In this document: piece after piece, positions 1-64,000 of the stretch
Position numbering within the stretch: the stretch's first letter is position 1
How the letters are laid out: every line of letters begins with the position of its first letter
Source: an uncultured Clostridia bacterium
GTDB taxonomy: Bacteria; Bacillota; Clostridia; Christensenellales; CAG-917
Length of the DNA: 64,000 nt
Reading direction: 5' to 3'
Assembly (NCBI GenBank): GCA_934233745.1
Contig: CAKQGN010000001.1
Span: forward strand, 322,621 to 386,620
Made by a program: the position numbers and the translations under genes
Notes under the pieces: model-generated
Databases searched by the model: none
What the model saw: only the letters and a program-made list of their open reading frames with translations
What the model was told of the DNA's origin: nothing

Positions 1-1798
1 GTCTCGATCGCTTTTGCTTTTCGGTAAGTTTTTTGTACGTGAATCTTTCCGCTGTGAATGGTTCGATCGCTGTAGGCGTGCAGTTTTTCAGGTTGTTGTC
101 GTTGAAACCGGTGAATGCGCCTTGTCTTGCACACACGTAACTTCTGATAAACTGTGTTGTCACGACAGGCATATATAGCCGTTTGAGGTACATTTGTCCG
201 GGTTTTATCAAATCCAAATCGCTTATAGGGACAAGCGGAACTTCACGAATGGAGTTGACAGACGGGTCTATTCTCGATTCAAGCGAGGGGATATAGTGTC
301 TGCCGCATTCATTGGCAAATATTTCTTTGGTGGCTCTGTTCTGTGCGCCCAAGAATATCTGTGCGTTGCAGTTGTCGCGGATGATGACCGATCTTTGTTC
401 ACCATAGACTACATCGATTTGTTTGTATGATTGAACAACCAAGTGAAACCAGATGTTGCGTGATCTCGAAGTCGCTATCTTGTTTTCTAAGTCTTTTATC
501 TCGGGGATGTTTCCGAATTCGTCGAGTAAGAAGTGAAGCGGCCTAGTTGCTTTGTTTTCTTCTGCACGCTTGAGCATTTGTCTGTAAACCCAATCGATGA
601 AAAGCCCCGCAATGAGGAAATCGCTCTTCTCATAATCTCTGGTGATGAGAAAGATTGCGAAGGGTTTGTCATATCCGGCGTTGTCGAGATTTATTGTGTT
701 GTTTGTTGTGAGTGCAAAGATGTGTCCTTGGAACCAGTCTTTAATTGCGCCGTCGAAAACACCGCAATAACTTCTCATTGTGTTGGGTGCGTTTGCCAGT
801 GCAGTTGCCATCAGTGCTTTTATTTTATATGGTTTGTTTCGCAACAACCAATGGTTGTATAGTTGTGTTTCATCGGCGAAGATGGGGTCTTTGAGTGCAA
901 GGTAGTACTGTTGTATTGTGCGGAAAGTCATCATGTCACGAGTAAAACCCGATGAGTCGTCGGCGGCGTCTTCCAACATACTGAGAATTATGCCTTTTAA
1001 CAAGTCTTGCGCACCATATTCCCAAGATTTATCTTGCATACATTGATCATTTATTAAGATGTGGACAAGTTGTCCCAAAAGGCTGTCGATGTTTGCTTCT
1101 AAAAAATCTTTTTCGAATTGGATGTAGTTGTCGCAAGTTGTGCCGTTAGGGAAGGCGAGCCCTTTATATTCGACATAGCCCTTGGGTGAATATTGACTTT
1201 CCGGATAGACGCATTTTAGTTCCGGTTTTACCTTGCCTGTGCGCATTTTGCAGCTTTTCCCGAGATTTTTGACTTGCATTTTAGTGTCGTAAATCTCGAG
1301 CAGAGGATTCCATCTGTCCGAGTGGATCAGGTCCTTGAAGTTCAAAACAAACAGTTGGTAGCCTTGATCCTTGAGATGCTGTGCATTCCTGTCAAACAAC
1401 TCGCCTTTCGGGTCTGTCAAAAAAAGGTTAGGTTTGTTCTTTTGAGAGGATATCGCTCTTAATTGCGGTTCCACACACCCCGTTGTCTTGCCACTGCCGG
1501 TTGTCCCGATATAGAGCTCGTGTGAATATGGCAGATAGTAATAGCGCAATCTACAAGCCTTTTGTTGCTCGTCGGTGAGCTTGTCAAATGCTTCGACGTC
1601 ATAAGAATTGCCTGCCGCATCCACATAATCGCTCGCAAAAGGATATCCCTTGACTTCTGTGTTTGGAAGCTCGTCATAAAAGACGGTGGTTACACCATGT
1701 TCTTTGGCGAGCTCGGTGTAATTAACCTTCTTTGCGCTTTCAAGATTTTCGTCTATGTAAGCAAATTTGATTTGGTCAATAATCGAACAGTTTTTCAT
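1..1798 (-). CDS. Type IV secretion coupling protein (VirD4/TraG/TraD-family T4CP), C-terminus cut by window edge
   Basis: Absent from the supplied ORF track because there is no stop codon inside the window. Manual minus-strand translation from ATG at 1798 (AGGAGG at 1805-1810) gives an uninterrupted ~599-codon frame, MKNCSIIDQIKFAY... It contains Walker A YIGTTGSGKTTG, Walker-B-like HFLLDEFGNIP and RDNCNAQIFLGAQN, as in conjugative coupling ATPases. Confidence 0.85.
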   Translation of the reverse strand, partial: MKNCSIIDQIKFAYIDENLESAKKVNYTELAKEHGVTTVFYDELPNTEVKGYPFASDYVDAAGNSYDVEAFDKLTDEQQKACRLRYYYLPYSHELYIGTTGSGKTTGCVEPQLRAISSQKNKPNLFLTDPKGELFDRNAQHLKDQGYQLFVLNFKDLIHSDRWNPLLEIYDTKMQVKNLGKSCKMRTGKVKPELKCVYPESQYSPKGYVEYKGLAFPNGTTCDNYIQFEKDFLEANIDSLLGQLVHILINDQCMQDKSWEYGAQDLLKGIILSMLEDAADDSSGFTRDMMTFRTIQQYYLALKDPIFADETQLYNHWLLRNKPYKIKALMATALANAPNTMRSYCGVFDGAIKDWFQGHIFALTTNNTINLDNAGYDKPFAIFLITRDYEKSDFLIAGLFIDWVYRQMLKRAEENKATRPLHFLLDEFGNIPEIKDLENKIATSRSRNIWFHLVVQSYKQIDVVYGEQRSVIIRDNCNAQIFLGAQNRATKEIFANECGRHYIPSLESRIDPSVNSIREVPLVPISDLDLIKPGQMYLKRLYMPVVTTQFIRSYVCARQGAFTGFNDNNLKNCTPTAIEPFTAERFTYKKLTEKQKRSR

Positions 1799-1809
1799 AG
1801 TTTTCCTCC

Positions 1810-2715
1810 TTATTTGAAACCGAGCTTTTTAGGTGGTTTTTCGGATGAATTTGTGACGTTTTTCCACTCCTTCTTCTCGTAGTTGTTGATATATTCCATT
1901 TTTTCGAAATAGTCCAAAGAATCGGATGTTATGGCTTCTACGAAAGAAAAGTCGATTGCGGTTTTGTCATAAGCATAAACGACATCTTGCTTTATCGAGG
2001 ATATGTATACATAATATGTCTGTGCTTCTTTGGAATATAAGTTCTTTACGGCATCCGGCAGGATGGTATATCCGCTCTTGAGATATTTTTCGGACAAATC
2101 CGCAAGTTCGTAGAAAACCTTGGATTTTTGTTTGTCGCCAGCAAGAATGTAGGTGTAGGCAAGGTAGAACATGGACGGAATGTCACCCCAAAATACGCAC
2201 TGGGTAAAACGATGAATCGCCTCGTTTATATCCGTGTCGCAACCGATGCCCAAAGCAAGCAAAATGCCGACCTGTCTTGTTGTCAAAAGGTTGCCCGATG
2301 CACTTGCTGTGTAAATTTTGGAGAATCTGATGTTTGATTGATATGTTTTATAGTGAGAGTAGTCAAACCAACTTGGGTTTATTTCAGCATTGTGCATATC
2401 CGAAAGGTTTTGAAGTCTTGTCAAAACATCGCCTTTGATATCAAACAAGATATCTTTGTCTGAATAGTTGTCGCCAAATGTTCTGCTACGATACACTGCC
2501 TGCTGGTCTGCCGTCAAACCTAAGGACGACAAATCGTCTAATATGATTCGTTTACTATGGTCAATAAAAGCCTCGTTCAAACGCAACGCACGACCGATAA
2601 AATCAATTATTCTATTTGCGTCTGCTTTTAGTTCGGGCGTTTGGGTATTGGACATCATGGTGGTTGAAAGCACCATGTTGTAGAAAGCTATGTAATTCTT
2701 GAAGATGGTATCCAT
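1810..2715 (-). CDS. Hypothetical protein, possibly Sel1-like repeat, co-transcribed upstream of the T4CP
   Basis: ORF track lists 1810..2727 with a GTG start. ATG at 2715 sits at a better distance from the AAAGGGGGG RBS. The stop overlaps the T4CP RBS. The GILLALGIGCDTDINEAIHRF...MFYLAYTYILAGD segment is weakly Sel1-like. Confidence 0.6.
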   Translation of the reverse strand: MDTIFKNYIAFYNMVLSTTMMSNTQTPELKADANRIIDFIGRALRLNEAFIDHSKRIILDDLSSLGLTADQQAVYRSRTFGDNYSDKDILFDIKGDVLTRLQNLSDMHNAEINPSWFDYSHYKTYQSNIRFSKIYTASASGNLLTTRQVGILLALGIGCDTDINEAIHRFTQCVFWGDIPSMFYLAYTYILAGDKQKSKVFYELADLSEKYLKSGYTILPDAVKNLYSKEAQTYYVYISSIKQDVVYAYDKTAIDFSFVEAITSDSLDYFEKMEYINNYEKKEWKNVTNSSEKPPKKLGFK

Positions 2716-2941
2716 ATAAAGAAACACCCCCCTTTGTCGGTTGTCATGTTTTTAGTATAAGGTGAATTAAAACAATTGTCAAGATATACAGAATGTTCGA
2801 AATCTCGTAAATATTGCGGGAAATCTACAAAAAATGAGGGGTGAAGTGCAGAAAATTTGAGCAAATTGTACAATAACAAAGTGTATTCCATTATGTTGGG
2901 CTTAGCAATCTGTTTTGTAAAACTCCGATAGAGGAGGCAAA

Positions 2942-3082
2942 ATGGATAACAGAACACCGGCACCGGTTTTAGATTTTGATGGAACGATAGTTCGTTTATT
3001 TGCAAATTACGACCTAACGGACTTAAGACAAGGGAAGTTTTCCTTTGCAAATAGCCGTTTATTATTTATTGATAGTCAATAA
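2942..3082 (+). pseudogene. 46-codon ORF resembling the N-terminal stub of a HAD-superfamily hydrolase
   Basis: Strong RBS GAGGAGG (2931-2937) precedes ATG 2942. Translation is MDNRTPAPVLDFDGTIVRLFANYDL..., and DFDGT matches HAD motif I (DxDxT). It is too short to be a complete HAD enzyme. Confidence 0.25.
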
Positions 3083-3172
3083 TTCATTTTCACTAATTAT
3101 TAGAGTTGTATATAGGCGAAGCTTATTTCTTGACAAAATGTTGTATTATTCGCCAAAAACCGCACTTTGATA

Positions 3173-3201
3173 TTGACAATGTTGAGGACATAAGATATAC
3201 T
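3173..3201 (+). promoter_or_regulatory. Sigma-70-type promoter (TTGACA-17 nt-TATACT) upstream of the XRE gene
   Basis: TTGACA at 3173-3178, 17-nt spacer, TATACT at 3196-3201, about 70 nt upstream of ATG 3273. Confidence 0.5.
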
Positions 3202-3272
3202 AAAACAAAAATGCGCAGTTTTTAGTTGTTAAATGTAGTTTTATTTGTTCTAAATCTTGCGAGGGAGAAAGA

Positions 3273-3602
3273 ATGTACAACGCCGAAAGAAAATATATCG
3301 ATTGGGATAAGACAGGTAAAAACCTCAAGTTGCTTAGGTGCGACAATATTCTTTTGCGCAAATATGTGTGCAGGGCTTTGAAAACCGCATCTAACGATTG
3401 CGACGGCGCAGATTGTGAAAACTGCCGTTTTGATATGGATAACAGCATCAGCCAAGCAGAACTTGCAAAAGTTTTTAACGTTTCAGAAAATATGGTGGCA
3501 AATTGGGAGAATAATCGCAGTACGCCGTCACTGGAAGATCTGATTTTTTATAGCCAAATTTGCGGAATTAAATTGGAAAATATTATAGTTTTTAGGAAAT
3601 AG
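3273..3602 (+). CDS. XRE-family helix-turn-helix transcriptional regulator
   Basis: The ISQAELAKVFNVSENMVANWENNRSTPSLEDLIFYSQICGIKLENI segment is a classic Cro/C1 HTH. RBS is GAGGGAG. Confidence 0.8.
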   Translation: MYNAERKYIDWDKTGKNLKLLRCDNILLRKYVCRALKTASNDCDGADCENCRFDMDNSISQAELAKVFNVSENMVANWENNRSTPSLEDLIFYSQICGIKLENIIVFRK

Positions 3603-3626
3603 CCCGTAGAAAATACGGGTTTTTTG
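3602..3626 (+). terminator. Rho-independent terminator
   Basis: CCCGTA-GAAAA-TACGGG hairpin followed by TTTTTT, immediately after the XRE stop. Confidence 0.7.
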
Positions 3627-3688
3627 TACTTTATACACTATAAGTCTAGAATTTGCCAAAAGGTATCACGAATCGAAGGGATGACGTA

Positions 3689-3718
3689 TAGACAAGTGTA
3701 AACATGCTATTGTAGAAT
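3689..3718 (+). promoter_or_regulatory. Candidate promoter for the YbjN-like/TerY-P genes (TAGACA-18 nt-TG-n-TAGAAT)
   Basis: TAGACA at 3689-3694 and an extended -10, TGTAGAAT, ending at 3718, about 60 nt upstream of ATG 3777. Confidence 0.35.
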
Positions 3719-3776
3719 GTTAGCGTAAGGGAAAACCTACGAAACATAGAAACAAAAAAAAGGAGCATTAAAGAAG

Positions 3777-4262
3777 ATGGAAAAGAAAGTCGAAAAACAA
3801 GCACAGGAAATTTTTGAAAGATTTTGCAACTATTTAAAGAGCGTGGACTGGCACTTCGACACGGACACGTCAAACGGGAATTTCATTATTCTTGCGTCGG
3901 CGCGCGGAGATGATTTGCCGATAAATCTTATCGTTCAAGTCGATCCGCAAAGGCAATTGATATCCTTGTTCTCAAATATGCCGTTTAATATGGATAAAGA
4001 AAAACTCTTTGAAGGTGCAGTTGCGACAAGCATCATAAATCATTTGTTGGCGGACGGCAGTTTTGACTACGATGTACATGATGGCTCTATCCTGTTCAGA
4101 ATGACTACCAGCTGGAGGGGCGGAGCAATAAGCGATGATGTGTTCGAGTATCTAATGATGGTTGCCTGTAGAACCATAGACGAGTATAACGACAAATTGT
4201 TGATGATATCCAAAGGGGTAATGTCGGTTGACGATTTGTATAAACTCACGCATCAAGAGTAA
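3777..4262 (+). CDS. YbjN-like (T3SS-chaperone-fold / putative sensory transduction regulator) protein
   Basis: 161 aa with RBS AAGGAG. The pattern FERFCNYL...WHFDTD...NFIILASARGDDLPINLIVQVDPQRQLISLFSNMPF...DGSFDYDVHDGSILFRMT is as remembered for the YbjN family. Confidence 0.5.
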   Translation: MEKKVEKQAQEIFERFCNYLKSVDWHFDTDTSNGNFIILASARGDDLPINLIVQVDPQRQLISLFSNMPFNMDKEKLFEGAVATSIINHLLADGSFDYDVHDGSILFRMTTSWRGGAISDDVFEYLMMVACRTIDEYNDKLLMISKGVMSVDDLYKLTHQE

Positions 4263-4321
4263 CAAAAACTTTGCAACAATAATAAAAACAACAATTAAAC
4301 ATTATAAAAGGAGAGGAAATT

Positions 4322-4990
4322 ATGTCTACAAACCAAGGATTAGATTACAATGTCGATATCGTTATGTGCATTGACGCGACAGGAAGTATGTCATCAATCA
4401 TTAACGAAGTAAAAACAAACGCGCTTTCGTTCTATCGCAGCTTTGTCAAAGCGATGCAAGATGGGGATAAATCCGTACAACAATTGCGCATCAAGGTGAT
4501 TGCATTCAGAGATTACGGTTGCGACACGGAGCCTATGGTAGAATCCAAGTTCTTTGTACTCGATGACGAAAGCACGGATTTCCACGATTTTGTCAACGGA
4601 ATAGAAGCGACAGGCGGCGGCGACGGTCCCGAAAACTCACTCGAGGCAATTGCTTTGGCGATGAAATCGGATTGGGTTAGAACGGGTACGAAGAGACGTC
4701 ATGTCATCATCATGTGGACGGACGCTCCGGCACTCGCACTCGGAGCAAGAAGAGAATCCCCCAACTACCCGAGCGACATGCCGGCAGACCTCGCAGAATT
4801 GCATGAATGGTGGGAAGGACAGGAGATGGATAAAAACGCAAAGAGACTGCTTATCTTTGCTCCCGATACCGAACCGTGGTCTGATTTGGTGGACTGGATG
4901 AACACATTTCACGAGGCATCGCAAGCAGGGCAAGGCTGTAAAGAGACGGATATCAACGCCTGCATACGCATGTTGGTAAACTCAATCTAA
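4322..4990 (+). CDS. vWA-domain protein (TerY-like component of a TerY-P triad)
   Basis: MIDAS-type motif DIVMCIDATGSM (DxTxS), then GGGDGPENSLEAIALAM and IIMWTDAP. RBS is AAAGGAGAGG. Confidence 0.85.
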   Translation: MSTNQGLDYNVDIVMCIDATGSMSSIINEVKTNALSFYRSFVKAMQDGDKSVQQLRIKVIAFRDYGCDTEPMVESKFFVLDDESTDFHDFVNGIEATGGGDGPENSLEAIALAMKSDWVRTGTKRRHVIIMWTDAPALALGARRESPNYPSDMPADLAELHEWWEGQEMDKNAKRLLIFAPDTEPWSDLVDWMNTFHEASQAGQGCKETDINACIRMLVNSI

Positions 4991-5063
4991 TCGGCATCTA
5001 TTTGTCCCGAGATAATTTACGGAGCAAAGAATTGTTATAAAAAGGCTTTGTGCCAATTGACAC

Positions 5064-5099
5064 AAACGGATTGCTCTCTTATAGGGCAATCCGTTTTTA
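5064..5099 (+). terminator. Terminator-like hairpin between the vWA and PP2C genes
   Basis: AAACGGATTGC - 11-nt loop - GCAATCCGTTT followed by TTTAT, located between the stop at 4990 and ATG 5118. Confidence 0.5.
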
Positions 5100-5117
5100 T
5101 TCCTAGGGGGAAAAGAG

Positions 5118-6878
5118 ATGATTGTTTACAATCAAAGAATTCAGAAATGGGAACCTAAAGTTTATATTGGAGAAGACGCGCATCCGTATGCGAAGGATGG
5201 AATTTTGCTCGTCGCAGACGGATTGGGTGGCAGGGGAGGATATCCTCATAAGAAGGCCGATAGGGGAATCATAGACAGAGACAAGTTTTATGACCTTGTC
5301 TTTGGCGATGTGTTTAAAGGGAACGTCGATGAGGATTTTGTAAATTACGTCGTGAATGGTTTTTCGGAAATTTTCGAGATGAAAGACTATTATTTTGAGT
5401 GCGAAAGAGCAATAAGAACGAGCGGGTATTTTGCTTCTCGTCTTGTGGCAGCCATTGCATTGTACGAGATTAAGTATGTCAAAACATTCGATAGAGAAAA
5501 GTTGTTTGACGACATACAAAACCATCAAGACACAATCGACCGGGTTTTGAGTGAATATGCAACACGTCTTGCGAAAGAGATTCGCGATAAACTTGAAAAA
5601 ATAGCGAAGAAAATAGGTTTGGAAATAGAAACGAGTGTCACGGGAGCATATCTGTTGCCGACAACACTGCAAATTGCGCTCACAAAAGAGGAAAAAAACG
5701 TCGTTAAATCTGTGTTTCTGTGGGCCGGTGATTCGCGCGCGTATATGTGGAATAAAGACGGGTTGGCACAAATAACAGACGATCACGAAAATGCCGAAAC
5801 CATGTATAATCTTGTGTGTCTATCGCGCGATTTTAAGATTGAAGCAAGATATGAGAGTTTTCAAAAACCATGTGTGTTGTTTGTTGCGACGGACGGATGT
5901 TATAAATGCTCTTGTTATTCATCTCCGCTTGAAATGGAAATGACGTTTTTGAACGCATTTAACGATGCAGATACATTTGAAGATGCGGCGAAAAATTTTG
6001 AGGAGACATACGACCGTATAGGCAGACACGACGACAGCAATTCAATGGCATTGCAATCGTTCGGCTACGATAATGAGGATAATGCCCGGGATTATGGCAT
6101 TTTTAAGAACGCAGTAAAAGAAAGACTGAAACATATTCAACAAAACATCATAAGAAAACTGCCGGATATATTCGAAGTGAATTATTCCGAAGAAAGCCGT
6201 AGAATAGAGGAAATGAAAAACGATATCGTTTTTGAAAACGCAACAGAGTGGATAAATTCACAAAAAGTTTTCGAATATGTTTCCCGACTGATGACCGATG
6301 CGCAATATGAGCCTTTTTTCAAGGCGAAAAAAGAAAACGCTGATAATTTGAATATGCTGAACGATAGGGCATCGAAAGCAAAAAAACAAGCAATGAATTG
6401 GTTTGGAACAAACAAGGAATTGTTTTTTAGTCCATCGGTGAACGAGAAAGACGACGAGACTCTGTATGATATGCTTATAAAGAAAGAATTGGAAGGACGA
6501 TTTACTTCGTTTAGCTTGGAAACATCTAGCGCAAAGCAATTGAGAAAAATTGCAGAAAAACTAGAAGAATTTCGTGCCGTTGAAGACGAGTTGAATATCA
6601 TTGAGGAAGCGAGAGCCCATCTTTATAACCAAGAAATAGAGATTCGCAATCAATATACTATGCGATTTTGGAGAACGAGGCGCAACGAGATTGTGCGAAA
6701 AATTTGGGAAGAAAAAAGAGATTTGCTCGCTGAGCAAGAGCGTGAGGAGAAAGAAAAAAAACTTGCCGCATTCGAAGAAGAAAACGAGCAGATATTGAAA
6801 AAAATCGGCATCATGGATGAAATATGTGCCGAGTATGACAGAAATTATAAGAAGTACTTTAAGGAGGCAAGAGTATGA
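5118..6878 (+). CDS. PP2C/PPM-family Ser/Thr phosphatase with long coiled-coil C-terminal half (TerY-P phosphatase)
   Basis: ILLVADGLGGRGG, WAGDSRAYMW and FVATDGCYK are PPM signature blocks. The C-terminal ~250 aa are K/E-rich coiled coil. Confidence 0.85.
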   Translation: MIVYNQRIQKWEPKVYIGEDAHPYAKDGILLVADGLGGRGGYPHKKADRGIIDRDKFYDLVFGDVFKGNVDEDFVNYVVNGFSEIFEMKDYYFECERAIRTSGYFASRLVAAIALYEIKYVKTFDREKLFDDIQNHQDTIDRVLSEYATRLAKEIRDKLEKIAKKIGLEIETSVTGAYLLPTTLQIALTKEEKNVVKSVFLWAGDSRAYMWNKDGLAQITDDHENAETMYNLVCLSRDFKIEARYESFQKPCVLFVATDGCYKCSCYSSPLEMEMTFLNAFNDADTFEDAAKNFEETYDRIGRHDDSNSMALQSFGYDNEDNARDYGIFKNAVKERLKHIQQNIIRKLPDIFEVNYSEESRRIEEMKNDIVFENATEWINSQKVFEYVSRLMTDAQYEPFFKAKKENADNLNMLNDRASKAKKQAMNWFGTNKELFFSPSVNEKDDETLYDMLIKKELEGRFTSFSLETSSAKQLRKIAEKLEEFRAVEDELNIIEEARAHLYNQEIEIRNQYTMRFWRTRRNEIVRKIWEEKRDLLAEQEREEKEKKLAAFEEENEQILKKIGIMDEICAEYDRNYKKYFKEARV

Positions 6879-8317
6879 ATGTCGGTGCATATGAACTGAT
6901 AGGCAATTGGAAAGTGTCGAATGTAGGTTTTACGGCATTGGCAATGAGAGGACACAAGAAGTATTTTCTCAAACGTTACGGCGAATATAAAAAACCAAGA
7001 CGGAATGCATCGACGAGCGACAAGCTTTATGCAAGGCTTGAAAGGGAATTTAACGATTTCGTGAAATATAGATCCGCCGTGAACGAGGCTCTTTCGACAG
7101 TTGCGTGCGAGGGGGGGAATATTATTCTTCCGACACATTGGTTCGTGGATGATATTAACTTCATAGAAGCCACTCAATTTATCGATGGTCTTTTGGAGGA
7201 TAAAGAAATAATGGCGTTGCCTGTCGATCAATTGCACTTCGTTATGATGACCGCGGCAAAAGCCGTGAAAGAAATTCATGGGAAGAATATTGTGCACAGT
7301 GACTTGAAGCGCACAAACATTCTTGCAGCACGAAATTCATCCGGAAAAGTTGTTGCAAAAATCATCGATTTTGATAAGAGCTATTTTCCGAACAGAGTGA
7401 GGGAGAATGATTTGGGCGGAGATCAACTTTATATGTCTCCGGAACTTACTTGGTGTCTTATTAGCGAATGTGAAGAGGATGCCGTGTCGAAATTGTCCAC
7501 AAAATCCGATGTGTTTTCGCTCGGTATTGTTTTTTACAACTATCTGACAAAAGGCGAATTCCCTCAAATTACAGGGTTAACCGGCAAACTAAAGGAAAAA
7601 GAAGATTCGGGGAAAGCGGTGTACTGCGGAGAGGCGTTAGTGTCGGGAGCAAAACTTGTAATATCAAAAAAAATAAAAGATGAATATATGCAACGCTTGC
7701 TTGCAAATATGTTGTATCTCGACCCGGAAAAACGAATTTCCGCACAAGAAGTGTTGGACGTGCTCAAAAATAAAAGGGTTCTTGCTTTTGATCCGAATCA
7801 AGGCATTGTTATTAATGGGACTACAAGCACGTTTTCGACAAGACCGAGCACGCCGACGGAAAGGTCTGACACTGACACACCGAGAAGCTATTGTGAGCCA
7901 TGGGACGAGCATAAATGCAAATTCGATATTGCGGAGCTTAAAGCAAGCGGATTCGTATCATCGAAGAAAATCAATAGAAAAGGGGTAAATTGTTATCAAT
8001 TTTACAGAGCAGACGGCACCCATAATATATTTTCGATAAATACTCTGCGCATTTTAGGTTGGGTTACAGATATATCGAGTACGGATGAGAAAATGGATGA
8101 AAAAACATCTGATACATTTGTTCCTTCCGATGATGTTTGGGACTCGGATGCAGGTTACCGTATATATAATGAAAAGGCAAAAAACGATGGTTATGCAGGA
8201 ATTGCAAAACATCGAAAAAACGGTAGAAACGGGTATGTTTTGTTGAGAAAAGACGGCACAAATCAATTTGTATTGATAAATCAACTCCTAATGATCGGAT
8301 ATGCCGAGAAGAAGTGA
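6875..8317 (+). CDS. Ser/Thr protein kinase (TerY-P kinase) with duplicated C-terminal ~45-aa module
   Basis: IVHSDLKRTNIL (catalytic loop), IIDFDKS (DFG-like) and YMSPE (APE-like). The start overlaps the PP2C stop (ATGA). Confidence 0.85.
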   Translation: MNVGAYELIGNWKVSNVGFTALAMRGHKKYFLKRYGEYKKPRRNASTSDKLYARLEREFNDFVKYRSAVNEALSTVACEGGNIILPTHWFVDDINFIEATQFIDGLLEDKEIMALPVDQLHFVMMTAAKAVKEIHGKNIVHSDLKRTNILAARNSSGKVVAKIIDFDKSYFPNRVRENDLGGDQLYMSPELTWCLISECEEDAVSKLSTKSDVFSLGIVFYNYLTKGEFPQITGLTGKLKEKEDSGKAVYCGEALVSGAKLVISKKIKDEYMQRLLANMLYLDPEKRISAQEVLDVLKNKRVLAFDPNQGIVINGTTSTFSTRPSTPTERSDTDTPRSYCEPWDEHKCKFDIAELKASGFVSSKKINRKGVNCYQFYRADGTHNIFSINTLRILGWVTDISSTDEKMDEKTSDTFVPSDDVWDSDAGYRIYNEKAKNDGYAGIAKHRKNGRNGYVLLRKDGTNQFVLINQLLMIGYAEKK

Positions 8318-8468
8318 CGCGGTTAATCCGACGGAAAAAGAGCATATGGAAAGTACAAGGGTATTTCCCCGATAAAACACAGTTATTCAAATTGGTAAAA
8401 TCACAGATAAGAGAGATTGACTCTGTCGCTATCCGCAAGGATGGGTCAATAATTATTCGAGGTCAAAA

Positions 8469-9377
8469 ATGGAGAACACTAAGTATTTGAAAGCACAATG
8501 TTCGCTTACCCGGAAGCATTTTTGTTTGGAAATCAAACAATTCGGTAGAGATTGGAAAGTCGTAAACTTTTTGGGAATATCCGCCGACGAGGCGAAAGTT
8601 ATGACCTCCGAAATAAGACAGGCAAAGTTCGAGACAAATTCGACTCTTTTGCCGTGCACCAAGTGCAAAAGTAGAGTTGTGGGAGGTTGTGCCTGCAAGA
8701 CAAAAGGATGCCAAGGCGGCGCTGATTTTCAGTGTATATACTGTAAGAATATGAAAATCGATTATTCGGATGCGGCGCGAGTGTCTTGCTACAAAGATGG
8801 CGACACAATCAAATTGTCACAGGGACAAGAAATAAAGATTAGATACAAAAATAAGCCTTTAACGAGAATTGTCGTCGGACTGGGGTGGGATCCCGTAGGC
8901 GGTTTTAGGGGTGCAAATATGGACATTGACTCGTCGGTGTTCGTGATGGGGTCGAGAGGGTTTGACATCGTGTATTTCGGACAATTGAAACATCCGAGCG
9001 GATGCGTGGTGCATCACGGAGACAATCTAACGGGTGAAAATAGAGGCTTCAATGTCGATGACGAAAACATAGATGTTTTTTTGGATAAGGTGCCTCAGGA
9101 CAGGAATCAACTTGTGTTTGTGTTGAACATATACAAGTGTGTGGAAAGAAATCAGAATTTGTCGAAAGTGAAGAATATGTACATAAAACTTTACGATCCT
9201 ATTTCACACACTCCGCTTGTTGAATATAGAGTAAACGAGAACTTGAACAACGGCACGGCGTTGATTATCGGTGTGGCAACAAGGGTTGGCGGCGAATGGG
9301 TTTTCAAAGCCGTCGGCAGAGGCAGTAATGCGACATCGATTTCAGAACTGGCGGTTGAATACGGCAAATTGTACTGA
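8469..9377 (+). CDS. Zn-ribbon + TerD-domain protein
   Basis: N-terminal Cys cluster CTKCKSRVVGGCACKTKGCQGGADFQCIYC. The TerD core reads IVVGLGWDP...NMDIDSSVFVM...VYFGQLKHPSGCVVHHGDNLTGE...DDENIDVFLDKVP. Confidence 0.85.
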   Translation: MENTKYLKAQCSLTRKHFCLEIKQFGRDWKVVNFLGISADEAKVMTSEIRQAKFETNSTLLPCTKCKSRVVGGCACKTKGCQGGADFQCIYCKNMKIDYSDAARVSCYKDGDTIKLSQGQEIKIRYKNKPLTRIVVGLGWDPVGGFRGANMDIDSSVFVMGSRGFDIVYFGQLKHPSGCVVHHGDNLTGENRGFNVDDENIDVFLDKVPQDRNQLVFVLNIYKCVERNQNLSKVKNMYIKLYDPISHTPLVEYRVNENLNNGTALIIGVATRVGGEWVFKAVGRGSNATSISELAVEYGKLY

Positions 9378-9397
9378 TAAAGTGTGGAATATGAAAG

Positions 9398-11461
9398 ATG
9401 GCATGGGTTTGTAAAAATTGCAACTCGGATAATGACGATTCGCTTACCGCTTGCGAGCTGTGCGGATGTACGGAGAAACTTGTGATAGAAAGTCACAAGT
9501 CTGTTTTGATGCGCAAGCAGGCTCTTGAGTTGGATGTTGTATCGGGCGTGGTTATCGTTCCTTCTGCATATAATATAATCGGCGCACATGCTTTTGAGGG
9601 AAACAATAATATAAAAACGGTTGTTTTGCATGATGAAGTCATAAGCATTTATAAGCAAGCTTTTAAAGACTGTGTCAACCTTGAAAAAGTCGTGTGTGAG
9701 GGCATGCTTGACAGCATAGGCCCGGAGGCGTTTAGAAATTGCAGGGCATTAAAAATAAAACCTGTGGCAAAATCTGTTGATAAGAGTGCGTTTGAAACGG
9801 ATTCATTATTTATGGAAGAAGGGTCGGTTCCATCGCGTACAAGTACTATGACTCCCTCTATCACGACCACTCCGATTCGTTCCGGCGTCACAAGTTATGA
9901 AGATACAACTAGACATACATCGTATCATTTTAACCTTGAAACACTTGTCAAGACACTGGCTGTCGTGATACCGATAATCGCTTTTATTGTCGGGCAAGCA
10001 TTGCAGTACTATTGGCTTTTTATTAAGAATAAAATATATTTTCTTGATATGTTTTTTTCAGCTGTTCCCGCAACGGTATTATATGTTTCGTCTGCGTTTT
10101 GCCTTGTTTCGACCATTCACGTTATAATTAGGTCTTGGAAACTTGCCGATGACGACGAATTGGGCTTGGGAGCGTTGTATTTTAGTTTTTCATCGTTGTT
10201 TTTAGGCGGTATAGCCCCTGTTGCCGGTTATGTCGGGATTATTGTTACTTCGGCGCTCTCATGGCTGTGTGTTACATTCAACGAAGAAAAAGTACCGGCT
10301 TTGTTGCTTTTCCTTTCTTGTGCGGTAGGATTAACATTTATGTGGCTAAGCTATAACAGGGACGTCAATATCTTTTTATTTACAAAATTCATGCGATTGA
10401 TAGACGCAGACCCTTTTCGCGTGATGATTTACTTAAGCGTTGCGACAGGAGTAAGTATCGTTGCGTCCGCAGTGATGGCGGTTGGGATGGCTTATTTCCC
10501 GAATCCGACGGTAGGATACGGTTCACTGGGTGTGTTTTGCAGTTTGATGGCAATTGTGCCGGCGATTGCAATCCCCGGATTGTTAATATACGCTATCGTA
10601 TTTGCCATTATATCAAAAAACGATGACGAACATGTCGCAAAAGTAGGTGCGATAGCCGTTGTTGTCGTATTTTTAATAACGGTTGGCGGATTGGGTGTTT
10701 TCTGTGGAGTGGGAAAGCAGAAAACGTACACACTTTCGGATTACGAGATAGTGAGCATAAGTTCTTTTCAGGACTTTCGACAATATCTGAATGAAGAAGT
10801 CATAGCGATGAATATCTCAAAGGTTTCGGAGTCCGATGTCGCGACTATTATTACCGGAGAAAACTGTAAGACATTGGTGCTTGTGTCCGATCATAATAAG
10901 AAATTTTCACTTACAATCAAGACATCTGCAAAGAAGATTATTCTGAGTGATGTGAATATCAACTACGGCGGACTTGTGTTGGATGCAGAAAAAGTCGAAA
11001 TCAAACTGTACGGACGTAACAGCATAATGGGAGAGACAGGAAAGTCCGGCACGACAGGAAAAGACGGCGAGGACGGAAAAGCGGCTATAATCGGGAAAGA
11101 TATTACTTTTACGGGGAAAGGTCGTATTACGCTCATTGCAGGAAACGGCGGAACGGGCGGTGTCGGCGAAAAGGGCTCTAAAGGATCTTTCACAGGAAGC
11201 GGTGGAAAAGGCGGTACGGGTGGAAAAGGCGGCAACTCAGGTTATACCATAGACTGTGAATATGTCGAGGCAAATTATTTCTCAGGGAAAATAACACTAA
11301 AGAAAGGCTATGCCGGAAGCGGAGGCAACGGAGGTCCTGGAGGGGACGGAGGATTCTTTGGATGGAGCGGTCAAAAGGGAGATAGAGGTGAGAGAGGAGA
11401 GGTTTCCGATTATTGCTCGGGGAAAATCACAATCGATGATAAACGCATTAAAAAAGCGTGA
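9398..11461 (+). CDS. Zn-ribbon / BspA-type LRR / polytopic membrane / Gly-rich collagen-like-tail protein
   Basis: WVCKNCNSDNDDSLTACELCG is a RanBP2-like ribbon. VPSAYNIIGAHAFEGNNNIKTVVLHDEVISIYKQAFKDCVNLEKV is LRR_5-like. About 8 hydrophobic helices follow (aa ~190-450). The C-terminus reads GKSGTTGKDGEDGK...GGTGGVGEKGSKG...GQKGDRGERGE. Confidence 0.7.
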   Translation: MAWVCKNCNSDNDDSLTACELCGCTEKLVIESHKSVLMRKQALELDVVSGVVIVPSAYNIIGAHAFEGNNNIKTVVLHDEVISIYKQAFKDCVNLEKVVCEGMLDSIGPEAFRNCRALKIKPVAKSVDKSAFETDSLFMEEGSVPSRTSTMTPSITTTPIRSGVTSYEDTTRHTSYHFNLETLVKTLAVVIPIIAFIVGQALQYYWLFIKNKIYFLDMFFSAVPATVLYVSSAFCLVSTIHVIIRSWKLADDDELGLGALYFSFSSLFLGGIAPVAGYVGIIVTSALSWLCVTFNEEKVPALLLFLSCAVGLTFMWLSYNRDVNIFLFTKFMRLIDADPFRVMIYLSVATGVSIVASAVMAVGMAYFPNPTVGYGSLGVFCSLMAIVPAIAIPGLLIYAIVFAIISKNDDEHVAKVGAIAVVVVFLITVGGLGVFCGVGKQKTYTLSDYEIVSISSFQDFRQYLNEEVIAMNISKVSESDVATIITGENCKTLVLVSDHNKKFSLTIKTSAKKIILSDVNINYGGLVLDAEKVEIKLYGRNSIMGETGKSGTTGKDGEDGKAAIIGKDITFTGKGRITLIAGNGGTGGVGEKGSKGSFTGSGGKGGTGGKGGNSGYTIDCEYVEANYFSGKITLKKGYAGSGGNGGPGGDGGFFGWSGQKGDRGERGEVSDYCSGKITIDDKRIKKA

Positions 11462-11547
11462 ATGTAACTGTAAATACAGTATGAATGATATTAAAAGCCT
11501 TAAAAGCACCGATGCACGGTTATGAACATTGTTAAGGAGAGTAGGTT

Positions 11548-14500
11548 ATGAACTACAACCACAAACTAGACGAGAGCGCAAAGTATTTGAAGGTTGTTAC
11601 ACGCGGGGGCTCTACGCCGAAGGGAAAGCGAAGAGTGTATTTCACTTGCCATCCGAAGGATTTTGACAAGTACTTCCAAAAGGTGTGCGACGATATCTTC
11701 AAAACGCAGGATTGCGCGATTTATTATACGGCAGATATGTCCGCGCCGATACCCGAACAATACGTGGAGTCGGACTTGGGACAGATGAATTTGTTTGTTG
11801 TACCGATAACGTATGCTCTTCTTACGGAGAAAAACAGGGCAATGGATTTCGATCTCGCATACGCTATGCGAGACGACGTGTCTATCCCCATTCTTCCGCT
11901 GATGATGGAAAATGGTATAGATTTCTTTTATGAGAAAAAGTTTGGCAATCGTCAATATTTCAGCCCCTATTCACAAGATTTGTCAGCAATCGGTTACGAG
12001 GAAAAGCTGAAAAAATATCTGTCGTCAGTTTTGCTCGACGACGGAACGATAGAGCGTATTCGCAAGGCTTTTGACGCTTATATTTTCCTCAGTTACCGCA
12101 AAAAAGACCGAAACTTTGCAAATGAACTGATGAAACAAATCCACCAAAATCCATTGTATAGAGATATTGCGATTTGGTATGACGAGTTTTTGACACCCGG
12201 TGAAGATTTTGAGGAAAACATCCATAAAGCATTTGACATAAGCAAGCTGTTCGCATTGCTTGTAACGCCGAACCTTGTGAATGAAAAAAACTACGTGCAA
12301 ACCACGGAATACCCGCTTGCAAGAAAAAGCGGAAAGAAAATTTTGCCGGCAGAGTGGGTGGATACCGACAAAAAACTGCTGAAAGAGCAATATCCCGACA
12401 TTCCGCAATGCGTAAACGGAAAAGACCAAGCGGAGCTGGATAAGGGAATTGCCGACGCACTTAAGACAATAGCATTGCAATCCAACGATAACGATCCCGA
12501 GCATTGTTATCTCATAGGTCTTGCATATCTCGACGGAATAGACGTTGAGATAAACGTCCCGTACGCCATTGAGCTTATCACGCGTGCCGCCGAAAAAGAT
12601 TATCCCGATGCTATGGATAAGCTGTTTTTTATGTATTACAATGGCGATCGTGTAAAAGTAGATTACACAGAGGCATTAAAATGGTCAGAAAAACAATATG
12701 GGTTTTATCTGCGTACAAAGGGGGAAGATGCACTTGAGACGCTTGCCACGTTAAACAATATCGGCATGGTTTACAACAGCATCGGGGAATACAACAAAGC
12801 GCAAGAAATAATGCAACAGGCATACGAACGTTTACGTATTGCATATGGCGAAAAACACAAAAAAACCATTAAGATTCTAAGCAATCTTGCGGTTGTATAT
12901 TTTTACCGCGGTGACTATGAGAAATCTGTAGAGCTTGGCGAAAAAGCCTATAGTATAAAATGTGAAGTGTCGGGCGCTTTGGAGCAGGATGCGATTATAA
13001 CATTAACAAATCTTGCTCACACATATAATTGTCTTGGAAATTATAAAAAAGCATTTGAATTAGGACAAAAGGCATATGAACAATTCCGCGAAACGCTAGG
13101 AGAGCAACATTATCATGCTGTAGTTGCGTTAAATAACTTGGCAATGGTATATTATACAACCGGAGATTTTAAAAAAGCGTTGGAATTGGCGTTGAAGGCA
13201 AATCAACAAAACAAAGAAGTGCTGGGAGAGGGGCACCCTGAAACATTTAGGGTATTAGGAAACGCTGCTATAATTTATAACAAACTTGGTGATTTCAATA
13301 ACGCACTGGAATTAAGCAAAAAAGCATATGGTCTTGCAAATGAAGTGTTTGGTGAAAAACATCCTGAAACAATTAAACAGTTGACGAACATCGCAGTCAC
13401 TTATATTAGCCTTGGAGATTATAGAAAAGCATTTGAGTTAAGTCAAAAGGCATATGACCTTGCTTGTGAAACGCTAGGAGAACAACATCCAAATACCATA
13501 CTTGCGTTAAATAACTTGGTAATGGTATATTATACAACCGGAGATTTTAAAAAAGCTCTAGAATTAAGCCAGAAAGCATACGATTTATATTGCGAAGAAT
13601 GTGGCGAAAAGCATCCCGATACTATCACTGCGCTAAACAATCTTGCCCAAACATACATGAAACTCGGAGAGCATCATAAAACACTTGAACTAAGTCAAAA
13701 AGTGTATGACTTAGATTGCGAAATACGCGGTGAGAAACACTTGGAAACCATAGTTGCGTTAAATAATCTTGCCTTAGCATATGGCCAACTTGGTGATTTC
13801 AATAAAGCACTTGAATTAATGTTGAAGGCATACAATCTTTGCTTTGAAGAATGTGGCAAGAAACATCCTAATACTATATTGACGTTACTCAATTCCGCAA
13901 AAGTATATTTGGAGCTTGGCGATTGTGCTAAGGCACTTGAACTAAGTCAAAAAGCGTACGACTTAGCTTGTGAAATACTCGGTGAGAAACACCCAAATAC
14001 TATCATGGCGCTAAATAGTCTTGCCATGGCTTATGTGCAGCTCGGAGATTATAATAAAGCACTTGAACTAAGTCAAAATGCATATGATTTATGTTGCGAA
14101 ATACTCGGTGAGAAAAACCCAGATACTATCATGGTGCTAAATAATCTTGCCCAAGCATATGATCAACACGGAGACTACAGTAAAGCACTCGAATTAATGC
14201 TGAATGTATATTATCTTAGCCGTGAAGCAAGCGGCAAGAGCCATCCGGATACTATACTGTTTTTATACAATCTTACTCAAGAATGTGTAGAGATTGGAAA
14301 TTATAAAAAAGCATTGAAGTTAGCTAAATATGTCTATGCCCTTAGAAAAAAGGCTTTTGGCACAAAACATCCAGATACGATTGATTCAATTGATCTTATT
14401 TCTGACATATATCACAATTTAGGGCGAGATAGGATTGAGTTGAAATTGGTGCGAAAAAAATATCTTTTATTGCGTGATGTTAGCGGCGAAAAGCATCCCG

Positions 14501-15186
14501 AAACAATTACTGCATTAGGTGAGCTTGCTTTATTGTATAGTAACATAGGGAAATTAAAAAAAGCACAAGAATTGAACATGCAGGCATATGCGCTTTCGTG
14601 TGAGGTGCTTGGCGAAAAGCACCCCGATACGCTTACGTCTCTAAATAATTTAGCATATGTATATGATGAAATAGGGAATTATGAAAAATCGGTAGAACTA
14701 AATGAACGATCATATGCTCTTTATCGTGAAGTCTATGGCGAAAAACACCCTGAAACGCTTACATCGTTGAGCAACCTTATTGCCACATATGGTAATGCCG
14801 GGAATTTTGAAAGGGTAATAGAACTAAATGAACAATCGTATGCACTTTGTCGTGAGGTGCTTGGTGAAGAACACCCGGATACACTTAAATCTTTAAGTAG
14901 TCTTGCAATTGCATATGGCTATATAGGAAATGATGAAAAATCATTGGAATTAAATAAACAAGCATACGTTCTTTATTGCAAGGTATTTGGTGAAGAACAT
15001 CCTGAAACGCTTACATCATTGAGTAATCTTGCCATCGCATATAGTAATCTTTGGGATGTTGAAAAAGCAATAGAACTTGGCGAGAGGGCATATGATCTAA
15101 GATGTAAGGTGTTAGGGAAAAAGCATCCTGACACACAAGAATCTCTAGCAAACTTATATATAATATACAGAAGATTCGAAGATTAG
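11548..15186 (+). CDS. Tandem TIR-like domains + Sel1 repeats + ~19 kinesin-light-chain-type 42-aa TPR repeats (1212 aa)
   Basis: RBS AAGGAG. The first TIR-like unit is RRVYFTCHPKDFDKYF...LFVVPITYALL. The second is AYIFLSYRKKDRNFANEL...IAIWYDEFLTPGEDFEENI...LFALLVTPNLV...TTEYPLA. Sel1-like segment: CYLIGLAYLDGIDVEINVPYAIELITRAAEKDYPDAMDKLFFMYYNGD. This is followed by the repeated unit LNNLAxxYxxxGDYxKALELxxKAYDLxxExLGEKHPDT. Confidence 0.8.
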   Translation: MNYNHKLDESAKYLKVVTRGGSTPKGKRRVYFTCHPKDFDKYFQKVCDDIFKTQDCAIYYTADMSAPIPEQYVESDLGQMNLFVVPITYALLTEKNRAMDFDLAYAMRDDVSIPILPLMMENGIDFFYEKKFGNRQYFSPYSQDLSAIGYEEKLKKYLSSVLLDDGTIERIRKAFDAYIFLSYRKKDRNFANELMKQIHQNPLYRDIAIWYDEFLTPGEDFEENIHKAFDISKLFALLVTPNLVNEKNYVQTTEYPLARKSGKKILPAEWVDTDKKLLKEQYPDIPQCVNGKDQAELDKGIADALKTIALQSNDNDPEHCYLIGLAYLDGIDVEINVPYAIELITRAAEKDYPDAMDKLFFMYYNGDRVKVDYTEALKWSEKQYGFYLRTKGEDALETLATLNNIGMVYNSIGEYNKAQEIMQQAYERLRIAYGEKHKKTIKILSNLAVVYFYRGDYEKSVELGEKAYSIKCEVSGALEQDAIITLTNLAHTYNCLGNYKKAFELGQKAYEQFRETLGEQHYHAVVALNNLAMVYYTTGDFKKALELALKANQQNKEVLGEGHPETFRVLGNAAIIYNKLGDFNNALELSKKAYGLANEVFGEKHPETIKQLTNIAVTYISLGDYRKAFELSQKAYDLACETLGEQHPNTILALNNLVMVYYTTGDFKKALELSQKAYDLYCEECGEKHPDTITALNNLAQTYMKLGEHHKTLELSQKVYDLDCEIRGEKHLETIVALNNLALAYGQLGDFNKALELMLKAYNLCFEECGKKHPNTILTLLNSAKVYLELGDCAKALELSQKAYDLACEILGEKHPNTIMALNSLAMAYVQLGDYNKALELSQNAYDLCCEILGEKNPDTIMVLNNLAQAYDQHGDYSKALELMLNVYYLSREASGKSHPDTILFLYNLTQECVEIGNYKKALKLAKYVYALRKKAFGTKHPDTIDSIDLISDIYHNLGRDRIELKLVRKKYLLLRDVSGEKHPETITALGELALLYSNIGKLKKAQELNMQAYALSCEVLGEKHPDTLTSLNNLAYVYDEIGNYEKSVELNERSYALYREVYGEKHPETLTSLSNLIATYGNAGNFERVIELNEQSYALCREVLGEEHPDTLKSLSSLAIAYGYIGNDEKSLELNKQAYVLYCKVFGEEHPETLTSLSNLAIAYSNLWDVEKAIELGERAYDLRCKVLGKKHPDTQESLANLYIIYRRFED
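12700..15180 (+). repeat. Intragenic tandem array of ~126-bp (42-codon) TPR-coding repeats, some pairs nearly identical at DNA level
   Basis: About 19 consecutive units. For example, 13126-13177 versus 13504-13555 has 1 mismatch in ~52 nt at an offset of 378 nt (3 units). Also, ~13940-14025 versus ~14066-14150 are highly similar. Confidence 0.8.
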
Positions 15187-15261
15187 AGAAAAGACGTATA
15201 AGCTCTTATAAATAGCGAAGTATAAAGCAGAAAAAGAACAAGAGATAAAGGAGGAAGGATT

Positions 15262-15810
15262 ATGGCAAAAGAGGGAAGGTCGCTTGGCGAGGAGTTGAAA
15301 GAGAGCCGTATTATCGTCGTGAGCGGATATATCGACTCGGACAAGGCGGCGACAATTATTTATCAATTGATGGATTACAATGCGAAAAGCGAAAAGGAAG
15401 ATATTCAGTTGTTTATCGGCTCGGGCGGCGGAAGTTACTTGGATATGATGGCGATTATCGATACGATGAACACGATAAAAGCTCCTATATCGGGGACGTG
15501 TATCGGTATGGCGGACGGGTATAGCGCATTGTTGCTTGCGTGCTGCACCAACGGAAAGAGATATGCGCTCAAGCATAGTCAGATTTCTTTCGAACAGCCG
15601 TACGGAGTGTTGCAATCGGGTGCCAATCAAGAGACGGAGATTGCAATCGAGGCAAGAGAAGTCAAACTCGAAAGAGAAATTTTTGAGAATATGCTTGCCC
15701 AAAAGACGAATACGGAATTTGACAAAATACACCGTGATTGCGAGGTCGGGGTGAGCTTAAGCGCACAACAGGCTTTGGAATACGGAATTGTCGATGAGAT
15801 ACTCGAGTGA
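15262..15810 (+). CDS. ClpP-fold protein lacking the catalytic triad (pseudo-protease ClpP paralog)
   Basis: By-eye alignment to E. coli ClpP. GQAASMGAFLL becomes GMADGYSALLL (Ser->Gly). VMIHQP becomes ISFEQP (His->Glu). ERDRFLSA becomes EVGVSLSA (Asp->Gly). The N-terminal axial-loop region is absent. RBS AAGGAGGAAGG. Confidence 0.8.
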   Translation: MAKEGRSLGEELKESRIIVVSGYIDSDKAATIIYQLMDYNAKSEKEDIQLFIGSGGGSYLDMMAIIDTMNTIKAPISGTCIGMADGYSALLLACCTNGKRYALKHSQISFEQPYGVLQSGANQETEIAIEAREVKLEREIFENMLAQKTNTEFDKIHRDCEVGVSLSAQQALEYGIVDEILE

Positions 15811-15826
15811 AAAGGAGGAGAACGAT

Positions 15827-16351
15827 ATGAAAAACAATAACCCTCGTATAGTGTTGTTAAACGGGGCGGTGGATGAAGAATCCGCAATGAAAGTTATTTT
15901 GCAGTTGCTCGAGCTTAACAGACAGGATGAAAACAAAGAGATAAGTCTGTATATCAATTCAAACGGCGGTAGCATAGTTTACGGATTGGCAATCTACGAT
16001 ACGATAAAACTCATCAAAGCGCCTGTTTCGACCGTTTGTTGCGGTATGGCGGCATCTATGGGGGCGTTCTTGCTTTCGTGCGGAGAGAGGGGGAAAAGAT
16101 ATGCTTTGCCGCATAGCAGAATACTCATTCATCAACCCCTCATGCAGATAAGACAAGGAGTGTCTCGCCCTCAAACCGCTATGCAACGTATAGCGGAAGA
16201 TATGGCGAAATCCCGAAAGGAGTTGGAGTCCGTTATGGCAGACAATACGGGTAAATCTCTCGAAACGCTGCATGCGGATTGCGAGAGGGATAAATGGATG
16301 AGTGCAAAAGAAGCCTTAGAATATGGAATTATAGATAAAATATTGGAATAA
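15827..16351 (+). CDS. clpP: ClpP-family serine protease (triad intact, N-terminally short)
   Basis: GMAASMGAFLL (Ser), RILIHQP (His) and CERDKWMSA (Asp). I prefer ATG 15827 with RBS AAAGGAGGAG over the track start 15788, which lies inside the upstream gene. The protein begins at RIVLLNG, so it lacks the canonical N-terminal ~20 aa. Confidence 0.85.
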   Translation: MKNNNPRIVLLNGAVDEESAMKVILQLLELNRQDENKEISLYINSNGGSIVYGLAIYDTIKLIKAPVSTVCCGMAASMGAFLLSCGERGKRYALPHSRILIHQPLMQIRQGVSRPQTAMQRIAEDMAKSRKELESVMADNTGKSLETLHADCERDKWMSAKEALEYGIIDKILE

Positions 16352-16428
16352 TCTACGGTTATTGATAAAAAGCCAAGGTTAGACATACGAAATTTAAAAA
16401 ATAACAAAAGAAAAAGGAGACAATTGAT

Positions 16429-19053
16429 ATGTTGGGAGCAGTTTCTTGGAATTTGATAGGCGGAGCGTTTACCGGCTTTATAACGTTAATAGTTTTTTAT
16501 GTCGGTATTATGTGGGCGTATATTGCATCGAGAAAAAAGTTTTCGGGTGCAAAGTATGCTGTCGAGCTGTTTTATATTGCGTTGGTGGTTTTGTTTGGCT
16601 TCGGCGTAAAATGCGCTATTTTTGTGGCAAACAGACCCGACACGTTCGATGACGGACTTGCCGCATTCTTCTATGCCATTTATTCGAGTATCGGCGGGCT
16701 CGAGTTCGAAGGCCTGGCGGACGCGGGTGAGGTTGGTACGGCATTGTTACAATGGCTGTATTCGGGAAGTTCGGTGCTTGCCGGACTTGTGTTCTTCAGC
16801 ATCATCCTTACAAAAATCAGCTACGAGATGTACAGCGGAATTTTGCTGTTTTTCTTGCGTATGAGGTTAAAGACAAGCGTGAATACCGACATCTATTTAT
16901 TTACGTCCGTCACGCAGGATTCGTTGCTTTTGGCAAACAGCATCAACGAGAAGAGACTCGGTGATAAGAATAATTACAAAAAAGCACTAAAGGCATATAA
17001 AGAGGACAAAGGAAACGGTAAAGTCGCTCAAAAACCCGAGAAAGCCAGAAATAGTAAGGTGATTTTTGCCGGCGACGATATCGGATCTTTCGATCGTAAA
17101 AATCCGCTGCATAGAGAAATTATGTCCAACGGGTATATGTTTTGGTCTTACTCAAAGAAAACGGGCGGTAATGGACCGTCTATGCTCAAAAGGCTTGGAT
17201 TGTATATCGACAATGTGTTTTTTGAAATAGAATCGCCAAAAGACAAGCAAAAGCAAAACGAGCAAGAGAAAAAAGACAGAGAAAACAAAAAAATCGTTGT
17301 AAAAGCCAAGGCAAAAAATAGCAGGATACATGTTTTTGCAATGCACAACGACGAGGCTTTCAGTGGCGAAGAGACTGTGAATGCAGAAACCGTTTTTGAC
17401 GAAATCGAGACTGTCGTGCGAGAAATCGTGGAGTATAATAAGAAACCTGTTTTCGTCGATTACTACATACTTACGAACACTGATATAAACTACACGTATT
17501 ACGACAATTACAAAAAGAAGTGCATAGAAAGTGCCTTAGAATCCGCAAAAACGAGGACTCACCGTAAAAATAATGTGAAAGATCCTGTTCTTGTAAATGA
17601 CGTAATCGAAGTGCGCAACGAAAGGGGAAGGGTTTGCGAAAGTGAGTTCGCTTTGCATATTATCAACGAGTCCGATATAACGTCAAAACTGTTTGTGGAG
17701 GCTAGAAATAAGGATTGGGATGCGAATTTATTGATTCAGGATACGGGCGAATCGACTTACAAAGTTATGGTTGTCGGCTTTGGTGCGACGGGACAACGGA
17801 CTATGTTGCAATCCTATATCATGTCGACGAAAATAGACAATAAACAACCCGATTATCACATGCCTACGCAATTCAGAGCCGACGTATTCGATAAGGACGC
17901 AGACTCTGTGTGTGGGATTTTTGAATTGCAACATCCTCTTATCGTCTGTGTTAACGATAAGGATGCAAAGGACAATCCTGATAAACTCGAAACACAAATT
18001 GAAAAGAAACGCAGAGAAAGAATCGATATGACATATCATAGCGTAGTCGGCAAGACAATGAATCTTTCTTCGGATTTCAAAAAAGATCGCGCGGCGACAA
18101 TCGAGGACATCGAAAATCAAATGAAATTGCCTGTGGTTGTTATGCACAATGCGTCGTGTTTCGGCTCGGATTATCTCGATTATTTGGATTCGAGAACAGG
18201 CGCAGATTCGCGCTCGCAGGAATATAACCTTATAATAGTTGCTCTCGGGAAAGACGAGGATAATATCAAGATGGCGAATGCTTTGCTTGCGGATATCAAG
18301 CACGAACTCAACAATCTGCGCAATGCAACGAGACCTGCAAAACTGCAAACAATTGCAATCAATTTACTTAACAAGAGAAACCGCGATAGAATCAACTGGA
18401 GCAAAGAGGATAACGAAAGATATGGAAATTTGAAAGTGATTATCTTCGGAAGTAGGGATGATATTTACTCGTATAGACAAATTATAGACGAAACAGAGTG
18501 CATGGAATATCATCACGCATATTATCTTCTCGATACCAACAAAATACCAAACCAAAGCAAACCAATGAAATCATATTATCTTAACAGAGAAACACCGTAC
18601 GTGGGGTGGGGATATTTTGAGTTGTTGTGTGGCTTTTACGATGCTGTAAGATGTGAAGATAAAGAGAATTTAAGATTGGAATGGAAAGACGTTCCGCTTG
18701 TGGAAAGAGAATCGAACAGATCTGCATTGTTATTTAAGAATGTTATGGCGGCGATGAAGTCGTTCTATTGTACGAGTTATTCTTATAGCGAGTTGCGCTT
18801 GTTGGTAGAACTCGAACATGATAGATGGAATAGGTCGTATATCGCCAACGGCTGGACTTATAATCAAAAAATGCCGAAAAAACAAGAAGATGAGTCCGAT
18901 GAAGCTTTTAAAAAACGTCGCAAGAAAGCAAAGAATGACGGTAAAGATAGATGTGAACACGATTGCCTGTTGCCGTATTCTATGTTGGAAGAAAAGTACA
19001 CGGATTATGATATAGCGAATGTCGCCTGTGTGTTTGAAAAAAAGCAACACTAA
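16429..19053 (+). CDS. Membrane protein: channel-like N-terminal TM/pore-loop region + TrkA-N/RCK-like Rossmann domain(s) + C-terminal RyR domain
   Basis: The first ~150 aa contain 3-4 TM helices with a pore-loop-like segment, FFYAIYSSIGGLEFEG, between them. Rossmann signature: YKVMVVGFGATGQRTM...RADVFDKD...LIIVALGKDEDNIKMAN. C-terminal RyR-domain signature: LVELEHDRWNRSYIANGWTY...CEHDCLLPYSMLEEKYTDYDIANV. RBS AAGGAG. Confidence 0.7.
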   Translation: MLGAVSWNLIGGAFTGFITLIVFYVGIMWAYIASRKKFSGAKYAVELFYIALVVLFGFGVKCAIFVANRPDTFDDGLAAFFYAIYSSIGGLEFEGLADAGEVGTALLQWLYSGSSVLAGLVFFSIILTKISYEMYSGILLFFLRMRLKTSVNTDIYLFTSVTQDSLLLANSINEKRLGDKNNYKKALKAYKEDKGNGKVAQKPEKARNSKVIFAGDDIGSFDRKNPLHREIMSNGYMFWSYSKKTGGNGPSMLKRLGLYIDNVFFEIESPKDKQKQNEQEKKDRENKKIVVKAKAKNSRIHVFAMHNDEAFSGEETVNAETVFDEIETVVREIVEYNKKPVFVDYYILTNTDINYTYYDNYKKKCIESALESAKTRTHRKNNVKDPVLVNDVIEVRNERGRVCESEFALHIINESDITSKLFVEARNKDWDANLLIQDTGESTYKVMVVGFGATGQRTMLQSYIMSTKIDNKQPDYHMPTQFRADVFDKDADSVCGIFELQHPLIVCVNDKDAKDNPDKLETQIEKKRRERIDMTYHSVVGKTMNLSSDFKKDRAATIEDIENQMKLPVVVMHNASCFGSDYLDYLDSRTGADSRSQEYNLIIVALGKDEDNIKMANALLADIKHELNNLRNATRPAKLQTIAINLLNKRNRDRINWSKEDNERYGNLKVIIFGSRDDIYSYRQIIDETECMEYHHAYYLLDTNKIPNQSKPMKSYYLNRETPYVGWGYFELLCGFYDAVRCEDKENLRLEWKDVPLVERESNRSALLFKNVMAAMKSFYCTSYSYSELRLLVELEHDRWNRSYIANGWTYNQKMPKKQEDESDEAFKKRRKKAKNDGKDRCEHDCLLPYSMLEEKYTDYDIANVACVFEKKQH

Positions 19054-19068
19054 TGTGAGAGGTGCAAA

Positions 19069-20154
19069 ATGAACGAGAGGCTGTTGATAAGAACGCTCAG
19101 AAAAATTATGAAAACAAAATCACTCAATCTCGAAAGCGTGTCGGCAATCGGAAGTTGCTCGTATGCGGAGGCTTTCGATGTTATGCGATATTTGCTTGAA
19201 AAAGGCATTATCAAAGAAAGCAATGACGGGGAGTTTGCCGTTACGGAAGATAATGAACAAATCGAAGAGTTGCGCAGAGCGAACGGGGACTGGAAAAAAG
19301 AGTTCTCCAACAGCGAACTTAAAAGCATCCTGTATGAAATAGATATGCAAGCGTTTAACATCATCAGAATGTTGGAAGATCTCGATGGGAAGACCATTGA
19401 GGAACTTCGCACCGCATCAAAAGACGCCGCAATCGACGTGGATGCCACGCTTGCATATCTGCAATCGCGAGGGCTGGTTGTGCCGGACGGAGATACGTAT
19501 CGGGGCATAATAGGCGAAGAGAACTACATCAAAATGGTGAATATGTTCAAAAAAGACAAAGCCGAAATGCAACGGAAGATCGATGCGGAAGGCGAACGTC
19601 AGGCAAAGGCTGCTACGGCAAGAAAAGCCGAGGAAGATGAAAAGGAAAGGGAACTTTCCGAAATTATTGCCAATGCGAGAGCGTTGCAAGCGGAAGAGCA
19701 GAAAAAGGAAGAATCTGCCGATGAAACGCCATTGGCGGAAGATACCGAAGTGAGCGCAATTATGTCGCAAGTCGATAGGTTTAGGAAAAAACTCGGTCAA
19801 AAAGAAGAGAATGTTGCGGAGATACCGGTGTGGTTGAATTCAATCCACACCACCGTAATGGTGAAAGCGGATTTGTCGGATACACCGATTGCGGTTTTGC
19901 AAAAAATATATTTGCATTACAACAAAAGAGGCATTGTTAAAAAGTTTGGTGAAAACAACTCGCTTTGCAGTTTTAACGGGAACGTGGCGGCGTTGGATAA
20001 AAAGAAAAGCGTGTTCCAACTTGTGTTTAAGAATGAACTTGTTACGCTCAACTGGGATTTGCCGATAAAAGAGCAGATCAGCGCAAAGCACAGCAGGACG
20101 ATTGGTGAAGATGGCGAACTTGCAGTGTTTGTTTTTGTAGCAATGCAAAATTGA
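19069..20154 (+). CDS. Hypothetical protein with N-terminal winged-helix-like repeats, central charged coiled coil and unknown C-terminal domain
   Basis: 361 aa, starting 15 nt after the preceding stop, RBS GAGAGG. Two wHTH-like segments: YAEAFDVMRYLLEKGIIKESNDGEFAV and AIDVDATLAYLQSRGLVVPDGDTY. I recognised no catalytic motif. Confidence 0.5.
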   Translation: MNERLLIRTLRKIMKTKSLNLESVSAIGSCSYAEAFDVMRYLLEKGIIKESNDGEFAVTEDNEQIEELRRANGDWKKEFSNSELKSILYEIDMQAFNIIRMLEDLDGKTIEELRTASKDAAIDVDATLAYLQSRGLVVPDGDTYRGIIGEENYIKMVNMFKKDKAEMQRKIDAEGERQAKAATARKAEEDEKERELSEIIANARALQAEEQKKEESADETPLAEDTEVSAIMSQVDRFRKKLGQKEENVAEIPVWLNSIHTTVMVKADLSDTPIAVLQKIYLHYNKRGIVKKFGENNSLCSFNGNVAALDKKKSVFQLVFKNELVTLNWDLPIKEQISAKHSRTIGEDGELAVFVFVAMQN

Positions 20155-20306
20155 GAAAAGGCTCATTATAAGTCACAAAACAAAAGTTACAGCTAGTTAT
20201 GTGCAAACAAATTAGAGACTAAAAATGTTGGCGATCATTTTTGAGTTGCGATAATGGCAATATTTTTATACGAAAATAACGTTCACAGTATATCGGGTGT
20301 TATGGC

Positions 20307-20335
20307 TTGCAATATGTACCGAAATATAGTAGAAT
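20307..20335 (+). promoter_or_regulatory. Sigma-70-type promoter (TTGCAA-17 nt-TAGAAT) for the PHP/TIR-NACHT/MBL operon
   Basis: TTGCAA at 20307-20312, 17-nt spacer, TAGAAT at 20330-20335. This leaves a ~70-nt leader before ATG 20413. Confidence 0.45.
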
Positions 20336-20412
20336 ATAACCATTGTTTACGAGAGATGGAAAGTCTCTGCCTGCTCGGGAGAAACGGCACTCGTTTACGG
20401 GGGGGGGGAAGC

Positions 20413-21306
20413 ATGATTGATTTGCATATGCACTCTGTTAATTCAGATGGAACATGCACAACAGAAGAACTTTTACAGCAGTTGGTAGAACTCAATGCTG
20501 AAATAATTTCCTTTACAGACCATGACAGCGTGGGCTGCTATTTTGATTTGAACGATATTTATATTAAACATAATATTCCAATAAAAATTGTACATGGAGT
20601 CGAGTTGAGTTTTTTAGAAGATGGTGTTTTAAGGGATATGTTAGGTTATGGCATCGATGTAAAAATAATAATTAATTGGCTTAATACACGATATTCTAAG
20701 GAGTACAGAATAGCGAAGCAACGAAAGATATTAACAAAATTCAAGGAAATATGTAGAAATAAAGGGATGAAGTTTTCGAACGATCTTGATATTTGCACCG
20801 GAAATAAAAGCGAAGCATTTGTTGTCATGTATAACGAACTAATTAATTATCCCACAAATCGTGAGGCTTTTCCATTTATTACAAACAACACAGCCTTTTA
20901 TTGGCAATACTTTGCAAATAAGTCTAGCGAATACTATGTTGATGAAACGGATGGACTACCTACAATGAAAGATGTTATTGACATAATACATAAATCGGGA
21001 GGTTATGCATTTTTGGCACATCCTTGTGCTTACAAATTAAATAGAACAGAAGTATCTGCGTTTATAGATATTGCCATAAAAAATGGTATAAATGGAATTG
21101 AAGTAAAACACTCATCAAATAAAGATGACGATGTTCCTTTCCTAAGACAAATCGCAGAAATTAACAATCTGTATATTAGTGGGGGCAGTGATTTTCATGG
21201 TTCAACAAAACCAGGATTAAATCTTATCGTTGGGTACAATAATATGTTAGTAACAAAGGATGATATTGGAAACTGGATAAATAGTGTGGAGTCAACCATA
21301 TTTTGA
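20413..21306 (+). CDS. PHP-domain (polymerase/histidinol-phosphatase family) metal-dependent phosphoesterase
   Basis: MIDLHMHSVNSDGTCTTEELL...ISFTDHDSV...HGVELS...AHP...GGSDFHG are the PHP His/Asp motifs. I prefer ATG 20413 (G-rich RBS GGGGGGGGAAGC) to the track start 20254, which overlaps the predicted promoter. Confidence 0.75.
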   Translation: MIDLHMHSVNSDGTCTTEELLQQLVELNAEIISFTDHDSVGCYFDLNDIYIKHNIPIKIVHGVELSFLEDGVLRDMLGYGIDVKIIINWLNTRYSKEYRIAKQRKILTKFKEICRNKGMKFSNDLDICTGNKSEAFVVMYNELINYPTNREAFPFITNNTAFYWQYFANKSSEYYVDETDGLPTMKDVIDIIHKSGGYAFLAHPCAYKLNRTEVSAFIDIAIKNGINGIEVKHSSNKDDDVPFLRQIAEINNLYISGGSDFHGSTKPGLNLIVGYNNMLVTKDDIGNWINSVESTIF

Positions 21307-21314
21307 GGTGAGAT

Positions 21315-24095
21315 ATGAATATTTTTATTAGCTATGGACACGACGGCTTTTCCTCTCTTGCTGAAAGGTTAAAGCATGATTTAGATAGTATGGGTCATAA
21401 CGTTTGGTTTGACAAAGAAAAGCTGAAAGGCTCGGCGGAATGGGAAACTGAAATTGAAAAAAATATTATTTCATCCGATTGGTTAATACTTTTGATGACT
21501 AATCATTCGGTAAGACGTCCCGATGGAGTTTGTTTGGATGAGGTAAGTGTGGCTAGATATATGAACAAAAAGATTTTGCCTATAATGATTCAGAATGTGA
21601 TGCCGCCGTTTTGTATTGCAAGAATTCAATGGCTTGATATGCAGAACAATTGCTGTGATGAAAATGGAGTAATTAATGAACTTAAATATGCCGAGAAACT
21701 GGAACAAATCCTTCAAATAGTTGAGGGTATATTTCAAATAAATCACGAGGGTAGCCAATCCAATTTATTGAGATCTCTTTCTCCGCTGGATAATGATGTT
21801 TACATTGAAAGTATTAAACAAAAATTTTATGGAAGGAATTGGCTGTTTGATAAATATGACAATTGGGTGACATCACACTCATCGCCGAGAGCCTTTATGA
21901 TTACAGGACAAGCTGGAATTGGAAAAACCGCATTCGTTGTGGCGCTTAGTTCAATGCGTCCAGAAATAGTAGGGATACATTTTTGCAAATATAATGATAA
22001 TGATAGATCTAACCCCAAAAGGGCTCTTATGTCGATAGCATATCATTTATCGACTCAAATACCAGAGTATTCTGCACAATTAATGTTATTAAACGATCTA
22101 AACAGATTGGAAGAAAAAAGCGTTACAAGATTATTTGAATATTTATTTATAGAACCACTAAACAAGATACCGTCTAGAGACAAAACATCAGTAATTATTA
22201 TTGATGCATTAGATGAGGCTGCAAAAGAGACCAAAAATGAATTGCTCGATATTATTGCAATGGAGTTTGATAAAACACCAAGTTGGCTAAAATTGTTGGT
22301 CACAAGCAGACCAGAAAATCAGATTTTGCGGAAAATGGCTAAGTATAATCCGATTGTTATTGAAAAGAACAAGGAATGCGATGACGATATCTTGGAATTT
22401 TTAACGAAAGAACTGGTTGATGTAAACTGTTTAGACAAAGAACAAAAAATATTTGAACTTTCAAAAAAGTGCCAAGGCAGCTTTTTATATGCAAAAGAAG
22501 TCATGCGTAATATAAAAGATAAACATTATGATTTATCAAATGTGGATAGTTTTCCAAAAGGGTTGGCGGGCATATATGAGTCATATTTTAATAGGCTATT
22601 TTCAGGTGATATGCAGTTTTATAAAACTATGATAAGGCCCGTTCTTGAAGTGTTAGTGGCTAGTTTTGAGCCCTTAACATTGGAGTTGGTTCAAAAAATA
22701 TCAATGGTTGATGAATATGAATTTGACGATGTAATTGAAGCCATTAGTTCCTTATTTCCATTGAGAAACAACACAGCGACGGCGATGCATAAGAGTTTAT
22801 ATGACTGGATAATTGATGCCGAAAAGGCAGGTCAATATAGGGTATCTCTGAAACGCGGACATAAAAAACTGTCGGATTACTATTTTCAAATGAATAAGAA
22901 CGAGAAATTAACATCTCAAGTAATAAAATACACAACGATGCACTGCATTTTTGCCGAAGAGTATAATTTTGCCTATGAGTTATTAATAAACAATTCATTC
23001 CAAAATACTCGAATTAAATCTCTTGGATTGGATACTGCGCTAAGGGAGTATTTTTCAGAGATATATAAGCTAAAAGAAAAAGAGCCTACGTTGTGTTTAA
23101 ATGTATTGCGTAGTGAATGTTTTTTGTCAATTATCAAAAATAATCGAGCATTTCTATATAATTCCGGATTATTTTTCGAAATAAAAGAATGTGGCTTTGA
23201 TCAAGTTGCAGAAACCATTATTTCAAATTATTCGGATGCTGAATTGATAGTATCAATTGCTTACTACTTCTATATTACCGAAAGGTTTAAGCAAGCGGAA
23301 TTATTGTTTTCTAGGCTAATTGATTTTCAATTTTCCACATTTCCAGAACGACTTAAAGCAGGCGTTTTTAATACTCTTGCTTTATGCAATAGAAAGTATG
23401 CGGATTTTGACAAAGCAAAGGATTATTTTTTGCTTGCAGAGAGTACTGCCGTCCACTCATCTGATTATGAAAGGTCAATTGCTGTTGTAAATTTAGGGAA
23501 AATCGCATATCATCAACTTGATTGGGAGTTGGCTAAAGAATATAGCGAAAAAGCTATTAAAATACTGCGACGCGAATACGACAATTGCGAATTAGATGAT
23601 GATGTTAATTCGTTGAGATTATTTGTTGCGGAATATCATCGATTATTTGCTGAAGCAGTAATTTGGCATGGAGATGTGGAATTGGCTAAAAAACACCTTT
23701 CTGAAGCAGCAAAACTGTACTCAATTAACAAAGCCCGAGACAGATACTATGTGCGATATCTTTATACTGGAATATTGGTCGATATTATTGGCAAACGAAA
23801 TATTGATCTTCGTCGTATTGATGAGGTGAAATCCTTAGCATCCAGCAAATACGACAAGTCGCAAATTTTATACTATGAAGGGCTTTACTTTTACTTAAAA
23901 GATGATGTTGTTGGAAGTAAAGAAAAGTTGCGAGAGGCATTGGTTTATACTGAAGATATAAATGCATCCCTTGAGGTCGGAGAAATAACAATGTTGCTCG
24001 ATTTGTGCGGAGAACACATTAAAACAAACAATAACAATCGTTATATAGAAAAATGGTGCAAATATGTAAAGAACTTTATTGAGGAATTAAAATGA
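21315..24095 (+). CDS. TIR - NACHT/STAND NTPase - TPR-like sensor protein (bacterial NLR-like / Avs-like)
   Basis: N-terminal TIR: MNIFISYGHDGFSSLAERL...VWFDKEKLKGSAEWETEI...LILLMTNHSVRRPDGVCLDEVSVA. P-loop: FMITGQAGIGKTAFVVAL. Walker B: VIIIDALDEA. The C-terminal ~400 aa are helical-repeat/TPR-like. Confidence 0.85.
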   Translation: MNIFISYGHDGFSSLAERLKHDLDSMGHNVWFDKEKLKGSAEWETEIEKNIISSDWLILLMTNHSVRRPDGVCLDEVSVARYMNKKILPIMIQNVMPPFCIARIQWLDMQNNCCDENGVINELKYAEKLEQILQIVEGIFQINHEGSQSNLLRSLSPLDNDVYIESIKQKFYGRNWLFDKYDNWVTSHSSPRAFMITGQAGIGKTAFVVALSSMRPEIVGIHFCKYNDNDRSNPKRALMSIAYHLSTQIPEYSAQLMLLNDLNRLEEKSVTRLFEYLFIEPLNKIPSRDKTSVIIIDALDEAAKETKNELLDIIAMEFDKTPSWLKLLVTSRPENQILRKMAKYNPIVIEKNKECDDDILEFLTKELVDVNCLDKEQKIFELSKKCQGSFLYAKEVMRNIKDKHYDLSNVDSFPKGLAGIYESYFNRLFSGDMQFYKTMIRPVLEVLVASFEPLTLELVQKISMVDEYEFDDVIEAISSLFPLRNNTATAMHKSLYDWIIDAEKAGQYRVSLKRGHKKLSDYYFQMNKNEKLTSQVIKYTTMHCIFAEEYNFAYELLINNSFQNTRIKSLGLDTALREYFSEIYKLKEKEPTLCLNVLRSECFLSIIKNNRAFLYNSGLFFEIKECGFDQVAETIISNYSDAELIVSIAYYFYITERFKQAELLFSRLIDFQFSTFPERLKAGVFNTLALCNRKYADFDKAKDYFLLAESTAVHSSDYERSIAVVNLGKIAYHQLDWELAKEYSEKAIKILRREYDNCELDDDVNSLRLFVAEYHRLFAEAVIWHGDVELAKKHLSEAAKLYSINKARDRYYVRYLYTGILVDIIGKRNIDLRRIDEVKSLASSKYDKSQILYYEGLYFYLKDDVVGSKEKLREALVYTEDINASLEVGEITMLLDLCGEHIKTNNNNRYIEKWCKYVKNFIEELK

Positions 24096-24847
24096 AAATA
24101 CATGTATTAGGTTCTGGTGGGTGGATGCCAGGTAATAATAGAGAAACTTCTTGTCTGCTTATTGAATATAAGGGAAAGTTGCTAATGATTGATGCAGGTA
24201 CTGGCGTTGCGAATCTGTCAGGGTATGGTGATGTTCTCGACAGATATAATGAAATACACATATTGTTAAGTCATTACCATCTTGATCATATTATAGGACT
24301 AACTTATATCAGCAAGTTTTTTGGGAGTAAAAAAATATGTATATACGGACCTCAATATGGTGTATTTTCTAATGTAAAAAAGGAGTTAAGTAAATTATTC
24401 ATCCCAAGCTTTCACTCTAGAAGTTTGAAAGATTTAGGGGAAAGTGTGCTTTTTTTTGAGTATACTGCAATACCATTTATGATTGATGATATTCTCGTTG
24501 AAACCAGAGAGCTAAACCACTCTAGTATAACTTATGCTTTTTTTATTGATAAGATATTCGCATATATTAGCGATACTTTATTTTTGAAAAAAATAATAGA
24601 GGAAACGGCTAATTTTAAATGGGTATTTCATGAATGTTGGGGAATCGAAAAAACAAATGCTGCACATTCCTATCTGCAAGAACTTAAAGAAAAACTGTAT
24701 TGCACTTGCAAGTATTATCTAATTCACCTTAACCCAGATATACCATATTGCGAATATAAAGCGGCTATAAAAGGATTTGACAATGTATATGTTGGTCAAG
24801 ATTTTGATATGGTGTTGATTAATAATATACTCGGCTTAATGGAATGA
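24092..24847 (+). CDS. Metallo-beta-lactamase-fold hydrolase (RNase Z / phosphodiesterase-like)
   Basis: LLIDAGTG...ILLSHYHLDHIIGL carries the HxHxDH motif. The start overlaps the TIR-NACHT stop (ATGA). Confidence 0.8.
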   Translation: MKIHVLGSGGWMPGNNRETSCLLIEYKGKLLMIDAGTGVANLSGYGDVLDRYNEIHILLSHYHLDHIIGLTYISKFFGSKKICIYGPQYGVFSNVKKELSKLFIPSFHSRSLKDLGESVLFFEYTAIPFMIDDILVETRELNHSSITYAFFIDKIFAYISDTLFLKKIIEETANFKWVFHECWGIEKTNAAHSYLQELKEKLYCTCKYYLIHLNPDIPYCEYKAAIKGFDNVYVGQDFDMVLINNILGLME

Positions 24848-24983
24848 GTTGAGCCTATACCTCCTTTTTTAGTATTTTTTTGCAAGGACGGAAAAGGAAG
24901 TAAAGACGAAGATTTGGCTTTCACGGACTTGGTTGCTACATGTGCTTTACCTCTTTTTCTCGACCTTGCGATTTTATTCATAA

Positions 24984-25830
24984 CACAGGTGAATCGGCGT
25001 TGTACACAGACTCCATCCGGACACTTTTGGATATGAGTAGGACAGTTTCAAGACTCAGCCGTACTTTGCCAAGATTAACCCGTACTCTATCAAGACTCAG
25101 TTGTACTCGCTACACCTTTACATGTTGTGAACAATACACATCGTAAACATAGACGAATGAACAAATAAGAACATCGTTGTGCGCAATTTGGACAAGTTTG
25201 AAATCGTGACCGAACACCGTTCGAGCCCTGTTGTGATATGAACTACCGACAGCGTATCATTGCCGACGTATTTTGCACAAATGGGTGCAAGTTTAGTTTC
25301 AATGGTTTTCGTTCGGTTTTGCGGGACAACTCTCGGGAGCGAGAATGGCTACGCAATGGCTTTTGTGTGTTATGAACAGTTTTTAAGTTAGCACAGAATC
25401 GTTTTTGAGCGTGAGTACATAAAATCCAACTTTAGGGGAAATTTTTGTGAAAAAGCGAATGTTGAGTGGGAATTTGAATGGGAAAACGCATATTAAGGTA
25501 AACTCGAGCGGGAATCCCGATGCCGAAAAGATAAAAGCAGAATTCGCCGGTTGATATAAAAAAAAGAAAAAATCCGCCTATGAAAAAGAGGACAAAAAAT
25601 CACATTGCCGATGTGCGAGAAAAACGGGCCCGATTCGCCAAGCGGTTTAGCGCGAACGGCCCGTTCCGCACGGCTGCGATTTTGCCTTTTTAGGCGGTTT
25701 GTTTTTATACAAGGCGTATGCTTGTCTCGGCGAGGCGCATCGGGGTTCCCCGCAAAACGGAGCGCAGCGACGTTTTGTGGGGTGAAAGGCTCGCCGACTT
25801 GTTCAAAGACAAGTATACGCCTAAGTGCCA
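24984..25830 (-). repeat. Diverged inverted copy of the R scaffold module (element terminus)
   Basis: The reverse complement of 24984-25215 aligns with 49560-49786, including the GTAC-N6-AGTCTTG iterons and the terminal TGTACAACGCC(A/G)ATTCA block. 25640-25710 aligns in reverse complement with 49315-49385 (ATAAAAACAAACC ... CGCGCTAA(A/C)CCGCTTGGCGAA). The middle section is only weakly similar. Confidence 0.55.
25712..25822. repeat. Long imperfect nested hairpin at the cargo-proximal side of inverted R copy
   Basis: Outer arms AGGCGTATGCTTGTCT (25712-25727) and AGACAAGTATACGCCT (25807-25822). Nested arms TCGGCGAGGC / GGCTCGCCGA and CCCCGCAAAACG (25748-25759) / CGTTTTGTGGGG (25771-25782). Confidence 0.6.
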
Positions 25831-25940
25831 AAAAGAATTTTTGCGCAACACACGAGAGGTAAAATATTAAAACTTTGACAATGTCCCGCAGATGGTACGT
25901 TCGATTGGATAAGATAAAAAAAATTATACAGGAGATTGTC

Positions 25941-26774
25941 ATGGGGTTTGAAACGATTATTGATTTGGAACGAATTGCAAGAAATAATGTCAAAAAAATG
26001 TTGCCTTGCGATACAAGATGGGACGGTATGATTGAGAAAGAGATCATACGGATAACAGAACTTGATATGGCAAAATATTTTTGCATTGTAAGAAGGATAA
26101 GAGAGTTTTTGAAAGAGAAGGATAAAAGCACTCGGTTTTTCGGGAACGGGGGTTGCAGTTTAGTTGCGTATCTGCTTGGGATAACCGATATAAACCCGTA
26201 TGAACATGGTTTGATATTTGAAAGATATTTTAATGAAAAGTACAATATGCAATGTTTATTTGGTTTTTACATGGACGAGGATACGCTTGACGAGTTGGCG
26301 GAATATCTCAAAAAAGACTTTGAGTTTGTGGAAATCGAGATTGGGGAAAGAGAAAACATTTTGCATATCGACAAAGTTGAGATACCGATAATAACGTCTG
26401 CCGTAACGATGAAAGAAGTTGAAGGTTGGATGTTTGATAGATTTCGCTATTTGGGAACTACGCCGTATACCGAAGATTATATGCATTTCATTCATTATAT
26501 TGCGGGGTATAGTTATGACGAAGTCGAAAAAATACGGCGTACTATATGTAGCTTCAAAAAGAATGAAATAGACGCACTAGAAGCACAGTTCATCATGCGT
26601 TGTCCTCAATGGATTGCTTGTGCCGAAAGGTTTGCGCTTTTTTACAAAATTGCGCGAAGAATGCGCATGTCGATAAGTAAGGCGTATTGCGTGTCGGCGT
26701 TAAAAGTGCTTGGATGCAAAGAAATCGATTGCGATGAGATGCCGTTTGGCGGTGAGTACGATGACGAAAAGTAA
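25941..26774 (+). CDS. Small DnaE (Pol III alpha)-like fragment protein lacking recognisable catalytic palm residues
   Basis: FGNGGCSLVAYLLGITDINPYEHGLIFERYFN resembles DnaE GRGSAAGSLVAYxLGITDxDPxxYxLLFERFLN. The following PDFDIDF catalytic block is replaced by LFGFYMDED. A later segment, GYSYDEVEKIRRTICSFKKNE, resembles DnaE ...ADxLRRAMGKKK. I prefer ATG 25941 with RBS AGGAG over the TTG at 25875. Confidence 0.5.
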   Translation: MGFETIIDLERIARNNVKKMLPCDTRWDGMIEKEIIRITELDMAKYFCIVRRIREFLKEKDKSTRFFGNGGCSLVAYLLGITDINPYEHGLIFERYFNEKYNMQCLFGFYMDEDTLDELAEYLKKDFEFVEIEIGERENILHIDKVEIPIITSAVTMKEVEGWMFDRFRYLGTTPYTEDYMHFIHYIAGYSYDEVEKIRRTICSFKKNEIDALEAQFIMRCPQWIACAERFALFYKIARRMRMSISKAYCVSALKVLGCKEIDCDEMPFGGEYDDEK

Positions 26775-26864
26775 TATGCGAAGAATTGTTTGCACTGTAT
26801 ACGGTACATTGTGTATTTACATTTCGATAAATCGGGGGTATGATATATGAAAGGAGATTTGCTT

Positions 26865-27851
26865 ATGGGATTTGAAAATAAACAAACTTTGCTTTTCAGA
26901 TTGTATCAAGTGCTTTTTGATTATTCGGACGAAAACAATTTGCTTACGCAACAGGACATCATCGATATTCTTGAAAGGGAATACGGCTTGGCGGTGGAGC
27001 GCAAGGCAATCGGGCGCAATATATCCTATCTCAACGAGATGGGAATTGACGTGGATACAAGCCGCAAGGGTGCGTATCTCGTGGATAGACCGATTGAAAA
27101 ATCCGAACTGCACATGCTCATAGACAGTGTGCTTTGCTCGACGCATATAAGTGCGACTCATTCCAAACAACTTATCGACAAACTCGTAAGAATGGGCGGT
27201 CGCAACTTCAAATCGCGCGTTAGATACGTGCAATCGCTCAACGATTGGAACAAAACCGAAAACAAGGCGGTGTTTTTCAATATATCGGTGATAGACGATG
27301 CGATAAGTCAAGGCAAACAGATAAAATTCTACTACAATAAAATCGGCGCGGACAAGCAACTGCACCACACGTCGCACCCGTGCGTAAGCCCGTATAGAAT
27401 GGTGCTGCACAATCAGCACTACTATCTTATGGGATGCAACCACAAGTGGATGAACATAAGCTTCTACCGCCTTGACAAAATCACGGGAATCGAAATAATC
27501 GACCAGCCGATTGTGCCTATCAAGAGCCTCGACGGATACAAAAACGGCATAAATTATAAGGAATTGTCCACCGCACGCCCATATATGTTTACAGATAAAC
27601 CCGAAAAGGTTGTTATTTCAGCGAAAAAATGGATGATGGACGACATCGTGGATTGGTTTGGCAAAGACGTAAAAGTGTCAACAATCGATGACGAAAACAT
27701 AAAAGTCGAACTGATTGTCAGCCCGACGGCGATGAAGTTTTGGGCATTGCAATACGGAGAAAACGCCGAAGTGCTTGCGCCTAAGCATTTGCGCAACGAA
27801 ATAAGACAAAGCATAGAGCAAATGTGTGAAAAATACAAAAGGGGATGTTAA
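26865..27851 (+). CDS. HTH-WYL-domain transcriptional regulator (BrxR/CapW-like)
   Basis: N-terminal wHTH: LLTQQDIIDILEREYGLAVERKAIGRNISYLNEMGIDV. WYL core: IKFYYNK...HPCVSPYRMVLHNQHYYLMGC...ISFYRLDKITGIEIID. There is also a C-terminal WCX-like domain. ATG 26865 follows AAAGGAG; ATG 26847 is an alternative start. Confidence 0.8.
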   Translation: MGFENKQTLLFRLYQVLFDYSDENNLLTQQDIIDILEREYGLAVERKAIGRNISYLNEMGIDVDTSRKGAYLVDRPIEKSELHMLIDSVLCSTHISATHSKQLIDKLVRMGGRNFKSRVRYVQSLNDWNKTENKAVFFNISVIDDAISQGKQIKFYYNKIGADKQLHHTSHPCVSPYRMVLHNQHYYLMGCNHKWMNISFYRLDKITGIEIIDQPIVPIKSLDGYKNGINYKELSTARPYMFTDKPEKVVISAKKWMMDDIVDWFGKDVKVSTIDDENIKVELIVSPTAMKFWALQYGENAEVLAPKHLRNEIRQSIEQMCEKYKRGC

Positions 27852-27852
27852 A

Positions 27853-28602
27853 GTGGAAAAACATAACAAAACCGAAAAAAATGAAATTTTTGATTTGATA
27901 ATCACGCTTACAAAAGGAATACAAAATAAAGATAATGCTGTAAAGTGCAAGTACCGTAACGACGATTACAAACTAAACGCTTGTACGTATTTGTTGGGGC
28001 AAGTTTTAAGACAGTACAGCAAAAACGGAGGACGTATTTACGTTTCGGAGAAAGCAGCCGAAAAATGGGAACTTTTAAGTGGTCATGACATGAATGACTA
28101 TTGGTATAGGAATACGGTTAGATGCGACGGCGAAGCGTTCAAAAACAGCGAAGAGGTGGAAGAGTATTTGTACAAAGGTAATTCAAATACGCCTGAGAAA
28201 GTATGTTTTAAGAAAGGGAATAAATTTTCATTTCGCGAAATTTTCCATGACGAACATATAATTCCGATTGCAAGCATAATTGAAGATTTGACAAACCTTA
28301 AAGGTGATGACTTGAACTACGACAACGTAGAAAAGGTGCTTGCCAATCTATGCCTTTGCCGAATATTAAAGTCGGAAGATCGTAGCATTAAAAGCAGATA
28401 TGCAAGACCAAAATGCTTGATAAAGGCGTATGAAGAAGTATATCAAAAAGTGAATGGCAAACCTATAAATCTAATAGGTTGGGACAAAATCGAAGAAGAA
28501 TATAGAAAAGAACATGGTTGTGACTGCGGTTGCGATAAGTGTAGTTTGAAAGGCACATTTAGACGCTCAAGGAAATCTAAAAACACTCAAGATAAGGAGT
28601 AA
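27853..28602 (+). CDS. HNH / DUF1524-like His-Me-finger nuclease candidate with C-terminal Cys cluster
   Basis: EIFHDEHIIPIASII...NLCLCRILKSEDRSIK is an HNH-like D-E-H...N...N pattern. The C-terminus reads GCDCGCDKC. GTG 27853 lies directly after the WYL stop with RBS AAAAGGGGA. The track start is ATG 27826, in the same frame. Confidence 0.5.
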   Translation: MEKHNKTEKNEIFDLIITLTKGIQNKDNAVKCKYRNDDYKLNACTYLLGQVLRQYSKNGGRIYVSEKAAEKWELLSGHDMNDYWYRNTVRCDGEAFKNSEEVEEYLYKGNSNTPEKVCFKKGNKFSFREIFHDEHIIPIASIIEDLTNLKGDDLNYDNVEKVLANLCLCRILKSEDRSIKSRYARPKCLIKAYEEVYQKVNGKPINLIGWDKIEEEYRKEHGCDCGCDKCSLKGTFRRSRKSKNTQDKE

Positions 28603-28604
28603 TT

Positions 28605-30101
28605 ATGTATTTCAGCAAATCAAGATATTGCTCTTTGTGTCAATGCCCAAAGAGTGTGTGGCTCAAAAAGTTTAAGCCCGATGAATATGAAATTGACGAA
28701 AGCGTCAAGGCAAGAATGGACAACGGCAACGTCGTTGGCGATTTTGCCATGGGGCTGTTTGGCGATTACGTTGAAGTGACCGCAACAAAAGAAAACGGCG
28801 CGCTCGACTTGTCCAAAATGATTGCAAAAACCAAGGAGTGCATTGCAAACGGAGTGCAGAACATTTGCGAAGCATCCTTTGATTTTTGCGGTTTGTATTG
28901 CGCCGTGGACATTTTGCGCAAGGACGGTGACGGCTATTCCATCTACGAAGTCAAGAGCGCAACCGACATAAAAGCGGTGTACATCTATGACGTGAGTTAT
29001 CAAAAATACGTGCTTGAAAAATGCGGTGTCAACGTCAAACATACATATCTCGTGTACATCAACAACGAGTACGTCAGAGGCAAAGAGCTTGACATCAAGC
29101 AAGTGTTCAAGGTGCGCAATGTTGACGAGCTGGTGGCACAGGAATACGGCAACGTTGAAGGGCTTTTGCAAGGCGCGGAAGAATTGCTTGCCGATGAGCA
29201 AGAGCCCCGAATCGACATTTCAATCAACTGTTTTGCACCCTACAAGTGCGGATTTTGGAAATATTGCTCGCAGCATCTTCCCAAACCGAGCGTGTTTGAT
29301 ATGTATCGTTTGCCAAAGCCGAAAGCCTTTGAATGTTATGAGCAAGGCGTTGTTTCGTTTGAAGATTACGCGCGCACGGGGTGGTATTTTTCCGACAAAA
29401 TCGACAAGCAAGTTGACTTCTATTTGCATGATCGCGGAGTGTATACGGACAAGGACGGCATCAAGCAGTTTCTTGCCACGCTCTCTTATCCGCTGTACTT
29501 TTTGGACTTTGAAACAATGCAACCCATCATTCCGCCGTTTGAGGGCGTGCGACCGTATCAGCAAATCCCGTTTCAATATTCCTTGCATTATATCGAGAGT
29601 GAAGGCGGTGCGCTCAAACACAAAGAGTTCTTGGCAGTGTCCGGCGAAAATCCGCTCCGCGCCATTGCCGAAAGCCTTGTGCGAGATATCCCCATGAACG
29701 TATGCACGCTTGCCTACAACAAGGCGTTTGAGTGCTCGCGCATAAAGGAGCTTGCCGATATGTTTCCGGACTTGCGCGCACATCTTCTCAACATAAGGGA
29801 CAACATCAAAGATTTGCTCGACGTGTTTAGGGGCGGATACTATTATCGCAAGGAAATCGGCGGCTCGTTCTCGATCAAATCGGTGCTGCCTGCAATGTTC
29901 CCAAATGATTCCGAACTCGATTATCACAATCTTGACGGCGTGCACAACGGCGGTGAAGCAATGAGCATATTCCCGGCAATCAAAGATATGCCGCCCAAAG
30001 AGCAAGCAATCGCGCGCCACAACCTGCTGAAATATTGCGAACTTGACACCTACGCCATGGTGAAAATCTGGCAAGCCCTCTGCGACCTAGTCAAAGATTG
30101 A
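28605..30101 (+). CDS. DUF2779-type protein: Cas4/RecB-like PD-(D/E)XK nuclease with Cys cluster + DnaQ-like exonuclease-fold C-terminal domain
   Basis: N-terminal Cys residues in CSLCQC. PD-(D/E)XK-like segment: CAVDILRKDGDGYSIYEVKSAT. Further Cys residues in NCFAPYKCGFWKYC. C-terminal segment YPLYFLDFETMQPIIPPFEGVRPYQQIPFQYSLH has a DFET acidic motif. RBS AAGGAG. Confidence 0.7.
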   Translation: MYFSKSRYCSLCQCPKSVWLKKFKPDEYEIDESVKARMDNGNVVGDFAMGLFGDYVEVTATKENGALDLSKMIAKTKECIANGVQNICEASFDFCGLYCAVDILRKDGDGYSIYEVKSATDIKAVYIYDVSYQKYVLEKCGVNVKHTYLVYINNEYVRGKELDIKQVFKVRNVDELVAQEYGNVEGLLQGAEELLADEQEPRIDISINCFAPYKCGFWKYCSQHLPKPSVFDMYRLPKPKAFECYEQGVVSFEDYARTGWYFSDKIDKQVDFYLHDRGVYTDKDGIKQFLATLSYPLYFLDFETMQPIIPPFEGVRPYQQIPFQYSLHYIESEGGALKHKEFLAVSGENPLRAIAESLVRDIPMNVCTLAYNKAFECSRIKELADMFPDLRAHLLNIRDNIKDLLDVFRGGYYYRKEIGGSFSIKSVLPAMFPNDSELDYHNLDGVHNGGEAMSIFPAIKDMPPKEQAIARHNLLKYCELDTYAMVKIWQALCDLVKD

Positions 30102-30129
30102 AAATATACAATGCAAAGGAGAAAATGAT

Positions 30130-30723
30130 ATGCAAATTGATTTAACAAGTATCACCGATAGACAAATTTTGAATTTGGAAAAAGCATTGCTTGATTATGA
30201 ATATATACAAAGTCATTGCCAGAATCCTTGTAATAAGGATTTTCAGGAAGTGTATTATTCTTTTTATTTAAAGGCAAGGTGGGCACAGATTGGGGGAAAA
30301 TATGGTTCTAAATGTGGCGCATATTTCAATGTTTTGAATTCAATAAATGGGACAGCGTCATTGGAAGACGTTTTGAAAAAATTAATAGTAGCGGGGGTGT
30401 CGGATACGTATGAGTGTTCAATAGGCTCAAAATTGTTGCATACAAAAAATCCAAATTCGCCGATTTTTGATTCTAAAGTTTATAGTTATTTGACAAAAGA
30501 TGAAGGACTTCAATTGCAATACCGCGAAGCATTAAAAAATGGGCAAACAAAACTTCAACAAATCCAACATGATTGGAACATAATAAACGACTGGTATGAC
30601 AATCTTATAAAAAATGATCCTAGAGGCAAACAATGGATTGCTTGGTTTGACAACAAATTTCCGCAATATAAAGGAATATCAGATGTGAAAAAGATAGATT
30701 TTTTAATCTTTATTTTTAATTAA
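30130..30723 (+). CDS. Hypothetical protein (197 aa)
   Basis: RBS AAGGAG 7 nt upstream of the ATG, clean ORF, no recognisable motif. Visibly more AT-rich than the flanking genes. Confidence 0.6.
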   Translation: MQIDLTSITDRQILNLEKALLDYEYIQSHCQNPCNKDFQEVYYSFYLKARWAQIGGKYGSKCGAYFNVLNSINGTASLEDVLKKLIVAGVSDTYECSIGSKLLHTKNPNSPIFDSKVYSYLTKDEGLQLQYREALKNGQTKLQQIQHDWNIINDWYDNLIKNDPRGKQWIAWFDNKFPQYKGISDVKKIDFLIFIFN

Positions 30724-30835
30724 AGCCAATTATACGAGCAGATATATGTTTTGCTATTTGGCACAAAAACAAGGTGTAAGCCCCCATCGAATATGACTAT
30801 TTGATGTGGAATAATTAAACAAAAGAGGTGGAAAA

Positions 30836-31564
30836 ATGCTAAAAAACACTCAAATCAACGATTTTATCAATGAAGTTACTTCTGCTTATAATAAAGCAGC
30901 GCATTTGATAACAGAAGACACCATTCGTTCTTTGCTTATCAAAGCTATGAAAGTTCCTGTTTCAGATATTGAAATCGAAGTGCCATATGTTGTAAATCCG
31001 GGAACAAAAACTAATAAAAATAGAAATTATACACCAATAAAAGTGTTGAACTCAACATGGTTTAATAGTGAAAGGAACAGGGCTGATATTTATTATTCTA
31101 CGGATGATATGGTGATAGAAGTTAAATATCATAGAGTAACACCATATAGTGACAGTTGTACGACTTCAAAAGCGGGAGAAGTTTTCAATGATTTAAACAG
31201 ATTGTCAATGATCGACGCAAAGAATAAGTATTTTGTCTACGTGTTTGATGATGATATGTATAACACATATAACGGAGACAGGACAAACTATAATGCAACG
31301 ATTCTCAAAACAACGTTTAACATTGGGGATACTGCCGTGATTGATAATAATTATCCTATCACCTCAACATCTAAGAAAGTAAAAAATTTTAAGGAAAATG
31401 CATTTAAGACTTTCAAAGATAAGTATTCAGATTTTAGTTACTTTAACTACAAAGTTAAATGTGTCTATAACGCAAATATTGTATCCCAAAAACTGTGGTG
31501 TATAATATTGGAAGTTGAAAAGAATAAAATAGTAACAAGCGATTTGGAATTGCAAGGGTGCTAA
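30836..31564 (+). CDS. Hypothetical protein with possible PD-(D/E)XK restriction-endonuclease-like core
   Basis: RBS GAGGTGG. RADIYYSTDDMVIEVKYH fits a D...(D/E)xK pattern. There is no other support. Confidence 0.45.
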   Translation: MLKNTQINDFINEVTSAYNKAAHLITEDTIRSLLIKAMKVPVSDIEIEVPYVVNPGTKTNKNRNYTPIKVLNSTWFNSERNRADIYYSTDDMVIEVKYHRVTPYSDSCTTSKAGEVFNDLNRLSMIDAKNKYFVYVFDDDMYNTYNGDRTNYNATILKTTFNIGDTAVIDNNYPITSTSKKVKNFKENAFKTFKDKYSDFSYFNYKVKCVYNANIVSQKLWCIILEVEKNKIVTSDLELQGC

Positions 31565-31569
31565 TATAA

Positions 31570-31603
31570 AAAAAACGAGAGAGCAAAGTTCTTTCGTTTT
31601 TTA
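31570..31603 (+). terminator. Rho-independent terminator
   Basis: AAAACGAGAG - loop - CTTTCGTTTT (one mismatch) followed by a T-run, directly after the stop at 31564. Confidence 0.5.
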
Positions 31604-31955
31604 TATTATTAAATCCCAGTTGTTAAGCATATTATACGATTGCAAGTTTATGTACCATACGCGGTACAATGTTGGGCGAGATTTAGTGGATTTTTTTGGG
31701 AAGGATGGTGTATGATAATGTTGTAAATCAACCAAATCACACAAACAAATACAAAAACACAACATAATCAATCACAGAAACAAACAGGCAATCGACAGCA
31801 ACGAAAACGCAGCATTGACACACCGACTTTTCAAGGTAGGGGGAGCAAAACACAACAACACCGCACAATCGATTTTGCATTGACGGGCAATTTGTAACAA
31901 TCACAACGACAACTAAAAACAATGTATTATTTCATTAAATTTCGGAGAGAAAACA

Positions 31956-33938
31956 ATGAGGTTTTTTAATATTACCATAAAAGTGAAAGATGCAAAGCAA
32001 ATCAAGGATTTTAAGCCGGAAGAAGCGGCTTGCGCTAGCGGCAAACTTTTTGAAGAAAATCCGGCGTGTTTTGTCTATGTTCGCGAAATACGCAAAACCG
32101 TGGTCGACGCCATTGCGTGTATTGATTGTGCATGCGATGAAAAGAAATTTGCCAAGACTTTTGCCGAAAAACTTTTTGACAACATTGCGGATATCAAGGT
32201 TTCCGAGGGGAAAATGTTTGATTTTGTGAACAATATAGGCGATGCGGAGATTGACAGCTATTTGACCGACAGCAGCGCGACGATAGACAGATTGGGACTT
32301 GGTTTTTTCTATGAAATTTGCCATGGTTCGTTTGACGAACGTATCGTGACGGAACATAAAACCAAAACAAGTGTATACGCGGATGTAAACAAATACTTTT
32401 TGGATGAAGAATACAAGCGCGAACTTGACCGCATTTATGCGAGTAAAACTCTCAAAAAACCGATTGGCAATCCGGCGCACTATTTTATGGTGTCCAATGA
32501 CGACGACGCTCGCATGGCGCGCAATCGCAATCTTGTCTTTTCGCTGTTTCACAAAGGAAGAATAAACACCAAAAAGTACACGATAATCGGGCTTAGAGAT
32601 CGGCGCATTTCAGAATGGCACATCGAACAGTTGTACAGGATAAACGCAGACGGCGTGATAGTCCTGCGCGTCGACGAAGATATTTTGTTCGAGAGCGAAG
32701 AAAAGTCTTACAAATGGAAGTGGAGTGGCGTTGTCAACATCATAAAAAGATATGCGTCAAGCGTTGTTACGATCATTTCTATGGACAATGCGTCTATGAA
32801 TACGCGCAACAGAATTATAAGCAGCCTACACGGCATTGCGTTGATCAAGTTTTATGATCAAGAATACAAGGGAGAATCCGCAGTGGATTGCTTTTGCGAG
32901 ATCGCGCGTCAAAACGGCACAAACGCGCCCGAAAGCGAGATTGAAAAAATCAGAAAATCCGATAGGACGTATTCAAAAAGAGCGTTGCAGACCATATATA
33001 GCGAGTGGCACAACGAGTACGTTGCCACGGTGCAGTTTCCGGAATATGGCGCATATTTCAACGGCAAAAGCGGAGAAGACGATACATTGAACGAGAAAAA
33101 TGCGTATGACAAGTTGTCCGAGATGATAGGGCTTGGCAATGTCAAAAAAGTCATTGACGGCGCAATCAACTATTTCAAGCTACAAAAGGAATACAAAGAG
33201 CGCGGCATTGACTTTGCGCGCCCTGCAATGCACATGGTGTTTTCGGGCAATCCCGGCACGGCAAAGACAACGGTAGCGCGTCTTTTGGCGCAGATATTGC
33301 GAGATAACAAGATTATAAGTCGCGGCGGACTCGTTGAAGTGGGCAGGGCGGATTTGGTAGGCGAATACGTCGGACAAACCGCGCCCCAAGTCAAGGAGGT
33401 ATTTAGACGAGCAAAAGGCTCGGTGCTGTTTATTGACGAGGCGTACTCGCTGTTGGACAACAAAAAGGGGCTTTACGGCGACGAGGCAATCAACACCATA
33501 GTGCAAGAAATGGAAAACGCACGCGACGATGTAATCGTGATTTTTGCAGGGTATAAAAACGAAATGGAAGAGTTTGTAGAGCGAAATCCCGGTCTTTCGT
33601 CGAGAATAGCGTTCCACGTTGACTTTGACGACTATTCTGAGGATGAACTTTTGGCTATCACCAAATTGCTCGCGCGCCAAAATAGCATCATCATTGATGA
33701 ATCTTGCGATCAAAAGTTGCTCGATATATACAAAACAGCGCGCCAAAATCCGTCTTTCGGCAACGGCAGATATGCAAGAAACGTGCTTGAAAAAGCAAAG
33801 CTCAATCAGGCAAGCCGTATAGCGAAGCAAAACATCGAATATTTGTCAAACGAGCAACTGAAGACGATAGTTGCCGACGATATAGGCGTAGATGACCAAA
33901 GACAAAAACAAACGATAAGTCGACTGGGCTTTTATTGA
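31956..33938 (+). CDS. AAA+ ATPase of the CbxX/CfxQ-SpoVK type with a large N-terminal extension
   Basis: MHMVFSGNPGTAKTTVARLLAQIL (Walker A), GSVLFIDEAYSL (Walker B) and VIFAGYKNEMEEFVERNPGLSSRIAFHVDFDDYSEDEL match the CbxX/SpoVK family pattern. Confidence 0.8.
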   Translation: MRFFNITIKVKDAKQIKDFKPEEAACASGKLFEENPACFVYVREIRKTVVDAIACIDCACDEKKFAKTFAEKLFDNIADIKVSEGKMFDFVNNIGDAEIDSYLTDSSATIDRLGLGFFYEICHGSFDERIVTEHKTKTSVYADVNKYFLDEEYKRELDRIYASKTLKKPIGNPAHYFMVSNDDDARMARNRNLVFSLFHKGRINTKKYTIIGLRDRRISEWHIEQLYRINADGVIVLRVDEDILFESEEKSYKWKWSGVVNIIKRYASSVVTIISMDNASMNTRNRIISSLHGIALIKFYDQEYKGESAVDCFCEIARQNGTNAPESEIEKIRKSDRTYSKRALQTIYSEWHNEYVATVQFPEYGAYFNGKSGEDDTLNEKNAYDKLSEMIGLGNVKKVIDGAINYFKLQKEYKERGIDFARPAMHMVFSGNPGTAKTTVARLLAQILRDNKIISRGGLVEVGRADLVGEYVGQTAPQVKEVFRRAKGSVLFIDEAYSLLDNKKGLYGDEAINTIVQEMENARDDVIVIFAGYKNEMEEFVERNPGLSSRIAFHVDFDDYSEDELLAITKLLARQNSIIIDESCDQKLLDIYKTARQNPSFGNGRYARNVLEKAKLNQASRIAKQNIEYLSNEQLKTIVADDIGVDDQRQKQTISRLGFY

Positions 33939-33953
33939 TTATGGAGAGAAAAC

Positions 33954-34832
33954 GTGAAAAGAAAAAACGATTTGAACGGCATCTATAAAGAAGCAACACA
34001 AAACGCAGAGTTTTGCAAGAGTGTGGAGAGATTTGCAAACGAGGCTGAAGCGTTGGCATTTGCATATGAAAATGCACCCGATAAAAGTGTCGAAATAAAT
34101 GCACTTATCGGTATACATGGCAGTGAACCCATATTTTGGAATATGTCAAAGCAAAACGTGCTCGCGTCGTGCGACTCGGGATACGGTGTTTACTTGTATG
34201 GTCACAATTTGCCGATTATGAACATAAGAGAACACTATTCCGCTCAGAAAGTAGGATATTACGTGTTCGTTGGCGACGGCACGGTGTGGAACGCGCGATA
34301 CGACGAGCATTGTATTGCATGCTGCGAATTATACAATGAAAATCAAGACCGGAAAGAATCCGACGAAATTGTACGTAAATTGTATATGCTGATGAAAGAG
34401 CGTGAGAACATGTCTGACGATGACTTAAAAAATCAAAAGCATATAGAGCTGTTTTTCGTAGGCATCAACGTGCCGAGTGCCTATGATTTTTATGTGCGTA
34501 ACAAGTATGAATTTGATGAGATAATCAAAGCAGTGTTTGATGATGGCAACAGATTGAAAATCGGATTGTATTTGTCAGGACGTCCGAATTTGTTTGATAT
34601 GAGCCCTACGAGAGATATGTTTTGGGCGTATCGCAAATCGTTTGACGCAAAACTAATAGGCGTTTGCAGATCAAAATTATCGTCTGTGTTGCTGACCGGA
34701 AGCGACGTTGCGTATTACGACAAATATAGGTTCGTAAGTCCGCTTATGCCTAGACTGCCGGCAGTGTTTATTCACGGTGATAGTATCGAAAACTTGAAGT
34801 TCCCGAACACTTGGCAAATAAACAGAGATTGA
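33954..34832 (+). CDS. Hypothetical protein (292 aa)
   Basis: GTG start with RBS GGAGAG, the same RBS context as the upstream AAA+ gene. No recognised motif. Confidence 0.55.
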   Translation: MKRKNDLNGIYKEATQNAEFCKSVERFANEAEALAFAYENAPDKSVEINALIGIHGSEPIFWNMSKQNVLASCDSGYGVYLYGHNLPIMNIREHYSAQKVGYYVFVGDGTVWNARYDEHCIACCELYNENQDRKESDEIVRKLYMLMKERENMSDDDLKNQKHIELFFVGINVPSAYDFYVRNKYEFDEIIKAVFDDGNRLKIGLYLSGRPNLFDMSPTRDMFWAYRKSFDAKLIGVCRSKLSSVLLTGSDVAYYDKYRFVSPLMPRLPAVFIHGDSIENLKFPNTWQINRD

Positions 34833-34845
34833 AAAGGAGAAAAAC

Positions 34846-35550
34846 ATGACGCTTTATATATCGGGAGATACTCACGGAATTTGGGACGTAAACAAGCTCA
34901 AAGAACTCAATGCCACCAAGGACGACTATATAATTATATGCGGTGACTGCGGTGTGCTGTGGGACAAAAAGGGGCTTGGCAAAATGATTGAACTGTACGA
35001 GAGCTTCGGCGCAACGGTGTTGTTTGTGGACGGCAATCACGAAAACTTCGATATGCTCAAGGCGTTGCCGATCGTGGAGATTTTAGGCGGGCGCGCGCAT
35101 AAAGTGAGCGATAGAATTTATCATTTAATGCGCGGAGAAGTTTTTGATATAGGCGGCAAGAAAATCCTTGCGATAGGCGGTGCGGAGTCGCACGATAAAG
35201 AGTGGAGATTGGAGCATAAAACGTGGTGGAAAGACGAAGAAATTTGCGAGGCTGATATTCGAAATGCAATGTTTAACCTTGCAAAATGCGACAATAAAGT
35301 TGATATTGTGTTGACACACATACCGCCATCCAGATTTAAGAAACGCATAATCGAAGAACTCACGCAATGCGGAGAAGATGTGCCTTGCTATCTCGAACCG
35401 AAACTTAAAAACACTCAAAGCGAGGAGCTTTTGAAACAAATCGAAAAGGTCGTAGAGTTCAAATATTGGTTTTCGGGACACCTGCACACGGACACGCACA
35501 TAGGCAAATATTATTCGCTTTATGACGACGTTGTGTCGATAAAACTTTGA
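34846..35550 (+). CDS. Calcineurin-like metallophosphoesterase
   Basis: The motif series is YISGDTHG, IICGDCG, VDGNHEN, GGAESHD and VLTHIPP. RBS AAAGGAG. Confidence 0.8.
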   Translation: MTLYISGDTHGIWDVNKLKELNATKDDYIIICGDCGVLWDKKGLGKMIELYESFGATVLFVDGNHENFDMLKALPIVEILGGRAHKVSDRIYHLMRGEVFDIGGKKILAIGGAESHDKEWRLEHKTWWKDEEICEADIRNAMFNLAKCDNKVDIVLTHIPPSRFKKRIIEELTQCGEDVPCYLEPKLKNTQSEELLKQIEKVVEFKYWFSGHLHTDTHIGKYYSLYDDVVSIKL

Positions 35551-35595
35551 GTTGTGGCGGTGCAACGCTTGCAAAAAAATCGGAGGCAATAGCAT

Positions 35596-36345
35596 ATGAA
35601 ATGGAAAATATGGCTTGACGATATACGAGAATCCCCACAAGATTACGTATGGTGTCGCAGCGTCAACGAATGCAAAAAACAAATTGAATTGTGTGAAGCC
35701 TTGGATGGTGTCGAGTTGCTCGATATCGACCACGATCTCGGCGAATATTCATCGGACGGCGGTGACGGAATCGCACTTATTGATTGGCTTGCAAAGAGAG
35801 ATACTATGTACCCCATTGCTTTGCACACGCAAAACCCTGTTGGTCGGAACAATATGCTCCGCGCAATCGAGGCATATTATAGGTATAAGAATAAACGAGA
35901 GGAACAGGCGATGCCATTCGATAGTATTGATGAAAACCCAAAAACACGCGTGTACTACAAGGGCATCTTTTGGATTGTGGATGAAAATCATTTAGAAAAC
36001 AACAATGATTATATTTTCAGAATACCCGTGGATTGCAACGGTAACTTGCTTGATATCGGTTTGTTTTATCCCCTCAACAGCAAGAGCGGGAGAGGCTACA
36101 ACCATCGACTGACTTGGCTTACATATGTCAAAAATGAGTTGCAAAAGGGCAAAGAATACAATTATTTTCCGCGCGGACGGGTGGAGATTAGAAACTCAAC
36201 GGCAACGATTTTTCTCAATCCCGACATTGCAACAAAGGGAATCCTGGAACACTTATCCGCACAATTTGCGCTTGCCGATCTTTCGATTAAAGTTGTGTGC
36301 GACGGCTCTAAGCATTATAGAAGTTTTTTAGATTTTGACACTTAA
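35596..36345 (+). CDS. Protein with N-terminal cREC-like (cyclic-phosphate-processing receiver-like) domain and unknown C-terminal domain
   Basis: KIWLDDIRESPQDYVW...ELLDIDHDLGEYSSDGGDGIALIDWL...IALHTQNPVGRNNM matches my recollection of the cREC/REC-like family pattern (W-DD-R ... DHDLG ... H-NP). RBS GGAGG. Confidence 0.5.
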   Translation: MKWKIWLDDIRESPQDYVWCRSVNECKKQIELCEALDGVELLDIDHDLGEYSSDGGDGIALIDWLAKRDTMYPIALHTQNPVGRNNMLRAIEAYYRYKNKREEQAMPFDSIDENPKTRVYYKGIFWIVDENHLENNNDYIFRIPVDCNGNLLDIGLFYPLNSKSGRGYNHRLTWLTYVKNELQKGKEYNYFPRGRVEIRNSTATIFLNPDIATKGILEHLSAQFALADLSIKVVCDGSKHYRSFLDFDT

Positions 36346-36400
36346 TGTACCGTATATGGTACAAAGTGTGGATTATAATGCAATTACAATAAATGATAGG

Positions 36401-36841
36401 ATGGAAATTAAAATGAAAAACCTTCTCACAATCAAAAATATCAACGACCTTTCAAACACTCAAATCGTGGACGCTTTGTTTGGCGCAATCCAAGACGGAG
36501 TGTTGAATGTCGGTTTTGAAAGCGCCGAGGATTATTGCGTGATTGCAGATGATGCCAAGAGTGCAAATATCATTGAGACTTGCACGATCGATTGCAAAAA
36601 AGAAGACTGTGCGCAATTTCTCAAAAGTTTTGACGAGACTCTTGCAAAACTCTCGCAAGTGAAGACGGATAAGATCACCGGGACGTTTTCAGGTGAAGTG
36701 TCCTGCTATATCAAGCGACTTTGCAAACTTATCGAACTCGGCGCACCGCAAATTCTCATTCGCAACGAGCAGATTTCTTTGCTTATTTATTCGTTCTTGA
36801 ACGAATACACGTTGCTTAGAGATATAGAGTGCGTCGGATAA
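36401..36841 (+). CDS. Hypothetical protein
   Basis: The track ORF starts at a TTG inside the upstream gene. The likely start is ATG 36401 or 36413, downstream of a TATAAT box (36374-36379). No motif recognised. Confidence 0.45.
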   Translation: MEIKMKNLLTIKNINDLSNTQIVDALFGAIQDGVLNVGFESAEDYCVIADDAKSANIIETCTIDCKKEDCAQFLKSFDETLAKLSQVKTDKITGTFSGEVSCYIKRLCKLIELGAPQILIRNEQISLLIYSFLNEYTLLRDIECVG

Positions 36842-37040
36842 AAATGGGCAATGCTTGTTGAAAGTCGCAAGCAAAGCGGCTTTCGACAAAAAAAGGGAAA
36901 CCGACACACTAAAAATAATGTCATATTGTCGTATGGGACGATAGGTTTTTTTCGAAAGTGGCGGCGAGTCGCCGTCTTGCCACTCAATTTCTCTCACTCC
37001 CTGCGCTTGTATGTCATTATAGGGAGAATAGGAGAAACAC

Positions 37041-37232
37041 ATGGAACTTATCAGCCCAGATGCAAAAAATATGCTCGTCAAACACCAGGAAGAAATCAAA
37101 AGAAGCGTGCTTTTGCCATTGTTTATCGATGCTCTCCTTACAGGCGGCATAACGCTGTTCGATGAGGTGCGCTCGCTGCTTGAAAATTCAGGAATTTGTT
37201 TGGATGACTTTGATTTTTCCAAATTGAAGTAA
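37041..37232 (+). CDS. Small hypothetical protein (63 aa)
   Basis: RBS AGGAGA 6 nt upstream of the ATG. Acidic, helical-looking sequence. Last ORF before the L scaffold module. Confidence 0.35.
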   Translation: MELISPDAKNMLVKHQEEIKRSVLLPLFIDALLTGGITLFDEVRSLLENSGICLDDFDFSKLK

Positions 37233-37441
37233 AACGGCTGTGTTTTTATGAAAAAAGTTAATGATATGGGTGTAGCATTGTGAGAATTATTGCCTAATTG
37301 CTCCGAGTTTTTGTTACCTTTCGGCGTGGCGGTTTAGCACAGAGAAAAGACTATATCAACGGCATAAAAATCTTGTAATATTGCTTCAAAAATTATCTCA
37401 AATCTAATGCGCATTTTATATGCTTTTTAGTCGTTTGCCTG

Positions 37442-37514
37442 TTAGACGAGCCGTAGTCTTGATACAAGTGTGACGATTAGACGTGCCGTAGTCTTTGATA
37501 CAAGTGCGCACGCG
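37442..37514 (+). repeat. Two tandem direct-repeat units TTAGACG(A/T)GCCGTAGTCTT(T)GATACAAGTG
   Basis: Unit a is 37442-37470 and unit b is 37477-37514. Unit b is identical over ~38 nt to the cores at 50647-50684 and 63610-63647, and has 1 mismatch to 49247-49284. Confidence 0.85.
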
Positions 37515-37672
37515 CGTGCGCGAGGGATTGTTTTGATGCACTTTTTACACAACATTTTTATGCGATTCGTTGACATAGGCATCTTGCAATTTGAAATGAT
37601 ATGTTTTTGAGTTTTCTCGGTGCTGCGCCGTCTTGTTGCCGAAAGACAAATAAACTCGGAGCGTATACAAAA

Positions 37673-37885
37673 ATGAAAACTCAAATCAAAGATCAAAATC
37701 AACTTAATGAACAAAATCAATTTAGTAAGCAGTGCAAAATTAGCGAAGGAAAACGTATTAATGGTCAAATTCTAAAGAAATAGTATTTGCTTTATTATCT
37801 CGAAGTCACACAACTTTTGAAAGTCAATCGCACAACTATATGGCGCATAAGAACGAGAATACAAGAAAAGTATTATTTATTGGGA
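37673..37885 (+). pseudogene. Remnant of the sigma-r4-type HTH gene (internally deleted copy of 50875-51573)
   Basis: The 5' end MKTQIKDQNQ matches MKSQINLQNQ. The 3' DNA TATCTCGAAGTCACACAACTTTTGAAAGTCAATCGCACAACTATATGGCGCA matches 51471-51525. The central ~480 nt are missing and a stop occurs at 37781-37783. Confidence 0.65.
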
Positions 37886-38103
37886 AACATCAGATTTTTA
37901 ATTTGAGTGTATATGTGCTGATTTTTAAAAGCGAACGAGAAATACAAAAATGATAAACACAAATATGATTGAAGGAATGTATATTGACCTATCGCACAAA
38001 TTATGATAGTATTTATTATAATATTTAATCATAAACGCGAATGCCGACTCGGCTACGATTTTGCAAATCGGAAAGCAAATGTGCAATACAAAGGACAAGA
38101 ATT

Positions 38104-40203
38104 ATGAGTGTAAACAAGATACTCGACACAATGTGGGACGACAACCCGATTGACATAACACAGGAAGCGAATTTTATATGGTCAATTGCAAATAAATTGC
38201 GCGGATCATATATGCCGGACAAATATGGCGATGTTGTGATACCGATGACGATATTGCGCCGTTTCGAGTGCGCGCTTGCCGACACAAAAAAGCAAGTGGT
38301 TGACGCATACAAAAAGAATCCGAATTATCCTGCGAAAGCGTTATGCAAAATTTCGGGTTTTTCTTTTTACAATACGAGCGAGTATGACTTGAAAGAGCTT
38401 TGCAACGATCCCAATCATATTGCCGCAAATTTCAAGAATTATATAAGTGGTTTTTCATCAAATGTAAAAGATATATTCGGTGAACTCGAAATGTCCAAGC
38501 ACATTGACAAAATGGAGAAAGACGGCTGTCTTTATTCGGTTGTTGAGGCGTTTTCCGTGCTTGACCTATCCATAAAAACTTACGACAGTATCAAGATGGG
38601 CTATATTTTTGAAAATCTTATCGGTAGATTTTATCAAAATGTGGATGCCGGACAATTTTACACAGGCAGAGATATTATTAAGCTACTCGTCGAAATTTTA
38701 ATGGCGGAAGGATGCGACGATATTTTTGACAGCCATAAGGTTATCACCGTTCTCGATCAAGCTTGCGGAACGGGCGGTATGCTTTCCACGGCGTATACCT
38801 ACATAAAACACTATAATCCTACGGCGGAAGTCAAACTGTTCGGACAAGAATTTATGGGGCAGTCTTACGCAGTAGGCCTTGCCGAAATGCTCATCAAAAA
38901 TCAAGACTCGGACAATTTCCGCCACGTCGATACCTTCAAAACGGACTGCTTTGCGGACACAAAGATGCGTTTTGTGCTTGAAAATCCGCCGTTTGGCACG
39001 CCGTGGTCGGGCAAAGACGCAAAAGACGGACAGGAGCAAGCCGTCCGTGAAGAGTATGCAAAAGGCGAGATGGGAAGATGGGGACACGGGCTTCCAAGCG
39101 GTGGCGACTCTCAAATGATTTTCTTGCAATCCGCCGTTGACAAAATGGATGACAAATGCGGAAGAGCTGCAATTATTGAAAACGGCTCGCCACTGTTCAA
39201 CGGCGATACGGCATCCGGCGAAAGCCAAATCCGCAGATGGTTGCTTGAAAGTGATCTTATTGAAGCAATCATTGCGTTGCCAACAGACTTGTTCTACAAC
39301 ACGGGAATACAAACGTACGTGTGGATACTTTCCAAAAACAAGAGAAAAGAGCGCAAAGGCAAGGTGCAACTCATCAATGCCGCGGAGATCTATCACAAAT
39401 TGAGAAAAGCCGTAGGCAACAAAAAGAATGAGATCACAAAAGAAGATAGAAAGGTGATAACTCATCTCTATGCCGATTTTGTGCAAAACGACGTTTGCAA
39501 AATCTACGACAACACGGAGTTCCTTTATAAGGAATACACTGTTATGCAACCGCTTCAACGCAGTTATGCCATAACGGAAGAGCGTATTGAACAGATGCTG
39601 ATGAAAGGCGCGCTGTCGGGTGTGTATGATGAGGCAAAAATTGCCGATTATGAAAGCCAGGGCGTTGCGCTTGCCGATAAGGACAAGAAAAAATACGAAG
39701 AAATGCTTGCAAGAAAGCCGTTATATGAGGACATTCTGCAAACGCTGAAAGAGCATATCTCGGACAAGGTGTATAAAGAGCCGACAAGTTTTGTCAAACA
39801 TCTTTCGGGGATTTTGTCGTGCGACAAAAAGCTCATAGACCGCATTGCGGACGGACTTTCCGAAATGGACAAAACGGCAGAAATTCAGCGTGATAAAAAG
39901 GGCAATATCATCTACGACAAAGAAACGCGCGACACCGAAATCGTCAAATACACCGAAGATATACAAACTTATATGGCAAGAGAAGTGTTGCCTTACGTCC
40001 CCGATGCAAAATGGTTTTGGGAAGAAAATCTTGGTGCAAAAAAGCCCGTAATTAAAATCGGCGCGGAAATACCGTTTACAAGATATTTCTATAAGTACAC
40101 GCAACCCGAAAAGAGCGAGGTTTTAGAGCAGAAGTTTTTAACGCTTGAAAAGAGCGTAAGCGAAAGAATAAGAGAGTTATTTAGGGAGCAAAAAGATGAG
40201 TGA
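38104..40203 (+). CDS. hsdM: Type I restriction-modification system, DNA methyltransferase subunit M
   Basis: N-terminal HsdM_N pattern: FIWSIANKLRGSYMPDKYGDVVIPMTILRRFECAL. Motif I: VLDQACGTGGML. Motif IV: VLENPPFG. I prefer ATG 38104 (RBS AAAGGA) to the track start 38041. Confidence 0.9.
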   Translation: MSVNKILDTMWDDNPIDITQEANFIWSIANKLRGSYMPDKYGDVVIPMTILRRFECALADTKKQVVDAYKKNPNYPAKALCKISGFSFYNTSEYDLKELCNDPNHIAANFKNYISGFSSNVKDIFGELEMSKHIDKMEKDGCLYSVVEAFSVLDLSIKTYDSIKMGYIFENLIGRFYQNVDAGQFYTGRDIIKLLVEILMAEGCDDIFDSHKVITVLDQACGTGGMLSTAYTYIKHYNPTAEVKLFGQEFMGQSYAVGLAEMLIKNQDSDNFRHVDTFKTDCFADTKMRFVLENPPFGTPWSGKDAKDGQEQAVREEYAKGEMGRWGHGLPSGGDSQMIFLQSAVDKMDDKCGRAAIIENGSPLFNGDTASGESQIRRWLLESDLIEAIIALPTDLFYNTGIQTYVWILSKNKRKERKGKVQLINAAEIYHKLRKAVGNKKNEITKEDRKVITHLYADFVQNDVCKIYDNTEFLYKEYTVMQPLQRSYAITEERIEQMLMKGALSGVYDEAKIADYESQGVALADKDKKKYEEMLARKPLYEDILQTLKEHISDKVYKEPTSFVKHLSGILSCDKKLIDRIADGLSEMDKTAEIQRDKKGNIIYDKETRDTEIVKYTEDIQTYMAREVLPYVPDAKWFWEENLGAKKPVIKIGAEIPFTRYFYKYTQPEKSEVLEQKFLTLEKSVSERIRELFREQKDE

Positions 40204-41098
40204 AATTAAAAAGGTGCAAGTTCGTGGCGGATTTAGTGATAGAAGAGGCATTAAACCGCTTAATACAAAAATGCAATTAGATGAATTAGACAAGCGTACA
40301 CGGATAGGAATTGCGAATTTGCTTCGTGAATGGTATGACGATGGGGAATTTGCGAGATATCGCTCTGATTTTTGCGAACGATTGCTAAAAGATATATATT
40401 TTGAATTTGTCGACGATCAAGCGAGATATATAATTAAATATCAAAACGATGATTTTATTGAATTATATATTTATTTGCCAATAAGTGAAAACAGTTATGA
40501 TGAAGTTCTTACGGTTGTCGAATATGTCACGAATTATTTTATTCAATGGCAAATATCGCAATGTCAAAAGGGTGTTCTCTATTACGATTTGATTGACTAT
40601 AAAGCCGAAATAAATGAACTATTTCAAAGGGAATATGTGGGTTATCGCTTTATAGACGGCGAAATAACCCCGATTAGCGACGAGATTGAAGTTGCCGAAA
40701 TTGAAAAAAGTTTTGATATTGAATTCCAAGGTTGCAAATCTCACATAAAGAAGGCATTGGGCTTTTTATCTGATAGGGAAAACCCGGATTACAAAAACAG
40801 CATAAAAGAAAGCATTAGTGCGGTAGAGTCGATCTGTCAGATAATTGCACAAAACAGCAAGGCAACTTTAGGTGAAGCCTTGAAGAAGCTGGAAGACCAC
40901 GGAGTGAAAATTCACGAAGCCATGAAAAAGTCATTTTCTTCACTGTACGGTTATACGTCTGACGAGGGAGGAATACGCCATTGCGAGGGGATGTTTGAAA
41001 GTAACGTTACATTCGAAGAAGCTAAATTTATGCTTGTAAGTTGCTCGGCTTTTGTAAACTATCTTATAGCGGAATACGGAAAAATAGATAAGGATTAA
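40196..41098 (+). CDS. AbiJ-N-terminal-domain-like / putative HEPN-type protein embedded between hsdM and hsdS
   Basis: The N-terminus GGFSDRRGIKPLNTKMQLDELDKRTRIGIANLL resembles the AbiJ-NTD pattern as I remember it. The C-terminal helical region carries YGYTSDEGGIRHCEG. The start overlaps the hsdM stop by 8 nt. Confidence 0.5.
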   Translation: MSEIKKVQVRGGFSDRRGIKPLNTKMQLDELDKRTRIGIANLLREWYDDGEFARYRSDFCERLLKDIYFEFVDDQARYIIKYQNDDFIELYIYLPISENSYDEVLTVVEYVTNYFIQWQISQCQKGVLYYDLIDYKAEINELFQREYVGYRFIDGEITPISDEIEVAEIEKSFDIEFQGCKSHIKKALGFLSDRENPDYKNSIKESISAVESICQIIAQNSKATLGEALKKLEDHGVKIHEAMKKSFSSLYGYTSDEGGIRHCEGMFESNVTFEEAKFMLVSCSAFVNYLIAEYGKIDKD

Positions 41099-41104
41099 AA
41101 CACA

Positions 41105-42400
41105 ATGCGAGAGATGAAAGACAGCGGAATATCTTGGGTAGGAGAGATACCCAAAGAGTGGCTTTGCATAAAATCTAAAAATATAATCAAGTCGAATGAT
41201 GGCGGGGTTTGGGGAAATGAACCAACAAGTACAGAAAATGATAAAATTGTATTGCGTTCTACCGAACAAACAATTGACGGAAAATGGATAATTGAAGAGC
41301 CTGCAAAGCGAGATTTAAGTAAAATACCATATAAAAATTGTCTTATTAAGCCTAATGATTTACTGATTACGAAATCAAGCGGGAGTTCTTTACATATCGG
41401 AAAAACCACTTTGGCTGATGACTATTTTACAACTAATGAATGTTATTACTCTAATTTTTTGCAACGCATTAGACTGCAAAAATCATATTATCCGTTATAT
41501 GCTTGGTTTATTTTTAATGCAGTTTTTGTTAGAGAACAATTTGCATATATGCAAAATTCTACATCGGGCTTAGGAAATATTAACTCAACGGATATAGAAA
41601 ATATAATAGTACCAATCCCGACACTTGACGAGCAACAGAGGATTGCGGAGTTTTTGGATAGGGAGTGCGGAAAGATTGACGAATTGGAAGCGGATATTCA
41701 AGCGCAGATCGATACGCTTGAACAGTACAAGCGTTCCGTCATCACCGAAGCCGTTACCCATGGTCTGAACCCGTCTGCCCCGATGAAAGAGTGTAGTGTT
41801 TCGTGGGCGCGGCAAATACCACAGCATTGGAAAGTTATGCCGAACAAACACTTAATGACGAAGATAAAGAATATTTGTCCTATATACAAGGGAGAAGATA
41901 TTTTATCTTTGACTATGTATGGTGTGATTGTACGGGATTTAGACGCAGGGGGTAAAATGCCGTCATCTTTTGATGGCTATCAATACATAAAAAAGGGCAA
42001 TTTGTTGATGTGCCTTTTTGATATTGATGTTACACCGAGATGTATAGGAATTATAAAGCAAAACGGTATAACAAGTCCTGCGTATAGTCAGTTCAAAATG
42101 AAAAAATTAGCAAATGCGAGATTTTATTATTACTATTATCTAATGTTGGACTATACAAAGGAACTATTGCATCTTGCAAAAAATCTGCGGCATTCGCTTA
42201 CAGAAGATCAATTGGGTGCAATAAAACAACTTGTTCCGCCGCTTGACGAACAGCAAGAAATAGCCGATTATCTCGATAACAAATGCGCCGAAATTGAGCA
42301 GATTATCGCGGATAAAAAATCGCAAATCGAAACGCTGGACGGCTACAAAAAATCACTCATTTTTGAGTATGCTACAGGCAAAAAGGAGATCGCATTATGA
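41105..42400 (+). CDS. hsdS: Type I restriction-modification system, specificity subunit S
   Basis: Two target-recognition halves are each followed by the conserved coiled-coil spacer: PTLDEQQRIAEFLDRECGKIDELEADIQAQIDTLEQYKRSVITEAVTHG and PPLDEQQEIADYLDNKCAEIEQIIADKKSQIETLDGYKKSLIFEYATG. Confidence 0.9.
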   Translation: MREMKDSGISWVGEIPKEWLCIKSKNIIKSNDGGVWGNEPTSTENDKIVLRSTEQTIDGKWIIEEPAKRDLSKIPYKNCLIKPNDLLITKSSGSSLHIGKTTLADDYFTTNECYYSNFLQRIRLQKSYYPLYAWFIFNAVFVREQFAYMQNSTSGLGNINSTDIENIIVPIPTLDEQQRIAEFLDRECGKIDELEADIQAQIDTLEQYKRSVITEAVTHGLNPSAPMKECSVSWARQIPQHWKVMPNKHLMTKIKNICPIYKGEDILSLTMYGVIVRDLDAGGKMPSSFDGYQYIKKGNLLMCLFDIDVTPRCIGIIKQNGITSPAYSQFKMKKLANARFYYYYYLMLDYTKELLHLAKNLRHSLTEDQLGAIKQLVPPLDEQQEIADYLDNKCAEIEQIIADKKSQIETLDGYKKSLIFEYATGKKEIAL

Positions 42401-43095
42401 GTGAATGGTGGCAACTTGTTATTGCAATAAGTGGCAGCATTGTCACAGGCATAGTTTCTCTTGTCGGTGTTTATCTTACATTGAGACATAATGAGAAACT
42501 AGAACAAAAAAGATTTGCTCAACTGCAAAAAGATAAACAGCAAGAGATAATTGAAAATCGACCGGAATTTGAAATTTGCAGTTGGAACTTCGACACAACA
42601 GAAAAAGGATACGAGCCTGATGATTCTGTTGATATTGATTGTATGTTGACTTTGTATGGCGAGAAATATAAGAAAACTGATTTTGAAAATAAGTTGGTTT
42701 GTGCCAATTACACGATTAAAAATATAAGCAACAATGTCGTTGAATTTGTTGATTTGTGTTTTTATGACAATCAATACGAATTATTGAATATGAAAAAAGC
42801 AAATATAATCAAATTTGTTAAAGATCCTGATGCATATCCTACGACAACTTATATTAGATATTCGGGAATGAAAGTTAAACACAACCAAGAGATAAAGGTC
42901 AGGATATGGTATAGAGTCAACAATGTGCCACAGCGATTCATCTCATATTTGTGTTTTATCGGGTGCAGATCATTTGACAAAAGGTATTGGATTCAAAATT
43001 TTGAAGCACCGTTTGACGGAATAGAAGATAGTTGTCTTAATACCGAAAATGAATACTATTCGCTAATACATAGAAAAGGACAATGGGGAGCATAA
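42397..43095 (+). CDS. Hypothetical N-terminally membrane-anchored protein embedded between hsdS and hsdR
   Basis: Single TM segment WWQLVIAISGSIVTGIVSLVGVYLTL followed by a ~190-aa soluble domain with no recognised motif. The start overlaps the hsdS stop (ATGA). Confidence 0.6.
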   Translation: MSEWWQLVIAISGSIVTGIVSLVGVYLTLRHNEKLEQKRFAQLQKDKQQEIIENRPEFEICSWNFDTTEKGYEPDDSVDIDCMLTLYGEKYKKTDFENKLVCANYTIKNISNNVVEFVDLCFYDNQYELLNMKKANIIKFVKDPDAYPTTTYIRYSGMKVKHNQEIKVRIWYRVNNVPQRFISYLCFIGCRSFDKRYWIQNFEAPFDGIEDSCLNTENEYYSLIHRKGQWGA

Positions 43096-43096
43096 A

Positions 43097-46081
43097 ATGA
43101 ACAACATACTCACAGAAAAAGAATATCAGCGTTTTATCATAGATAAACTCGTTTTGGAAAACGGGTACATAGAGCGGAAAAGTGTGAAGTTTGACCGTAA
43201 TTTTGCCATAGACCGAGAAGTTTTGTTCAAGTTCTTGGACGACACACAGCCCGATGCAATGGCAAATATCCGCAAAGTGTATAAGGATGCGACGGAGGAT
43301 ACTGTCGTAAACTTTATCAATGCGGAAATCATAAAATCGCGCAGTAGCCTTGTTTCGGTGCTCAAGCACGGCGTTGAAATCGCAGGATACAAGATCGATT
43401 TGATGTACACGAAGCCGGCAACCACTTTCAACAAGGAACTTCTCGACAAATACAACAAAAACATTTTTTCCGTTATGGAAGAAGTGTGGGCAAGCGATAC
43501 GGAGCGTGTTGATCTTGTCGTGTTCTTAAACGGGTTTGCGATAATGTCATTTGAGTTGAAGTGCAATCTTGCAGGGCAGAATTATCAGGATGCCATAATG
43601 CAATTTCGCATGAATAGAAGCCCAAAAACGAGATTGTTTTTCTTCAAAGCAGGGTGCATTGTCAATTTTGCCATGGACTTGCAAGAAGTGTATATGACAA
43701 CGCGTCTTGCAGGTGAAAGCACGTTCTTTTTGCCGTTCAATATGGGCAGCGGAACCGGGATCGACGCCGGCAAAGGAAACCCTATATATGCGGATAGATA
43801 CTCGGTTTTCTATATGTGGGAAGATATACTCAAAAAAGATACGGTGTTAGACCTTATCTCGGAGTTTATCTTTATCGAACGCAAGGAAAAGATCGATGAC
43901 GTCACCGGCAAGGTTGTCGCAAAGGAAAGTGTTATATTCCCAAGATATCATCAACTTGACGTAATCCGCAAGGCGATTGCCGACGTGAAGGTCAATCGCA
44001 CGTCGCAAAACTATCTTATTCAACATAGCGCAGGCTCCGGAAAAACAAATTCGATTGCGTGGCTTGCACACAGGCTTTCGTCTTTGCACGACGATGACAA
44101 TAAGATTGTTTTTGACAACATCATTATTTGCACCGACCGTGTGGTTGTGGATAGACAATTGCAAGACGCAGTGCGTGGCATAGAGCATAAGACAGGGCTT
44201 ATAAAGGTGATGGACGACAAATGCTCGTCGGCAGATCTTGCACAGGCGCTTCAAAGCAATATCAAGATTATCGGAACGACAATACAGAAGTTTCCTTATA
44301 TCGTGGATACGGTCAAAAACCTGAAAAACAAGACTTTTGCAGTAATCATCGACGAGGCGCATTCTTCCACAGCCGGCAAGGATATGGCGGCAATCACAAT
44401 GACGCTTGGCGCGGGCGAAGTTGATTTTGAAGAGGGCGTTACCGATACGCAGGATATGATTGCGGACGAGATTGCCCGAAACGGAAAGCAAAAGAACGTT
44501 TCTATGTTTGCGTTTACCGCCACGCCAAAAGCAACGACTTTGGATTTGTTCGGCAGGCTGAATTCAAAAGGACAAAAAGAGGCGTTCCATCTGTATTCTA
44601 TGAAACAAGCCATAGAAGAAGGCTTTATTTTGGACGTGCTTGCAAATTTCACCGAATACAACACTTATTATACGCTAAACAAGGAAATATCCGAAGATCC
44701 CCAATATAAAACGGCAGAGGCAAAACGAAAGATTGCGCGATTCGTCGAGTTGCACGAAACAAATATTGCGCAAAGGGTGGAAGTTATCGTTGAACACTTC
44801 CGCACAACAGTTATGCAAGAGCTTGGCGGAATGGCAAAGGCGATGGTTGTTACTGCATCACGCGCAAGTGCGGTGAAGTATCGTCAAGCATTCGAAGATT
44901 ATGTTGCAAAGAAGGGTTATGACGGAATTCATGCACTCGTGGCATTTTCCGGAAAAGTCAAACTCGACGGCGACGAAACCGAGTATACGGAAACGTTATT
45001 GAACGGTTTTTCGGAAGATAAACTGCCCAAACGATTCGATTCCGACGATTACAACGTTTTGCTTGTTGCAAACAAGTATCAAACGGGCTTTGATCAACCC
45101 AAACTTTGTGCAATGTACGTTTTGAAGAAGTTGCGCGGTGTGAATGCCGTACAAACGTTGTCGAGATTGAATCGTATCTGTCCGCCGTTTGAGAAAAAGA
45201 CGTTTATTCTCGATTTCGTCAACACTTATCAGGATATAGTAAATGCGTTTGCACCATACTATACGACAACGTTGCTTGCAAATTCCGTTACGCCAACGGC
45301 AGTGTACAATATGGAAACGAAACTTGACGGATATATGATATTCGATCCCTATGATATAGATATGGCGGCGGAAATTATCTATAAAAAGTCAATTGACGCA
45401 CGAGCAAAAAAGCAACTGCAGTTTTATTTGCAACGCGCGGAAAAGAAACTCAAAGAATTCGATATACAAAAGCAAATCGAAATTATGGCGGTCATAAGGC
45501 ACTTTCTGCGTTTTTATGAATTCCTAATACAAGCGTCGTGCTTTGAAGACGTCGAGTTGCACAAAAAGTATTTGTTCTTGACCTATTTTATCTCGTACGT
45601 CAGCATATCGCAACCCGGTGGCGGATTTGACCTTTCGGGCAAGATTAAGGCGGATAATTTCATCCAAAAGAAAGGCGAAGAACATAAAACCGTAAAAGTT
45701 ATGCCGAGTCCGCTTGTTAGATTGCCAATTGCTGATGATTTCAATCTCAACGAAGATCAGATGAAACGTTTGTCTGAGATTATTGACGAAATCAACAGCA
45801 AAACCGGCAAAACGTATGACAATGACGTTGTGATCAAATCTATGCTGCAAATCAAGGATTTGATGATGAAATCCGACAAGCTGCGCGAGAGTGCAAAAGC
45901 AAATACTGAAAGTGACTTTGCGTTTTCTTATTTCGACGGGATCGACGACGCGCTTATAGAAGGTCTCTCACAGAATCAAGATTTCTTCTCGCTTTTGCTT
46001 TCAAATGACGAAATGAAAAAAGAAGTTTTGGGCATATTCGTCAGCGAAATATATAAGAGTTTGAGGGAAGATAGAAAATAA
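43097..46081 (+). CDS. hsdR: Type I restriction enzyme, R subunit (nuclease + SF2 helicase/translocase)
   Basis: N-terminal nuclease region: VDLVVFLNGFAIMSFELK (D...ExK). Helicase motif I: IQHSAGSGKTNSIAWLA. Motif II: VIIDEAHSS. Also VANKYQTGFDQP. Confidence 0.9.
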   Translation: MNNILTEKEYQRFIIDKLVLENGYIERKSVKFDRNFAIDREVLFKFLDDTQPDAMANIRKVYKDATEDTVVNFINAEIIKSRSSLVSVLKHGVEIAGYKIDLMYTKPATTFNKELLDKYNKNIFSVMEEVWASDTERVDLVVFLNGFAIMSFELKCNLAGQNYQDAIMQFRMNRSPKTRLFFFKAGCIVNFAMDLQEVYMTTRLAGESTFFLPFNMGSGTGIDAGKGNPIYADRYSVFYMWEDILKKDTVLDLISEFIFIERKEKIDDVTGKVVAKESVIFPRYHQLDVIRKAIADVKVNRTSQNYLIQHSAGSGKTNSIAWLAHRLSSLHDDDNKIVFDNIIICTDRVVVDRQLQDAVRGIEHKTGLIKVMDDKCSSADLAQALQSNIKIIGTTIQKFPYIVDTVKNLKNKTFAVIIDEAHSSTAGKDMAAITMTLGAGEVDFEEGVTDTQDMIADEIARNGKQKNVSMFAFTATPKATTLDLFGRLNSKGQKEAFHLYSMKQAIEEGFILDVLANFTEYNTYYTLNKEISEDPQYKTAEAKRKIARFVELHETNIAQRVEVIVEHFRTTVMQELGGMAKAMVVTASRASAVKYRQAFEDYVAKKGYDGIHALVAFSGKVKLDGDETEYTETLLNGFSEDKLPKRFDSDDYNVLLVANKYQTGFDQPKLCAMYVLKKLRGVNAVQTLSRLNRICPPFEKKTFILDFVNTYQDIVNAFAPYYTTTLLANSVTPTAVYNMETKLDGYMIFDPYDIDMAAEIIYKKSIDARAKKQLQFYLQRAEKKLKEFDIQKQIEIMAVIRHFLRFYEFLIQASCFEDVELHKKYLFLTYFISYVSISQPGGGFDLSGKIKADNFIQKKGEEHKTVKVMPSPLVRLPIADDFNLNEDQMKRLSEIIDEINSKTGKTYDNDVVIKSMLQIKDLMMKSDKLRESAKANTESDFAFSYFDGIDDALIEGLSQNQDFFSLLLSNDEMKKEVLGIFVSEIYKSLREDRK

Positions 46082-46146
46082 TATAAAGTTGGATAATATT
46101 GTGTTGTTAGTCCTTGCCAAGAAATGCAGATGATTCATTTATTGTA

Positions 46147-46788
46147 ATGAAAGAATATCTAATAAAAACATTTGATAAAAAAGAATATGCAGAGCGATTT
46201 CTCAAAGATGGAGAAATGCTTTTTCGTAACGTGTCTTATTTCCGTAAAATTGAAGACGATAGAGTCAGAGGAGACATAAATGAGGGTTTCTCAAAGGAAA
46301 GAATTTATGTTAATGTTAATCCAAATCTCAATACCATCTATTTAGGAGATAAATATATTATTGATTGGAGAAAGGTAAAACAGAATGTGCCTGATTTTAG
46401 AAGAAAGTCAGGTCAAGTTTATTTTGATATTTCATACATAGCAGATATACAAATGTATTGTCTTACATATATATCTGATGATATGGATAATAAATATGAA
46501 GTCATTAGTAATTTGAAAACTTTCGGAGAATATTGTGTTGTAATTATAGACTATAAAGAATTCATAGACAGAATAAACAAAATACTCAAAATTCAATATG
46601 GCAAAGTTCACTACATAGATGGCGAAATCAAGAGTGTTTTTGAGAAAAAATCTATTTATAAGCCACAGAGCGAATTCAGAATAATAACTGAATGCAGTGA
46701 ACAATACTTATTAAAACGAATAGGCGCAATAAGAGGATTTATGTCAAAAACAAATGACACACAAAAGATGTTAGAATATTTATTCTAA
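46147..46788 (+). CDS. Hypothetical protein (AT-rich)
   Basis: The track ORF begins at TTG 46114. ATG 46147 (MKEYLIKTFDKKEY...) is more likely, though no strong RBS is visible. No motif recognised. Confidence 0.45.
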   Translation: MKEYLIKTFDKKEYAERFLKDGEMLFRNVSYFRKIEDDRVRGDINEGFSKERIYVNVNPNLNTIYLGDKYIIDWRKVKQNVPDFRRKSGQVYFDISYIADIQMYCLTYISDDMDNKYEVISNLKTFGEYCVVIIDYKEFIDRINKILKIQYGKVHYIDGEIKSVFEKKSIYKPQSEFRIITECSEQYLLKRIGAIRGFMSKTNDTQKMLEYLF

Positions 46789-46852
46789 ATCAATCAGTTC
46801 CGTCTTTTTATTAATACAAATTTCACGCTATAAAAAGTTAAGGAGAATAAAA

Positions 46853-47731
46853 ATGGCAATAGATATAACAATCCACATTTTGCTTGGTATTATGATAATA
46901 CTTATGTATTTTGAGTTGGCGTATTACATGGAGCGAGAATTATTAATTCAAAAAATACTTCATAAATGTAAAAAAGTGATTGATTTTTCAATAGTTATTT
47001 TAATTTCAATAATAGGAATATTGGGGTGTTTTATTGAAAAAACAAGTATTGCAATCGCATATTTATTGGTTTATCTTTCGGTATATTCATTATTAAAAGA
47101 AGTGTACGATGTCACTGTTACAAGAAGACAGAATAATGCGCTTTTATCAAAATTACAAACATATGTTGAAAAGGAAATCGCATTTTTAGATATTTTTAGA
47201 CTTGTTCAAACAGAGTACTCAAAAGGGACTTCTTCAACATGGTGGGTTTCAACATCTAAAGATAGAACAAAACTAGTTTTCTCTTTCAAAAATATGAAGT
47301 ACACATATAAATTAAAAGACGATTTCTACAAAGACAACGTTGCTTTTATAGTAAAACAACTATATGAAAATATTGGAGATATAAAAACCAAAGAAGACAT
47401 AGAAAATATGTCATTTTTTACAATTACTGACAATAGAATTGTAAATGATTTTTATAATGATTTGTATATCCATAAAACTAATACCCCATCTCCTATAAAG
47501 CCAGTATTCTATAATAAAACTGTTTTTAATTTATATATGATTTCAGGATTCATTGTTGGATTGAGTGTAATAAACCTAATTTTTAAATGGCAAGATATTA
47601 ACACAGTTGAAAAGGTGTTTTGGTTTATTTTTGGAATTTTCTTTCTTTTGTCTTTTTTGTGTGGCACAATTCTTTTTACACTTAGCAGTATATGTGATAT
47701 ATCTGTATGGAATAATTATAAAAAATCTTGA
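46853..47731 (+). CDS. Hypothetical polytopic membrane protein
   Basis: RBS AAGGAG. Three N-terminal and two C-terminal hydrophobic helices (ITIHILLGIMIILMYF..., FSIVILISIIGILGCFI, IAIAYLLVYLSVY..., MISGFIVGLSVINLIF, VFWFIFGIFFLLSFLCGTILFTL) flank a soluble central region. Confidence 0.6.
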   Translation: MAIDITIHILLGIMIILMYFELAYYMERELLIQKILHKCKKVIDFSIVILISIIGILGCFIEKTSIAIAYLLVYLSVYSLLKEVYDVTVTRRQNNALLSKLQTYVEKEIAFLDIFRLVQTEYSKGTSSTWWVSTSKDRTKLVFSFKNMKYTYKLKDDFYKDNVAFIVKQLYENIGDIKTKEDIENMSFFTITDNRIVNDFYNDLYIHKTNTPSPIKPVFYNKTVFNLYMISGFIVGLSVINLIFKWQDINTVEKVFWFIFGIFFLLSFLCGTILFTLSSICDISVWNNYKKS

Positions 47732-47789
47732 CAAAGTTTACAATATGGTTTACGATTATTACAAACTAGGTTTACAATATGGTTTACGA
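47728..47789 (+). promoter_or_regulatory. Promoter (TTGACA-17 nt-TACGAT) overlapped by two 20-bp direct repeats GTTTACAATATGGTTTACGA (candidate operator)
   Basis: TTGACA at 47728-47733 and TACGAT at 47751-47756. Perfect repeats at 47736-47755 and 47770-47789, immediately upstream of the RBS AAGGAG and ATG 47803. Confidence 0.5.
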
Positions 47790-47802
47790 CAAGGAGCGAT
47801 AT

Positions 47803-49050
47803 ATGAACGAAAAATTTGATTTAATGTTGTTTGGTCCAATGTATTATGACACGAAAGATTTGCGCTATAATAATGTTTATAAATTCTTTCTGTCAAATCA
47901 GCAACTCATAGAGTATAAGCAATATAAAAAGCAGCTTATTCAAAATCACGATAAAAAAATTGTGGTTGTAGATTTAAAACCATTCAACTCAGATTATATT
48001 TTCTTTGTCGAAGGGTTATGTTTGCTTAATTTGCAAACCACATACTTGCGAATTCTGAAAGATGACTTTCAAAACTTTCAATCAACCGTCGTTGAAAGAA
48101 ACCTTGGAGATATTTTGTGGGCGAGAGTATATTCTGAACTTGAAGGAAGTATGGAACTAGAAAATGTCCCAACCACACGTACGAGATTAGAACAAATAAA
48201 AAAAGGTTCTATGCCTAAAAATAAAAATGAAATCATTGCGAAAAACATGCTTGATGCGATAGAATTCATTTTGTCAAAACCAAAGTTTAACAAGGAAAAC
48301 CTATACTCGCTTTATAGTATTTTGAGCCATGATTGTTTGGAAGACCAACAAAAACTAAATGGTAATTATTACAGAAACGACAGCGTATATATTGGCAACT
48401 ATGAAGGCTGTCCATTTGAAAAAATCGATGACTGCATGAATAGCCTTTTCGATTTTGTCAATGCAAACTTAAGCGAAAAAAGCTACGTTAGTGAGAGCCT
48501 ATCTCATATTTGCCATTACTACGTGTTATATATACACCCGTACTTTGACTATAACGGAAGAACAGCGAGAATGGTTTCTCTTTGGATAAGCGTTTTGCAA
48601 AATGACTTCTCAACTGCGCCGCTTTTCATTAGTGAGGCAATTAATGACGATAAAAAACGTTATTACGATGCATTGAGCGAAACGAGAGATATGGAAAACG
48701 ATATGACATATTTTTTGATTTACATTATGAATACGTCTATTAGGTATTCCCTACTTTATAAGAATCTAAATTATATAAGCGACGAGATGTTAAAAAAGGG
48801 CATCACATTGACAAATTATGAAAAAGCTTATATTAAGAAGATTTTGCTCGGTGCGGAAGAAGGATATTTCGATTATAAAAAATTCCTAACTATCGCAAAT
48901 ATCGACATATCAAAGCAAGCAGCATTAAAAGCGTTGAATAAACTTGTAGAATATGGAATTTTATCAAGCATAATAAATGACAAAAGAGTAAAACTGTTCA
49001 AGCTGAACAATGAATTTGTCAAATATCGTTGTGTAAAAGATGTTAAATAG
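47803..49050 (+). CDS. Fic/DOC-family protein (AMPylase-type motif) with C-terminal wHTH-like domain
   Basis: Fic motif HPYFDYNGRTARMV matches HxFx(D/E)xNGRxxR. I prefer ATG 47803 (RBS AAGGAG at 47791-47796) to the track start 47779, which lies inside the repeat operator. Confidence 0.85.
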   Translation: MNEKFDLMLFGPMYYDTKDLRYNNVYKFFLSNQQLIEYKQYKKQLIQNHDKKIVVVDLKPFNSDYIFFVEGLCLLNLQTTYLRILKDDFQNFQSTVVERNLGDILWARVYSELEGSMELENVPTTRTRLEQIKKGSMPKNKNEIIAKNMLDAIEFILSKPKFNKENLYSLYSILSHDCLEDQQKLNGNYYRNDSVYIGNYEGCPFEKIDDCMNSLFDFVNANLSEKSYVSESLSHICHYYVLYIHPYFDYNGRTARMVSLWISVLQNDFSTAPLFISEAINDDKKRYYDALSETRDMENDMTYFLIYIMNTSIRYSLLYKNLNYISDEMLKKGITLTNYEKAYIKKILLGAEEGYFDYKKFLTIANIDISKQAALKALNKLVEYGILSSIINDKRVKLFKLNNEFVKYRCVKDVK

Positions 49051-49248
49051 TGTTTGCCAATTAAATGGGTTCTTGTCTTGAACAAGTCGGCTCGCTTCAA
49101 CTTTCAAAGGCATGTATGCGAAGGACAAATTAAACTCGAAAAGGCAATATCTTTTTGAAAATCACAACACAAATGTTTTGTAACCATCATACATTTTCGC
49201 ACGCTAGAAATGACTTGTTCCTATCTATATTTTCTCAATTTGCCTGTT

Positions 49249-49312
49249 AGACGTGCCGTAGTCTTTAATACAAGTGCGCACGCGTACGCGCGCGCAAGAC
49301 TACGGCACGTCT
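49249..49312. repeat. Perfect 17-bp inverted repeat (hairpin/cruciform) with 30-nt GC-alternating loop
   Basis: AGACGTGCCGTAGTCTT (49249-49265) pairs with AAGACTACGGCACGTCT (49296-49312). The loop contains GCGCACGCGTACGCGCGCGC. Confidence 0.85.
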
Positions 49313-49661
49313 TTGCATAAAAACAAACCCAATTCCGCAAAAGGCGGCACGGAGCGGAGCGAGGTTTCGCGCTAACCCGCTTGGCGAAAACACTCGCTTA
49401 TCCGCCATGCCGTTGCCGTCGCTTTTTCTTGCGGTTTCCTTGGGTATTTTGTATATTGCAAAATCTCGTTTGCCGTTTCGTTCTTTTGTGTTGCGTAGGC
49501 GTTGCACTATTGTTCCGCAATCATATTTTTATTATCAAAATTGCGTTCAAATCACGTTCCGTTATCGTTCAAAAATGTCCAAATCACGCACATTGATGTT
49601 CTTGTTTGTCCATTCGGTCTCGTTTACGATGTGTATTGTTCACAACACGAAAAAGTGTAGC

Positions 49662-49726
49662 GAGTATGGATAAGTCTTGATAGAGTACGGGCAAGTCTTG
49701 GTAAAGTACGGTTGAGTATTGAAATT
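49662..49726 (+). repeat. Three ~21-22-bp iterons (GAGTA(T/C)-N5-AAGTCTTG-like) next to the R terminus
   Basis: The three units are GAGTATGGATAAGTCTTGATA, GAGTACGGGCAAGTCTTGGTAAA and GTACGGTTGAGTATTGAAATT. The equivalent inverted units are at ~25049-25106. Confidence 0.7.
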
Positions 49727-49786
49727 GGGCGGCATTGTTTAGGAAGATGACCGGTTTAGTCAGTGTACAACGCCAATTCAACCGTG

Positions 49787-50215
49787 AACGCACTTTTGAA
49801 AGAGAAAACGAAGATAGACAAACAGCTCGAAAACATCGCCAACGCCATACAAAACGGAATTGTGTCGAAAACAACCGCAAAACGATTGCAAGACCTTGAA
49901 GAACAACAAGAGAAACTTGAGCGAGAAATACTGATAGAACAAAGCAAACAGGCAACGCCGCTGACAAGAGCGCAGATAAAAGAGTTTTATTCGGATGCGC
50001 TCGGAATGGAACCGCGAATGCTTATTGAGTATCTTGTCAAAGAAGTGATAATGTACGATGATAAAATACAAATAATATTCAAATCTTCGATAAACACCGT
50101 CCCCGACGAAGATCGGGGATTTTTATTTTATGAGGGCATAAAACAACCAAAAACAATAATTTCAAGACGATGGTCTACAAAGCGCAAGATAATTGTTGAT
50201 ATAAGGGTGGAATAG
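49787..50215 (+). pseudogene. C-terminal remnant of a large serine recombinase gene
   Basis: ...NALLKEKTKIDKQLENIANAIQNGIVSKTTAKRLQDLEEQQEKLEREI...LIEYLVKEVIMYDDKIQIIFKS matches the coiled-coil and C-terminal tail of Firmicutes large serine recombinases. There are no resolvase or recombinase domains upstream, only the non-coding R module. The ATG at 49763 in the track is probably fortuitous. Confidence 0.7.
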
Positions 50216-50468
50216 CGCAAGACACCTCAAAAAAGACAAAAAAATAATAACCTAACTTGGAAATTCAAGCTAGGTTATTCGTGGTGAGCAAAATAATGCA
50301 TCAATTGATTTGAATCTCTATTCTCATTTTTTGCAGCAGTTCGCAAAAATTGTCAAATCTAAAAATTGCGAAACGAAACAAATCAAAAAAATTAGTTTGA
50401 ATAAACTTAAAAAAGTGGTTGCGCTCAAATTATGTGCGCAACCAAAATGTATGATATCTTGCCTAATT

Positions 50469-51573
50469 GCTCCGAGTTTTTGTTACCTTTCGGCGTGGCG
50501 GTTTAGCACAGAGAAAAGCCTATATCAACGACATAAAAATCTTGTTATATTGCTATCAAAAATTGTTTCAAATTTAATGCGTATTTTAACCGATTTTTTA
50601 AGCGTTGGCGATTAGACGTGCCGTAGTCTTGATACAAGTGTGACGATTAGACGTGCCGTAGTCTTTGATACAAGTGCGCACGCGCGTGCGCGAGAGATTA
50701 ATTATGCGCACTGATATGTGTTTTATACAAAATTCAAGTAAAGGCTCTTACACAACATTTTTATGCTGGTCGTTGACATAGGCATCTTGCGATTTGAACC
50801 AATACGTTTTTGAGTTTTCTCGGTGCTGCGCCGTCTTGTTGCCGAAAGGCAAATAAAACTCGGAGCATATCAATATGAAATCGCAAATCAATCTTCAAAA
50901 TCAAAATGCAATTAGTATTTATGATAGCAATCAAGCACAAATCAAAATCGTTGCGAAAAGACAATACATATTGGGCGATGACGTTGTTATTACCGTCGAC
51001 AATATCAAGAAAATCGGCGAATTGATAGCGTTGCTTACTATAAGAACCGTTATGTGTCGTTCGGGCAAGGACTTATATCGTCTTTATGACGGGCTTATCC
51101 AGGATTGCAACAAATCGAATGATTCTCTTGACGAATACTCGGATGGATATGACATAGCTCAAACCGCAATGTTGTTCCTTTGTGAACACATTGGCAAAAG
51201 ACTTGGCGACAATTATACGACCGCACATGGAAACATTATCTCGATCAAGCAAGCGTGCTTTCGTTTTACGGATAGATATTTGGACAAACAGTTCACACGC
51301 CATTTGGCGCACACAACCGCCATAAGCGACAGCGTTGCATCATCGCACATAACTTTTATCGACGATGAATCCGACAACGATTATACCACCATTGACGCGC
51401 TCATAGAAAGAATGAATTTAACGCAAGGCGAGTATGACGTTCTCTGCGCCTATATGTCGGGATTGACCTATCTCGAAGTAACACAACTTTTGAAAGTCAA
51501 CCGCACAACCATATGGCGCAGAAAGATGAATTTGCAAAAAAAATATTTACTATCAACAAATGTCTATAAATAA
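50469..51573 (+). repeat. L scaffold module, intact copy (leader + sigma-r4-type HTH gene)
   Basis: Homologous to 37290-37900 (see that entry). Carries the tandem DR units at 50612-50640 and 50647-50684. Confidence 0.8.
50875..51573 (+). CDS. Sigma-70 region-4-type HTH protein (ICE regulatory, Tn916 Orf7-like class)
   Basis: The C-terminus LTQGEYDVLCAYMSGLTYLEVTQLLKVNRTTIWRRKMNLQKKY is a sigma-r4/LuxR-type HTH. The gene sits behind a conserved leader. Confidence 0.55.
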   Translation: MKSQINLQNQNAISIYDSNQAQIKIVAKRQYILGDDVVITVDNIKKIGELIALLTIRTVMCRSGKDLYRLYDGLIQDCNKSNDSLDEYSDGYDIAQTAMLFLCEHIGKRLGDNYTTAHGNIISIKQACFRFTDRYLDKQFTRHLAHTTAISDSVASSHITFIDDESDNDYTTIDALIERMNLTQGEYDVLCAYMSGLTYLEVTQLLKVNRTTIWRRKMNLQKKYLLSTNVYK

Positions 51574-51696
51574 ATGCATTGAAAAAAACAATTGCAATTA
51601 TGACATCTTCATATTGATTTGATATTATGCTGTGTTATAATTTATCAGTAGCTTCGAAATAGGCAATTTTATTGAGCGATGTAGATGGAGGAAAGT

Positions 51697-52587
51697 ATGA
51701 TATTTTCAAAACGATATAAAGACCTGTTAGTTAATGGCGATGACGTCCCCAATACTTTAAATTTTATTGGAGATATTGACTATTTCGCAAGGAAAGGGAT
51801 TGTTAGTGTTTTGAAGTCTTTTAATGAACCCAAAAAAGTAAAGATAAGCAGATATAGTAACGAAACCAGCGATAATGATGCATTTACATTAGCCTTAATG
51901 AAATTAAATCAAGAACTAGGCTATGATTTGTTCAACTTTAATGCGTTGTCATGTAATTACGGGACATCAATGGTTGATGAACAGTTGATGGGCGGAAACC
52001 TAAACTATCTTTTTGACGTGATTGAATTACAACATGACTTTTTATCCTCCAAGGAAAAATGTGAATTTACAAAGAATATCAATTCAGTTTTAAACGAATG
52101 CGAAATTCCATGGATGTTGGTTGATGGCAAAATGACAAAAGTAGATGCCAAACAGTTTGAATGTGATATAAAAAGAAAAACACTTGAAAAAATGAAAGAA
52201 TTATCAGATTGTGATTCAAAGTTTAAGCCCGCTTTTGAAGAGCTGCAAAAAGCTATAGAATTTTACAACAAAGAAGATTATTCGGAATCGATAACGAATG
52301 CGAACAAATGTTATGAAAGTGTGATGAAAGTCATTATGGGCACAAATGACGGAAATGCAGGTGAATTAACAAACAATATCAAGAACAAATTAGAATTGCC
52401 ATCAGCTATTAACAAAAATGGCTTTAAAGATCGCATACTTATGAGTTTGCCGTATCTACGCAACGAATTATCTTCACACGGTGCAGGAAGTGAAAAAAAC
52501 ACAATATCAAAGTCTTTGGCAAATCTTGCACTTAATTTAGCTGCATCGCTTTGCACATTTGTAATTGAAGATTTGCAACATAAGTAA
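51697..52587 (+). CDS. AbiJ-like / HEPN-motif protein
   Basis: ATG 51697 follows RBS GGAGGA. The C-terminal helical domain has LPYLRNELSSHGAGS, an Rx5H HEPN-type motif with Asn after the Arg. Confidence 0.45.
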   Translation: MIFSKRYKDLLVNGDDVPNTLNFIGDIDYFARKGIVSVLKSFNEPKKVKISRYSNETSDNDAFTLALMKLNQELGYDLFNFNALSCNYGTSMVDEQLMGGNLNYLFDVIELQHDFLSSKEKCEFTKNINSVLNECEIPWMLVDGKMTKVDAKQFECDIKRKTLEKMKELSDCDSKFKPAFEELQKAIEFYNKEDYSESITNANKCYESVMKVIMGTNDGNAGELTNNIKNKLELPSAINKNGFKDRILMSLPYLRNELSSHGAGSEKNTISKSLANLALNLAASLCTFVIEDLQHK

Positions 52588-52844
52588 TTTCTGTTTGTAC
52601 AAAACGAATTCACATGGCTTTAACTAAAACAACCCGACGTTATGTAGGGCTGTTCTTATATTATTTTAGCACTAAAAACTGATATGAATGCATCGGGGAT
52701 TATAAATTGTTTTTCTCCGATAGCATATTTGACGCGAATATGTATTTTGACGTTATCCATCCAAATTATAGTGCCATCGCCAAATTTTTATGTGTTACGA
52801 CGGTTCCGATGTTTCTAAGCGAGAACGCAATGGGTAGGAGTTAA

Positions 52845-52872
52845 GTTGACAATATTGGTCAAAATGTTATAT
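52845..52872 (+). promoter_or_regulatory. Candidate promoter (TTGACA-16 nt-TATATT) for the helicase gene
   Basis: TTGACA at 52845-52850 and TATATT at 52867-52872, about 70 nt upstream of ATG 52945. Confidence 0.4.
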
Positions 52873-52944
52873 TATTAAAAAAATCAGATTTATTACAACG
52901 AGGCGGATATAAGTACTTCTTTGTTGATTTAATAAGGAGTGAAA

Positions 52945-55900
52945 ATGGGGTTCATTTCCAGTCTTTTGGGAAAATTGCGAAAAGACAAAACAAATAATCT
53001 CCCGGTAGAATATAAATTAGTCCTTGATTTCAATAAGGATTTTTCTGACTTGTTAAAAAAAGACAAATTTTTAGCAAGAAGCGATTATAAACATTTAATT
53101 GAACAGTATAAAGATATTTATGTGTTTTTTAACAGTTGTCAAAACGCAAAAACATTGCAGTACTATTGTAAACAAAACAAAGTAGACGAGAAGACAATTG
53201 ATTATTTTTTGCATTCATATAAAGATATCGAGAACTTGCAAATAGGTTCAACAATAATTAATGAACACAATGAAAACTACATTGCTTTACATTTAAAAAC
53301 AGAAAAACCGTATCTTGACTCTATATTGCAAGAAATTGACCCAAAAATAATTCTTGACGAAGAGCAACGCAGAGTTATTCTTTCAGATGAGGATTATTCT
53401 TTAGTAATTGCGGGGGCTGGAGCGGGTAAAACGACAACCGTTGCGGCAAAAGTTCGCTATCTTGTAGAGAAGAAACACATCGATCCTAAACAAATACTTG
53501 TTATTTCTTTTACAAACAAAGCCGTTGGGGAGTTAAAAGAACGGATAAATGAAGGGCTAAAAATTCAGTGCCCCATAACAACTTTCCATAGCGCAGGTTA
53601 TGCTATATTACGAAAACAAGATGTCGAAAAGAGAAACATCGTCAGTGATGGGTTCCTTTTTAAGACCGTTAGCGATTACCTAGTAGGGAACATTTTAGAA
53701 CAACCGGAATTGGTCGATAAGCTGATAATGTTTTTCGGCTCATATTTTGATGCTCCGTATGAAGGTAACGATTTGAATTTGTTCTTTAATTATGTCTCGA
53801 AAGCCGACTTTTCTACATTGAAGAGTAATGTTAATGAGTATAACGAACAGATAATAGATAGAAGAACCAATAAAGCAATAACTATAACTAATGAATCGTT
53901 AAGATCGATTCAAGAAGTTCGCATAGCAAATTTTCTGTATCTTAACAATATTGATTATGTTTATGAAGAACCATATCAGTATCACATATTAAAAGCAAAG
54001 AAGCCTTATACGCCTGATTTCTGTATTAGACAAGGCGACAAAATCGCATATATCGAACATTTTGGAATAACAGAGGATGGACATCATAGTTTCTATTCTT
54101 CGGATGAATTGTTAAAGTATAAGAAAGAGATTAATGACAAAATCGCACTGCATAGAAAGCATGGTACAACGCTTATTTATACTTTTTCGAAGTATAATGA
54201 TGGTAGAGATTTGCTTGAGCACTTAAAAGAACAACTTGAAACAAATGGCTTTAAATTGCAACCGCGTTCATCTCAAGAAGTATTTGAAAAACTCGTTAAT
54301 ACCGAAGAAAACAAGTATATTTTGAAACTTGTCAAGTTGATATGCGTTTTTATAAATAACTTCAAGACTAACGGTTATGTTTTGGAGGATTTTTCTCGCT
54401 TTGAGAGAATGACCTCAAATGTTAGAACAAAACTGTTTTTAGATGTGTGCCAAGCATGTTATCATGAGTATCAAAAAAAATTGAGAGAGATCAATGCGAT
54501 TGATTTCCAAGATATGATAAACGATTCCGCTCGTATTTTGAGAGAAAAAGCCGTAGCAAAAGAGGCATTGGATTTCAAATATATTATAGTCGACGAGTAT
54601 CAAGATATATCGAGACAAAGATTTGATTTGACGAAAGAATTGTCAAATCTTTGTTCTGCAAAAATTATTGCCGTGGGTGATGATTGGCAATCTATTTATG
54701 CGTTTAGCGGATCTGACATAACACTGTTTACGCATTTTTGCTCAATAATGGGATATGGCCAAGAACTGAAAATAACTAAAACTTATAGGAATGCGCAAGA
54801 AGTTATAGATATAGCCGGTAATTTTATTCAAAAAAATGATAGCCAGATAAAAAAGTCATTGATTTCGCCCAAACATATTCAGAAGCCAGTTATCATTGAA
54901 ACGTATAGCGAGGATTTTGATAGAAAACAATTCCAAGGAAAGGGTGGAAAATACTATCAATTAGGCAAACAGCTTGAAACGGTTATCGGTCAAATATTAA
55001 AGAAAAATCAAGAAGAAGGCAAGGGCGCAAATTCTCCGATTTTGCTAATAGGTAGATATGGCTTTGATGCAAACAATCTCTGCTTTTCAAACGATTTTGT
55101 ATACGATGAGCAGAATAACAAAATATTCAGTAAAAAATACCGCAATGCAAAACTCGAATTTCTAACTGCACATAGTTCTAAAGGATTGGGTTATGACAAT
55201 GTCGTTATAGTCAATGCAAGGAACGAAATGTATGGATTTCCATCGAAAGTCGATAACGATCCCGTGATGCAGTACGTAGTTAAAGACGATAAAACGATTG
55301 ATTATGCAGAGGAACGGCGTTTGTTCTATGTCGCAATGACAAGAACAAAAAATCGGGTATACATAATTACCCCGCAACAACATCCTTCCGAGTTTATCTT
55401 GGAGTTAATTAAAGACTACCCAAACACCTTGGTTATCGGACAAATCGAGAAAGATAACCCAACGAATGTAGGGACTATAAAGAAATGCCCGATTTGCGGA
55501 TATCCTCTCCAATTGAAATGGAAAAAGAACTACGGCCTAAAGCTATGGATTTGCACGAACGAGCCAGAGGTTTGTGGCTTTATGACTAACGACTTAAAAG
55601 GCGGAGATATGTCGATACAAAAATGTCCCAAATGTAGAGACGGGTATTTGATTGTAAAGCCCGGTACAACTGAGCCTATTCTAGGATGCACCAACTATAA
55701 GCACGATAAAACGGGTTGTGATTGTCTAATGTCAAGAGAATATTACAAAAGGTGGCTTACGAATGGCTATGAAGATGATTTGTCTGTAGATAAACCTTCA
55801 TATTCTCAAAGTGAAATAAAGGAAATGCCTAAACTTGTTCCTCAAAAGTCAAAACCGATAATCGAAAGAAAGCCAATTCGAGTTCATACTACATCAGTAG

Positions 55901-56202
55901 AAGAAAAGTATATTGAAAAAGACGGTTTTGCTGTGATTGTAGATGATGATGGTGAACTGATAACGGATATGAAGTTGTTAAGACAATTAAGGGGGCTTAG
56001 GATTAAACTGATGAAGGAGAATAATTGTCAGGCTTATAATATCATTGGCAACAAAGGGTTAGTATCGTTGGCAACCTATAAACCCGAAACTAAAGAAGAG
56101 TTTATTGGCCTAAAAGGATTAGGTGAATCTACATACAGTTCATTCGGTAAGGCTTTTATTGATGAAATAAGGGAATATAATCGATTTGGCCACAGTGAAT
56201 GA
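52945..56202 (+). CDS. UvrD/Rep-family SF1 helicase of the helicase IV (HelD)-like type with C-terminal Topo-type C4 Zn-ribbons and an HRDC domain
   Basis: Walker A: LVIAGAGAGKTTTVAAK. Motif II: YIIVDEYQDIS. Helicase-IV-like insert: IANFLYLNNIDYVYEEPY...YTPDFCIRQGDKIAYIEHFG. Zn-ribbons: KKCPICGYPL...WICTN..VCGF and QKCPKCRDGYL...LGCTNY. HRDC-like segment: LLRQLRGLRIKLMKENNCQAYNIIGNKGLVSLATYKPETKEEFIGLKGLG. Confidence 0.85.
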   Translation: MGFISSLLGKLRKDKTNNLPVEYKLVLDFNKDFSDLLKKDKFLARSDYKHLIEQYKDIYVFFNSCQNAKTLQYYCKQNKVDEKTIDYFLHSYKDIENLQIGSTIINEHNENYIALHLKTEKPYLDSILQEIDPKIILDEEQRRVILSDEDYSLVIAGAGAGKTTTVAAKVRYLVEKKHIDPKQILVISFTNKAVGELKERINEGLKIQCPITTFHSAGYAILRKQDVEKRNIVSDGFLFKTVSDYLVGNILEQPELVDKLIMFFGSYFDAPYEGNDLNLFFNYVSKADFSTLKSNVNEYNEQIIDRRTNKAITITNESLRSIQEVRIANFLYLNNIDYVYEEPYQYHILKAKKPYTPDFCIRQGDKIAYIEHFGITEDGHHSFYSSDELLKYKKEINDKIALHRKHGTTLIYTFSKYNDGRDLLEHLKEQLETNGFKLQPRSSQEVFEKLVNTEENKYILKLVKLICVFINNFKTNGYVLEDFSRFERMTSNVRTKLFLDVCQACYHEYQKKLREINAIDFQDMINDSARILREKAVAKEALDFKYIIVDEYQDISRQRFDLTKELSNLCSAKIIAVGDDWQSIYAFSGSDITLFTHFCSIMGYGQELKITKTYRNAQEVIDIAGNFIQKNDSQIKKSLISPKHIQKPVIIETYSEDFDRKQFQGKGGKYYQLGKQLETVIGQILKKNQEEGKGANSPILLIGRYGFDANNLCFSNDFVYDEQNNKIFSKKYRNAKLEFLTAHSSKGLGYDNVVIVNARNEMYGFPSKVDNDPVMQYVVKDDKTIDYAEERRLFYVAMTRTKNRVYIITPQQHPSEFILELIKDYPNTLVIGQIEKDNPTNVGTIKKCPICGYPLQLKWKKNYGLKLWICTNEPEVCGFMTNDLKGGDMSIQKCPKCRDGYLIVKPGTTEPILGCTNYKHDKTGCDCLMSREYYKRWLTNGYEDDLSVDKPSYSQSEIKEMPKLVPQKSKPIIERKPIRVHTTSVEEKYIEKDGFAVIVDDDGELITDMKLLRQLRGLRIKLMKENNCQAYNIIGNKGLVSLATYKPETKEEFIGLKGLGESTYSSFGKAFIDEIREYNRFGHSE

Positions 56203-56411
56203 GTGCTTTTGCCACACGAAAAACAAGGATCGAAGTGTGTTGGTGTTTATCAATCTAATAAGAATAGACAGCTATCTGTATTTATAGAGTTCGTTGTCTT
56301 TGTTTTTCCCATATGCCTGAATGGCTTAAAAGCAATAGACGGCACGACCTATAAAACCGTAAAAGTCGGAGAAAAATCCATATTCCTAACAACTAAAAAT
56401 TCCCTCAAAGC

Positions 56412-56450
56412 AAACGAAAAGCCGGGAGCAAAACCTCTCGGCTTTCGTTT
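56412..56450. terminator. Bidirectional terminator between convergent genes
   Basis: AAACGAAAAGCCGGGAG - loop - CTCTCGGCTTTCGTTT, an imperfect ~16-bp stem flanked by A/T runs. It overlaps the stop codon of the minus-strand rSAM-like gene. Confidence 0.6.
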
Positions 56451-57210
56451 AATCTGATATGGTTCCTTCTTTGATATGATAAGCAATGTCGTGTTCATTG
56501 CAAAACTCGATAGTTTGCTGTGCCAACATGTTAAAAAATTCCTTATGATTTTTATACGCTGAGACCAGTTTATTGTAGTTTAATCTTCCAAAGATTATTT
56601 TATCTACGAATTTTATTGTCTCTAATATGTCGCGAAAATCCTGTTCGATTATATTAGGCGTCGGATAGGGTTCTATGCTCACCCAAGTCTTATAACCAGA
56701 GTCGTGCAAGTATTTTAATGCTTCTATTCTATCAACATATGAAGCTGAAAAGGGTTCCATTTCTTTCCTAAAATCTTCATTTAAAGAAATCAATGATATT
56801 CCATATTCATTTTCTTTTGATAAATTTGCTAGTTCATGAGGCAATATACCTTTGGTTAACACGGTACATTTTATTCCAGCGGAATTCAGTTTTTCAATAC
56901 AATTTAGACTCATCTTTTGAATTTCTTCATAACCATACATAAACGGATCTGTTGTAAAACACAGCTGAACAGATTTGATTTTATCTTTTAATTTAGGGAT
57001 CTCATTATCCAATAGCTCAAGAGCATTGATTACCAATTTAGGCTCACACCATTCTTCATATGACTTAATTTTGCCAAAACGCTTTGCTAAAAGCATAGCA
57101 TAACAGGGATACTTGCAACCATGTGCACATCCTTCAGCAATGTTGATTGTATAGTCGCCATATTCAACGCCTGTTTTATAAAGCAGACTTTTTCTTTCAA
57201 TGTAGTTCAT
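56449..57210 (-). CDS. Radical-SAM-like protein (SplB/COG1533-like) with CX3CX3C cluster spacing
   Basis: YTINIAEGCAHGCKYPCYAM resembles the GCxHxCxYCYA block of SplB-like radical SAM enzymes, but with one extra residue before the third Cys. Confidence 0.7.
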   Translation of the reverse strand: MNYIERKSLLYKTGVEYGDYTINIAEGCAHGCKYPCYAMLLAKRFGKIKSYEEWCEPKLVINALELLDNEIPKLKDKIKSVQLCFTTDPFMYGYEEIQKMSLNCIEKLNSAGIKCTVLTKGILPHELANLSKENEYGISLISLNEDFRKEMEPFSASYVDRIEALKYLHDSGYKTWVSIEPYPTPNIIEQDFRDILETIKFVDKIIFGRLNYNKLVSAYKNHKEFFNMLAQQTIEFCNEHDIAYHIKEGTISD

Positions 57211-58379
57211 AACAACTCCACAAATATATCATTTTTTAAAAAATCCAAAGACTTGGATGGCTTTCCAGCCGGCGTCAAAGGATTTTTACGGTGAATACGA
57301 ATTTTGCCAGCTATTTCTAGTTTTTGAAGTGCTTCTCTTATGTCCTTATGCAAATACTTTGGACCGTTTAAAGTGTTCGCTTTTAGACACAACTCCTTGC
57401 AATCAATTGGTTTATTAGTTCCATATTGTTGGAGTAACAAAATAATATCATCCTCACAAGAAACGCGAGAATAATCATAATCAAATATGGACTCTTGTTG
57501 CCCTCTATTATCCAAACTCATTTGATAACTACATTTTATCATGTTTTCGCACATAAATAAAGCCCCGTGAATATGTCGAGTGGCAAAAATCATTCTATAT
57601 TTTGGAATCTTGCAATCGCCGGTCTTGACTGCAAATTCAAATACATATTCAAAATCTTTACTTAGCACATTCATATATTGCTGGACAAACAATTCTTCCG
57701 CTTTGCGACCTGAAATGACGCCTTCTTTTTTTTGGTTGATAATATCCTGCCAATATGTACCATTTGCAATGGCATTCATATTTTCAACGCTATTTGCAAA
57801 AGTATCGTCGTCACTTTCTTCGAATGAACCTAAATCTTCATCAACTTCCGCGCCGAGAAGACGACAGCCTTCTCGAATAAATCCAAATGAATTTAGATTC
57901 AGCAACAACTCAACGCTATTCGGGTTTGACGCCAATTCAGAGAAAACATTGTACCGTAAATGCTTTATTCCAAACGGATCAACGCACATGAATATATTCT
58001 TGCCCTTATTCTTATCGCGAGACAAAATCGATAATGCTTCCTCTTTATAATCTTTATTAAGGACATAGCACCAATCGCGATCTAAAGCTTGCTTTAGACA
58101 ACTAGCATATTTCCTATTATATTCAATAAAAATTGGTATTACTTTGTTAGGATAACGGGTGGATTCGTGTGCTTGTTCGATTTTATCTCGTATTATTATT
58201 GGAGAACCATCCGTACCATCATCAAATTTTCCTTTTCCTGCAAAACCGTCAATGAATAACGTGTCTCGTCCTGTTGAGAGAATCTTTGAAAGATATAATT
58301 GCAAATAGTTTTCCAATAATTTATCTTTATAGATTGACCATCCTTTTTTCGTTTTAAAAAAACTTGAAGTGTTGCTCAT
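57207..58379 (-). CDS. TcmP-like (three-Cys-motif partner protein-like) protein with MTase-like DGFAGKG motif
   Basis: WSIYKDKLLENYLQLYLSKIL...TLFIDGFAGKGKFDDGTDGSPIII resembles my recollection of the TIGRFAM three-Cys-motif partner family. Its stop overlaps the start of the rSAM-like gene (ATGA-type 4-nt overlap). Confidence 0.5.
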   Translation of the reverse strand: MSNTSSFFKTKKGWSIYKDKLLENYLQLYLSKILSTGRDTLFIDGFAGKGKFDDGTDGSPIIIRDKIEQAHESTRYPNKVIPIFIEYNRKYASCLKQALDRDWCYVLNKDYKEEALSILSRDKNKGKNIFMCVDPFGIKHLRYNVFSELASNPNSVELLLNLNSFGFIREGCRLLGAEVDEDLGSFEESDDDTFANSVENMNAIANGTYWQDIINQKKEGVISGRKAEELFVQQYMNVLSKDFEYVFEFAVKTGDCKIPKYRMIFATRHIHGALFMCENMIKCSYQMSLDNRGQQESIFDYDYSRVSCEDDIILLLQQYGTNKPIDCKELCLKANTLNGPKYLHKDIREALQKLEIAGKIRIHRKNPLTPAGKPSKSLDFLKNDIFVELL

Positions 58380-58382
58380 CGT

Positions 58383-61300
58383 TTACTCCATGGGTTTTAT
58401 CATTGTATTGATGAAAGAGATTTCTTCCAATGTCAACTTGCATTTATCGCAGATTTGCTGATTTATTTCGTTTATGGTTTTTGAAAAATCAATAAGACTA
58501 CTCGTGTCTGTATAATCCAAAATATCAGGCACAAATTTTGCGAGAGCGGATAAGGATTCATCAGACAACAAGAAGGCATATTTAATAATTGGACAATTAG
58601 CATATTTGAAAAAGTTTTTGGCCTCTTGTTCTGTTTTAAAAGATTTTAATGCAACTCTTGCGCGTCCAAAAACACTGTGATTATCAATTATCGCCATTTG
58701 ATTATCCCTGCCTTCTTGACCGCCTGGATGAGCACTTGAAACTACAACTTGCCATTCATTTATATACCCAAGATTATTAGTGATCAAGCTTTTATTTATG
58801 ACAAACCAACCGCTTCTTCCTGCAGGTCCTGCTTTATCATTTGTTAATACTTTTATATCATTGGGGCCTAAAGACTCTCCCTCAATATATTTTCTTGTTG
58901 CAACAAGATTTTTTTCGATAAAATCACTTTCAATTCCGAACAGAGATCTTGACAAAATACTTTTATGCAAATATTCTAAATTATTAGATTCCACAAATTG
59001 TTTTATTTTGTTTGCAATGCTTATGTCTTGAGGGTTGATAAGCAGCAAATCGTCTCCTGGATTGGTTTGAATCACGGAAAGCTTGCTTCGGTCCGTGATA
59101 TACTCATATTTAAATTCCTCCGAATCCTTATCTTTGTCCATTACGACAATAGAAATACCGTCAGAAATGTCAGTACATTCAAATACATCTTTTGACTTTG
59201 GATAAAAGATAACCTTGCTGAGATTTCTTGAATTTATCAACTGTTTACCAAATTCTTTTAATCCTTTTCCCGATTGATGAATCCAACGGATGCCAGGGAA
59301 AATCAAAACTGAATATTTATTCGCTATTTGTTCAGATAGAATTTGAAAGTATTGAAAAATATTTGTCCGCGGGTTTTGTCCATTTGTATTGCTGTTATTT
59401 TTTGCTTCAGATTGATACGGAGGATTACCTACAACTGCTTCAAATTTTATCATATCGTTTTCTCCTTCGGTGAGGGTATCTGTCAATTTTATTGTATCGA
59501 ACGGCTTGTTCTGCGTCAGCAACGCCTTGATCTTATCGTAATCGACGTTGTTATCCTTTTTGACTTCAAGTAAGTCGGTTGCTACAAATTCTTTTGCTAT
59601 GTTTGCCACGTTTAACCCCAGCATTTCGTAAAGCTTTCGCGTGAGTTCATAACATACGGACGATTTTGGAATGATGTATATGCTGTTTTTGACAATCTCT
59701 TCCGATACACCCAAAGCGCACATTTTTTTATAGAGCGCAACGGCATATTCGCCGGCAGTCCCTGCAATATCCAAAACTTTTCCGTTTGTTTGAGAGAGTG
59801 CTGTGTAGGTTTCATCGGGGATGAGGCTTACCATATCATCACAAATATTCGACGGCGTAACGACAATCGCATCGCCTAATTTCCCGAATTTGTTTATTGC
59901 AACGGACGCTTTTTCTGCAGGGCTCAAAGTGTCGTCATTTGACAATTTGTTCAAATTTTGGATTTTATAATCCAAATCGCTTAGTACAAACTTGTTTGTT
60001 TGTTGATTCAGCAAAGAAAGAACTTCGACGTTTAAGCCCAGATTTTTGATTATTCTTGCATTATCTTCGGTGGTGCTTTTTACAATAATATCGGCAAGAG
60101 AAATCACCGTATCTTTTGTGATAAATGCAAATAGCAAAATCCTTGCGTAATAACTCTGAATCTTTTTCGACAAGCTTTGTTCTTTATTTTTTTGCTCGTC
60201 AATAGAAATAGGCTCGGCTTTAGTAGGATTGTCAGGATTATCTTTGTTGTTGGACGAATCTGGGATATTCATATCTTCGACTTCTTCTTCGCCGTCTTCT
60301 TGTTCATGTGCGACAGTGGAAAGACCCGACTTTGAGCCGATTTCGTTCTCTTTTTCTATTGCGGAACGAATTGTGTCGTCGTTAAGAACGCTTAAATCGA
60401 CGGGGACTTCCAATGCCTCGTCTTTTATACCTTTGTTCTTTTGATAATTGCTGACCGCTTCAAGAATGTCGCTTGCGACAACTTTGACGATTTTATCTTT
60501 ATTCAGCGTAATTATAGGAGAAATTTCCAACTCTTGTCGTATGCGTTTTTCGAGTTCGGTATTTCCGCCTGTTTCAACGTTTACATTATAGATTTTGGAT
60601 TTTCTTTCTTGCATAGCGAACATTCTGTTCGGATCGAAATCGACGAGCAGAGTCTGCGGCTTCTTATTGAATTTTATCGTATGTCCGTTGCTATCTGTAT
60701 AAGTCGTAACATACTGATTTTGCAGGCGAAAAACTGCCTGATCATATTCTTGCGGTGATGCTGTATCTTTGAAAAACAGCATCGTATCCCATTCGCGCAC
60801 GGTGCTGCCTGTAAGCATACGATTGACCGTGAGCGTTATAGTCTTTTTGCCTTCAGATTCAAATTTTGCAATTGCTCGCTTTACATCTTCGGCTGTTTTA
60901 TACTTATTGGGATTATCTACGCCGGATATGTTTACGATTTCATATTCGCCGAGATTTTTGAAATGTTTTTCGTTATTTTTAATTAACGCTTCTAATGCGT
61001 CACAAGATGCGCAATACGGCAAAACAATAACCATATGCCTGCACATTTTGCCTTCTTTGATTTTATCGTAATCAAGAAAACCTAAAAGACAATCGTCCTC
61101 TTTACTTCCGTCAATAACCGAGAACAAATCCAATAGTTCTTCTTCATTTTCGAATAGTTTATGTGAGCCGTCATCTGCCTTTTTGATTGATTTGGGTTTG
61201 AAAAGAGCAGAAAAAGCATACGTTGTTCCGCTTGTTCTAAGACTTTCGAGTTTTTTGCGCGACGATTCGTTAGGTACAAATGCAAAACGAACCATCTGCG

Positions 61301-62483
61301 GGAAACCATAATAAGGGTTCTCCCAATCTTCTTTCTTTTCTTCTTCGGGTAAAGCGAAATTTTCTTCGTCCCATTTCTTTTGGTCGTTTACTATATCCGT
61401 AAATTGGTAAAAAGCGATAATATCTTCTTTCGAAAATTCGCTTCCCATCAAAATGCGATACGGCGTTCCCGACAAATGAATTGTATTTTTTGCTTTTAAT
61501 ACTTTGATTGCGGCATCCGCTTCGCTTGCTTCTACAAAATCGTCGGCATCCTTTTTATTCTTTGCGTCGGCAACGTAATTCGTCGCTCCTTTAAGAACTT
61601 CTCCGTATTTTTCTGCGCGTGCTCCGAAATGTGTTTCATCTACGAGCAATAAATCGATATCTTGTCCAAAGACTTCTTGATGCTTGTTTTTTATGGCTTT
61701 GCCTTGCAAGTCTTGTAAGGTCAAAAAGACGACAACCTTTTTGCCCGACGATAATTTTTCGGTAATCAAATGATTGTTTCGCAATAAATTTTTCGCCGAA
61801 ATAAAATCATAATCTGCAAAAAGAACGTGACTTTCGACCGTCTTTTTCCATTCGGACAAAACGTCGGCTTTTGCCGATACGACAACCACCAAACTATCAT
61901 TATTCGCAACGGCGCAGCACATAGAAGTGAACGACTTGCCGAAACGCATTACGGCATACATCAATAAATTGTGGCGGTCGTCTGCAACTGCCTTTTTGAA
62001 TGCCTTAACCGTATCTTCCTGATTCGGACGCAATGGATAAGTTTCCGTGCGCTGAAAAGCCATATCTTCCGGTTTAAGCGTTTCCGCATTATAAAAAGAG
62101 TATTTTTGTGTTTTTGCCGAAAAATCTCTTTTTATATCTTCAATAGCTTCTTCCAAATCTTCGACGGAAGCATCCTTGAAAAACTCTTTCGAATAATATA
62201 CATCGGCAGGAATATCTGAAAGAAGAAGCCTTATTCTGCTTTTTTCGGTTTCTAAGAATTTATGTACTGCAAAATCGCGAAAATAAACATCATCGATTTT
62301 CGCAATAGAATCAAACTCCTTTTTTAATGTGGGGAAATACGCTTCCCATTCTTTTAATCTGACGGACACAGGACGATACGTATCGCCGACCTTCAGATAA
62401 TTAGGAATTGTATTCGTCGAAAACGCATAGATATGAGGCTCTACGCGCCCAATGATTATTTCGTCCAAAAGCGAGTAATCCAT
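58383..62483 (-). CDS. Giant fusion: T5orf172/GIY-YIG-like N-domain + SF2 (DExH) helicase + gamma-class N6-adenine DNA methyltransferase + C-terminal recognition-like region (Type ISP-like architecture)
   Basis: N-terminus: GRVEPHIYAFSTNTIPNYLKVGDTYRPVSVRLKEW (T5orf172-like). Helicase motifs: MYAVMRFGKSFT (motif I), LLLVDETHFGA (motif II), VNRMLTGSTVREWDTMLFF...QAVFRLQN (motifs V/VI). MTase motifs: VLDIAGTAGEYA (motif I), FEAVVGNPPYQ (motif IV). Confidence 0.85.
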   Translation of the reverse strand: MDYSLLDEIIIGRVEPHIYAFSTNTIPNYLKVGDTYRPVSVRLKEWEAYFPTLKKEFDSIAKIDDVYFRDFAVHKFLETEKSRIRLLLSDIPADVYYSKEFFKDASVEDLEEAIEDIKRDFSAKTQKYSFYNAETLKPEDMAFQRTETYPLRPNQEDTVKAFKKAVADDRHNLLMYAVMRFGKSFTSMCCAVANNDSLVVVVSAKADVLSEWKKTVESHVLFADYDFISAKNLLRNNHLITEKLSSGKKVVVFLTLQDLQGKAIKNKHQEVFGQDIDLLLVDETHFGARAEKYGEVLKGATNYVADAKNKKDADDFVEASEADAAIKVLKAKNTIHLSGTPYRILMGSEFSKEDIIAFYQFTDIVNDQKKWDEENFALPEEEKKEDWENPYYGFPQMVRFAFVPNESSRKKLESLRTSGTTYAFSALFKPKSIKKADDGSHKLFENEEELLDLFSVIDGSKEDDCLLGFLDYDKIKEGKMCRHMVIVLPYCASCDALEALIKNNEKHFKNLGEYEIVNISGVDNPNKYKTAEDVKRAIAKFESEGKKTITLTVNRMLTGSTVREWDTMLFFKDTASPQEYDQAVFRLQNQYVTTYTDSNGHTIKFNKKPQTLLVDFDPNRMFAMQERKSKIYNVNVETGGNTELEKRIRQELEISPIITLNKDKIVKVVASDILEAVSNYQKNKGIKDEALEVPVDLSVLNDDTIRSAIEKENEIGSKSGLSTVAHEQEDGEEEVEDMNIPDSSNNKDNPDNPTKAEPISIDEQKNKEQSLSKKIQSYYARILLFAFITKDTVISLADIIVKSTTEDNARIIKNLGLNVEVLSLLNQQTNKFVLSDLDYKIQNLNKLSNDDTLSPAEKASVAINKFGKLGDAIVVTPSNICDDMVSLIPDETYTALSQTNGKVLDIAGTAGEYAVALYKKMCALGVSEEIVKNSIYIIPKSSVCYELTRKLYEMLGLNVANIAKEFVATDLLEVKKDNNVDYDKIKALLTQNKPFDTIKLTDTLTEGENDMIKFEAVVGNPPYQSEAKNNSNTNGQNPRTNIFQYFQILSEQIANKYSVLIFPGIRWIHQSGKGLKEFGKQLINSRNLSKVIFYPKSKDVFECTDISDGISIVVMDKDKDSEEFKYEYITDRSKLSVIQTNPGDDLLLINPQDISIANKIKQFVESNNLEYLHKSILSRSLFGIESDFIEKNLVATRKYIEGESLGPNDIKVLTNDKAGPAGRSGWFVINKSLITNNLGYINEWQVVVSSAHPGGQEGRDNQMAIIDNHSVFGRARVALKSFKTEQEAKNFFKYANCPIIKYAFLLSDESLSALAKFVPDILDYTDTSSLIDFSKTINEINQQICDKCKLTLEEISFINTMIKPME

Positions 62484-62497
62484 GTCGTTTCCTGTCC

Positions 62498-63463
62498 TTA
62501 CCTTTTGATTAGACTGACAAATTTAACTCTTTTATTTGTCGACCAGTCCATGATATAGCAATAGATACCGTTATGTTTATTGGGGGTGTTTGTTTTACAA
62601 CCTTCACATTCCATTTTGTGATGCTCCTCGCCGAACAGCGTATATACTGTTTCGTCAACGGATTTGCAACTGTTTGGAATTACATATTTCAAACCGTCCA
62701 TTTGCCAAATGTTCCAAGAAATTATCTCTGCGAAGTCAATGAGGTATTCGGTGATGGGAGAAAGCCCGAATTTATCTGTGTAGTAGTCGATAAAAGTGCG
62801 TAAAAGATTTTCACGAGCAAGCAGAACATTGTCGCCTTGCCAATCGAATCCATAGACACTTTTGAACGCAATTTTTGCCCATTCAACCCATTCTTGCTCG
62901 CCATCGACGTTTTCAGAAATGACGCGAAGTTTTCTGTCAAGTAACCCGATTCTTTCTTTTATAGCAATTATATTGCCGGTTACAGTATCATAACGACTGA
63001 CAAGATAAGGAGCTTCTCCACAAGTTATCTCAAGGCGATTTTCTTTAACGTAGTCTTGCCATGATTTTCCTTCGGGGAAAGTTATTCTCTCAAGATTAAC
63101 AATCCACCCTTTATCTGTTTCGGTGTTGAATACATTTCCTTTTCCAAACCAAGCATCATCAATAAGGTTATTTTGCGCATTACAAATCCATGATGGGGTA
63201 AAAACCTCGGCTTTGTCTTTAACACGTGATGCTTGTTCTTTTTTTGATTTTTCAACACGCGGCTTTATAACGCTGCCATTGCGTTTTATGATTGCATTGC
63301 TTGTTATATGATCGTATGATTGGTATCCAACTCCTCTTGACGCGTAATTATCTGTCGCCCAAATCAAGTTCTTTTTGGACGAGTGGTCTATAAGCAGTGC
63401 TTCGAGCAACTTGCTGTCAAGTTTAAAAATATTCGTTTCCTTGATGTCAATATTATAGTTCAT
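62498..63463 (-). CDS. MTase-fold-like protein with degenerate motifs, function unknown (first gene of the minus-strand operon)
   Basis: KAEVFTPSWICNAQNN resembles the xVxTP block of gamma-class MTases. LEITCGEAPYL resembles a degenerate motif I, and VYGFDWQGDNVLLARENL resembles motif II/III. No NPPY was found. The next gene starts 14 nt downstream. Confidence 0.4.
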   Translation of the reverse strand: MNYNIDIKETNIFKLDSKLLEALLIDHSSKKNLIWATDNYASRGVGYQSYDHITSNAIIKRNGSVIKPRVEKSKKEQASRVKDKAEVFTPSWICNAQNNLIDDAWFGKGNVFNTETDKGWIVNLERITFPEGKSWQDYVKENRLEITCGEAPYLVSRYDTVTGNIIAIKERIGLLDRKLRVISENVDGEQEWVEWAKIAFKSVYGFDWQGDNVLLARENLLRTFIDYYTDKFGLSPITEYLIDFAEIISWNIWQMDGLKYVIPNSCKSVDETVYTLFGEEHHKMECEGCKTNTPNKHNGIYCYIMDWSTNKRVKFVSLIKR

Positions 63464-63600
63464 TATTTATCCTCAATGCTAATCGGTAGGGAAGCGCAAT
63501 AGAAATGCACTGACTAACTATTAAAATGTATAATAACATAATAGACGCCAAAAATCAAGATGGTTAGCAGTTGCGTTTAATAAAAGATAAGGCTTTTTAG

Positions 63601-64000
63601 ATTTGCCTGTTAGACGTGCCGTAGTCTTTGATACAAGTGCGCACGCGTACGCGCGCGCAAGACTACGGCACGTCTTTGCATAAAAACAAACCCAAATCCG
63701 CAAAAGGCGGCACGGAGCGGAGCGAGGTTTCGCGCTAACCCGCTTGGCGAAATCCTCGCTTATCCGCCATGCCGTTGCCGTCGCTTTTTCTTGCGGTTTT
63801 CTTGGGTATTTTGTATATTGCAAAATCTCGTTTGCCGTTTCGTTCTTTTGTGTTGCGTAGGCGTTGCACTATTGTTCCGCAATCATATTTTCATTATCAA
63901 ATTTGTGTTCAAATCACGTTCCGTTATTGTTTCAAATTTGTCCAAATCACGCACAACAGTGTTCTTGTTTGTTCATTCGTCTATGTTTACGATGTGTATT
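63601..64000 (+). repeat. R scaffold module, copy B (runs off window)
   Basis: Near-identical to 49238-49637. Includes the perfect 17-bp inverted repeat at 63612-63628 / 63659-63675 and the 38-bp core at 63610-63647. Confidence 0.85.

Follow-up and report, generated by a model that had tools for sequence, protein, structure and literature searches.

Copies of a small tRNA-targeted serine-recombinase element with variable defence cargo in an uncultured Clostridia bacterium

The classic accretion examples ICESt1 and ICESt3 use tyrosine integrases, and relaxase and conjugation modules are encoded in them or alongside. The SCC elements have rlmH as their target. A three-step model of tandem accretion has been published, and the same source describes ICESt1/ICESt3-CIME and streptococcal IME tandems, in which a decayed copy lies distal to the target gene, as well as one accretion at a tRNA-Lys 3' end (PMC5704250). 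SCC/SCCmec and the tandem SCC-like defence cassettes of staphylococci are large-serine-recombinase cassettes arranged in tandem at one chromosomal site; many of them carry anti-phage defence, and cassettes without a recombinase lie beside one having it (PMC11470126). The Enterococcus cassette chromosome (PMC6222049) is a related large-serine-recombinase cassette. iOriTs are presented as genomic islands with an integrase and an oriT and without relaxase or MPF genes; these minimal integrative elements form large families across species and have defence genes near a putative cis site (bioRxiv 10.64898/2026.01.13.699239). Pipolins (PMC11551731) and tycheposons (bioRxiv 10.1101/2020.12.28.424599) combine a conserved mobile backbone, tRNA integration and a variable slot of exchangeable cargo of defence or adaptive type.

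We analysed 64,000 nt, here called the window, from an uncultured Clostridia bacterium (CAG-917; GCA_934233745.1, contig CAKQGN010000001.1, 322,621-386,620 of the forward strand). The element family found there resembles these systems in its tandem array with a decayed copy distal to the target gene, in a copy without a working recombinase beside one having it, in being minimal and without transfer genes, and in its conserved mobile backbone with exchangeable defence cargo at tRNA genes; it is a further member of this already known kind of tandem integrative element, and the array fits the three-step model. Unlike ICESt1/ICESt3, it has a large serine recombinase and no transfer gene, and its decayed copy lacks attL and is thus a relic rather than a CIME. 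It differs from SCC in its target, which is a tRNA 3' end, in having a single recombinase and not CcrAB or CcrC, in a backbone with a sigma-like gene and long structured leaders, and in its hosts, which are uncultured gut Clostridia. Compared with the iOriTs, its oriT is putative, and the iOriT study concerned six nosocomial species and not gut Clostridia. In contrast to pipolins and tycheposons, its backbone is without PolB, tyrosine integrase, primase and phage structural genes.

An earlier note on this DNA had described two L modules, two direct R modules and a third, inverted R, all of which were recovered by self-BLASTN of the window. R1 (49238-49637) and R2 (63601-64000) were 95.0% identical over 402 bp (E 3e-178), and L1 (37290-37702) and L2 (50459-50904) 82.4% identical over 449 bp (E 9e-128), with a second L1/L2 segment (37796-37874 and 51469-51547) at 83.5%. 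The inverted R3 (24984-25202) matched R1 (49786-49568) at 78.7% identity (E 4e-43). A direct repeat of ~50 bp is common to L and R (50647-50700 against 63610-63665 and 49247-49302) and includes a 17-nt motif that is nearly invariant in the element family, most copies being exact and some having a single substitution. L and R are the two ends of an integrative element of 8.5-16 kb and not a chromosomal scaffold. L consists of a structured leader and a 232-aa sigma-factor-like gene, R of a structured leader, small ORFs and a large serine recombinase, and between them lies variable cargo, mostly R-M, Abi or helicase defence systems. Two recombinase types, rec500 and rec535, which are 43% identical, occur with the same L and R cores. 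The features of the window are as follows.

1-1798, minus strand: T4CP gene (VirD4/TraG-like), last few codons cut by the window edge
24858-25830, minus strand: inverted R relic (R3, unit 0), truncated, no recombinase left
25875-37165, plus strand: cargo block 0 (Pfam, PADLOC)
37296-50287: unit 1, 13.0 kb, decayed
37296-37891, plus strand: L1, degraded L, with core at 37296-37702 and motif copies at 37444 and 37479
38041-49050, plus strand: cargo 1, type I R-M genes hsdM, hsdS and hsdR (Pfam)
49226-49773, plus strand: R1, hairpin block and part of the downstream leader
49774-50215, plus strand: unit 1 recombinase relic, C-terminal residues 355-500 of a large serine recombinase
50246-50287, plus strand: unit 1 right end, with terminator-like hairpin (50246-50279) and att core TCGTGGTGA (50279-50287)
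50288 to ~66324: unit 2, ~16.0 kb, intact, partly outside the window
50288-50464, plus strand: unit 2 left arm, the P' arm derived from attP and particular to recombinases of the rec500 type
50465-50874, plus strand: L2 core, a long imperfect inverted repeat with arms at ~50468-50541 and 50766-50863
50875-51573, plus strand: ORF232, sigma-factor-like backbone gene
51600-51641, plus strand: two overlapping sigma-70-like promoters, 10/12 matches, TG-extended
51685-63463, both strands: cargo 2 (Pfam, PADLOC)
63592-64000, plus strand: R2, cut by the window end, hairpin block with a 17-nt inverted pair at 63612 and 63659

The two units that had been proposed are retained, but their sizes, given as ~12.5 and >13.5 kb, became 13.0 and ~16.0 kb, with the boundary between them at 50287/50288. 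The module copies were likewise real, whereas their limits moved: R1, placed at 49238-49786, occupies 49226-49773 and runs directly into a recombinase relic; R3, placed at 24984-25830, reaches outward to 24858; and upstream of L2, which had been started at 50469, a 178-bp recombinase-specific arm was found from 50288. Pfam and PADLOC confirmed the cargo identities, and the cargo of the two units is unrelated, as had been stated.

Unit 1 is a decayed copy that has lost attL, ORF232 and most of the recombinase. Its L1 has neither attL nor the recombinase-specific left arm, and only the first codons (~37673) and the last 30 codons (37802-37891) of the sigma-like gene remain. L1 is 91% identical to the L of locus L002, from the equivalent of L002 position 9625, and its end matches the L end of L043, an intact type I R-M element. 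On its left side, L1 begins exactly where the L core starts. Embedded among the R-M genes of cargo 1 are an AbiJ_NTD4 gene and another of 232 aa, and these R-M genes are followed by two unknown genes and a Fic protein. Compared with the intact solo element L043, hsdM and hsdR are 95.7% and 97.6% identical; in L043, a KAP NTPase takes the position of the AbiJ-like gene and the Fic block is missing. The hairpin block of R1 has a 17-nt inverted pair at 49249 and 49296 and then an imperfect hairpin of ~110 nt. The recombinase relic is 90% identical to rec500 over 146 aa (tblastn), and its DNA matches 7652-7139 of contig L011, jumping from L011 position 9373; a 1.72-kb deletion took out the small ORFs together with the catalytic two-thirds of the recombinase gene. 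At the junction (50279-50293), recombinase-side arm, core and L-side arm follow one another in an attP-like order.

Unit 2 is intact and probably recent. In the variable centre of its L2 core, a 30-35-nt unit occurs twice in direct orientation, with the 17-nt motif at 50614 and 50649, and the ribosome-binding site of the sigma-like gene lies inside the 3' arm. The sigma-70-like promoters sit at the outer L edge, directed into the cargo, and their sequence is kept in L002, L003 and L053. The plus strand of cargo 2 encodes an AbiJ-like gene (PDC-S32), a GajB-like UvrD/HRDC helicase and an 84-aa ORF; the minus strand encodes, starting beside R2, a type II MTase, a type IIG REase-MTase (1366 aa), a PDC-M30A-like 390-aa protein and a radical SAM protein. 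PADLOC scored REase_MTase_IIG at 1257 bits, MTase_II at E 2e-130 and GajB at E 8e-48. It had been claimed that neither unit encodes an intact recombinase, which holds inside the window only, and that an intact serine recombinase lies beyond 64000, which was indeed located there. Contigs L011 and L012, both 100% identical to 52498-64000 of the window, continue with small ORFs, an intact 500-aa serine recombinase, the att core and a tRNA-Lys gene (~66324). The N-terminal domain of this recombinase matches the TP901-1 integrase. Unit 2 was also found alone at a tRNA-Glu gene in another genome, with 1 mismatch in 11,296 bp (L013 and L059, which are one and the same contig). The solo copy is identical to the window from 50278 onward and is bordered by TCGTGGTGA on both sides, which shows, at the level of sequence comparison, the independent mobility of unit 2. 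The recombinase is probably active at present because its reading frame is intact and one near-identical copy exists elsewhere.

Many gut metagenomes carry the element, as do Christensenella-like or Clostridia MAGs; the hosts are uncultured Clostridia or Christensenella-like MAGs with several copies per genome. When related genomes were searched for L and R, the same modules were found to frame unrelated cargo, also at other sites. L, R and a Resolvase+Recombinase+Zn_ribbon_recom gene co-occur at different chromosomal sites and tRNAs with differing cargo (loci L001-L010, L011-L013, L043-L048, L020 and L022). The insertion point is the 3' end of tRNA genes, and the family adjoins at least four different tRNAs, with differing gene neighbourhoods and short flanking core repeats. 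For the rec500 type, the att core is TCGTGGTGA, the reverse complement of the tRNA 3' end (..TCACCA), and the targets seen are tRNA-Lys and tRNA-Glu; it is present at attL of solo unit 2 (L059) and of L020, and at attR adjoining tRNA-Lys (L011) and tRNA-Glu (L013, L026). Elements of the two recombinase types differ in their att-proximal arms, and their placement relative to the tRNA is opposite: the rec500-type left arm, with homologues in L020, L043, L049 and L052, is replaced in rec535-type elements by a different sequence of ~170 bp. The circular form would comprise the R leader, small ORFs, large serine recombinase, attP, L leader and sigma-like ORF232, a backbone of ~3.1 kb with rec535 or ~4.2 kb with rec500, with one cargo slot only, between ORF232 and the R leader. 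The recombinase would join attP to the tRNA gene 3' end, and the small ORFs of R probably include a directionality factor.

The inverted R and the third cargo block that the earlier note had seen it border are present, but they do not form an L-cargo-R unit, as the inverted R lies on one side and L1 on the other. R3 represents the R portion between hairpin block and recombinase, in which a small basic ORF begins, together with a variant R segment: 24858-25203 is 88.8% identical to L011 9188-9534, the continuation of R2, and 25204-25830 matches the variant R in L024 and L052. The N-terminus of the small basic ORF is conserved as MNK.AR.RKRGKA (R alignment and small ORFs). Block 0 contains a DNA_pol3_alpha fragment, a WYL/WCX regulator, a DUF2779/Cas4-like nuclease, an AAA ATPase (IetA-like), a metallophosphoesterase, cREC_REC and unknown genes, and its transcription points away from the inverted R, like that of typical units.

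From 24858 up to the end of the window, the DNA is likely to be the part of a defence island nearest the tRNA, where small elements of this one family would have integrated one after another, each site-specifically, by tandem accretion. The suggestion that one site-specific integrative element is present in several copies, the units, which are piled up at a single attachment site, was upheld, and the architecture fits the published accretion model with cargo swapping across the family. A later copy would enter the tRNA-side att of a resident copy, so that the oldest copy would lie farthest from the tRNA and decay; the order of integration in the array is presumed from this. Farther left than unit 1, the inverted R relic and its cargo block would be the sole remnants. 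The inverted relic is incompatible with same-tRNA, same-orientation integration, and an inversion or a rearrangement of another kind has to be supposed. The normal reaction of large serine integrases is between attP and attB only, and one with attR or attL of a resident element is non-canonical, so that the tandem may have arisen by another route: a pre-formed dimer might have integrated, or copies might have recombined homologously, with an identical junction as the outcome. One intact copy beside one or two decayed ones is a known growth route of defence islands.

If L and R were instead flanks of a chromosomal recombination hotspot, at which cargo is swapped by homologous recombination and the units are immobile as elements, one would expect what is seen in the cargo: the same L and R frame unrelated defence systems across the family, single genes are exchanged within type I R-M cargo, and the R-side boundary is sharp (within ~20 bp of the hairpin) while the L-side boundary is ragged, as homologous or illegitimate exchange would leave it. 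This reading is nevertheless unlikely, since L, R and the serine recombinase lie beside at least four tRNAs in varied neighbourhoods with flanking core repeats, and since another genome has unit 2 inserted on its own, one mismatch apart over 11.3 kb. The comparative evidence points to excision and integration of whole units, and swapping complements the best explanation rather than replacing it. Cargo swap between conserved flanks, the alternative offered in the earlier note, thus applies at the family level, inside a mobile backbone, and not to a fixed chromosomal hotspot. Within the accretion reading, cargo would be exchanged when the conserved L and R backbones of different copies recombine, and swaps of single genes would also take place inside one cargo; the ragged L-side boundary gives no hint that cassettes were inserted by a precise mechanism.

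Accretion could also involve CIMEs beside an ICE, moved by the integrase and conjugation machinery of the ICE, which was the reading put first in the earlier note. The tandem layout fits the CIME literature (PMC5704250), unit 1 lacks a functional recombinase, and a T4CP gene, which would belong to the ICE, is present at the left window edge as had been noted. The window portion around it (1-4000) is 98.7% identical to L031 6226-10224, where the product has 607 aa with T4SS-DNA_transf, TrwB_AAD_bind and TraG-D_C. However, this gene adjoins a 305-aa ORF with weak Sel1-repeat matches, not a relaxase, and a dlt-like operon; it is an orphan, separated by ~35 kb and unrelated defence genes from the array, and not part of the L/R elements. 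No relaxase, T4SS or ICE integrase was found in the 64-kb window, unit 2 is complete with its own recombinase, and unit 1 lacks attL although a CIME by definition retains both attL and attR. We thus consider the CIME/ICE reading quite improbable. Phage satellites (PICI-/PICMI-like), induced and packaged by a helper phage and with the leaders as pac/cos and regulatory sites, would share the minimal gene content (integrase and one regulator), the tRNA-gene integration, the defence cargo and the strongly conserved noncoding blocks. They are very unlikely here, as the elements have no primase/replicase, terminase small subunit, capsid-remodelling or Alp-type genes, no ORF232 relative occurred among 50,697 phage records, and the 17-nt motif was not found in IMG/VR save for one unrelated coding match. 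Three assemblies break within hsdS (~41175-41200) and the repeats are 400-1100 bp long, as might be expected if repeats had been collapsed or different strains joined by the assembler. Such an artefact is hardly credible, since L060, assembled independently from a different sample, matches the window at 100% identity over 41175-61573, a span that takes in R1, the recombinase relic, the unit 1/unit 2 junction and L2; moreover, the type I R-M genes form a coherent operon through the break, collinear with L043, and R1 and R2 differ by 5% and the 1.72-kb deletion, which makes them distinct copies.

No relaxase, T4SS, capsid or packaging genes were linked to the element family, and no helper element was identified. 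The element may be an oriT-only hitcher for cell-to-cell transfer: the conserved, strongly folding leaders of L and R are candidate cis-acting sites (oriT, single-strand origin or single-strand promoter), which would let it hitch on a conjugative helper. ORF232 has a sigma2-like N-terminal domain and a region-4/LuxR-type HTH. At E<=1e-3, one search gave 580 clusters (87-93% identity and none named among the 120 listed) and a second 389 representatives; a Sigma70_r4_2 match was present in 14 of 50 relatives. PDB profile matches were sigma-H (3mzy) and the RhlR HTH, and the top Foldseek matches of the AF2 model (pLDDT 87) were all sigma factors, although weak (E 0.01-0.1, TM ~0.2-0.3). The sigma-factor assignment is made because of these weak fold matches and the HTH-level sequence matches. 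ORF232 may thus act as a sigma or transcription factor, with the conserved 30-nt unit as its target; two copies of this unit lie upstream of ORF232 and one upstream of the recombinase operon. In the L leader, the 66 consensus pairs showed zero compensatory changes because the arms are nearly invariant. The DNA-fold z-score of the L2 core was -6.8, and the R1 hairpin block scored -6.3 on the plus strand and -6.5 on the minus strand. The R hairpin block showed 94% mean pairwise identity, compared with 83-90% for the ORF232 DNA of the same elements.

Self-BLASTN of the window recovered all of the repeats claimed in the earlier note, far above chance, and Pfam and PADLOC searches bore out its statement that the three blocks lying between the repeats carry unrelated defence cargo. 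The repeats and blocks are listed below.

Repeated modules (self-BLASTN) and cargo blocks of the window
49238-49637, R1, against 63601-64000, R2: 95% identity, E 3e-178
37290-37702, L1, against 50459-50904, L2: 82% identity, E 9e-128
37796-37874 against 51469-51547: second matching segment of L1 and L2
24984-25202, R3, inverted, against 49786-49568: 79% identity, E 4e-43
25875-37165, block 0: WYL regulator, DUF2779/Cas4-like nuclease, AAA ATPase, metallophosphoesterase, cREC_REC (Pfam, PADLOC)
37296-50287, unit 1, with block 1: type I R-M with an AbiJ-like gene embedded, and Fic (Pfam, PADLOC)
50288 to ~66324, unit 2, passing the window end, with block 2: AbiJ-like gene and GajB-like UvrD/HRDC helicase (Pfam, PADLOC)
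Block 2, minus strand: operon of a type II MTase, a type IIG REase-MTase, a PDC-M30A-like protein and a radical SAM protein

A direct repeat of ~50 bp is common to L and R and holds a 17-nt motif, AGACGTGCCGTAGTCTT; every L contains it as two direct copies, and every R as an inverted pair. The window as a whole is a defence island, the left part of which contains vWA, PP2C-like, kinase, TerD, TIR-TPR, ClpP paralogue, TIR-STAND and MBL genes. A tRNA scan detected no tRNA gene in the window, and the target tRNA is located just past 64000. No Rfam family was found in the whole window at the gathering threshold, and an E-value scan of 49150-50950 gave a sub-threshold rli38 match alone, on a terminator hairpin.

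Two related contigs (L011 and L012) are 100% identical to 52498-64000 and extend past the window end; the 100% identical contigs are from ERZ28614678 and ERZ27286971. The intact serine recombinase that had been predicted to lie beyond 64000 was found in their continuation of R2 as a protein of 500 aa (rec500). It is followed by a terminator hairpin, TCGTGGTGA and, without a gap, tRNA-Lys, which lies on the other strand with its 3' end facing the element. The right end of unit 2, at ~66324, reads ..TTATTCGTGGTGA, and its left start at 50288 reads GCAAAATAATGC... In a single contig from elsewhere (L059/L013), unit 2 is present alone with 1 mismatch in 11,296 bp, flanked at the left by unrelated chromosomal genes and at the right by tRNA-Glu instead of tRNA-Lys. 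The rec500 core TCGTGGTGA is found on both sides of this solo copy and also at the tandem junction of units 1 and 2. Since the solo copy has its own cores and differs by a single mismatch, unit 2 appears to be an independent element that moved recently; we infer its recombination activity from this comparison across tRNAs and genomes.

Elements of the same build were found in related genomes, where L and R, as the earlier note had proposed, frame variable cargo. ORF232 (50875-51573), the sole intact gene in L, has relatives in 580 clusters at E<=1e-3, and the 120 among the matches listed are 87-93% identical. The contexts of two relatives revealed one architecture at differing chromosomal places: a tRNA gene, ~550 bp of noncoding DNA, ORF232, variable cargo, ~700 bp of noncoding DNA, a 535-aa recombinase (rec535) and a short repeat of the tRNA 3' end. 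Pairwise comparison placed the limits of these two elements at ~9457-20372 in L002 (roughly 10.9 kb) and 9464-17978 in L007 (roughly 8.5 kb), and only the L module (~1.3 kb) and the R-plus-recombinase module (~2.3 kb) are common to both. Their cargo is wholly unlike, with AbiJ, a T5orf172-helicase and Eco57I-type MTases in one and a Vsr/Dcm R-M system in the other. In a scan of species-representative genomes, the hosts were uncultured Clostridia and MAGs labelled "Christensenella sp.", and several copies were present per genome. The evidence throughout is comparative; ~60 loci out of hundreds were inspected, and the relatives are mostly metagenome contigs.

Both the 500-aa and the 535-aa proteins matched PF00239, PF07508 and PF13408 (Resolvase, Recombinase and Zn_ribbon_recom), and thus have the domain set of large serine recombinases (N-terminal resolvase domain, Recombinase domain and zinc ribbon part). 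The two types are 43% identical to each other, and the N-terminal catalytic domain of rec500 matched the TP901-1 integrase (E 7e-15). The recombinase within the window is a C-terminal relic only (49774-50215), 33% identical to the 535-aa protein. Elements of the family are bounded at attL and attR by identical short cores and sit at a specific target. The rec500 attR adjoins the 3' end of tRNA-Lys or tRNA-Glu (the latter in L013 and L026), and the rec535 junction core, TCCACCA, lies at tRNA-Val(CAC) or tRNA-Ala(CGC). Comparison of these loci shows apparent integration at the 3' ends of tRNA genes, marked by short repeats of the core. The two recombinase types differ in their att-proximal arms and in how they are oriented relative to the tRNA, and the L copies of the window lack the first 170-240 bp of the rec535-type reference L. 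Both types carry the same L core, ORF232 and R core, and the backbone is modular. Small basic ORFs of 82, 61 and 55 aa are located between the R hairpin block and the recombinase (L011 8831-9311, minus strand), just past the window end, and are candidates for a recombination directionality factor or regulator. Their N-terminus, MNK.AR.RKRGKA.VATKSVK, is also kept in the inverted relic of the window (~24858-24990, minus strand).

Unit 1 is, judging from its alignment with intact elements, a decayed copy. R1 together with 49774-50215 corresponds to R2 plus the recombinase minus 1.72 kb (L011 9373 to 7652), and the recombinase remnant comprises residues 355-500 (146 C-terminal residues, 90% identity). 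ORF232 was reduced to its ends by an internal deletion. The right core is kept at 50279-50287, and L1 starts at the L core (37296), with the 178-bp left arm and the core/attL missing; the sequence upstream (36842-37295) had no match within the element family. An intact relative of unit 1 (L043) is composed of L, hsdM, a KAP NTPase gene, hsdS, a 310-aa gene, hsdR and R. Its hsdM and hsdR are 95.7% and 97.6% identical to those of the window. Unit 1 differs in having other genes embedded in the R-M system and in a further block of 3 kb, which ends in Fic. The comparisons show unrelated cargo between conserved L and R together with gene-level mosaicism inside the cargo. Three assemblies have contig ends at ~41175-41200, inside hsdS (41105-42400): L060 starts at 41175, where scaffold_43 of ERZ28614678 ends and its scaffold_116 starts. 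These breaks suggest strain heterogeneity or specificity-domain shuffling.

The junction of the two units, ..GGTTATTCGTGGTGA|GCAAAATAATGC.., consists of a recombinase-side arm, the core and an L-side arm and is attP-like, which would be the expected outcome of one element integrating into the att site of another. It is not an assembly artefact, since 41175-61573, junction included, recurs at 100% identity in an independent assembly (L060). Two other metagenome contigs (L053 95-3052 and L051) have the same attP-like junction, in which an intact L comes after a recombinase relic of only 197 bp, and therefore tandem arrays with a decayed upstream copy recur in the family. The comparisons show apparent independent mobility of the element. 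They also show that copies stack in tandem, that the copy nearest the tRNA is the intact one, and that decay in the stack seems to grow with distance from the tRNA. In Christensenella sp. UBA767 (L024 10001-19750), an L copy and an R copy flank the pst-pho operon. We rejected this operon as cargo, because in another genome it forms the chromosomal flank of an element (L020 1005-8000). Relics can therefore trap chromosomal genes that mimic cargo.

The third repeat extends over 24858-25830 as an inverted relic of the R middle with the start of a small basic ORF, and it includes a variant R segment as found in L024 and L052. No recombinase and no L belonging to this relic was found. Block 0 is transcribed away from the relic, as is usual for intact units, in which the R-adjacent operon runs towards L (L002, L007, L020, L022, L025 and unit 2). 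We read the relic and block 0 as the probable remains of an older unit in inverted orientation. Near this relic, a PHP-domain ORF (20254-21306) and a DNA_pol3_alpha-domain ORF (25875-26774) resemble halves of one DnaE-like gene, separated by 4.5 kb that contains the TIR-STAND gene, the MBL/Apyc1-like gene and the relic; the same split arrangement is present in four related loci (L036-L039).

The earlier note had likened the units to CIMEs accreted next to an ICE and had pointed to a T4CP gene at the left edge. Unit 2 is not a CIME, as its recombinase is intact. Unit 1 has lost its recombination genes (a recombinase of 146 aa, a deleted ORF232) as a CIME would, but attL was lost as well, so that the definition fails. 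Unit 2 does supply a recombinase of the same type as tandem partner (the relic is 90% identical), but it has no conjugation module and is not an ICE. The T4CP gene is present at 1-1798 (minus strand), but it is an orphan ~35 kb from the nearest L/R, beside a Sel1-like gene and a dlt-like operon, the latter of which marks the left border of the island. It is the sole conjugation-type gene, and the link to ICEs or IMEs was not sustained: no relaxase or T4SS domain was detected in any ORF of 24092-63823 or in related elements, and the window as a whole has no such gene. A neighbour of the T4CP gene, considered as a relaxase, gave weak Sel1-repeat matches only and was rejected. Exact-protein look-ups of 1810-2727 and of the Fic ORF found no record, probably owing to differing start codons. 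The units are multi-gene blocks of 13-16 kb, unlike integron cassettes, and no tyrosine recombinase is present in the window. A phage satellite (PICI/PICMI/PLE) was also rejected, as we found no replication or packaging-interference genes and no relatives in phage records or IMG/VR. Plasmid records gave no DNA match to L plus R, the ORF232 protein had no match in phages or plasmids, and the 17-nt motif had one match in IMG/VR, which was coding and unrelated.

ORF232 itself matches no Pfam family. Sigma70_r4_2 was matched by 14 of 50 relatives (best E 1e-5) and GerE by 12 of 50, and the family profile matched sigma-H (E 9e-5) and also LuxR-type HTHs in the PDB. The top Foldseek matches of its AF2 model (pLDDT 87) are all sigma factors but weak (E 0.014-0.1, TM 0.2-0.3). 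ORF232 is thus predicted to be sigma-like; sequence profiles support a region 4 HTH, and the model supports the whole fold only weakly. Remote relatives (39-46% identity) are located directly after a tyrosine integrase (L054 1588-3610 and L055) or beside a cluster of type I R-M plus KAP NTPase (L056 1-10621), and the sigma-like gene seems to be a backbone gene in a wider group of integrative elements. A 30-nt unit, TTAGACGTGCCGTAGTCTTTGATACAAGTG, is present in L and R, with two copies ahead of ORF232 and one ahead of the recombinase operon, and may be an operator or promoter and a putative target of ORF232. A pair of sigma-70-like promoters at 51600-51641 is directed towards the cargo.

The repeat units of L lie inside an inverted repeat, the L core, whose arms are ~75 nt long and which ends at the ribosome-binding site of ORF232; the R core forms two long hairpins. 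The hairpin blocks of both leaders have fold z-scores of -6.3 to -6.8, and the R block is conserved above the coding backbone (mean 94% versus 83-90% for ORF232 DNA in the same elements). Both features would be indirect signs of a possible iOriT-type oriT. Covariation analysis of the L leader found no compensatory pairs, but its arms are invariant, so that the result is silent on an RNA role. An inverton was rejected for the L inverted repeat, as its centre has the same orientation in all aligned copies and L024 is rearranged, not flipped. An integron attC was rejected for the R hairpin, because the core-like heptamer is in the wrong orientation and IntI is absent; GTTAGAC occurs on one arm only, at the wrong position for attC. 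iOriTs are recently named oriT-only islands (10.64898/2026.01.13.699239). Since the family has no relaxase, T4SS or packaging gene and no phage or plasmid relatives, the L and R leaders most likely hold putative cis-acting transfer signals by analogy with iOriTs.

A more far-reaching reading, which we offer tentatively and consider rather unlikely to hold as a whole, is that the leaders and ORF232 define an undescribed class of two-gene "defence cartridge" elements of gut Clostridia. The L inverted repeat and the R double hairpin would act as single-strand DNA signals, such as an oriT, a single-strand origin or an Frpo-like single-strand promoter switching on ORF232 on entry into the recipient. 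From the 30-nt unit common to L and R, ORF232 would drive expression of both the recombinase operon and the cargo. The element would exploit an unrelated conjugative helper for its spread, and repeated accretion at tRNA genes would build whole defence islands.

Among described systems, the closest are the tandem accretion arrays formed by ICE/IME/CIME elements in streptococci and the tandem SCC-like defence cassettes of staphylococci, which Ccr serine recombinases mobilise (PMC11470126). Pipolins and tycheposons resemble the family more loosely, having a conserved backbone and an exchangeable cargo slot at tRNA genes. Tandem accretion and defence cargo on integrative elements are already established in principle. 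No published description of the family was found in the literature searched, and the family appears undescribed, as do its two-gene backbone and structured leaders. The region indicates how a large defence island may be assembled in a lineage of uncultured gut bacteria: cartridges that integrate themselves accumulate in tandem at a tRNA gene, and their later decay leaves fixed chromosomal defence genes. Because the family is abundant, recognisable by two modules and has a single cargo slot, it could serve to search Christensenella-like and other Clostridia for new defence systems. Its two serine recombinases, which target tRNA genes, are possible tools for these organisms, at present hard to manipulate genetically.

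Other genes of the island probably represent more conflict systems that are not related to the L/R elements: a cluster of vWA, PP2C-like, Ser/Thr kinase and TerD genes (4322-9377), and a ClpP paralogue pair followed by 874-aa and 361-aa proteins without an assigned family (15262-20154). The TIR-TPR gene (11548-15186) contains internal repeats offset by multiples of 126 bp (13020-15098 by self-BLASTN), and the length of its product differs between contigs (1212, 961, 757 or 754 aa, or split into 270 + 487 aa). At 21315-24847, a TIR-NACHT/STAND protein of 926 aa overlaps by 4 bp a metallo-beta-lactamase-fold protein with a match to the Anti-Pycsar Apyc1 family (PF23023), and this pair may combine a defence sensor with a putative cyclic-nucleotide phosphodiesterase.

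Follow-up and report, generated by a model that had tools for sequence, protein, structure and literature searches.

A half-methyltransferase with its restriction-modification giant and a TcmP/radical-SAM pair: probably two separable modules at the edge of a clostridial defence island

Restriction-modification (RM) enzymes of Type ISP methylate one DNA strand, translocate, and cleave on collision at head-to-head sites (PMC3553950). The existence of GIY-YIG relatives of these enzymes has been remarked on in the same work. A related set of activities is found split over several proteins in DnmA-YeeB-YeeC, known from Bacillus subtilis and Vibrio crassostreae, where an adenine methyltransferase (MTase), an SF2 helicase and a T5orf172 protein are encoded in one operon in defence islands (PMC9973331). 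This is the closest studied split system to the locus described here; in B. subtilis it showed no restriction phenotype, while the Vibrio cluster affects phage sensitivity (PMC9973331).

The locus lies in the window, by which we mean the whole stretch of 64,000 nucleotides that was analysed. Four open reading frames (ORFs), here called A to D, follow each other on the minus strand with a 14-nt gap, a 3-nt gap and a 4-nt overlap; they are real, with coordinates and spacing as in the original prediction. The genes and the signals around them are:

62498 to 63463, minus strand: gene A, ORF of 321 amino acids
58383 to 62483, minus strand: gene B, ORF of 1366 amino acids
57207 to 58379, minus strand: gene C, ORF of 390 amino acids
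56449 to 57210, minus strand: gene D, ORF of 253 amino acids
58402 to 58430, minus strand: candidate promoter of C-D from a consensus scan (TTGGAA, 17 nt, TACAAT)
56418 to 56445, no strand assigned: G+C-rich hairpin at the end of D, with a terminator-like score on both strands

These genes had been read as a candidate novel four-gene defence system of the restriction-modification type. Our preferred reading, to which we give a probability of roughly 0.7, is that the region, at the edge of a defence island, is made up of two modules of two genes each, which are adjacent and separable. Module 1 (A and B, 58383-63463) would be an ATP-dependent RM machine, and module 2 (C and D, 56350-58469) would be a pair formed by TcmP and a three-Cys radical-SAM protein. 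The hairpin contains 11 pairs, 6 of them G-C, and has an overlap with the D stop codon. The closest gene on the plus strand ends some 215 nt ahead of the hairpin, which is plausible as a predicted bidirectional terminator. The promoter-like site is found inside the 3' end of B, with the start codon of C 22 nt downstream, and it is within the block that moves with C-D in two related loci (L090 and L101). C-D probably has its own promoter, and the 3-nt junction between B and C is compatible with read-through co-transcription.

The giant protein encoded by B matches the PADLOC model REase_MTase_IIG (PDLC03626) with 1256.7 bits, residues 5-1365 aligning to profile positions 11-1359 of 1359. It has at least 4636 homologues, and 442 loci were counted in contigs from one genome per species. 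Its parts are as follows:

62133 to 62435, minus strand: T5orf172 (GIY-YIG-related) head, residues 17-117 (PF10544)
60564 to 62039, minus strand: SF2 helicase-like motor, about residues 149-640, with Walker A (FGKS), DETH, SGTP and QAVFRLQ motifs
59181 to 60173, minus strand: gamma-class N6-adenine MTase core, with motif X VVTPSNICDDM, motif I VLDIAGTAGEYA and motif IV NPPY
58584 to 59393, minus strand: variable target-recognition region of low identity, about residues 1031-1300

This is the order of domains that had been predicted, and it is confirmed by domain matches and invariant motifs. The scan of the whole protein missed the T5orf172 domain, which was matched when residues 1-141 were scanned alone (PF10544, E 3.7e-7, 31 bits against a cut-off of 20). 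With this match, and with Mrr_cat giving no match in the domain scan of B, the earlier choice of a T5orf172/GIY-YIG-like head rather than an Mrr/PD-(D/E)XK one was the right one. Among 17 homologues the head residues Y19, Y29, K31, G33, T35, R37, R42 and E45 are invariant, as are D282, E283 and H285 of the DETH motif and the GKS of Walker A. The motor, whose mean identity across these homologues is 78-80%, matches ResIII (PF04851, E 3.1e-9) at residues 149-299. In the MTase core, Eco57I (PF07669) is matched at residues 970-1101 (E 1.4e-16), T876, P877, D905, G911, E912 and N1020-Y1023 are invariant, and the NPPY is translated from 59415-59426. Residues 1031-1300 have a mean identity of 0.42, against 0.73-0.80 in the catalytic domains, and the homologue consensus is mostly undefined there. 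Searched against the solved Type ISP structures and all PDB chains, B gave no significant sequence match. Judged by its domains and motifs, B appears to combine nuclease, translocase, N6-adenine MTase and recognition domain in a single polypeptide with Type ISP-like logic. By analogy with Type ISP, it would read an asymmetric target through its variable C-terminal recognition domain, and its NPPY MTase would methylate adenine and so mark host DNA. On unmarked DNA, the SF2 motor would translocate and the T5orf172/GIY-YIG-type head would cut.

Gene A is matched over its full length by the PADLOC model MTase_II (PDLC03390, E 2e-130); sequence searches of Pfam, NCBIfam and the PDB gave no match. 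Its homologues keep motif X (AEVFTPSW) and motif I (LEITCGEAPYL) unchanged or almost so, and further invariant motifs are RIGLLDRK, QGD..AR.N and WN.WQMDG. From the criteria for a gamma-class N6-adenine MTase, motif X (TP) and the SAM-binding motif I are present in A; the catalytic motif IV, (N/D/S)PP(Y/F/W), and a target-recognition domain are absent. The motif X regions of A and B align weakly (hhalign probability 3.9%). Some relatives, 650-717 amino acids long, consist of an A domain fused to FDFVIGNPPYQ and a recognition half, and A stops about ten residues short of the point where they continue into FDFVIGNPPYQ. Another relative, P0413, joins the A domain to a ResIII helicase region. What A matches best is the N-terminal half of a gamma-class MTase of the Eco57I type, with motif X, the SAM-binding motif I and a helical insert. 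The original prediction was right to call A MTase-like and devoid of NPPY; its picture of an MTase that has decayed is less apt than that of an N-terminal half whose fused relatives carry the rest. As the predicted structure of A is unusable (pLDDT 50), we infer its fold and its binding to B from motifs, fusions and co-swapping only. Most likely, A would be a physically bound subunit that is not self-sufficient and has a regulatory or assembly role, and not an independent MTase.

A homologue of A adjoins the giant in 76 of 80 species-representative loci. Divergent giants on Pediococcus and Enterococcus plasmids are also paired with A homologues; nine Lactococcus plasmid records match B, and on Lactococcus plasmids no A homologue was found. 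The A-B family, with its 442 loci, spans Bacillota, Bacteroidota, Campylobacter, Alphaproteobacteria, Spirochaetota, Lentisphaeria and Fibrobacteraceae. At the 80 species-level giant loci, 62 of which include at least 2.5 kb of downstream flank, homologues of C and D were found in none (0/80), both by tblastn and by HMM. C-D is absent from the loci of giants 57-80% identical to B, and those with 77-80% identity have other cargo downstream. An even closer comparison comes from strain L101, which by blastn is about 97% identical to the window outside positions 58493-62657. Here, a different giant sits between unchanged flanks, with C-D unchanged; it has the same architecture as B and is 23% identical to it. 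The stretch of about 97% identity ends at 62657, inside the 3' end of A, and all differences but one between the two A proteins fall at residues 268-321:

62498 to 62657, minus strand: exchanged 3' end of gene A (last 54 residues), swapped together with the giant in L101

A is the constant partner of such giants, and its last 54 residues are exchanged with the giant. The A-B pair is strictly conserved and would be sufficient without C-D.

Turning to module 2, C scores 108.2 bits against TIGR04474 (TcmP), well above the curated cut-off of 53, and the earlier identification as a TcmP-like protein is upheld by this. It also matches the PADLOC candidate models PDC-M30A (E 1.2e-16) and PDC-M41A (E 4.7e-8), and there is a match to GMT-wHTH below cut-off. 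An AlphaFold2 model of C (pLDDT 87.5) has SAM MTases as its PDB matches of ranks 1-24 and as most of its BFVD matches. The residues D44, F46, A47 and G48 (DGFAG) and D134, P135 and G137 (DPFG) are invariant in 20 homologues. C is a TcmP protein in which a winged helix-turn-helix (wHTH) comes after a class I SAM-MTase fold.

Gene D matches Radical_SAM (PF04055) at residues 22-198 with 52.8 bits (cut-off 29.5, E 6.7e-14). The canonical CX3CX2C cluster motif is absent from D, which has CX3CX3C instead (CAHGCKYPC, 57103-57129), and C28, C32 and C36 are invariant in 63 distinct homologues. Variant spacings of the cluster motif occur in the radical SAM superfamily. With a Pfam score above cut-off and three invariant cysteines, the prediction of a radical-SAM-like protein of the CX3CX3C type also proved sound. 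Weaker matches are those to SPL (E 4.4e-4) and to DUF5131 (PF07505, E 2.5e-3), the latter with 17.8 bits, below the gathering cut-off of 28.9, and covering the N-terminal 80 residues only. PDC-M30B (E 2.4e-3) and PDC-M41B (E 5.1e-4) are matched weakly and in an N-terminal stretch only, and the matches to TIGR04470 and NF033668 are far below cut-off. By these similarities D would be a radical-SAM enzyme from the neighbourhood of SplB, PA0069 and 'mobile pair B'. Whichever giant adjoins it, C-D would do SAM-dependent chemistry on DNA bases; we infer this because C has an MTase fold, a DP[FY]G loop and a wHTH, and D has a weak similarity to spore photoproduct lyase.

C-D is also found in places where there is no A-B. 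The block it shares with the locus L090, where there is neither A nor B, is 93% identical over 2123 bases:

56350 to 58469, minus strand: C-D cassette as in L090, consisting of about 90 nt of the B tail, C, D and the terminator

C-D with 93% nucleotide identity adjoins Cas12a without A-B, and elsewhere the pair lies beside a Gabija-like pair and a recombinase. In metagenome loci D follows C in about 66 of 80 cases; several of the remaining ones have a partner of 243-250 amino acids after C, and both of those that were scanned are bona fide DUF5131 proteins (314-345 bits). In most of these loci D is 57-75% and C 33-47% identical, and A-B is not near most C-D pairs. An A-plus-giant module precedes C-D in the window and in L101, L104, L094 and L001; in L102, a short contig, it is preceded by a fragment of a giant. 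Such modules are neighbours of C-D in at least four lineages. Loci in which C is 97%, 65% or 42% identical have the same order of A, giant, sometimes Ymh, TcmP and radical SAM, and so does L001, with a TcmP that cannot be aligned. Relatives can have an unrelated gene between B and C, either a 114-amino-acid ORF or Ymh, and the slot downstream of the giant in relatives holds Ymh, AbiTii, DUF4365, DUF1016/YhcG or DUF262. C-D moves as its own cassette with its own terminator, in a variable slot downstream of the giant that other defence genes fill in related strains. Genes of the Abi type are embedded in RM operons both in this window and in relatives.

Some regularity is also seen in the RM neighbours of C-D. 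Among 66 C-containing loci with enough flank, 16 have an N6-MTase-like gene within about 4.5 kb, always on the same strand; this is a raw count, and several of the 16 are from one lineage (MTase 95-100% identical). The MTases belong to unrelated families: giants of the B' type, an HSDR_N_2+N6_Mtase protein with HsdS, and HsdM. In L112, L115, L123, L126 and L142 there is an overlap between the MTase gene and the stop codon of D. The 16/66 co-oriented adjacency suggests more than a purely accidental neighbour. Since C-D recurs co-oriented beside several N6-MTase RM modules, a looser functional link between C-D and RM is possible.

The evidence above bears on several other readings of the locus. 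It could be that all four genes form one integrated RM-type system, in which TcmP and the radical-SAM protein add a second DNA chemistry that the giant depends on or reads. Tight packing before a single terminator speaks for such a system, as does the recurrence of the gene order at the three levels of C identity given above and in L001. However, none of the 80 A-B loci at species level has C-D, other cargo accompanies the nearest giants (77-80%), and most C-D pairs are not near A-B. A copy with 93% nucleotide identity is found without A-B, and the 114-amino-acid ORF and Ymh can come between B and C. The strain comparison can be turned either way, as C-D was retained when the giant was swapped, but the same event exchanged the giant and left C-D unchanged in a strain about 97% identical. 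Linkage of the four genes in other genomes was the refutation test that the original prediction had itself proposed, and it found them largely unlinked. We regard an integrated system as very unlikely, and the claim of a novel four-gene system should not go forward. A less binding arrangement would make C-D a facultative accessory of N6-adenine MTase RM modules and not specific to B, either as a back-up effector or as an m6A-linked modifier. PrrC, embedded in a Type I system, is a model for an effector that is held in check by an intact RM complex. The same-strand N6-MTase-like genes of several unrelated families in 16/66 loci would fit this, and so would the overlaps with the D stop in five of the loci named above and the Abi-type genes embedded in RM operons here and in relatives. 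But no other defence genes are as common as those of RM, the genes of an island often share one direction, 16/66 is a raw count with several loci from one lineage, and about three quarters of C-D loci have no N6-MTase neighbour; we consider the accessory role unlikely. C-D might also be a DNA-repair or housekeeping pair outside defence, with D as an SplB-like lyase in a recombination-prone spot. This would be in line with the weak matches of D to the radical-SAM families of spore photoproduct lyase, PA0069 and Rv2578c. It is highly improbable, given that the TIGR family matches are far below cut-off, that TcmP matches PADLOC models of defence candidates, and that the distribution is patchy and mobile, near recombinases, Cas12a, Gabija-like genes and RM.

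For A, the rival view is that it is an active DNA MTase for the second strand, as M.Eco57I is for R.Eco57I, which would agree with its annotation as 'restriction endonuclease subunit M'. The full-length PADLOC MTase_II match, the invariant motifs X and I, and the naming of some members as subunit M by NCBI would be explained in this way. The annotation names are not evidence, as they conflict between records: others call homologues 'restriction endonuclease' or 'hypothetical protein'. Both a motif IV of the NPPY type and a recognition domain are missing from A, and a second MTase is not needed by Type ISP-like enzymes (PMC3553950). An active A is in our view very doubtful. The most far-reaching proposal combines two parts: TcmP and the radical-SAM protein as a portable accessory of unrelated N6-MTase RM types, with radical-SAM-dependent chemistry on DNA bases as a second self-mark or as a back-up for an inhibited RM system, and the half-MTase A as a new kind of regulatory subunit, with its exchangeable C-terminal 54 residues as the docking site for helicase-MTase giants. 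As a combination this is speculative and quite improbable. The reading we prefer is still that of two separable modules, A with B and C with D.

The A-B pair is very common in gut and rumen bacteria and is inconsistently annotated. With 442 species-level loci and no studied member, one characterised A-B pair would lend an annotation to thousands of genes. Concrete handles are offered by the half-MTase partner and the swap, and residues 268-321 of A are a candidate interface for tests. The exchange of giants between two strains of about 97% identity is a natural experiment on changing the restriction type at a fixed locus. The TcmP and three-Cys radical-SAM pair is widespread as well, and its recurrent co-oriented adjacency to adenine-MTase RM genes is a testable lead. 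In the literature we found no biochemical or genetic data for any A-B or C-D family member, and no published function for TcmP/three-Cys, PDC-M30 or PDC-M41 pairs.

Compared with known systems, B is closest in logic to the Type ISP enzymes LlaGI and LlaBIII, which like B are single polypeptides with an N-terminal nuclease, an SF2 motor, a gamma-class NPPY MTase and a recognition domain at the C-terminus. B is about 24% identical (tblastn) to single-polypeptide giants with helicase and Eco57I MTase on plasmids of lactic-acid bacteria. The Type ISP head is an Mrr PD-(D/E)XK nuclease, whereas that of B is of the T5orf172/GIY-YIG type, and unlike the Type ISP single polypeptides B has a conserved 320-amino-acid partner, A, in 76/80 loci. 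Standard defence annotators would call A-B RM type IIG because of the end-to-end matches of B and A to the PADLOC/REBASE models 'Type IIG' (PDLC03626) and 'Type II MTase' (PDLC03390). The 'Type IIG' label of PDLC03626 is a computational bin. Classical Type IIG enzymes such as Eco57I and MmeI lack a helicase motor, and their cuts lie at a fixed distance, whereas B has an SF2 motor of about 500 residues between nuclease and MTase, and the 'MTase' partner A in the PDLC03390 bin is without its catalytic half. The original prediction knew of no characterised system of this composition: A and B are catalogued, as full-length PADLOC RM matches, and to that extent not new, and they are uncharacterised, as it had said. 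DnmA-YeeB-YeeC has the same activities as B, namely an MmeI/Eco57I-like MTase, an SF2 helicase and T5orf172. There they are three proteins in the order MTase, helicase, T5orf172, whereas in B they are fused as T5orf172, helicase and MTase, with A before it. In the case of C-D, the comparison is with the TcmP/three-Cys pair (TIGR04474 plus DUF5131): C is above the TcmP cut-off, and the three-Cys protein D overlaps C by 4 nt. D, unlike the DUF5131 partners, scores as a regular Radical_SAM protein and is below the DUF5131 cut-off. With PDC-M30 and PDC-M41, C matches the A models and D, weakly, the B models. Relatives of C have either a D-type partner or a bona fide DUF5131 protein at the same position.

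Four minus-strand genes make up the cluster, which is followed by a hairpin:

62498-63463, minus strand: gene A, ORF of 321 aa
58383-62483, minus strand: gene B (the giant), ORF of 1366 aa
57207-58379, minus strand: gene C, ORF of 390 aa
56449-57210, minus strand: gene D, ORF of 253 aa
56418-56445, both strands scoring as terminator-like: G+C-rich hairpin

These ORFs and their spacing (a 14-nt gap between A and B, a 3-nt gap between B and C and a 4-nt overlap between C and D) match the original prediction exactly. That prediction took the cluster for a candidate novel four-gene defence system of the restriction/modification type, a view that comparison with related loci does not support. With one genome scanned per species, B has 442 relatives, and in the best 80 of these 442 loci, which come from many phyla, a homologue of A adjoins the giant in 76; of the four exceptions, three are at contig ends. 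C and D were found in none of the same 80 loci, either by tblastn or with HMMs built from the C and D families, and the downstream flank of the giant is at least 2.5 kb long in 62 of them. C-D is also absent at metagenomic giants that are 57-80% identical to B, where the genes downstream are DUF4365, AbiTii, DUF1016/YhcG or unrelated ones. On an Enterococcus faecium plasmid the order is HTH, A, giant, DUF262, and on the Pediococcus plasmid pRS5 a homologue of A (hhalign E 2e-62) stands directly before a giant 24% identical to B.

Two relative loci carry the footprints of recombination. L101, from a human gut metagenome, aligns with the window at ~97% nucleotide identity over 64000-62657 and 58493-53106, with no alignment between 62657 and 58493. 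Within this unaligned stretch fall the final 54 codons of A and nearly all of the giant; the two A proteins differ within residues 268-321 and at a single position elsewhere, and the L101 giant is 23% identical to B with the same T5orf172, helicase and methyltransferase (MTase) architecture. What moves as one cassette is thus the giant with the tail of A, while C-D stays. L090 has neither A nor B, and shares with the window a 2.1 kb block (58469-56350, 93% identical) made up of ~90 nt of the tail of B, C, D and the hairpin, with a promoter-like site at 58402-58430 inside it. Together, these footprints show that A-B and C-D are inherited as separate units.

The domain logic predicted for the giant is borne out. 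Its head is T5orf172 (PF10544, E 3.7e-7, a match that appears only when the N-terminus is scanned by itself), its motor is of the ResIII/SF2 type with GKS and the DETH-box residues D282, E283 and H285 invariant, and its MTase is Eco57I-type with an invariant NPPY. The C-terminal region is variable: among 17 homologues, identity over residues 1031-1300 is 0.42, compared with 0.73-0.80 in the catalytic parts, as would be expected of a recognition domain. Because PADLOC models span the whole length of both A and B, the pair would be labelled 'RM type IIG' by standard annotators (RM, restriction-modification). Sequence and profile searches of all four proteins against PDB chains gave nothing meaningful.

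Gene A has no sequence match in Pfam, NCBIfam or the PDB, and neither A nor C is matched in PHROGs. It does match the PADLOC 'MTase_II' model PDLC03390 along its full length, and its relatives, which form 2178 clusters among 1.84 billion representative proteins, have public names such as 'restriction endonuclease subunit M', 'restriction endonuclease' and 'hypothetical protein'. The invariant AEVFTPSW and LEITCGEAPYL of A align with gamma-class MTase motifs X and I, and motif IV is absent. In relatives of 650-717 aa, FDFVIGNPPYQ comes no more than about 20 residues after the A domain, together with a recognition half resembling the last 350 residues of B, and in a single protein (P0413) the A domain is joined to a ResIII helicase region. 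Given motifs X and I without motif IV, and the fusions to an NPPY half, A is by all signs in its sequence the N-terminal SAM-binding half of an Eco57I-type MTase, retained as a separate protein. It could not be a self-sufficient MTase. A PD-(D/E)XK nuclease, prompted by the 'restriction endonuclease' record names, was considered for A and rejected because the match to motif I and the relatives fused to an NPPY half both fit the N-terminal half of an MTase. The AlphaFold2 model of A (pLDDT 50, from a 24-sequence alignment) is too poor for a fold search, and the TP motif is the sole match when the A and B families are compared with hhalign. The Bifidobacterium longum plasmid NZ_CP065398.1 (3549-10364) has a split arrangement, with a homologue of A, an IS256 insertion, a 383-aa Eco57I NPPY/recognition half and a 1113-aa helicase protein in that order; here the two MTase halves appear as separate genes.

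The predicted identities of C and D also stand. C is TcmP by the curated model (108 bits, cut-off 53), with conserved motifs DGFAG and DP[FY]G. Its AlphaFold2 model (pLDDT 87.5) has a class I SAM-MTase fold followed by a winged helix, and a fold search with this model returns SAM MTases as the top PDB matches and most of the viral matches, none of them close. D belongs to the Radical_SAM family, its CX3CX3C cysteine motif is invariant across 63 homologues, and its similarity to the spore-photoproduct-lyase, PA0069, Rv2578c and 'mobile pair B' families is weak and below threshold; its PHROGs matches are two families of unknown function. The pair is the TcmP plus three-Cys pair defined by TIGR04474, and is related to the PADLOC candidates PDC-M30 and PDC-M41. 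In the literature, only passing annotations and no functional study were found for TcmP, DUF5131, the three-Cys partner, PDC-M30, PDC-M41 or the radical-SAM mobile pair. C has 909 detectable relatives. Of 80 metagenome loci, ~66 have D directly after C; in several others the protein after C has 243-250 aa, and both of those scanned are bona fide DUF5131. In most loci D stays 57-75% identical while C drops to 33-47%. C-D is found beside Cas12a (there C is 94% identical and A-B is missing), beside a Gabija-like pair with a recombinase, and in many other settings; blastn against plasmids gave no match. The idea of C-D as mainly a phage anti-restriction module was dropped because viral contigs seldom carry TcmP relatives (17 loci in 2.9 million contigs).

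Some neighbours of TcmP pairs deserve mention in their own right. In L090-L093, a group of loci with C-D and without A-B, another uncharacterised gene pair is found immediately upstream, next to Cas12a (~5232-7493 in L090). One member is a 322-aa protein that matches nothing in Pfam and is no homologue of A by tblastn; the other is a 429-aa Radical_SAM protein. For distant TcmP pairs, a recurrent upstream neighbour is a 128-aa zinc-ribbon protein (nine loci; for example L130 7498-7884 and L166 8162-9619); in some cases an IrrE/Peptidase_M78 protein, also with zinc ribbons, comes before it. One lineage (L112, L115, L123, L126 and L142) has an apparent operon of TcmP, radical SAM, a 618-aa HSDR_N_2+N6_Mtase protein and HsdS (for example L112 1108-6284), in which the stop of the radical-SAM gene lies within the beginning of the MTase gene.

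C-D might instead be a general accessory of RM modules. It follows an A-plus-giant module in several lineages: besides the window, in L101 (C 97% identical), L094 (65%, with a Ymh gene in between), L104 (42%) and L001, where the TcmP is beyond the reach of tblastn and D is 68% identical; in the short contig L102 a giant fragment lies just upstream of C. In 16 of the 66 C-containing loci with enough flank, an N6-MTase-like gene occurs within ~4.5 kb, co-oriented in all; these genes are from unrelated families, and in one lineage the stop of D is overlapped. However, islands often contain RM genes and one lineage accounts for several of the 16 loci, so we consider the accessory role improbable, if still a live rival to the main reading of two separable modules. 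The recurrence of C-D after A-plus-giant modules keeps the original idea partly alive.

A defence island surrounds the cluster (38-56 kb of the window), with a Type I RM operon that embeds an AbiJ-like gene, a Fic protein, an AbiJ/Abi_C protein and a UvrD-HRDC helicase. The Type I operon (38041-46081; HsdM at 38041, HsdS at 41105, HsdR at 43097) holds an AbiJ_NTD4 gene between hsdM and hsdS (40196-41098) and a 232-aa ORF without assignment between hsdS and hsdR (42397-43095), and is a further example of accessory genes inside an RM operon. A second AbiJ_NTD4/DUF7014/Abi_C protein and the Fic-domain protein are at 51685-52587 and 47779-49050, and G+C dips to 27-30% across 46-48 kb. The UvrD-type helicase (52939-56202, 1087 aa) converges on D; its UvrD domain is split by a large insert, with Top1-type zinc ribbons and a C-terminal HRDC, and it is kept beside C-D in L101 at ~98% nucleotide identity. 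The leader of A, elsewhere A+T-rich, contains a G+C-rich palindrome ~150 nt before the gene, with the arms of a perfect 17-nt inverted repeat (AGACGTGCCGTAGTCTT / AAGACTACGGCACGTCT, 63612-63675) on either side; the repeat may serve as an operator, as a terminator or in recombination. No homopolymer tract of the phase-variation type occurs within the four genes.

Of the original interpretation, then, the domain logic stands and the unitary novel system does not; A, B, C and D are of known, uncharacterised kinds. What merits follow-up is the half-MTase partner A, the natural swap of the giant, and the RM-adjacent habit of TcmP pairs. On paper, B would resemble the Type ISP enzymes in working logic, but it lacks their defining Mrr head and differs in having the partner protein A. 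That some related enzymes have GIY-YIG nucleases was noted earlier in the Type ISP literature (PMC3553950). The three activities of B are also present in the DnmA-YeeB-YeeC clusters, but there they are split (PMC9973331).
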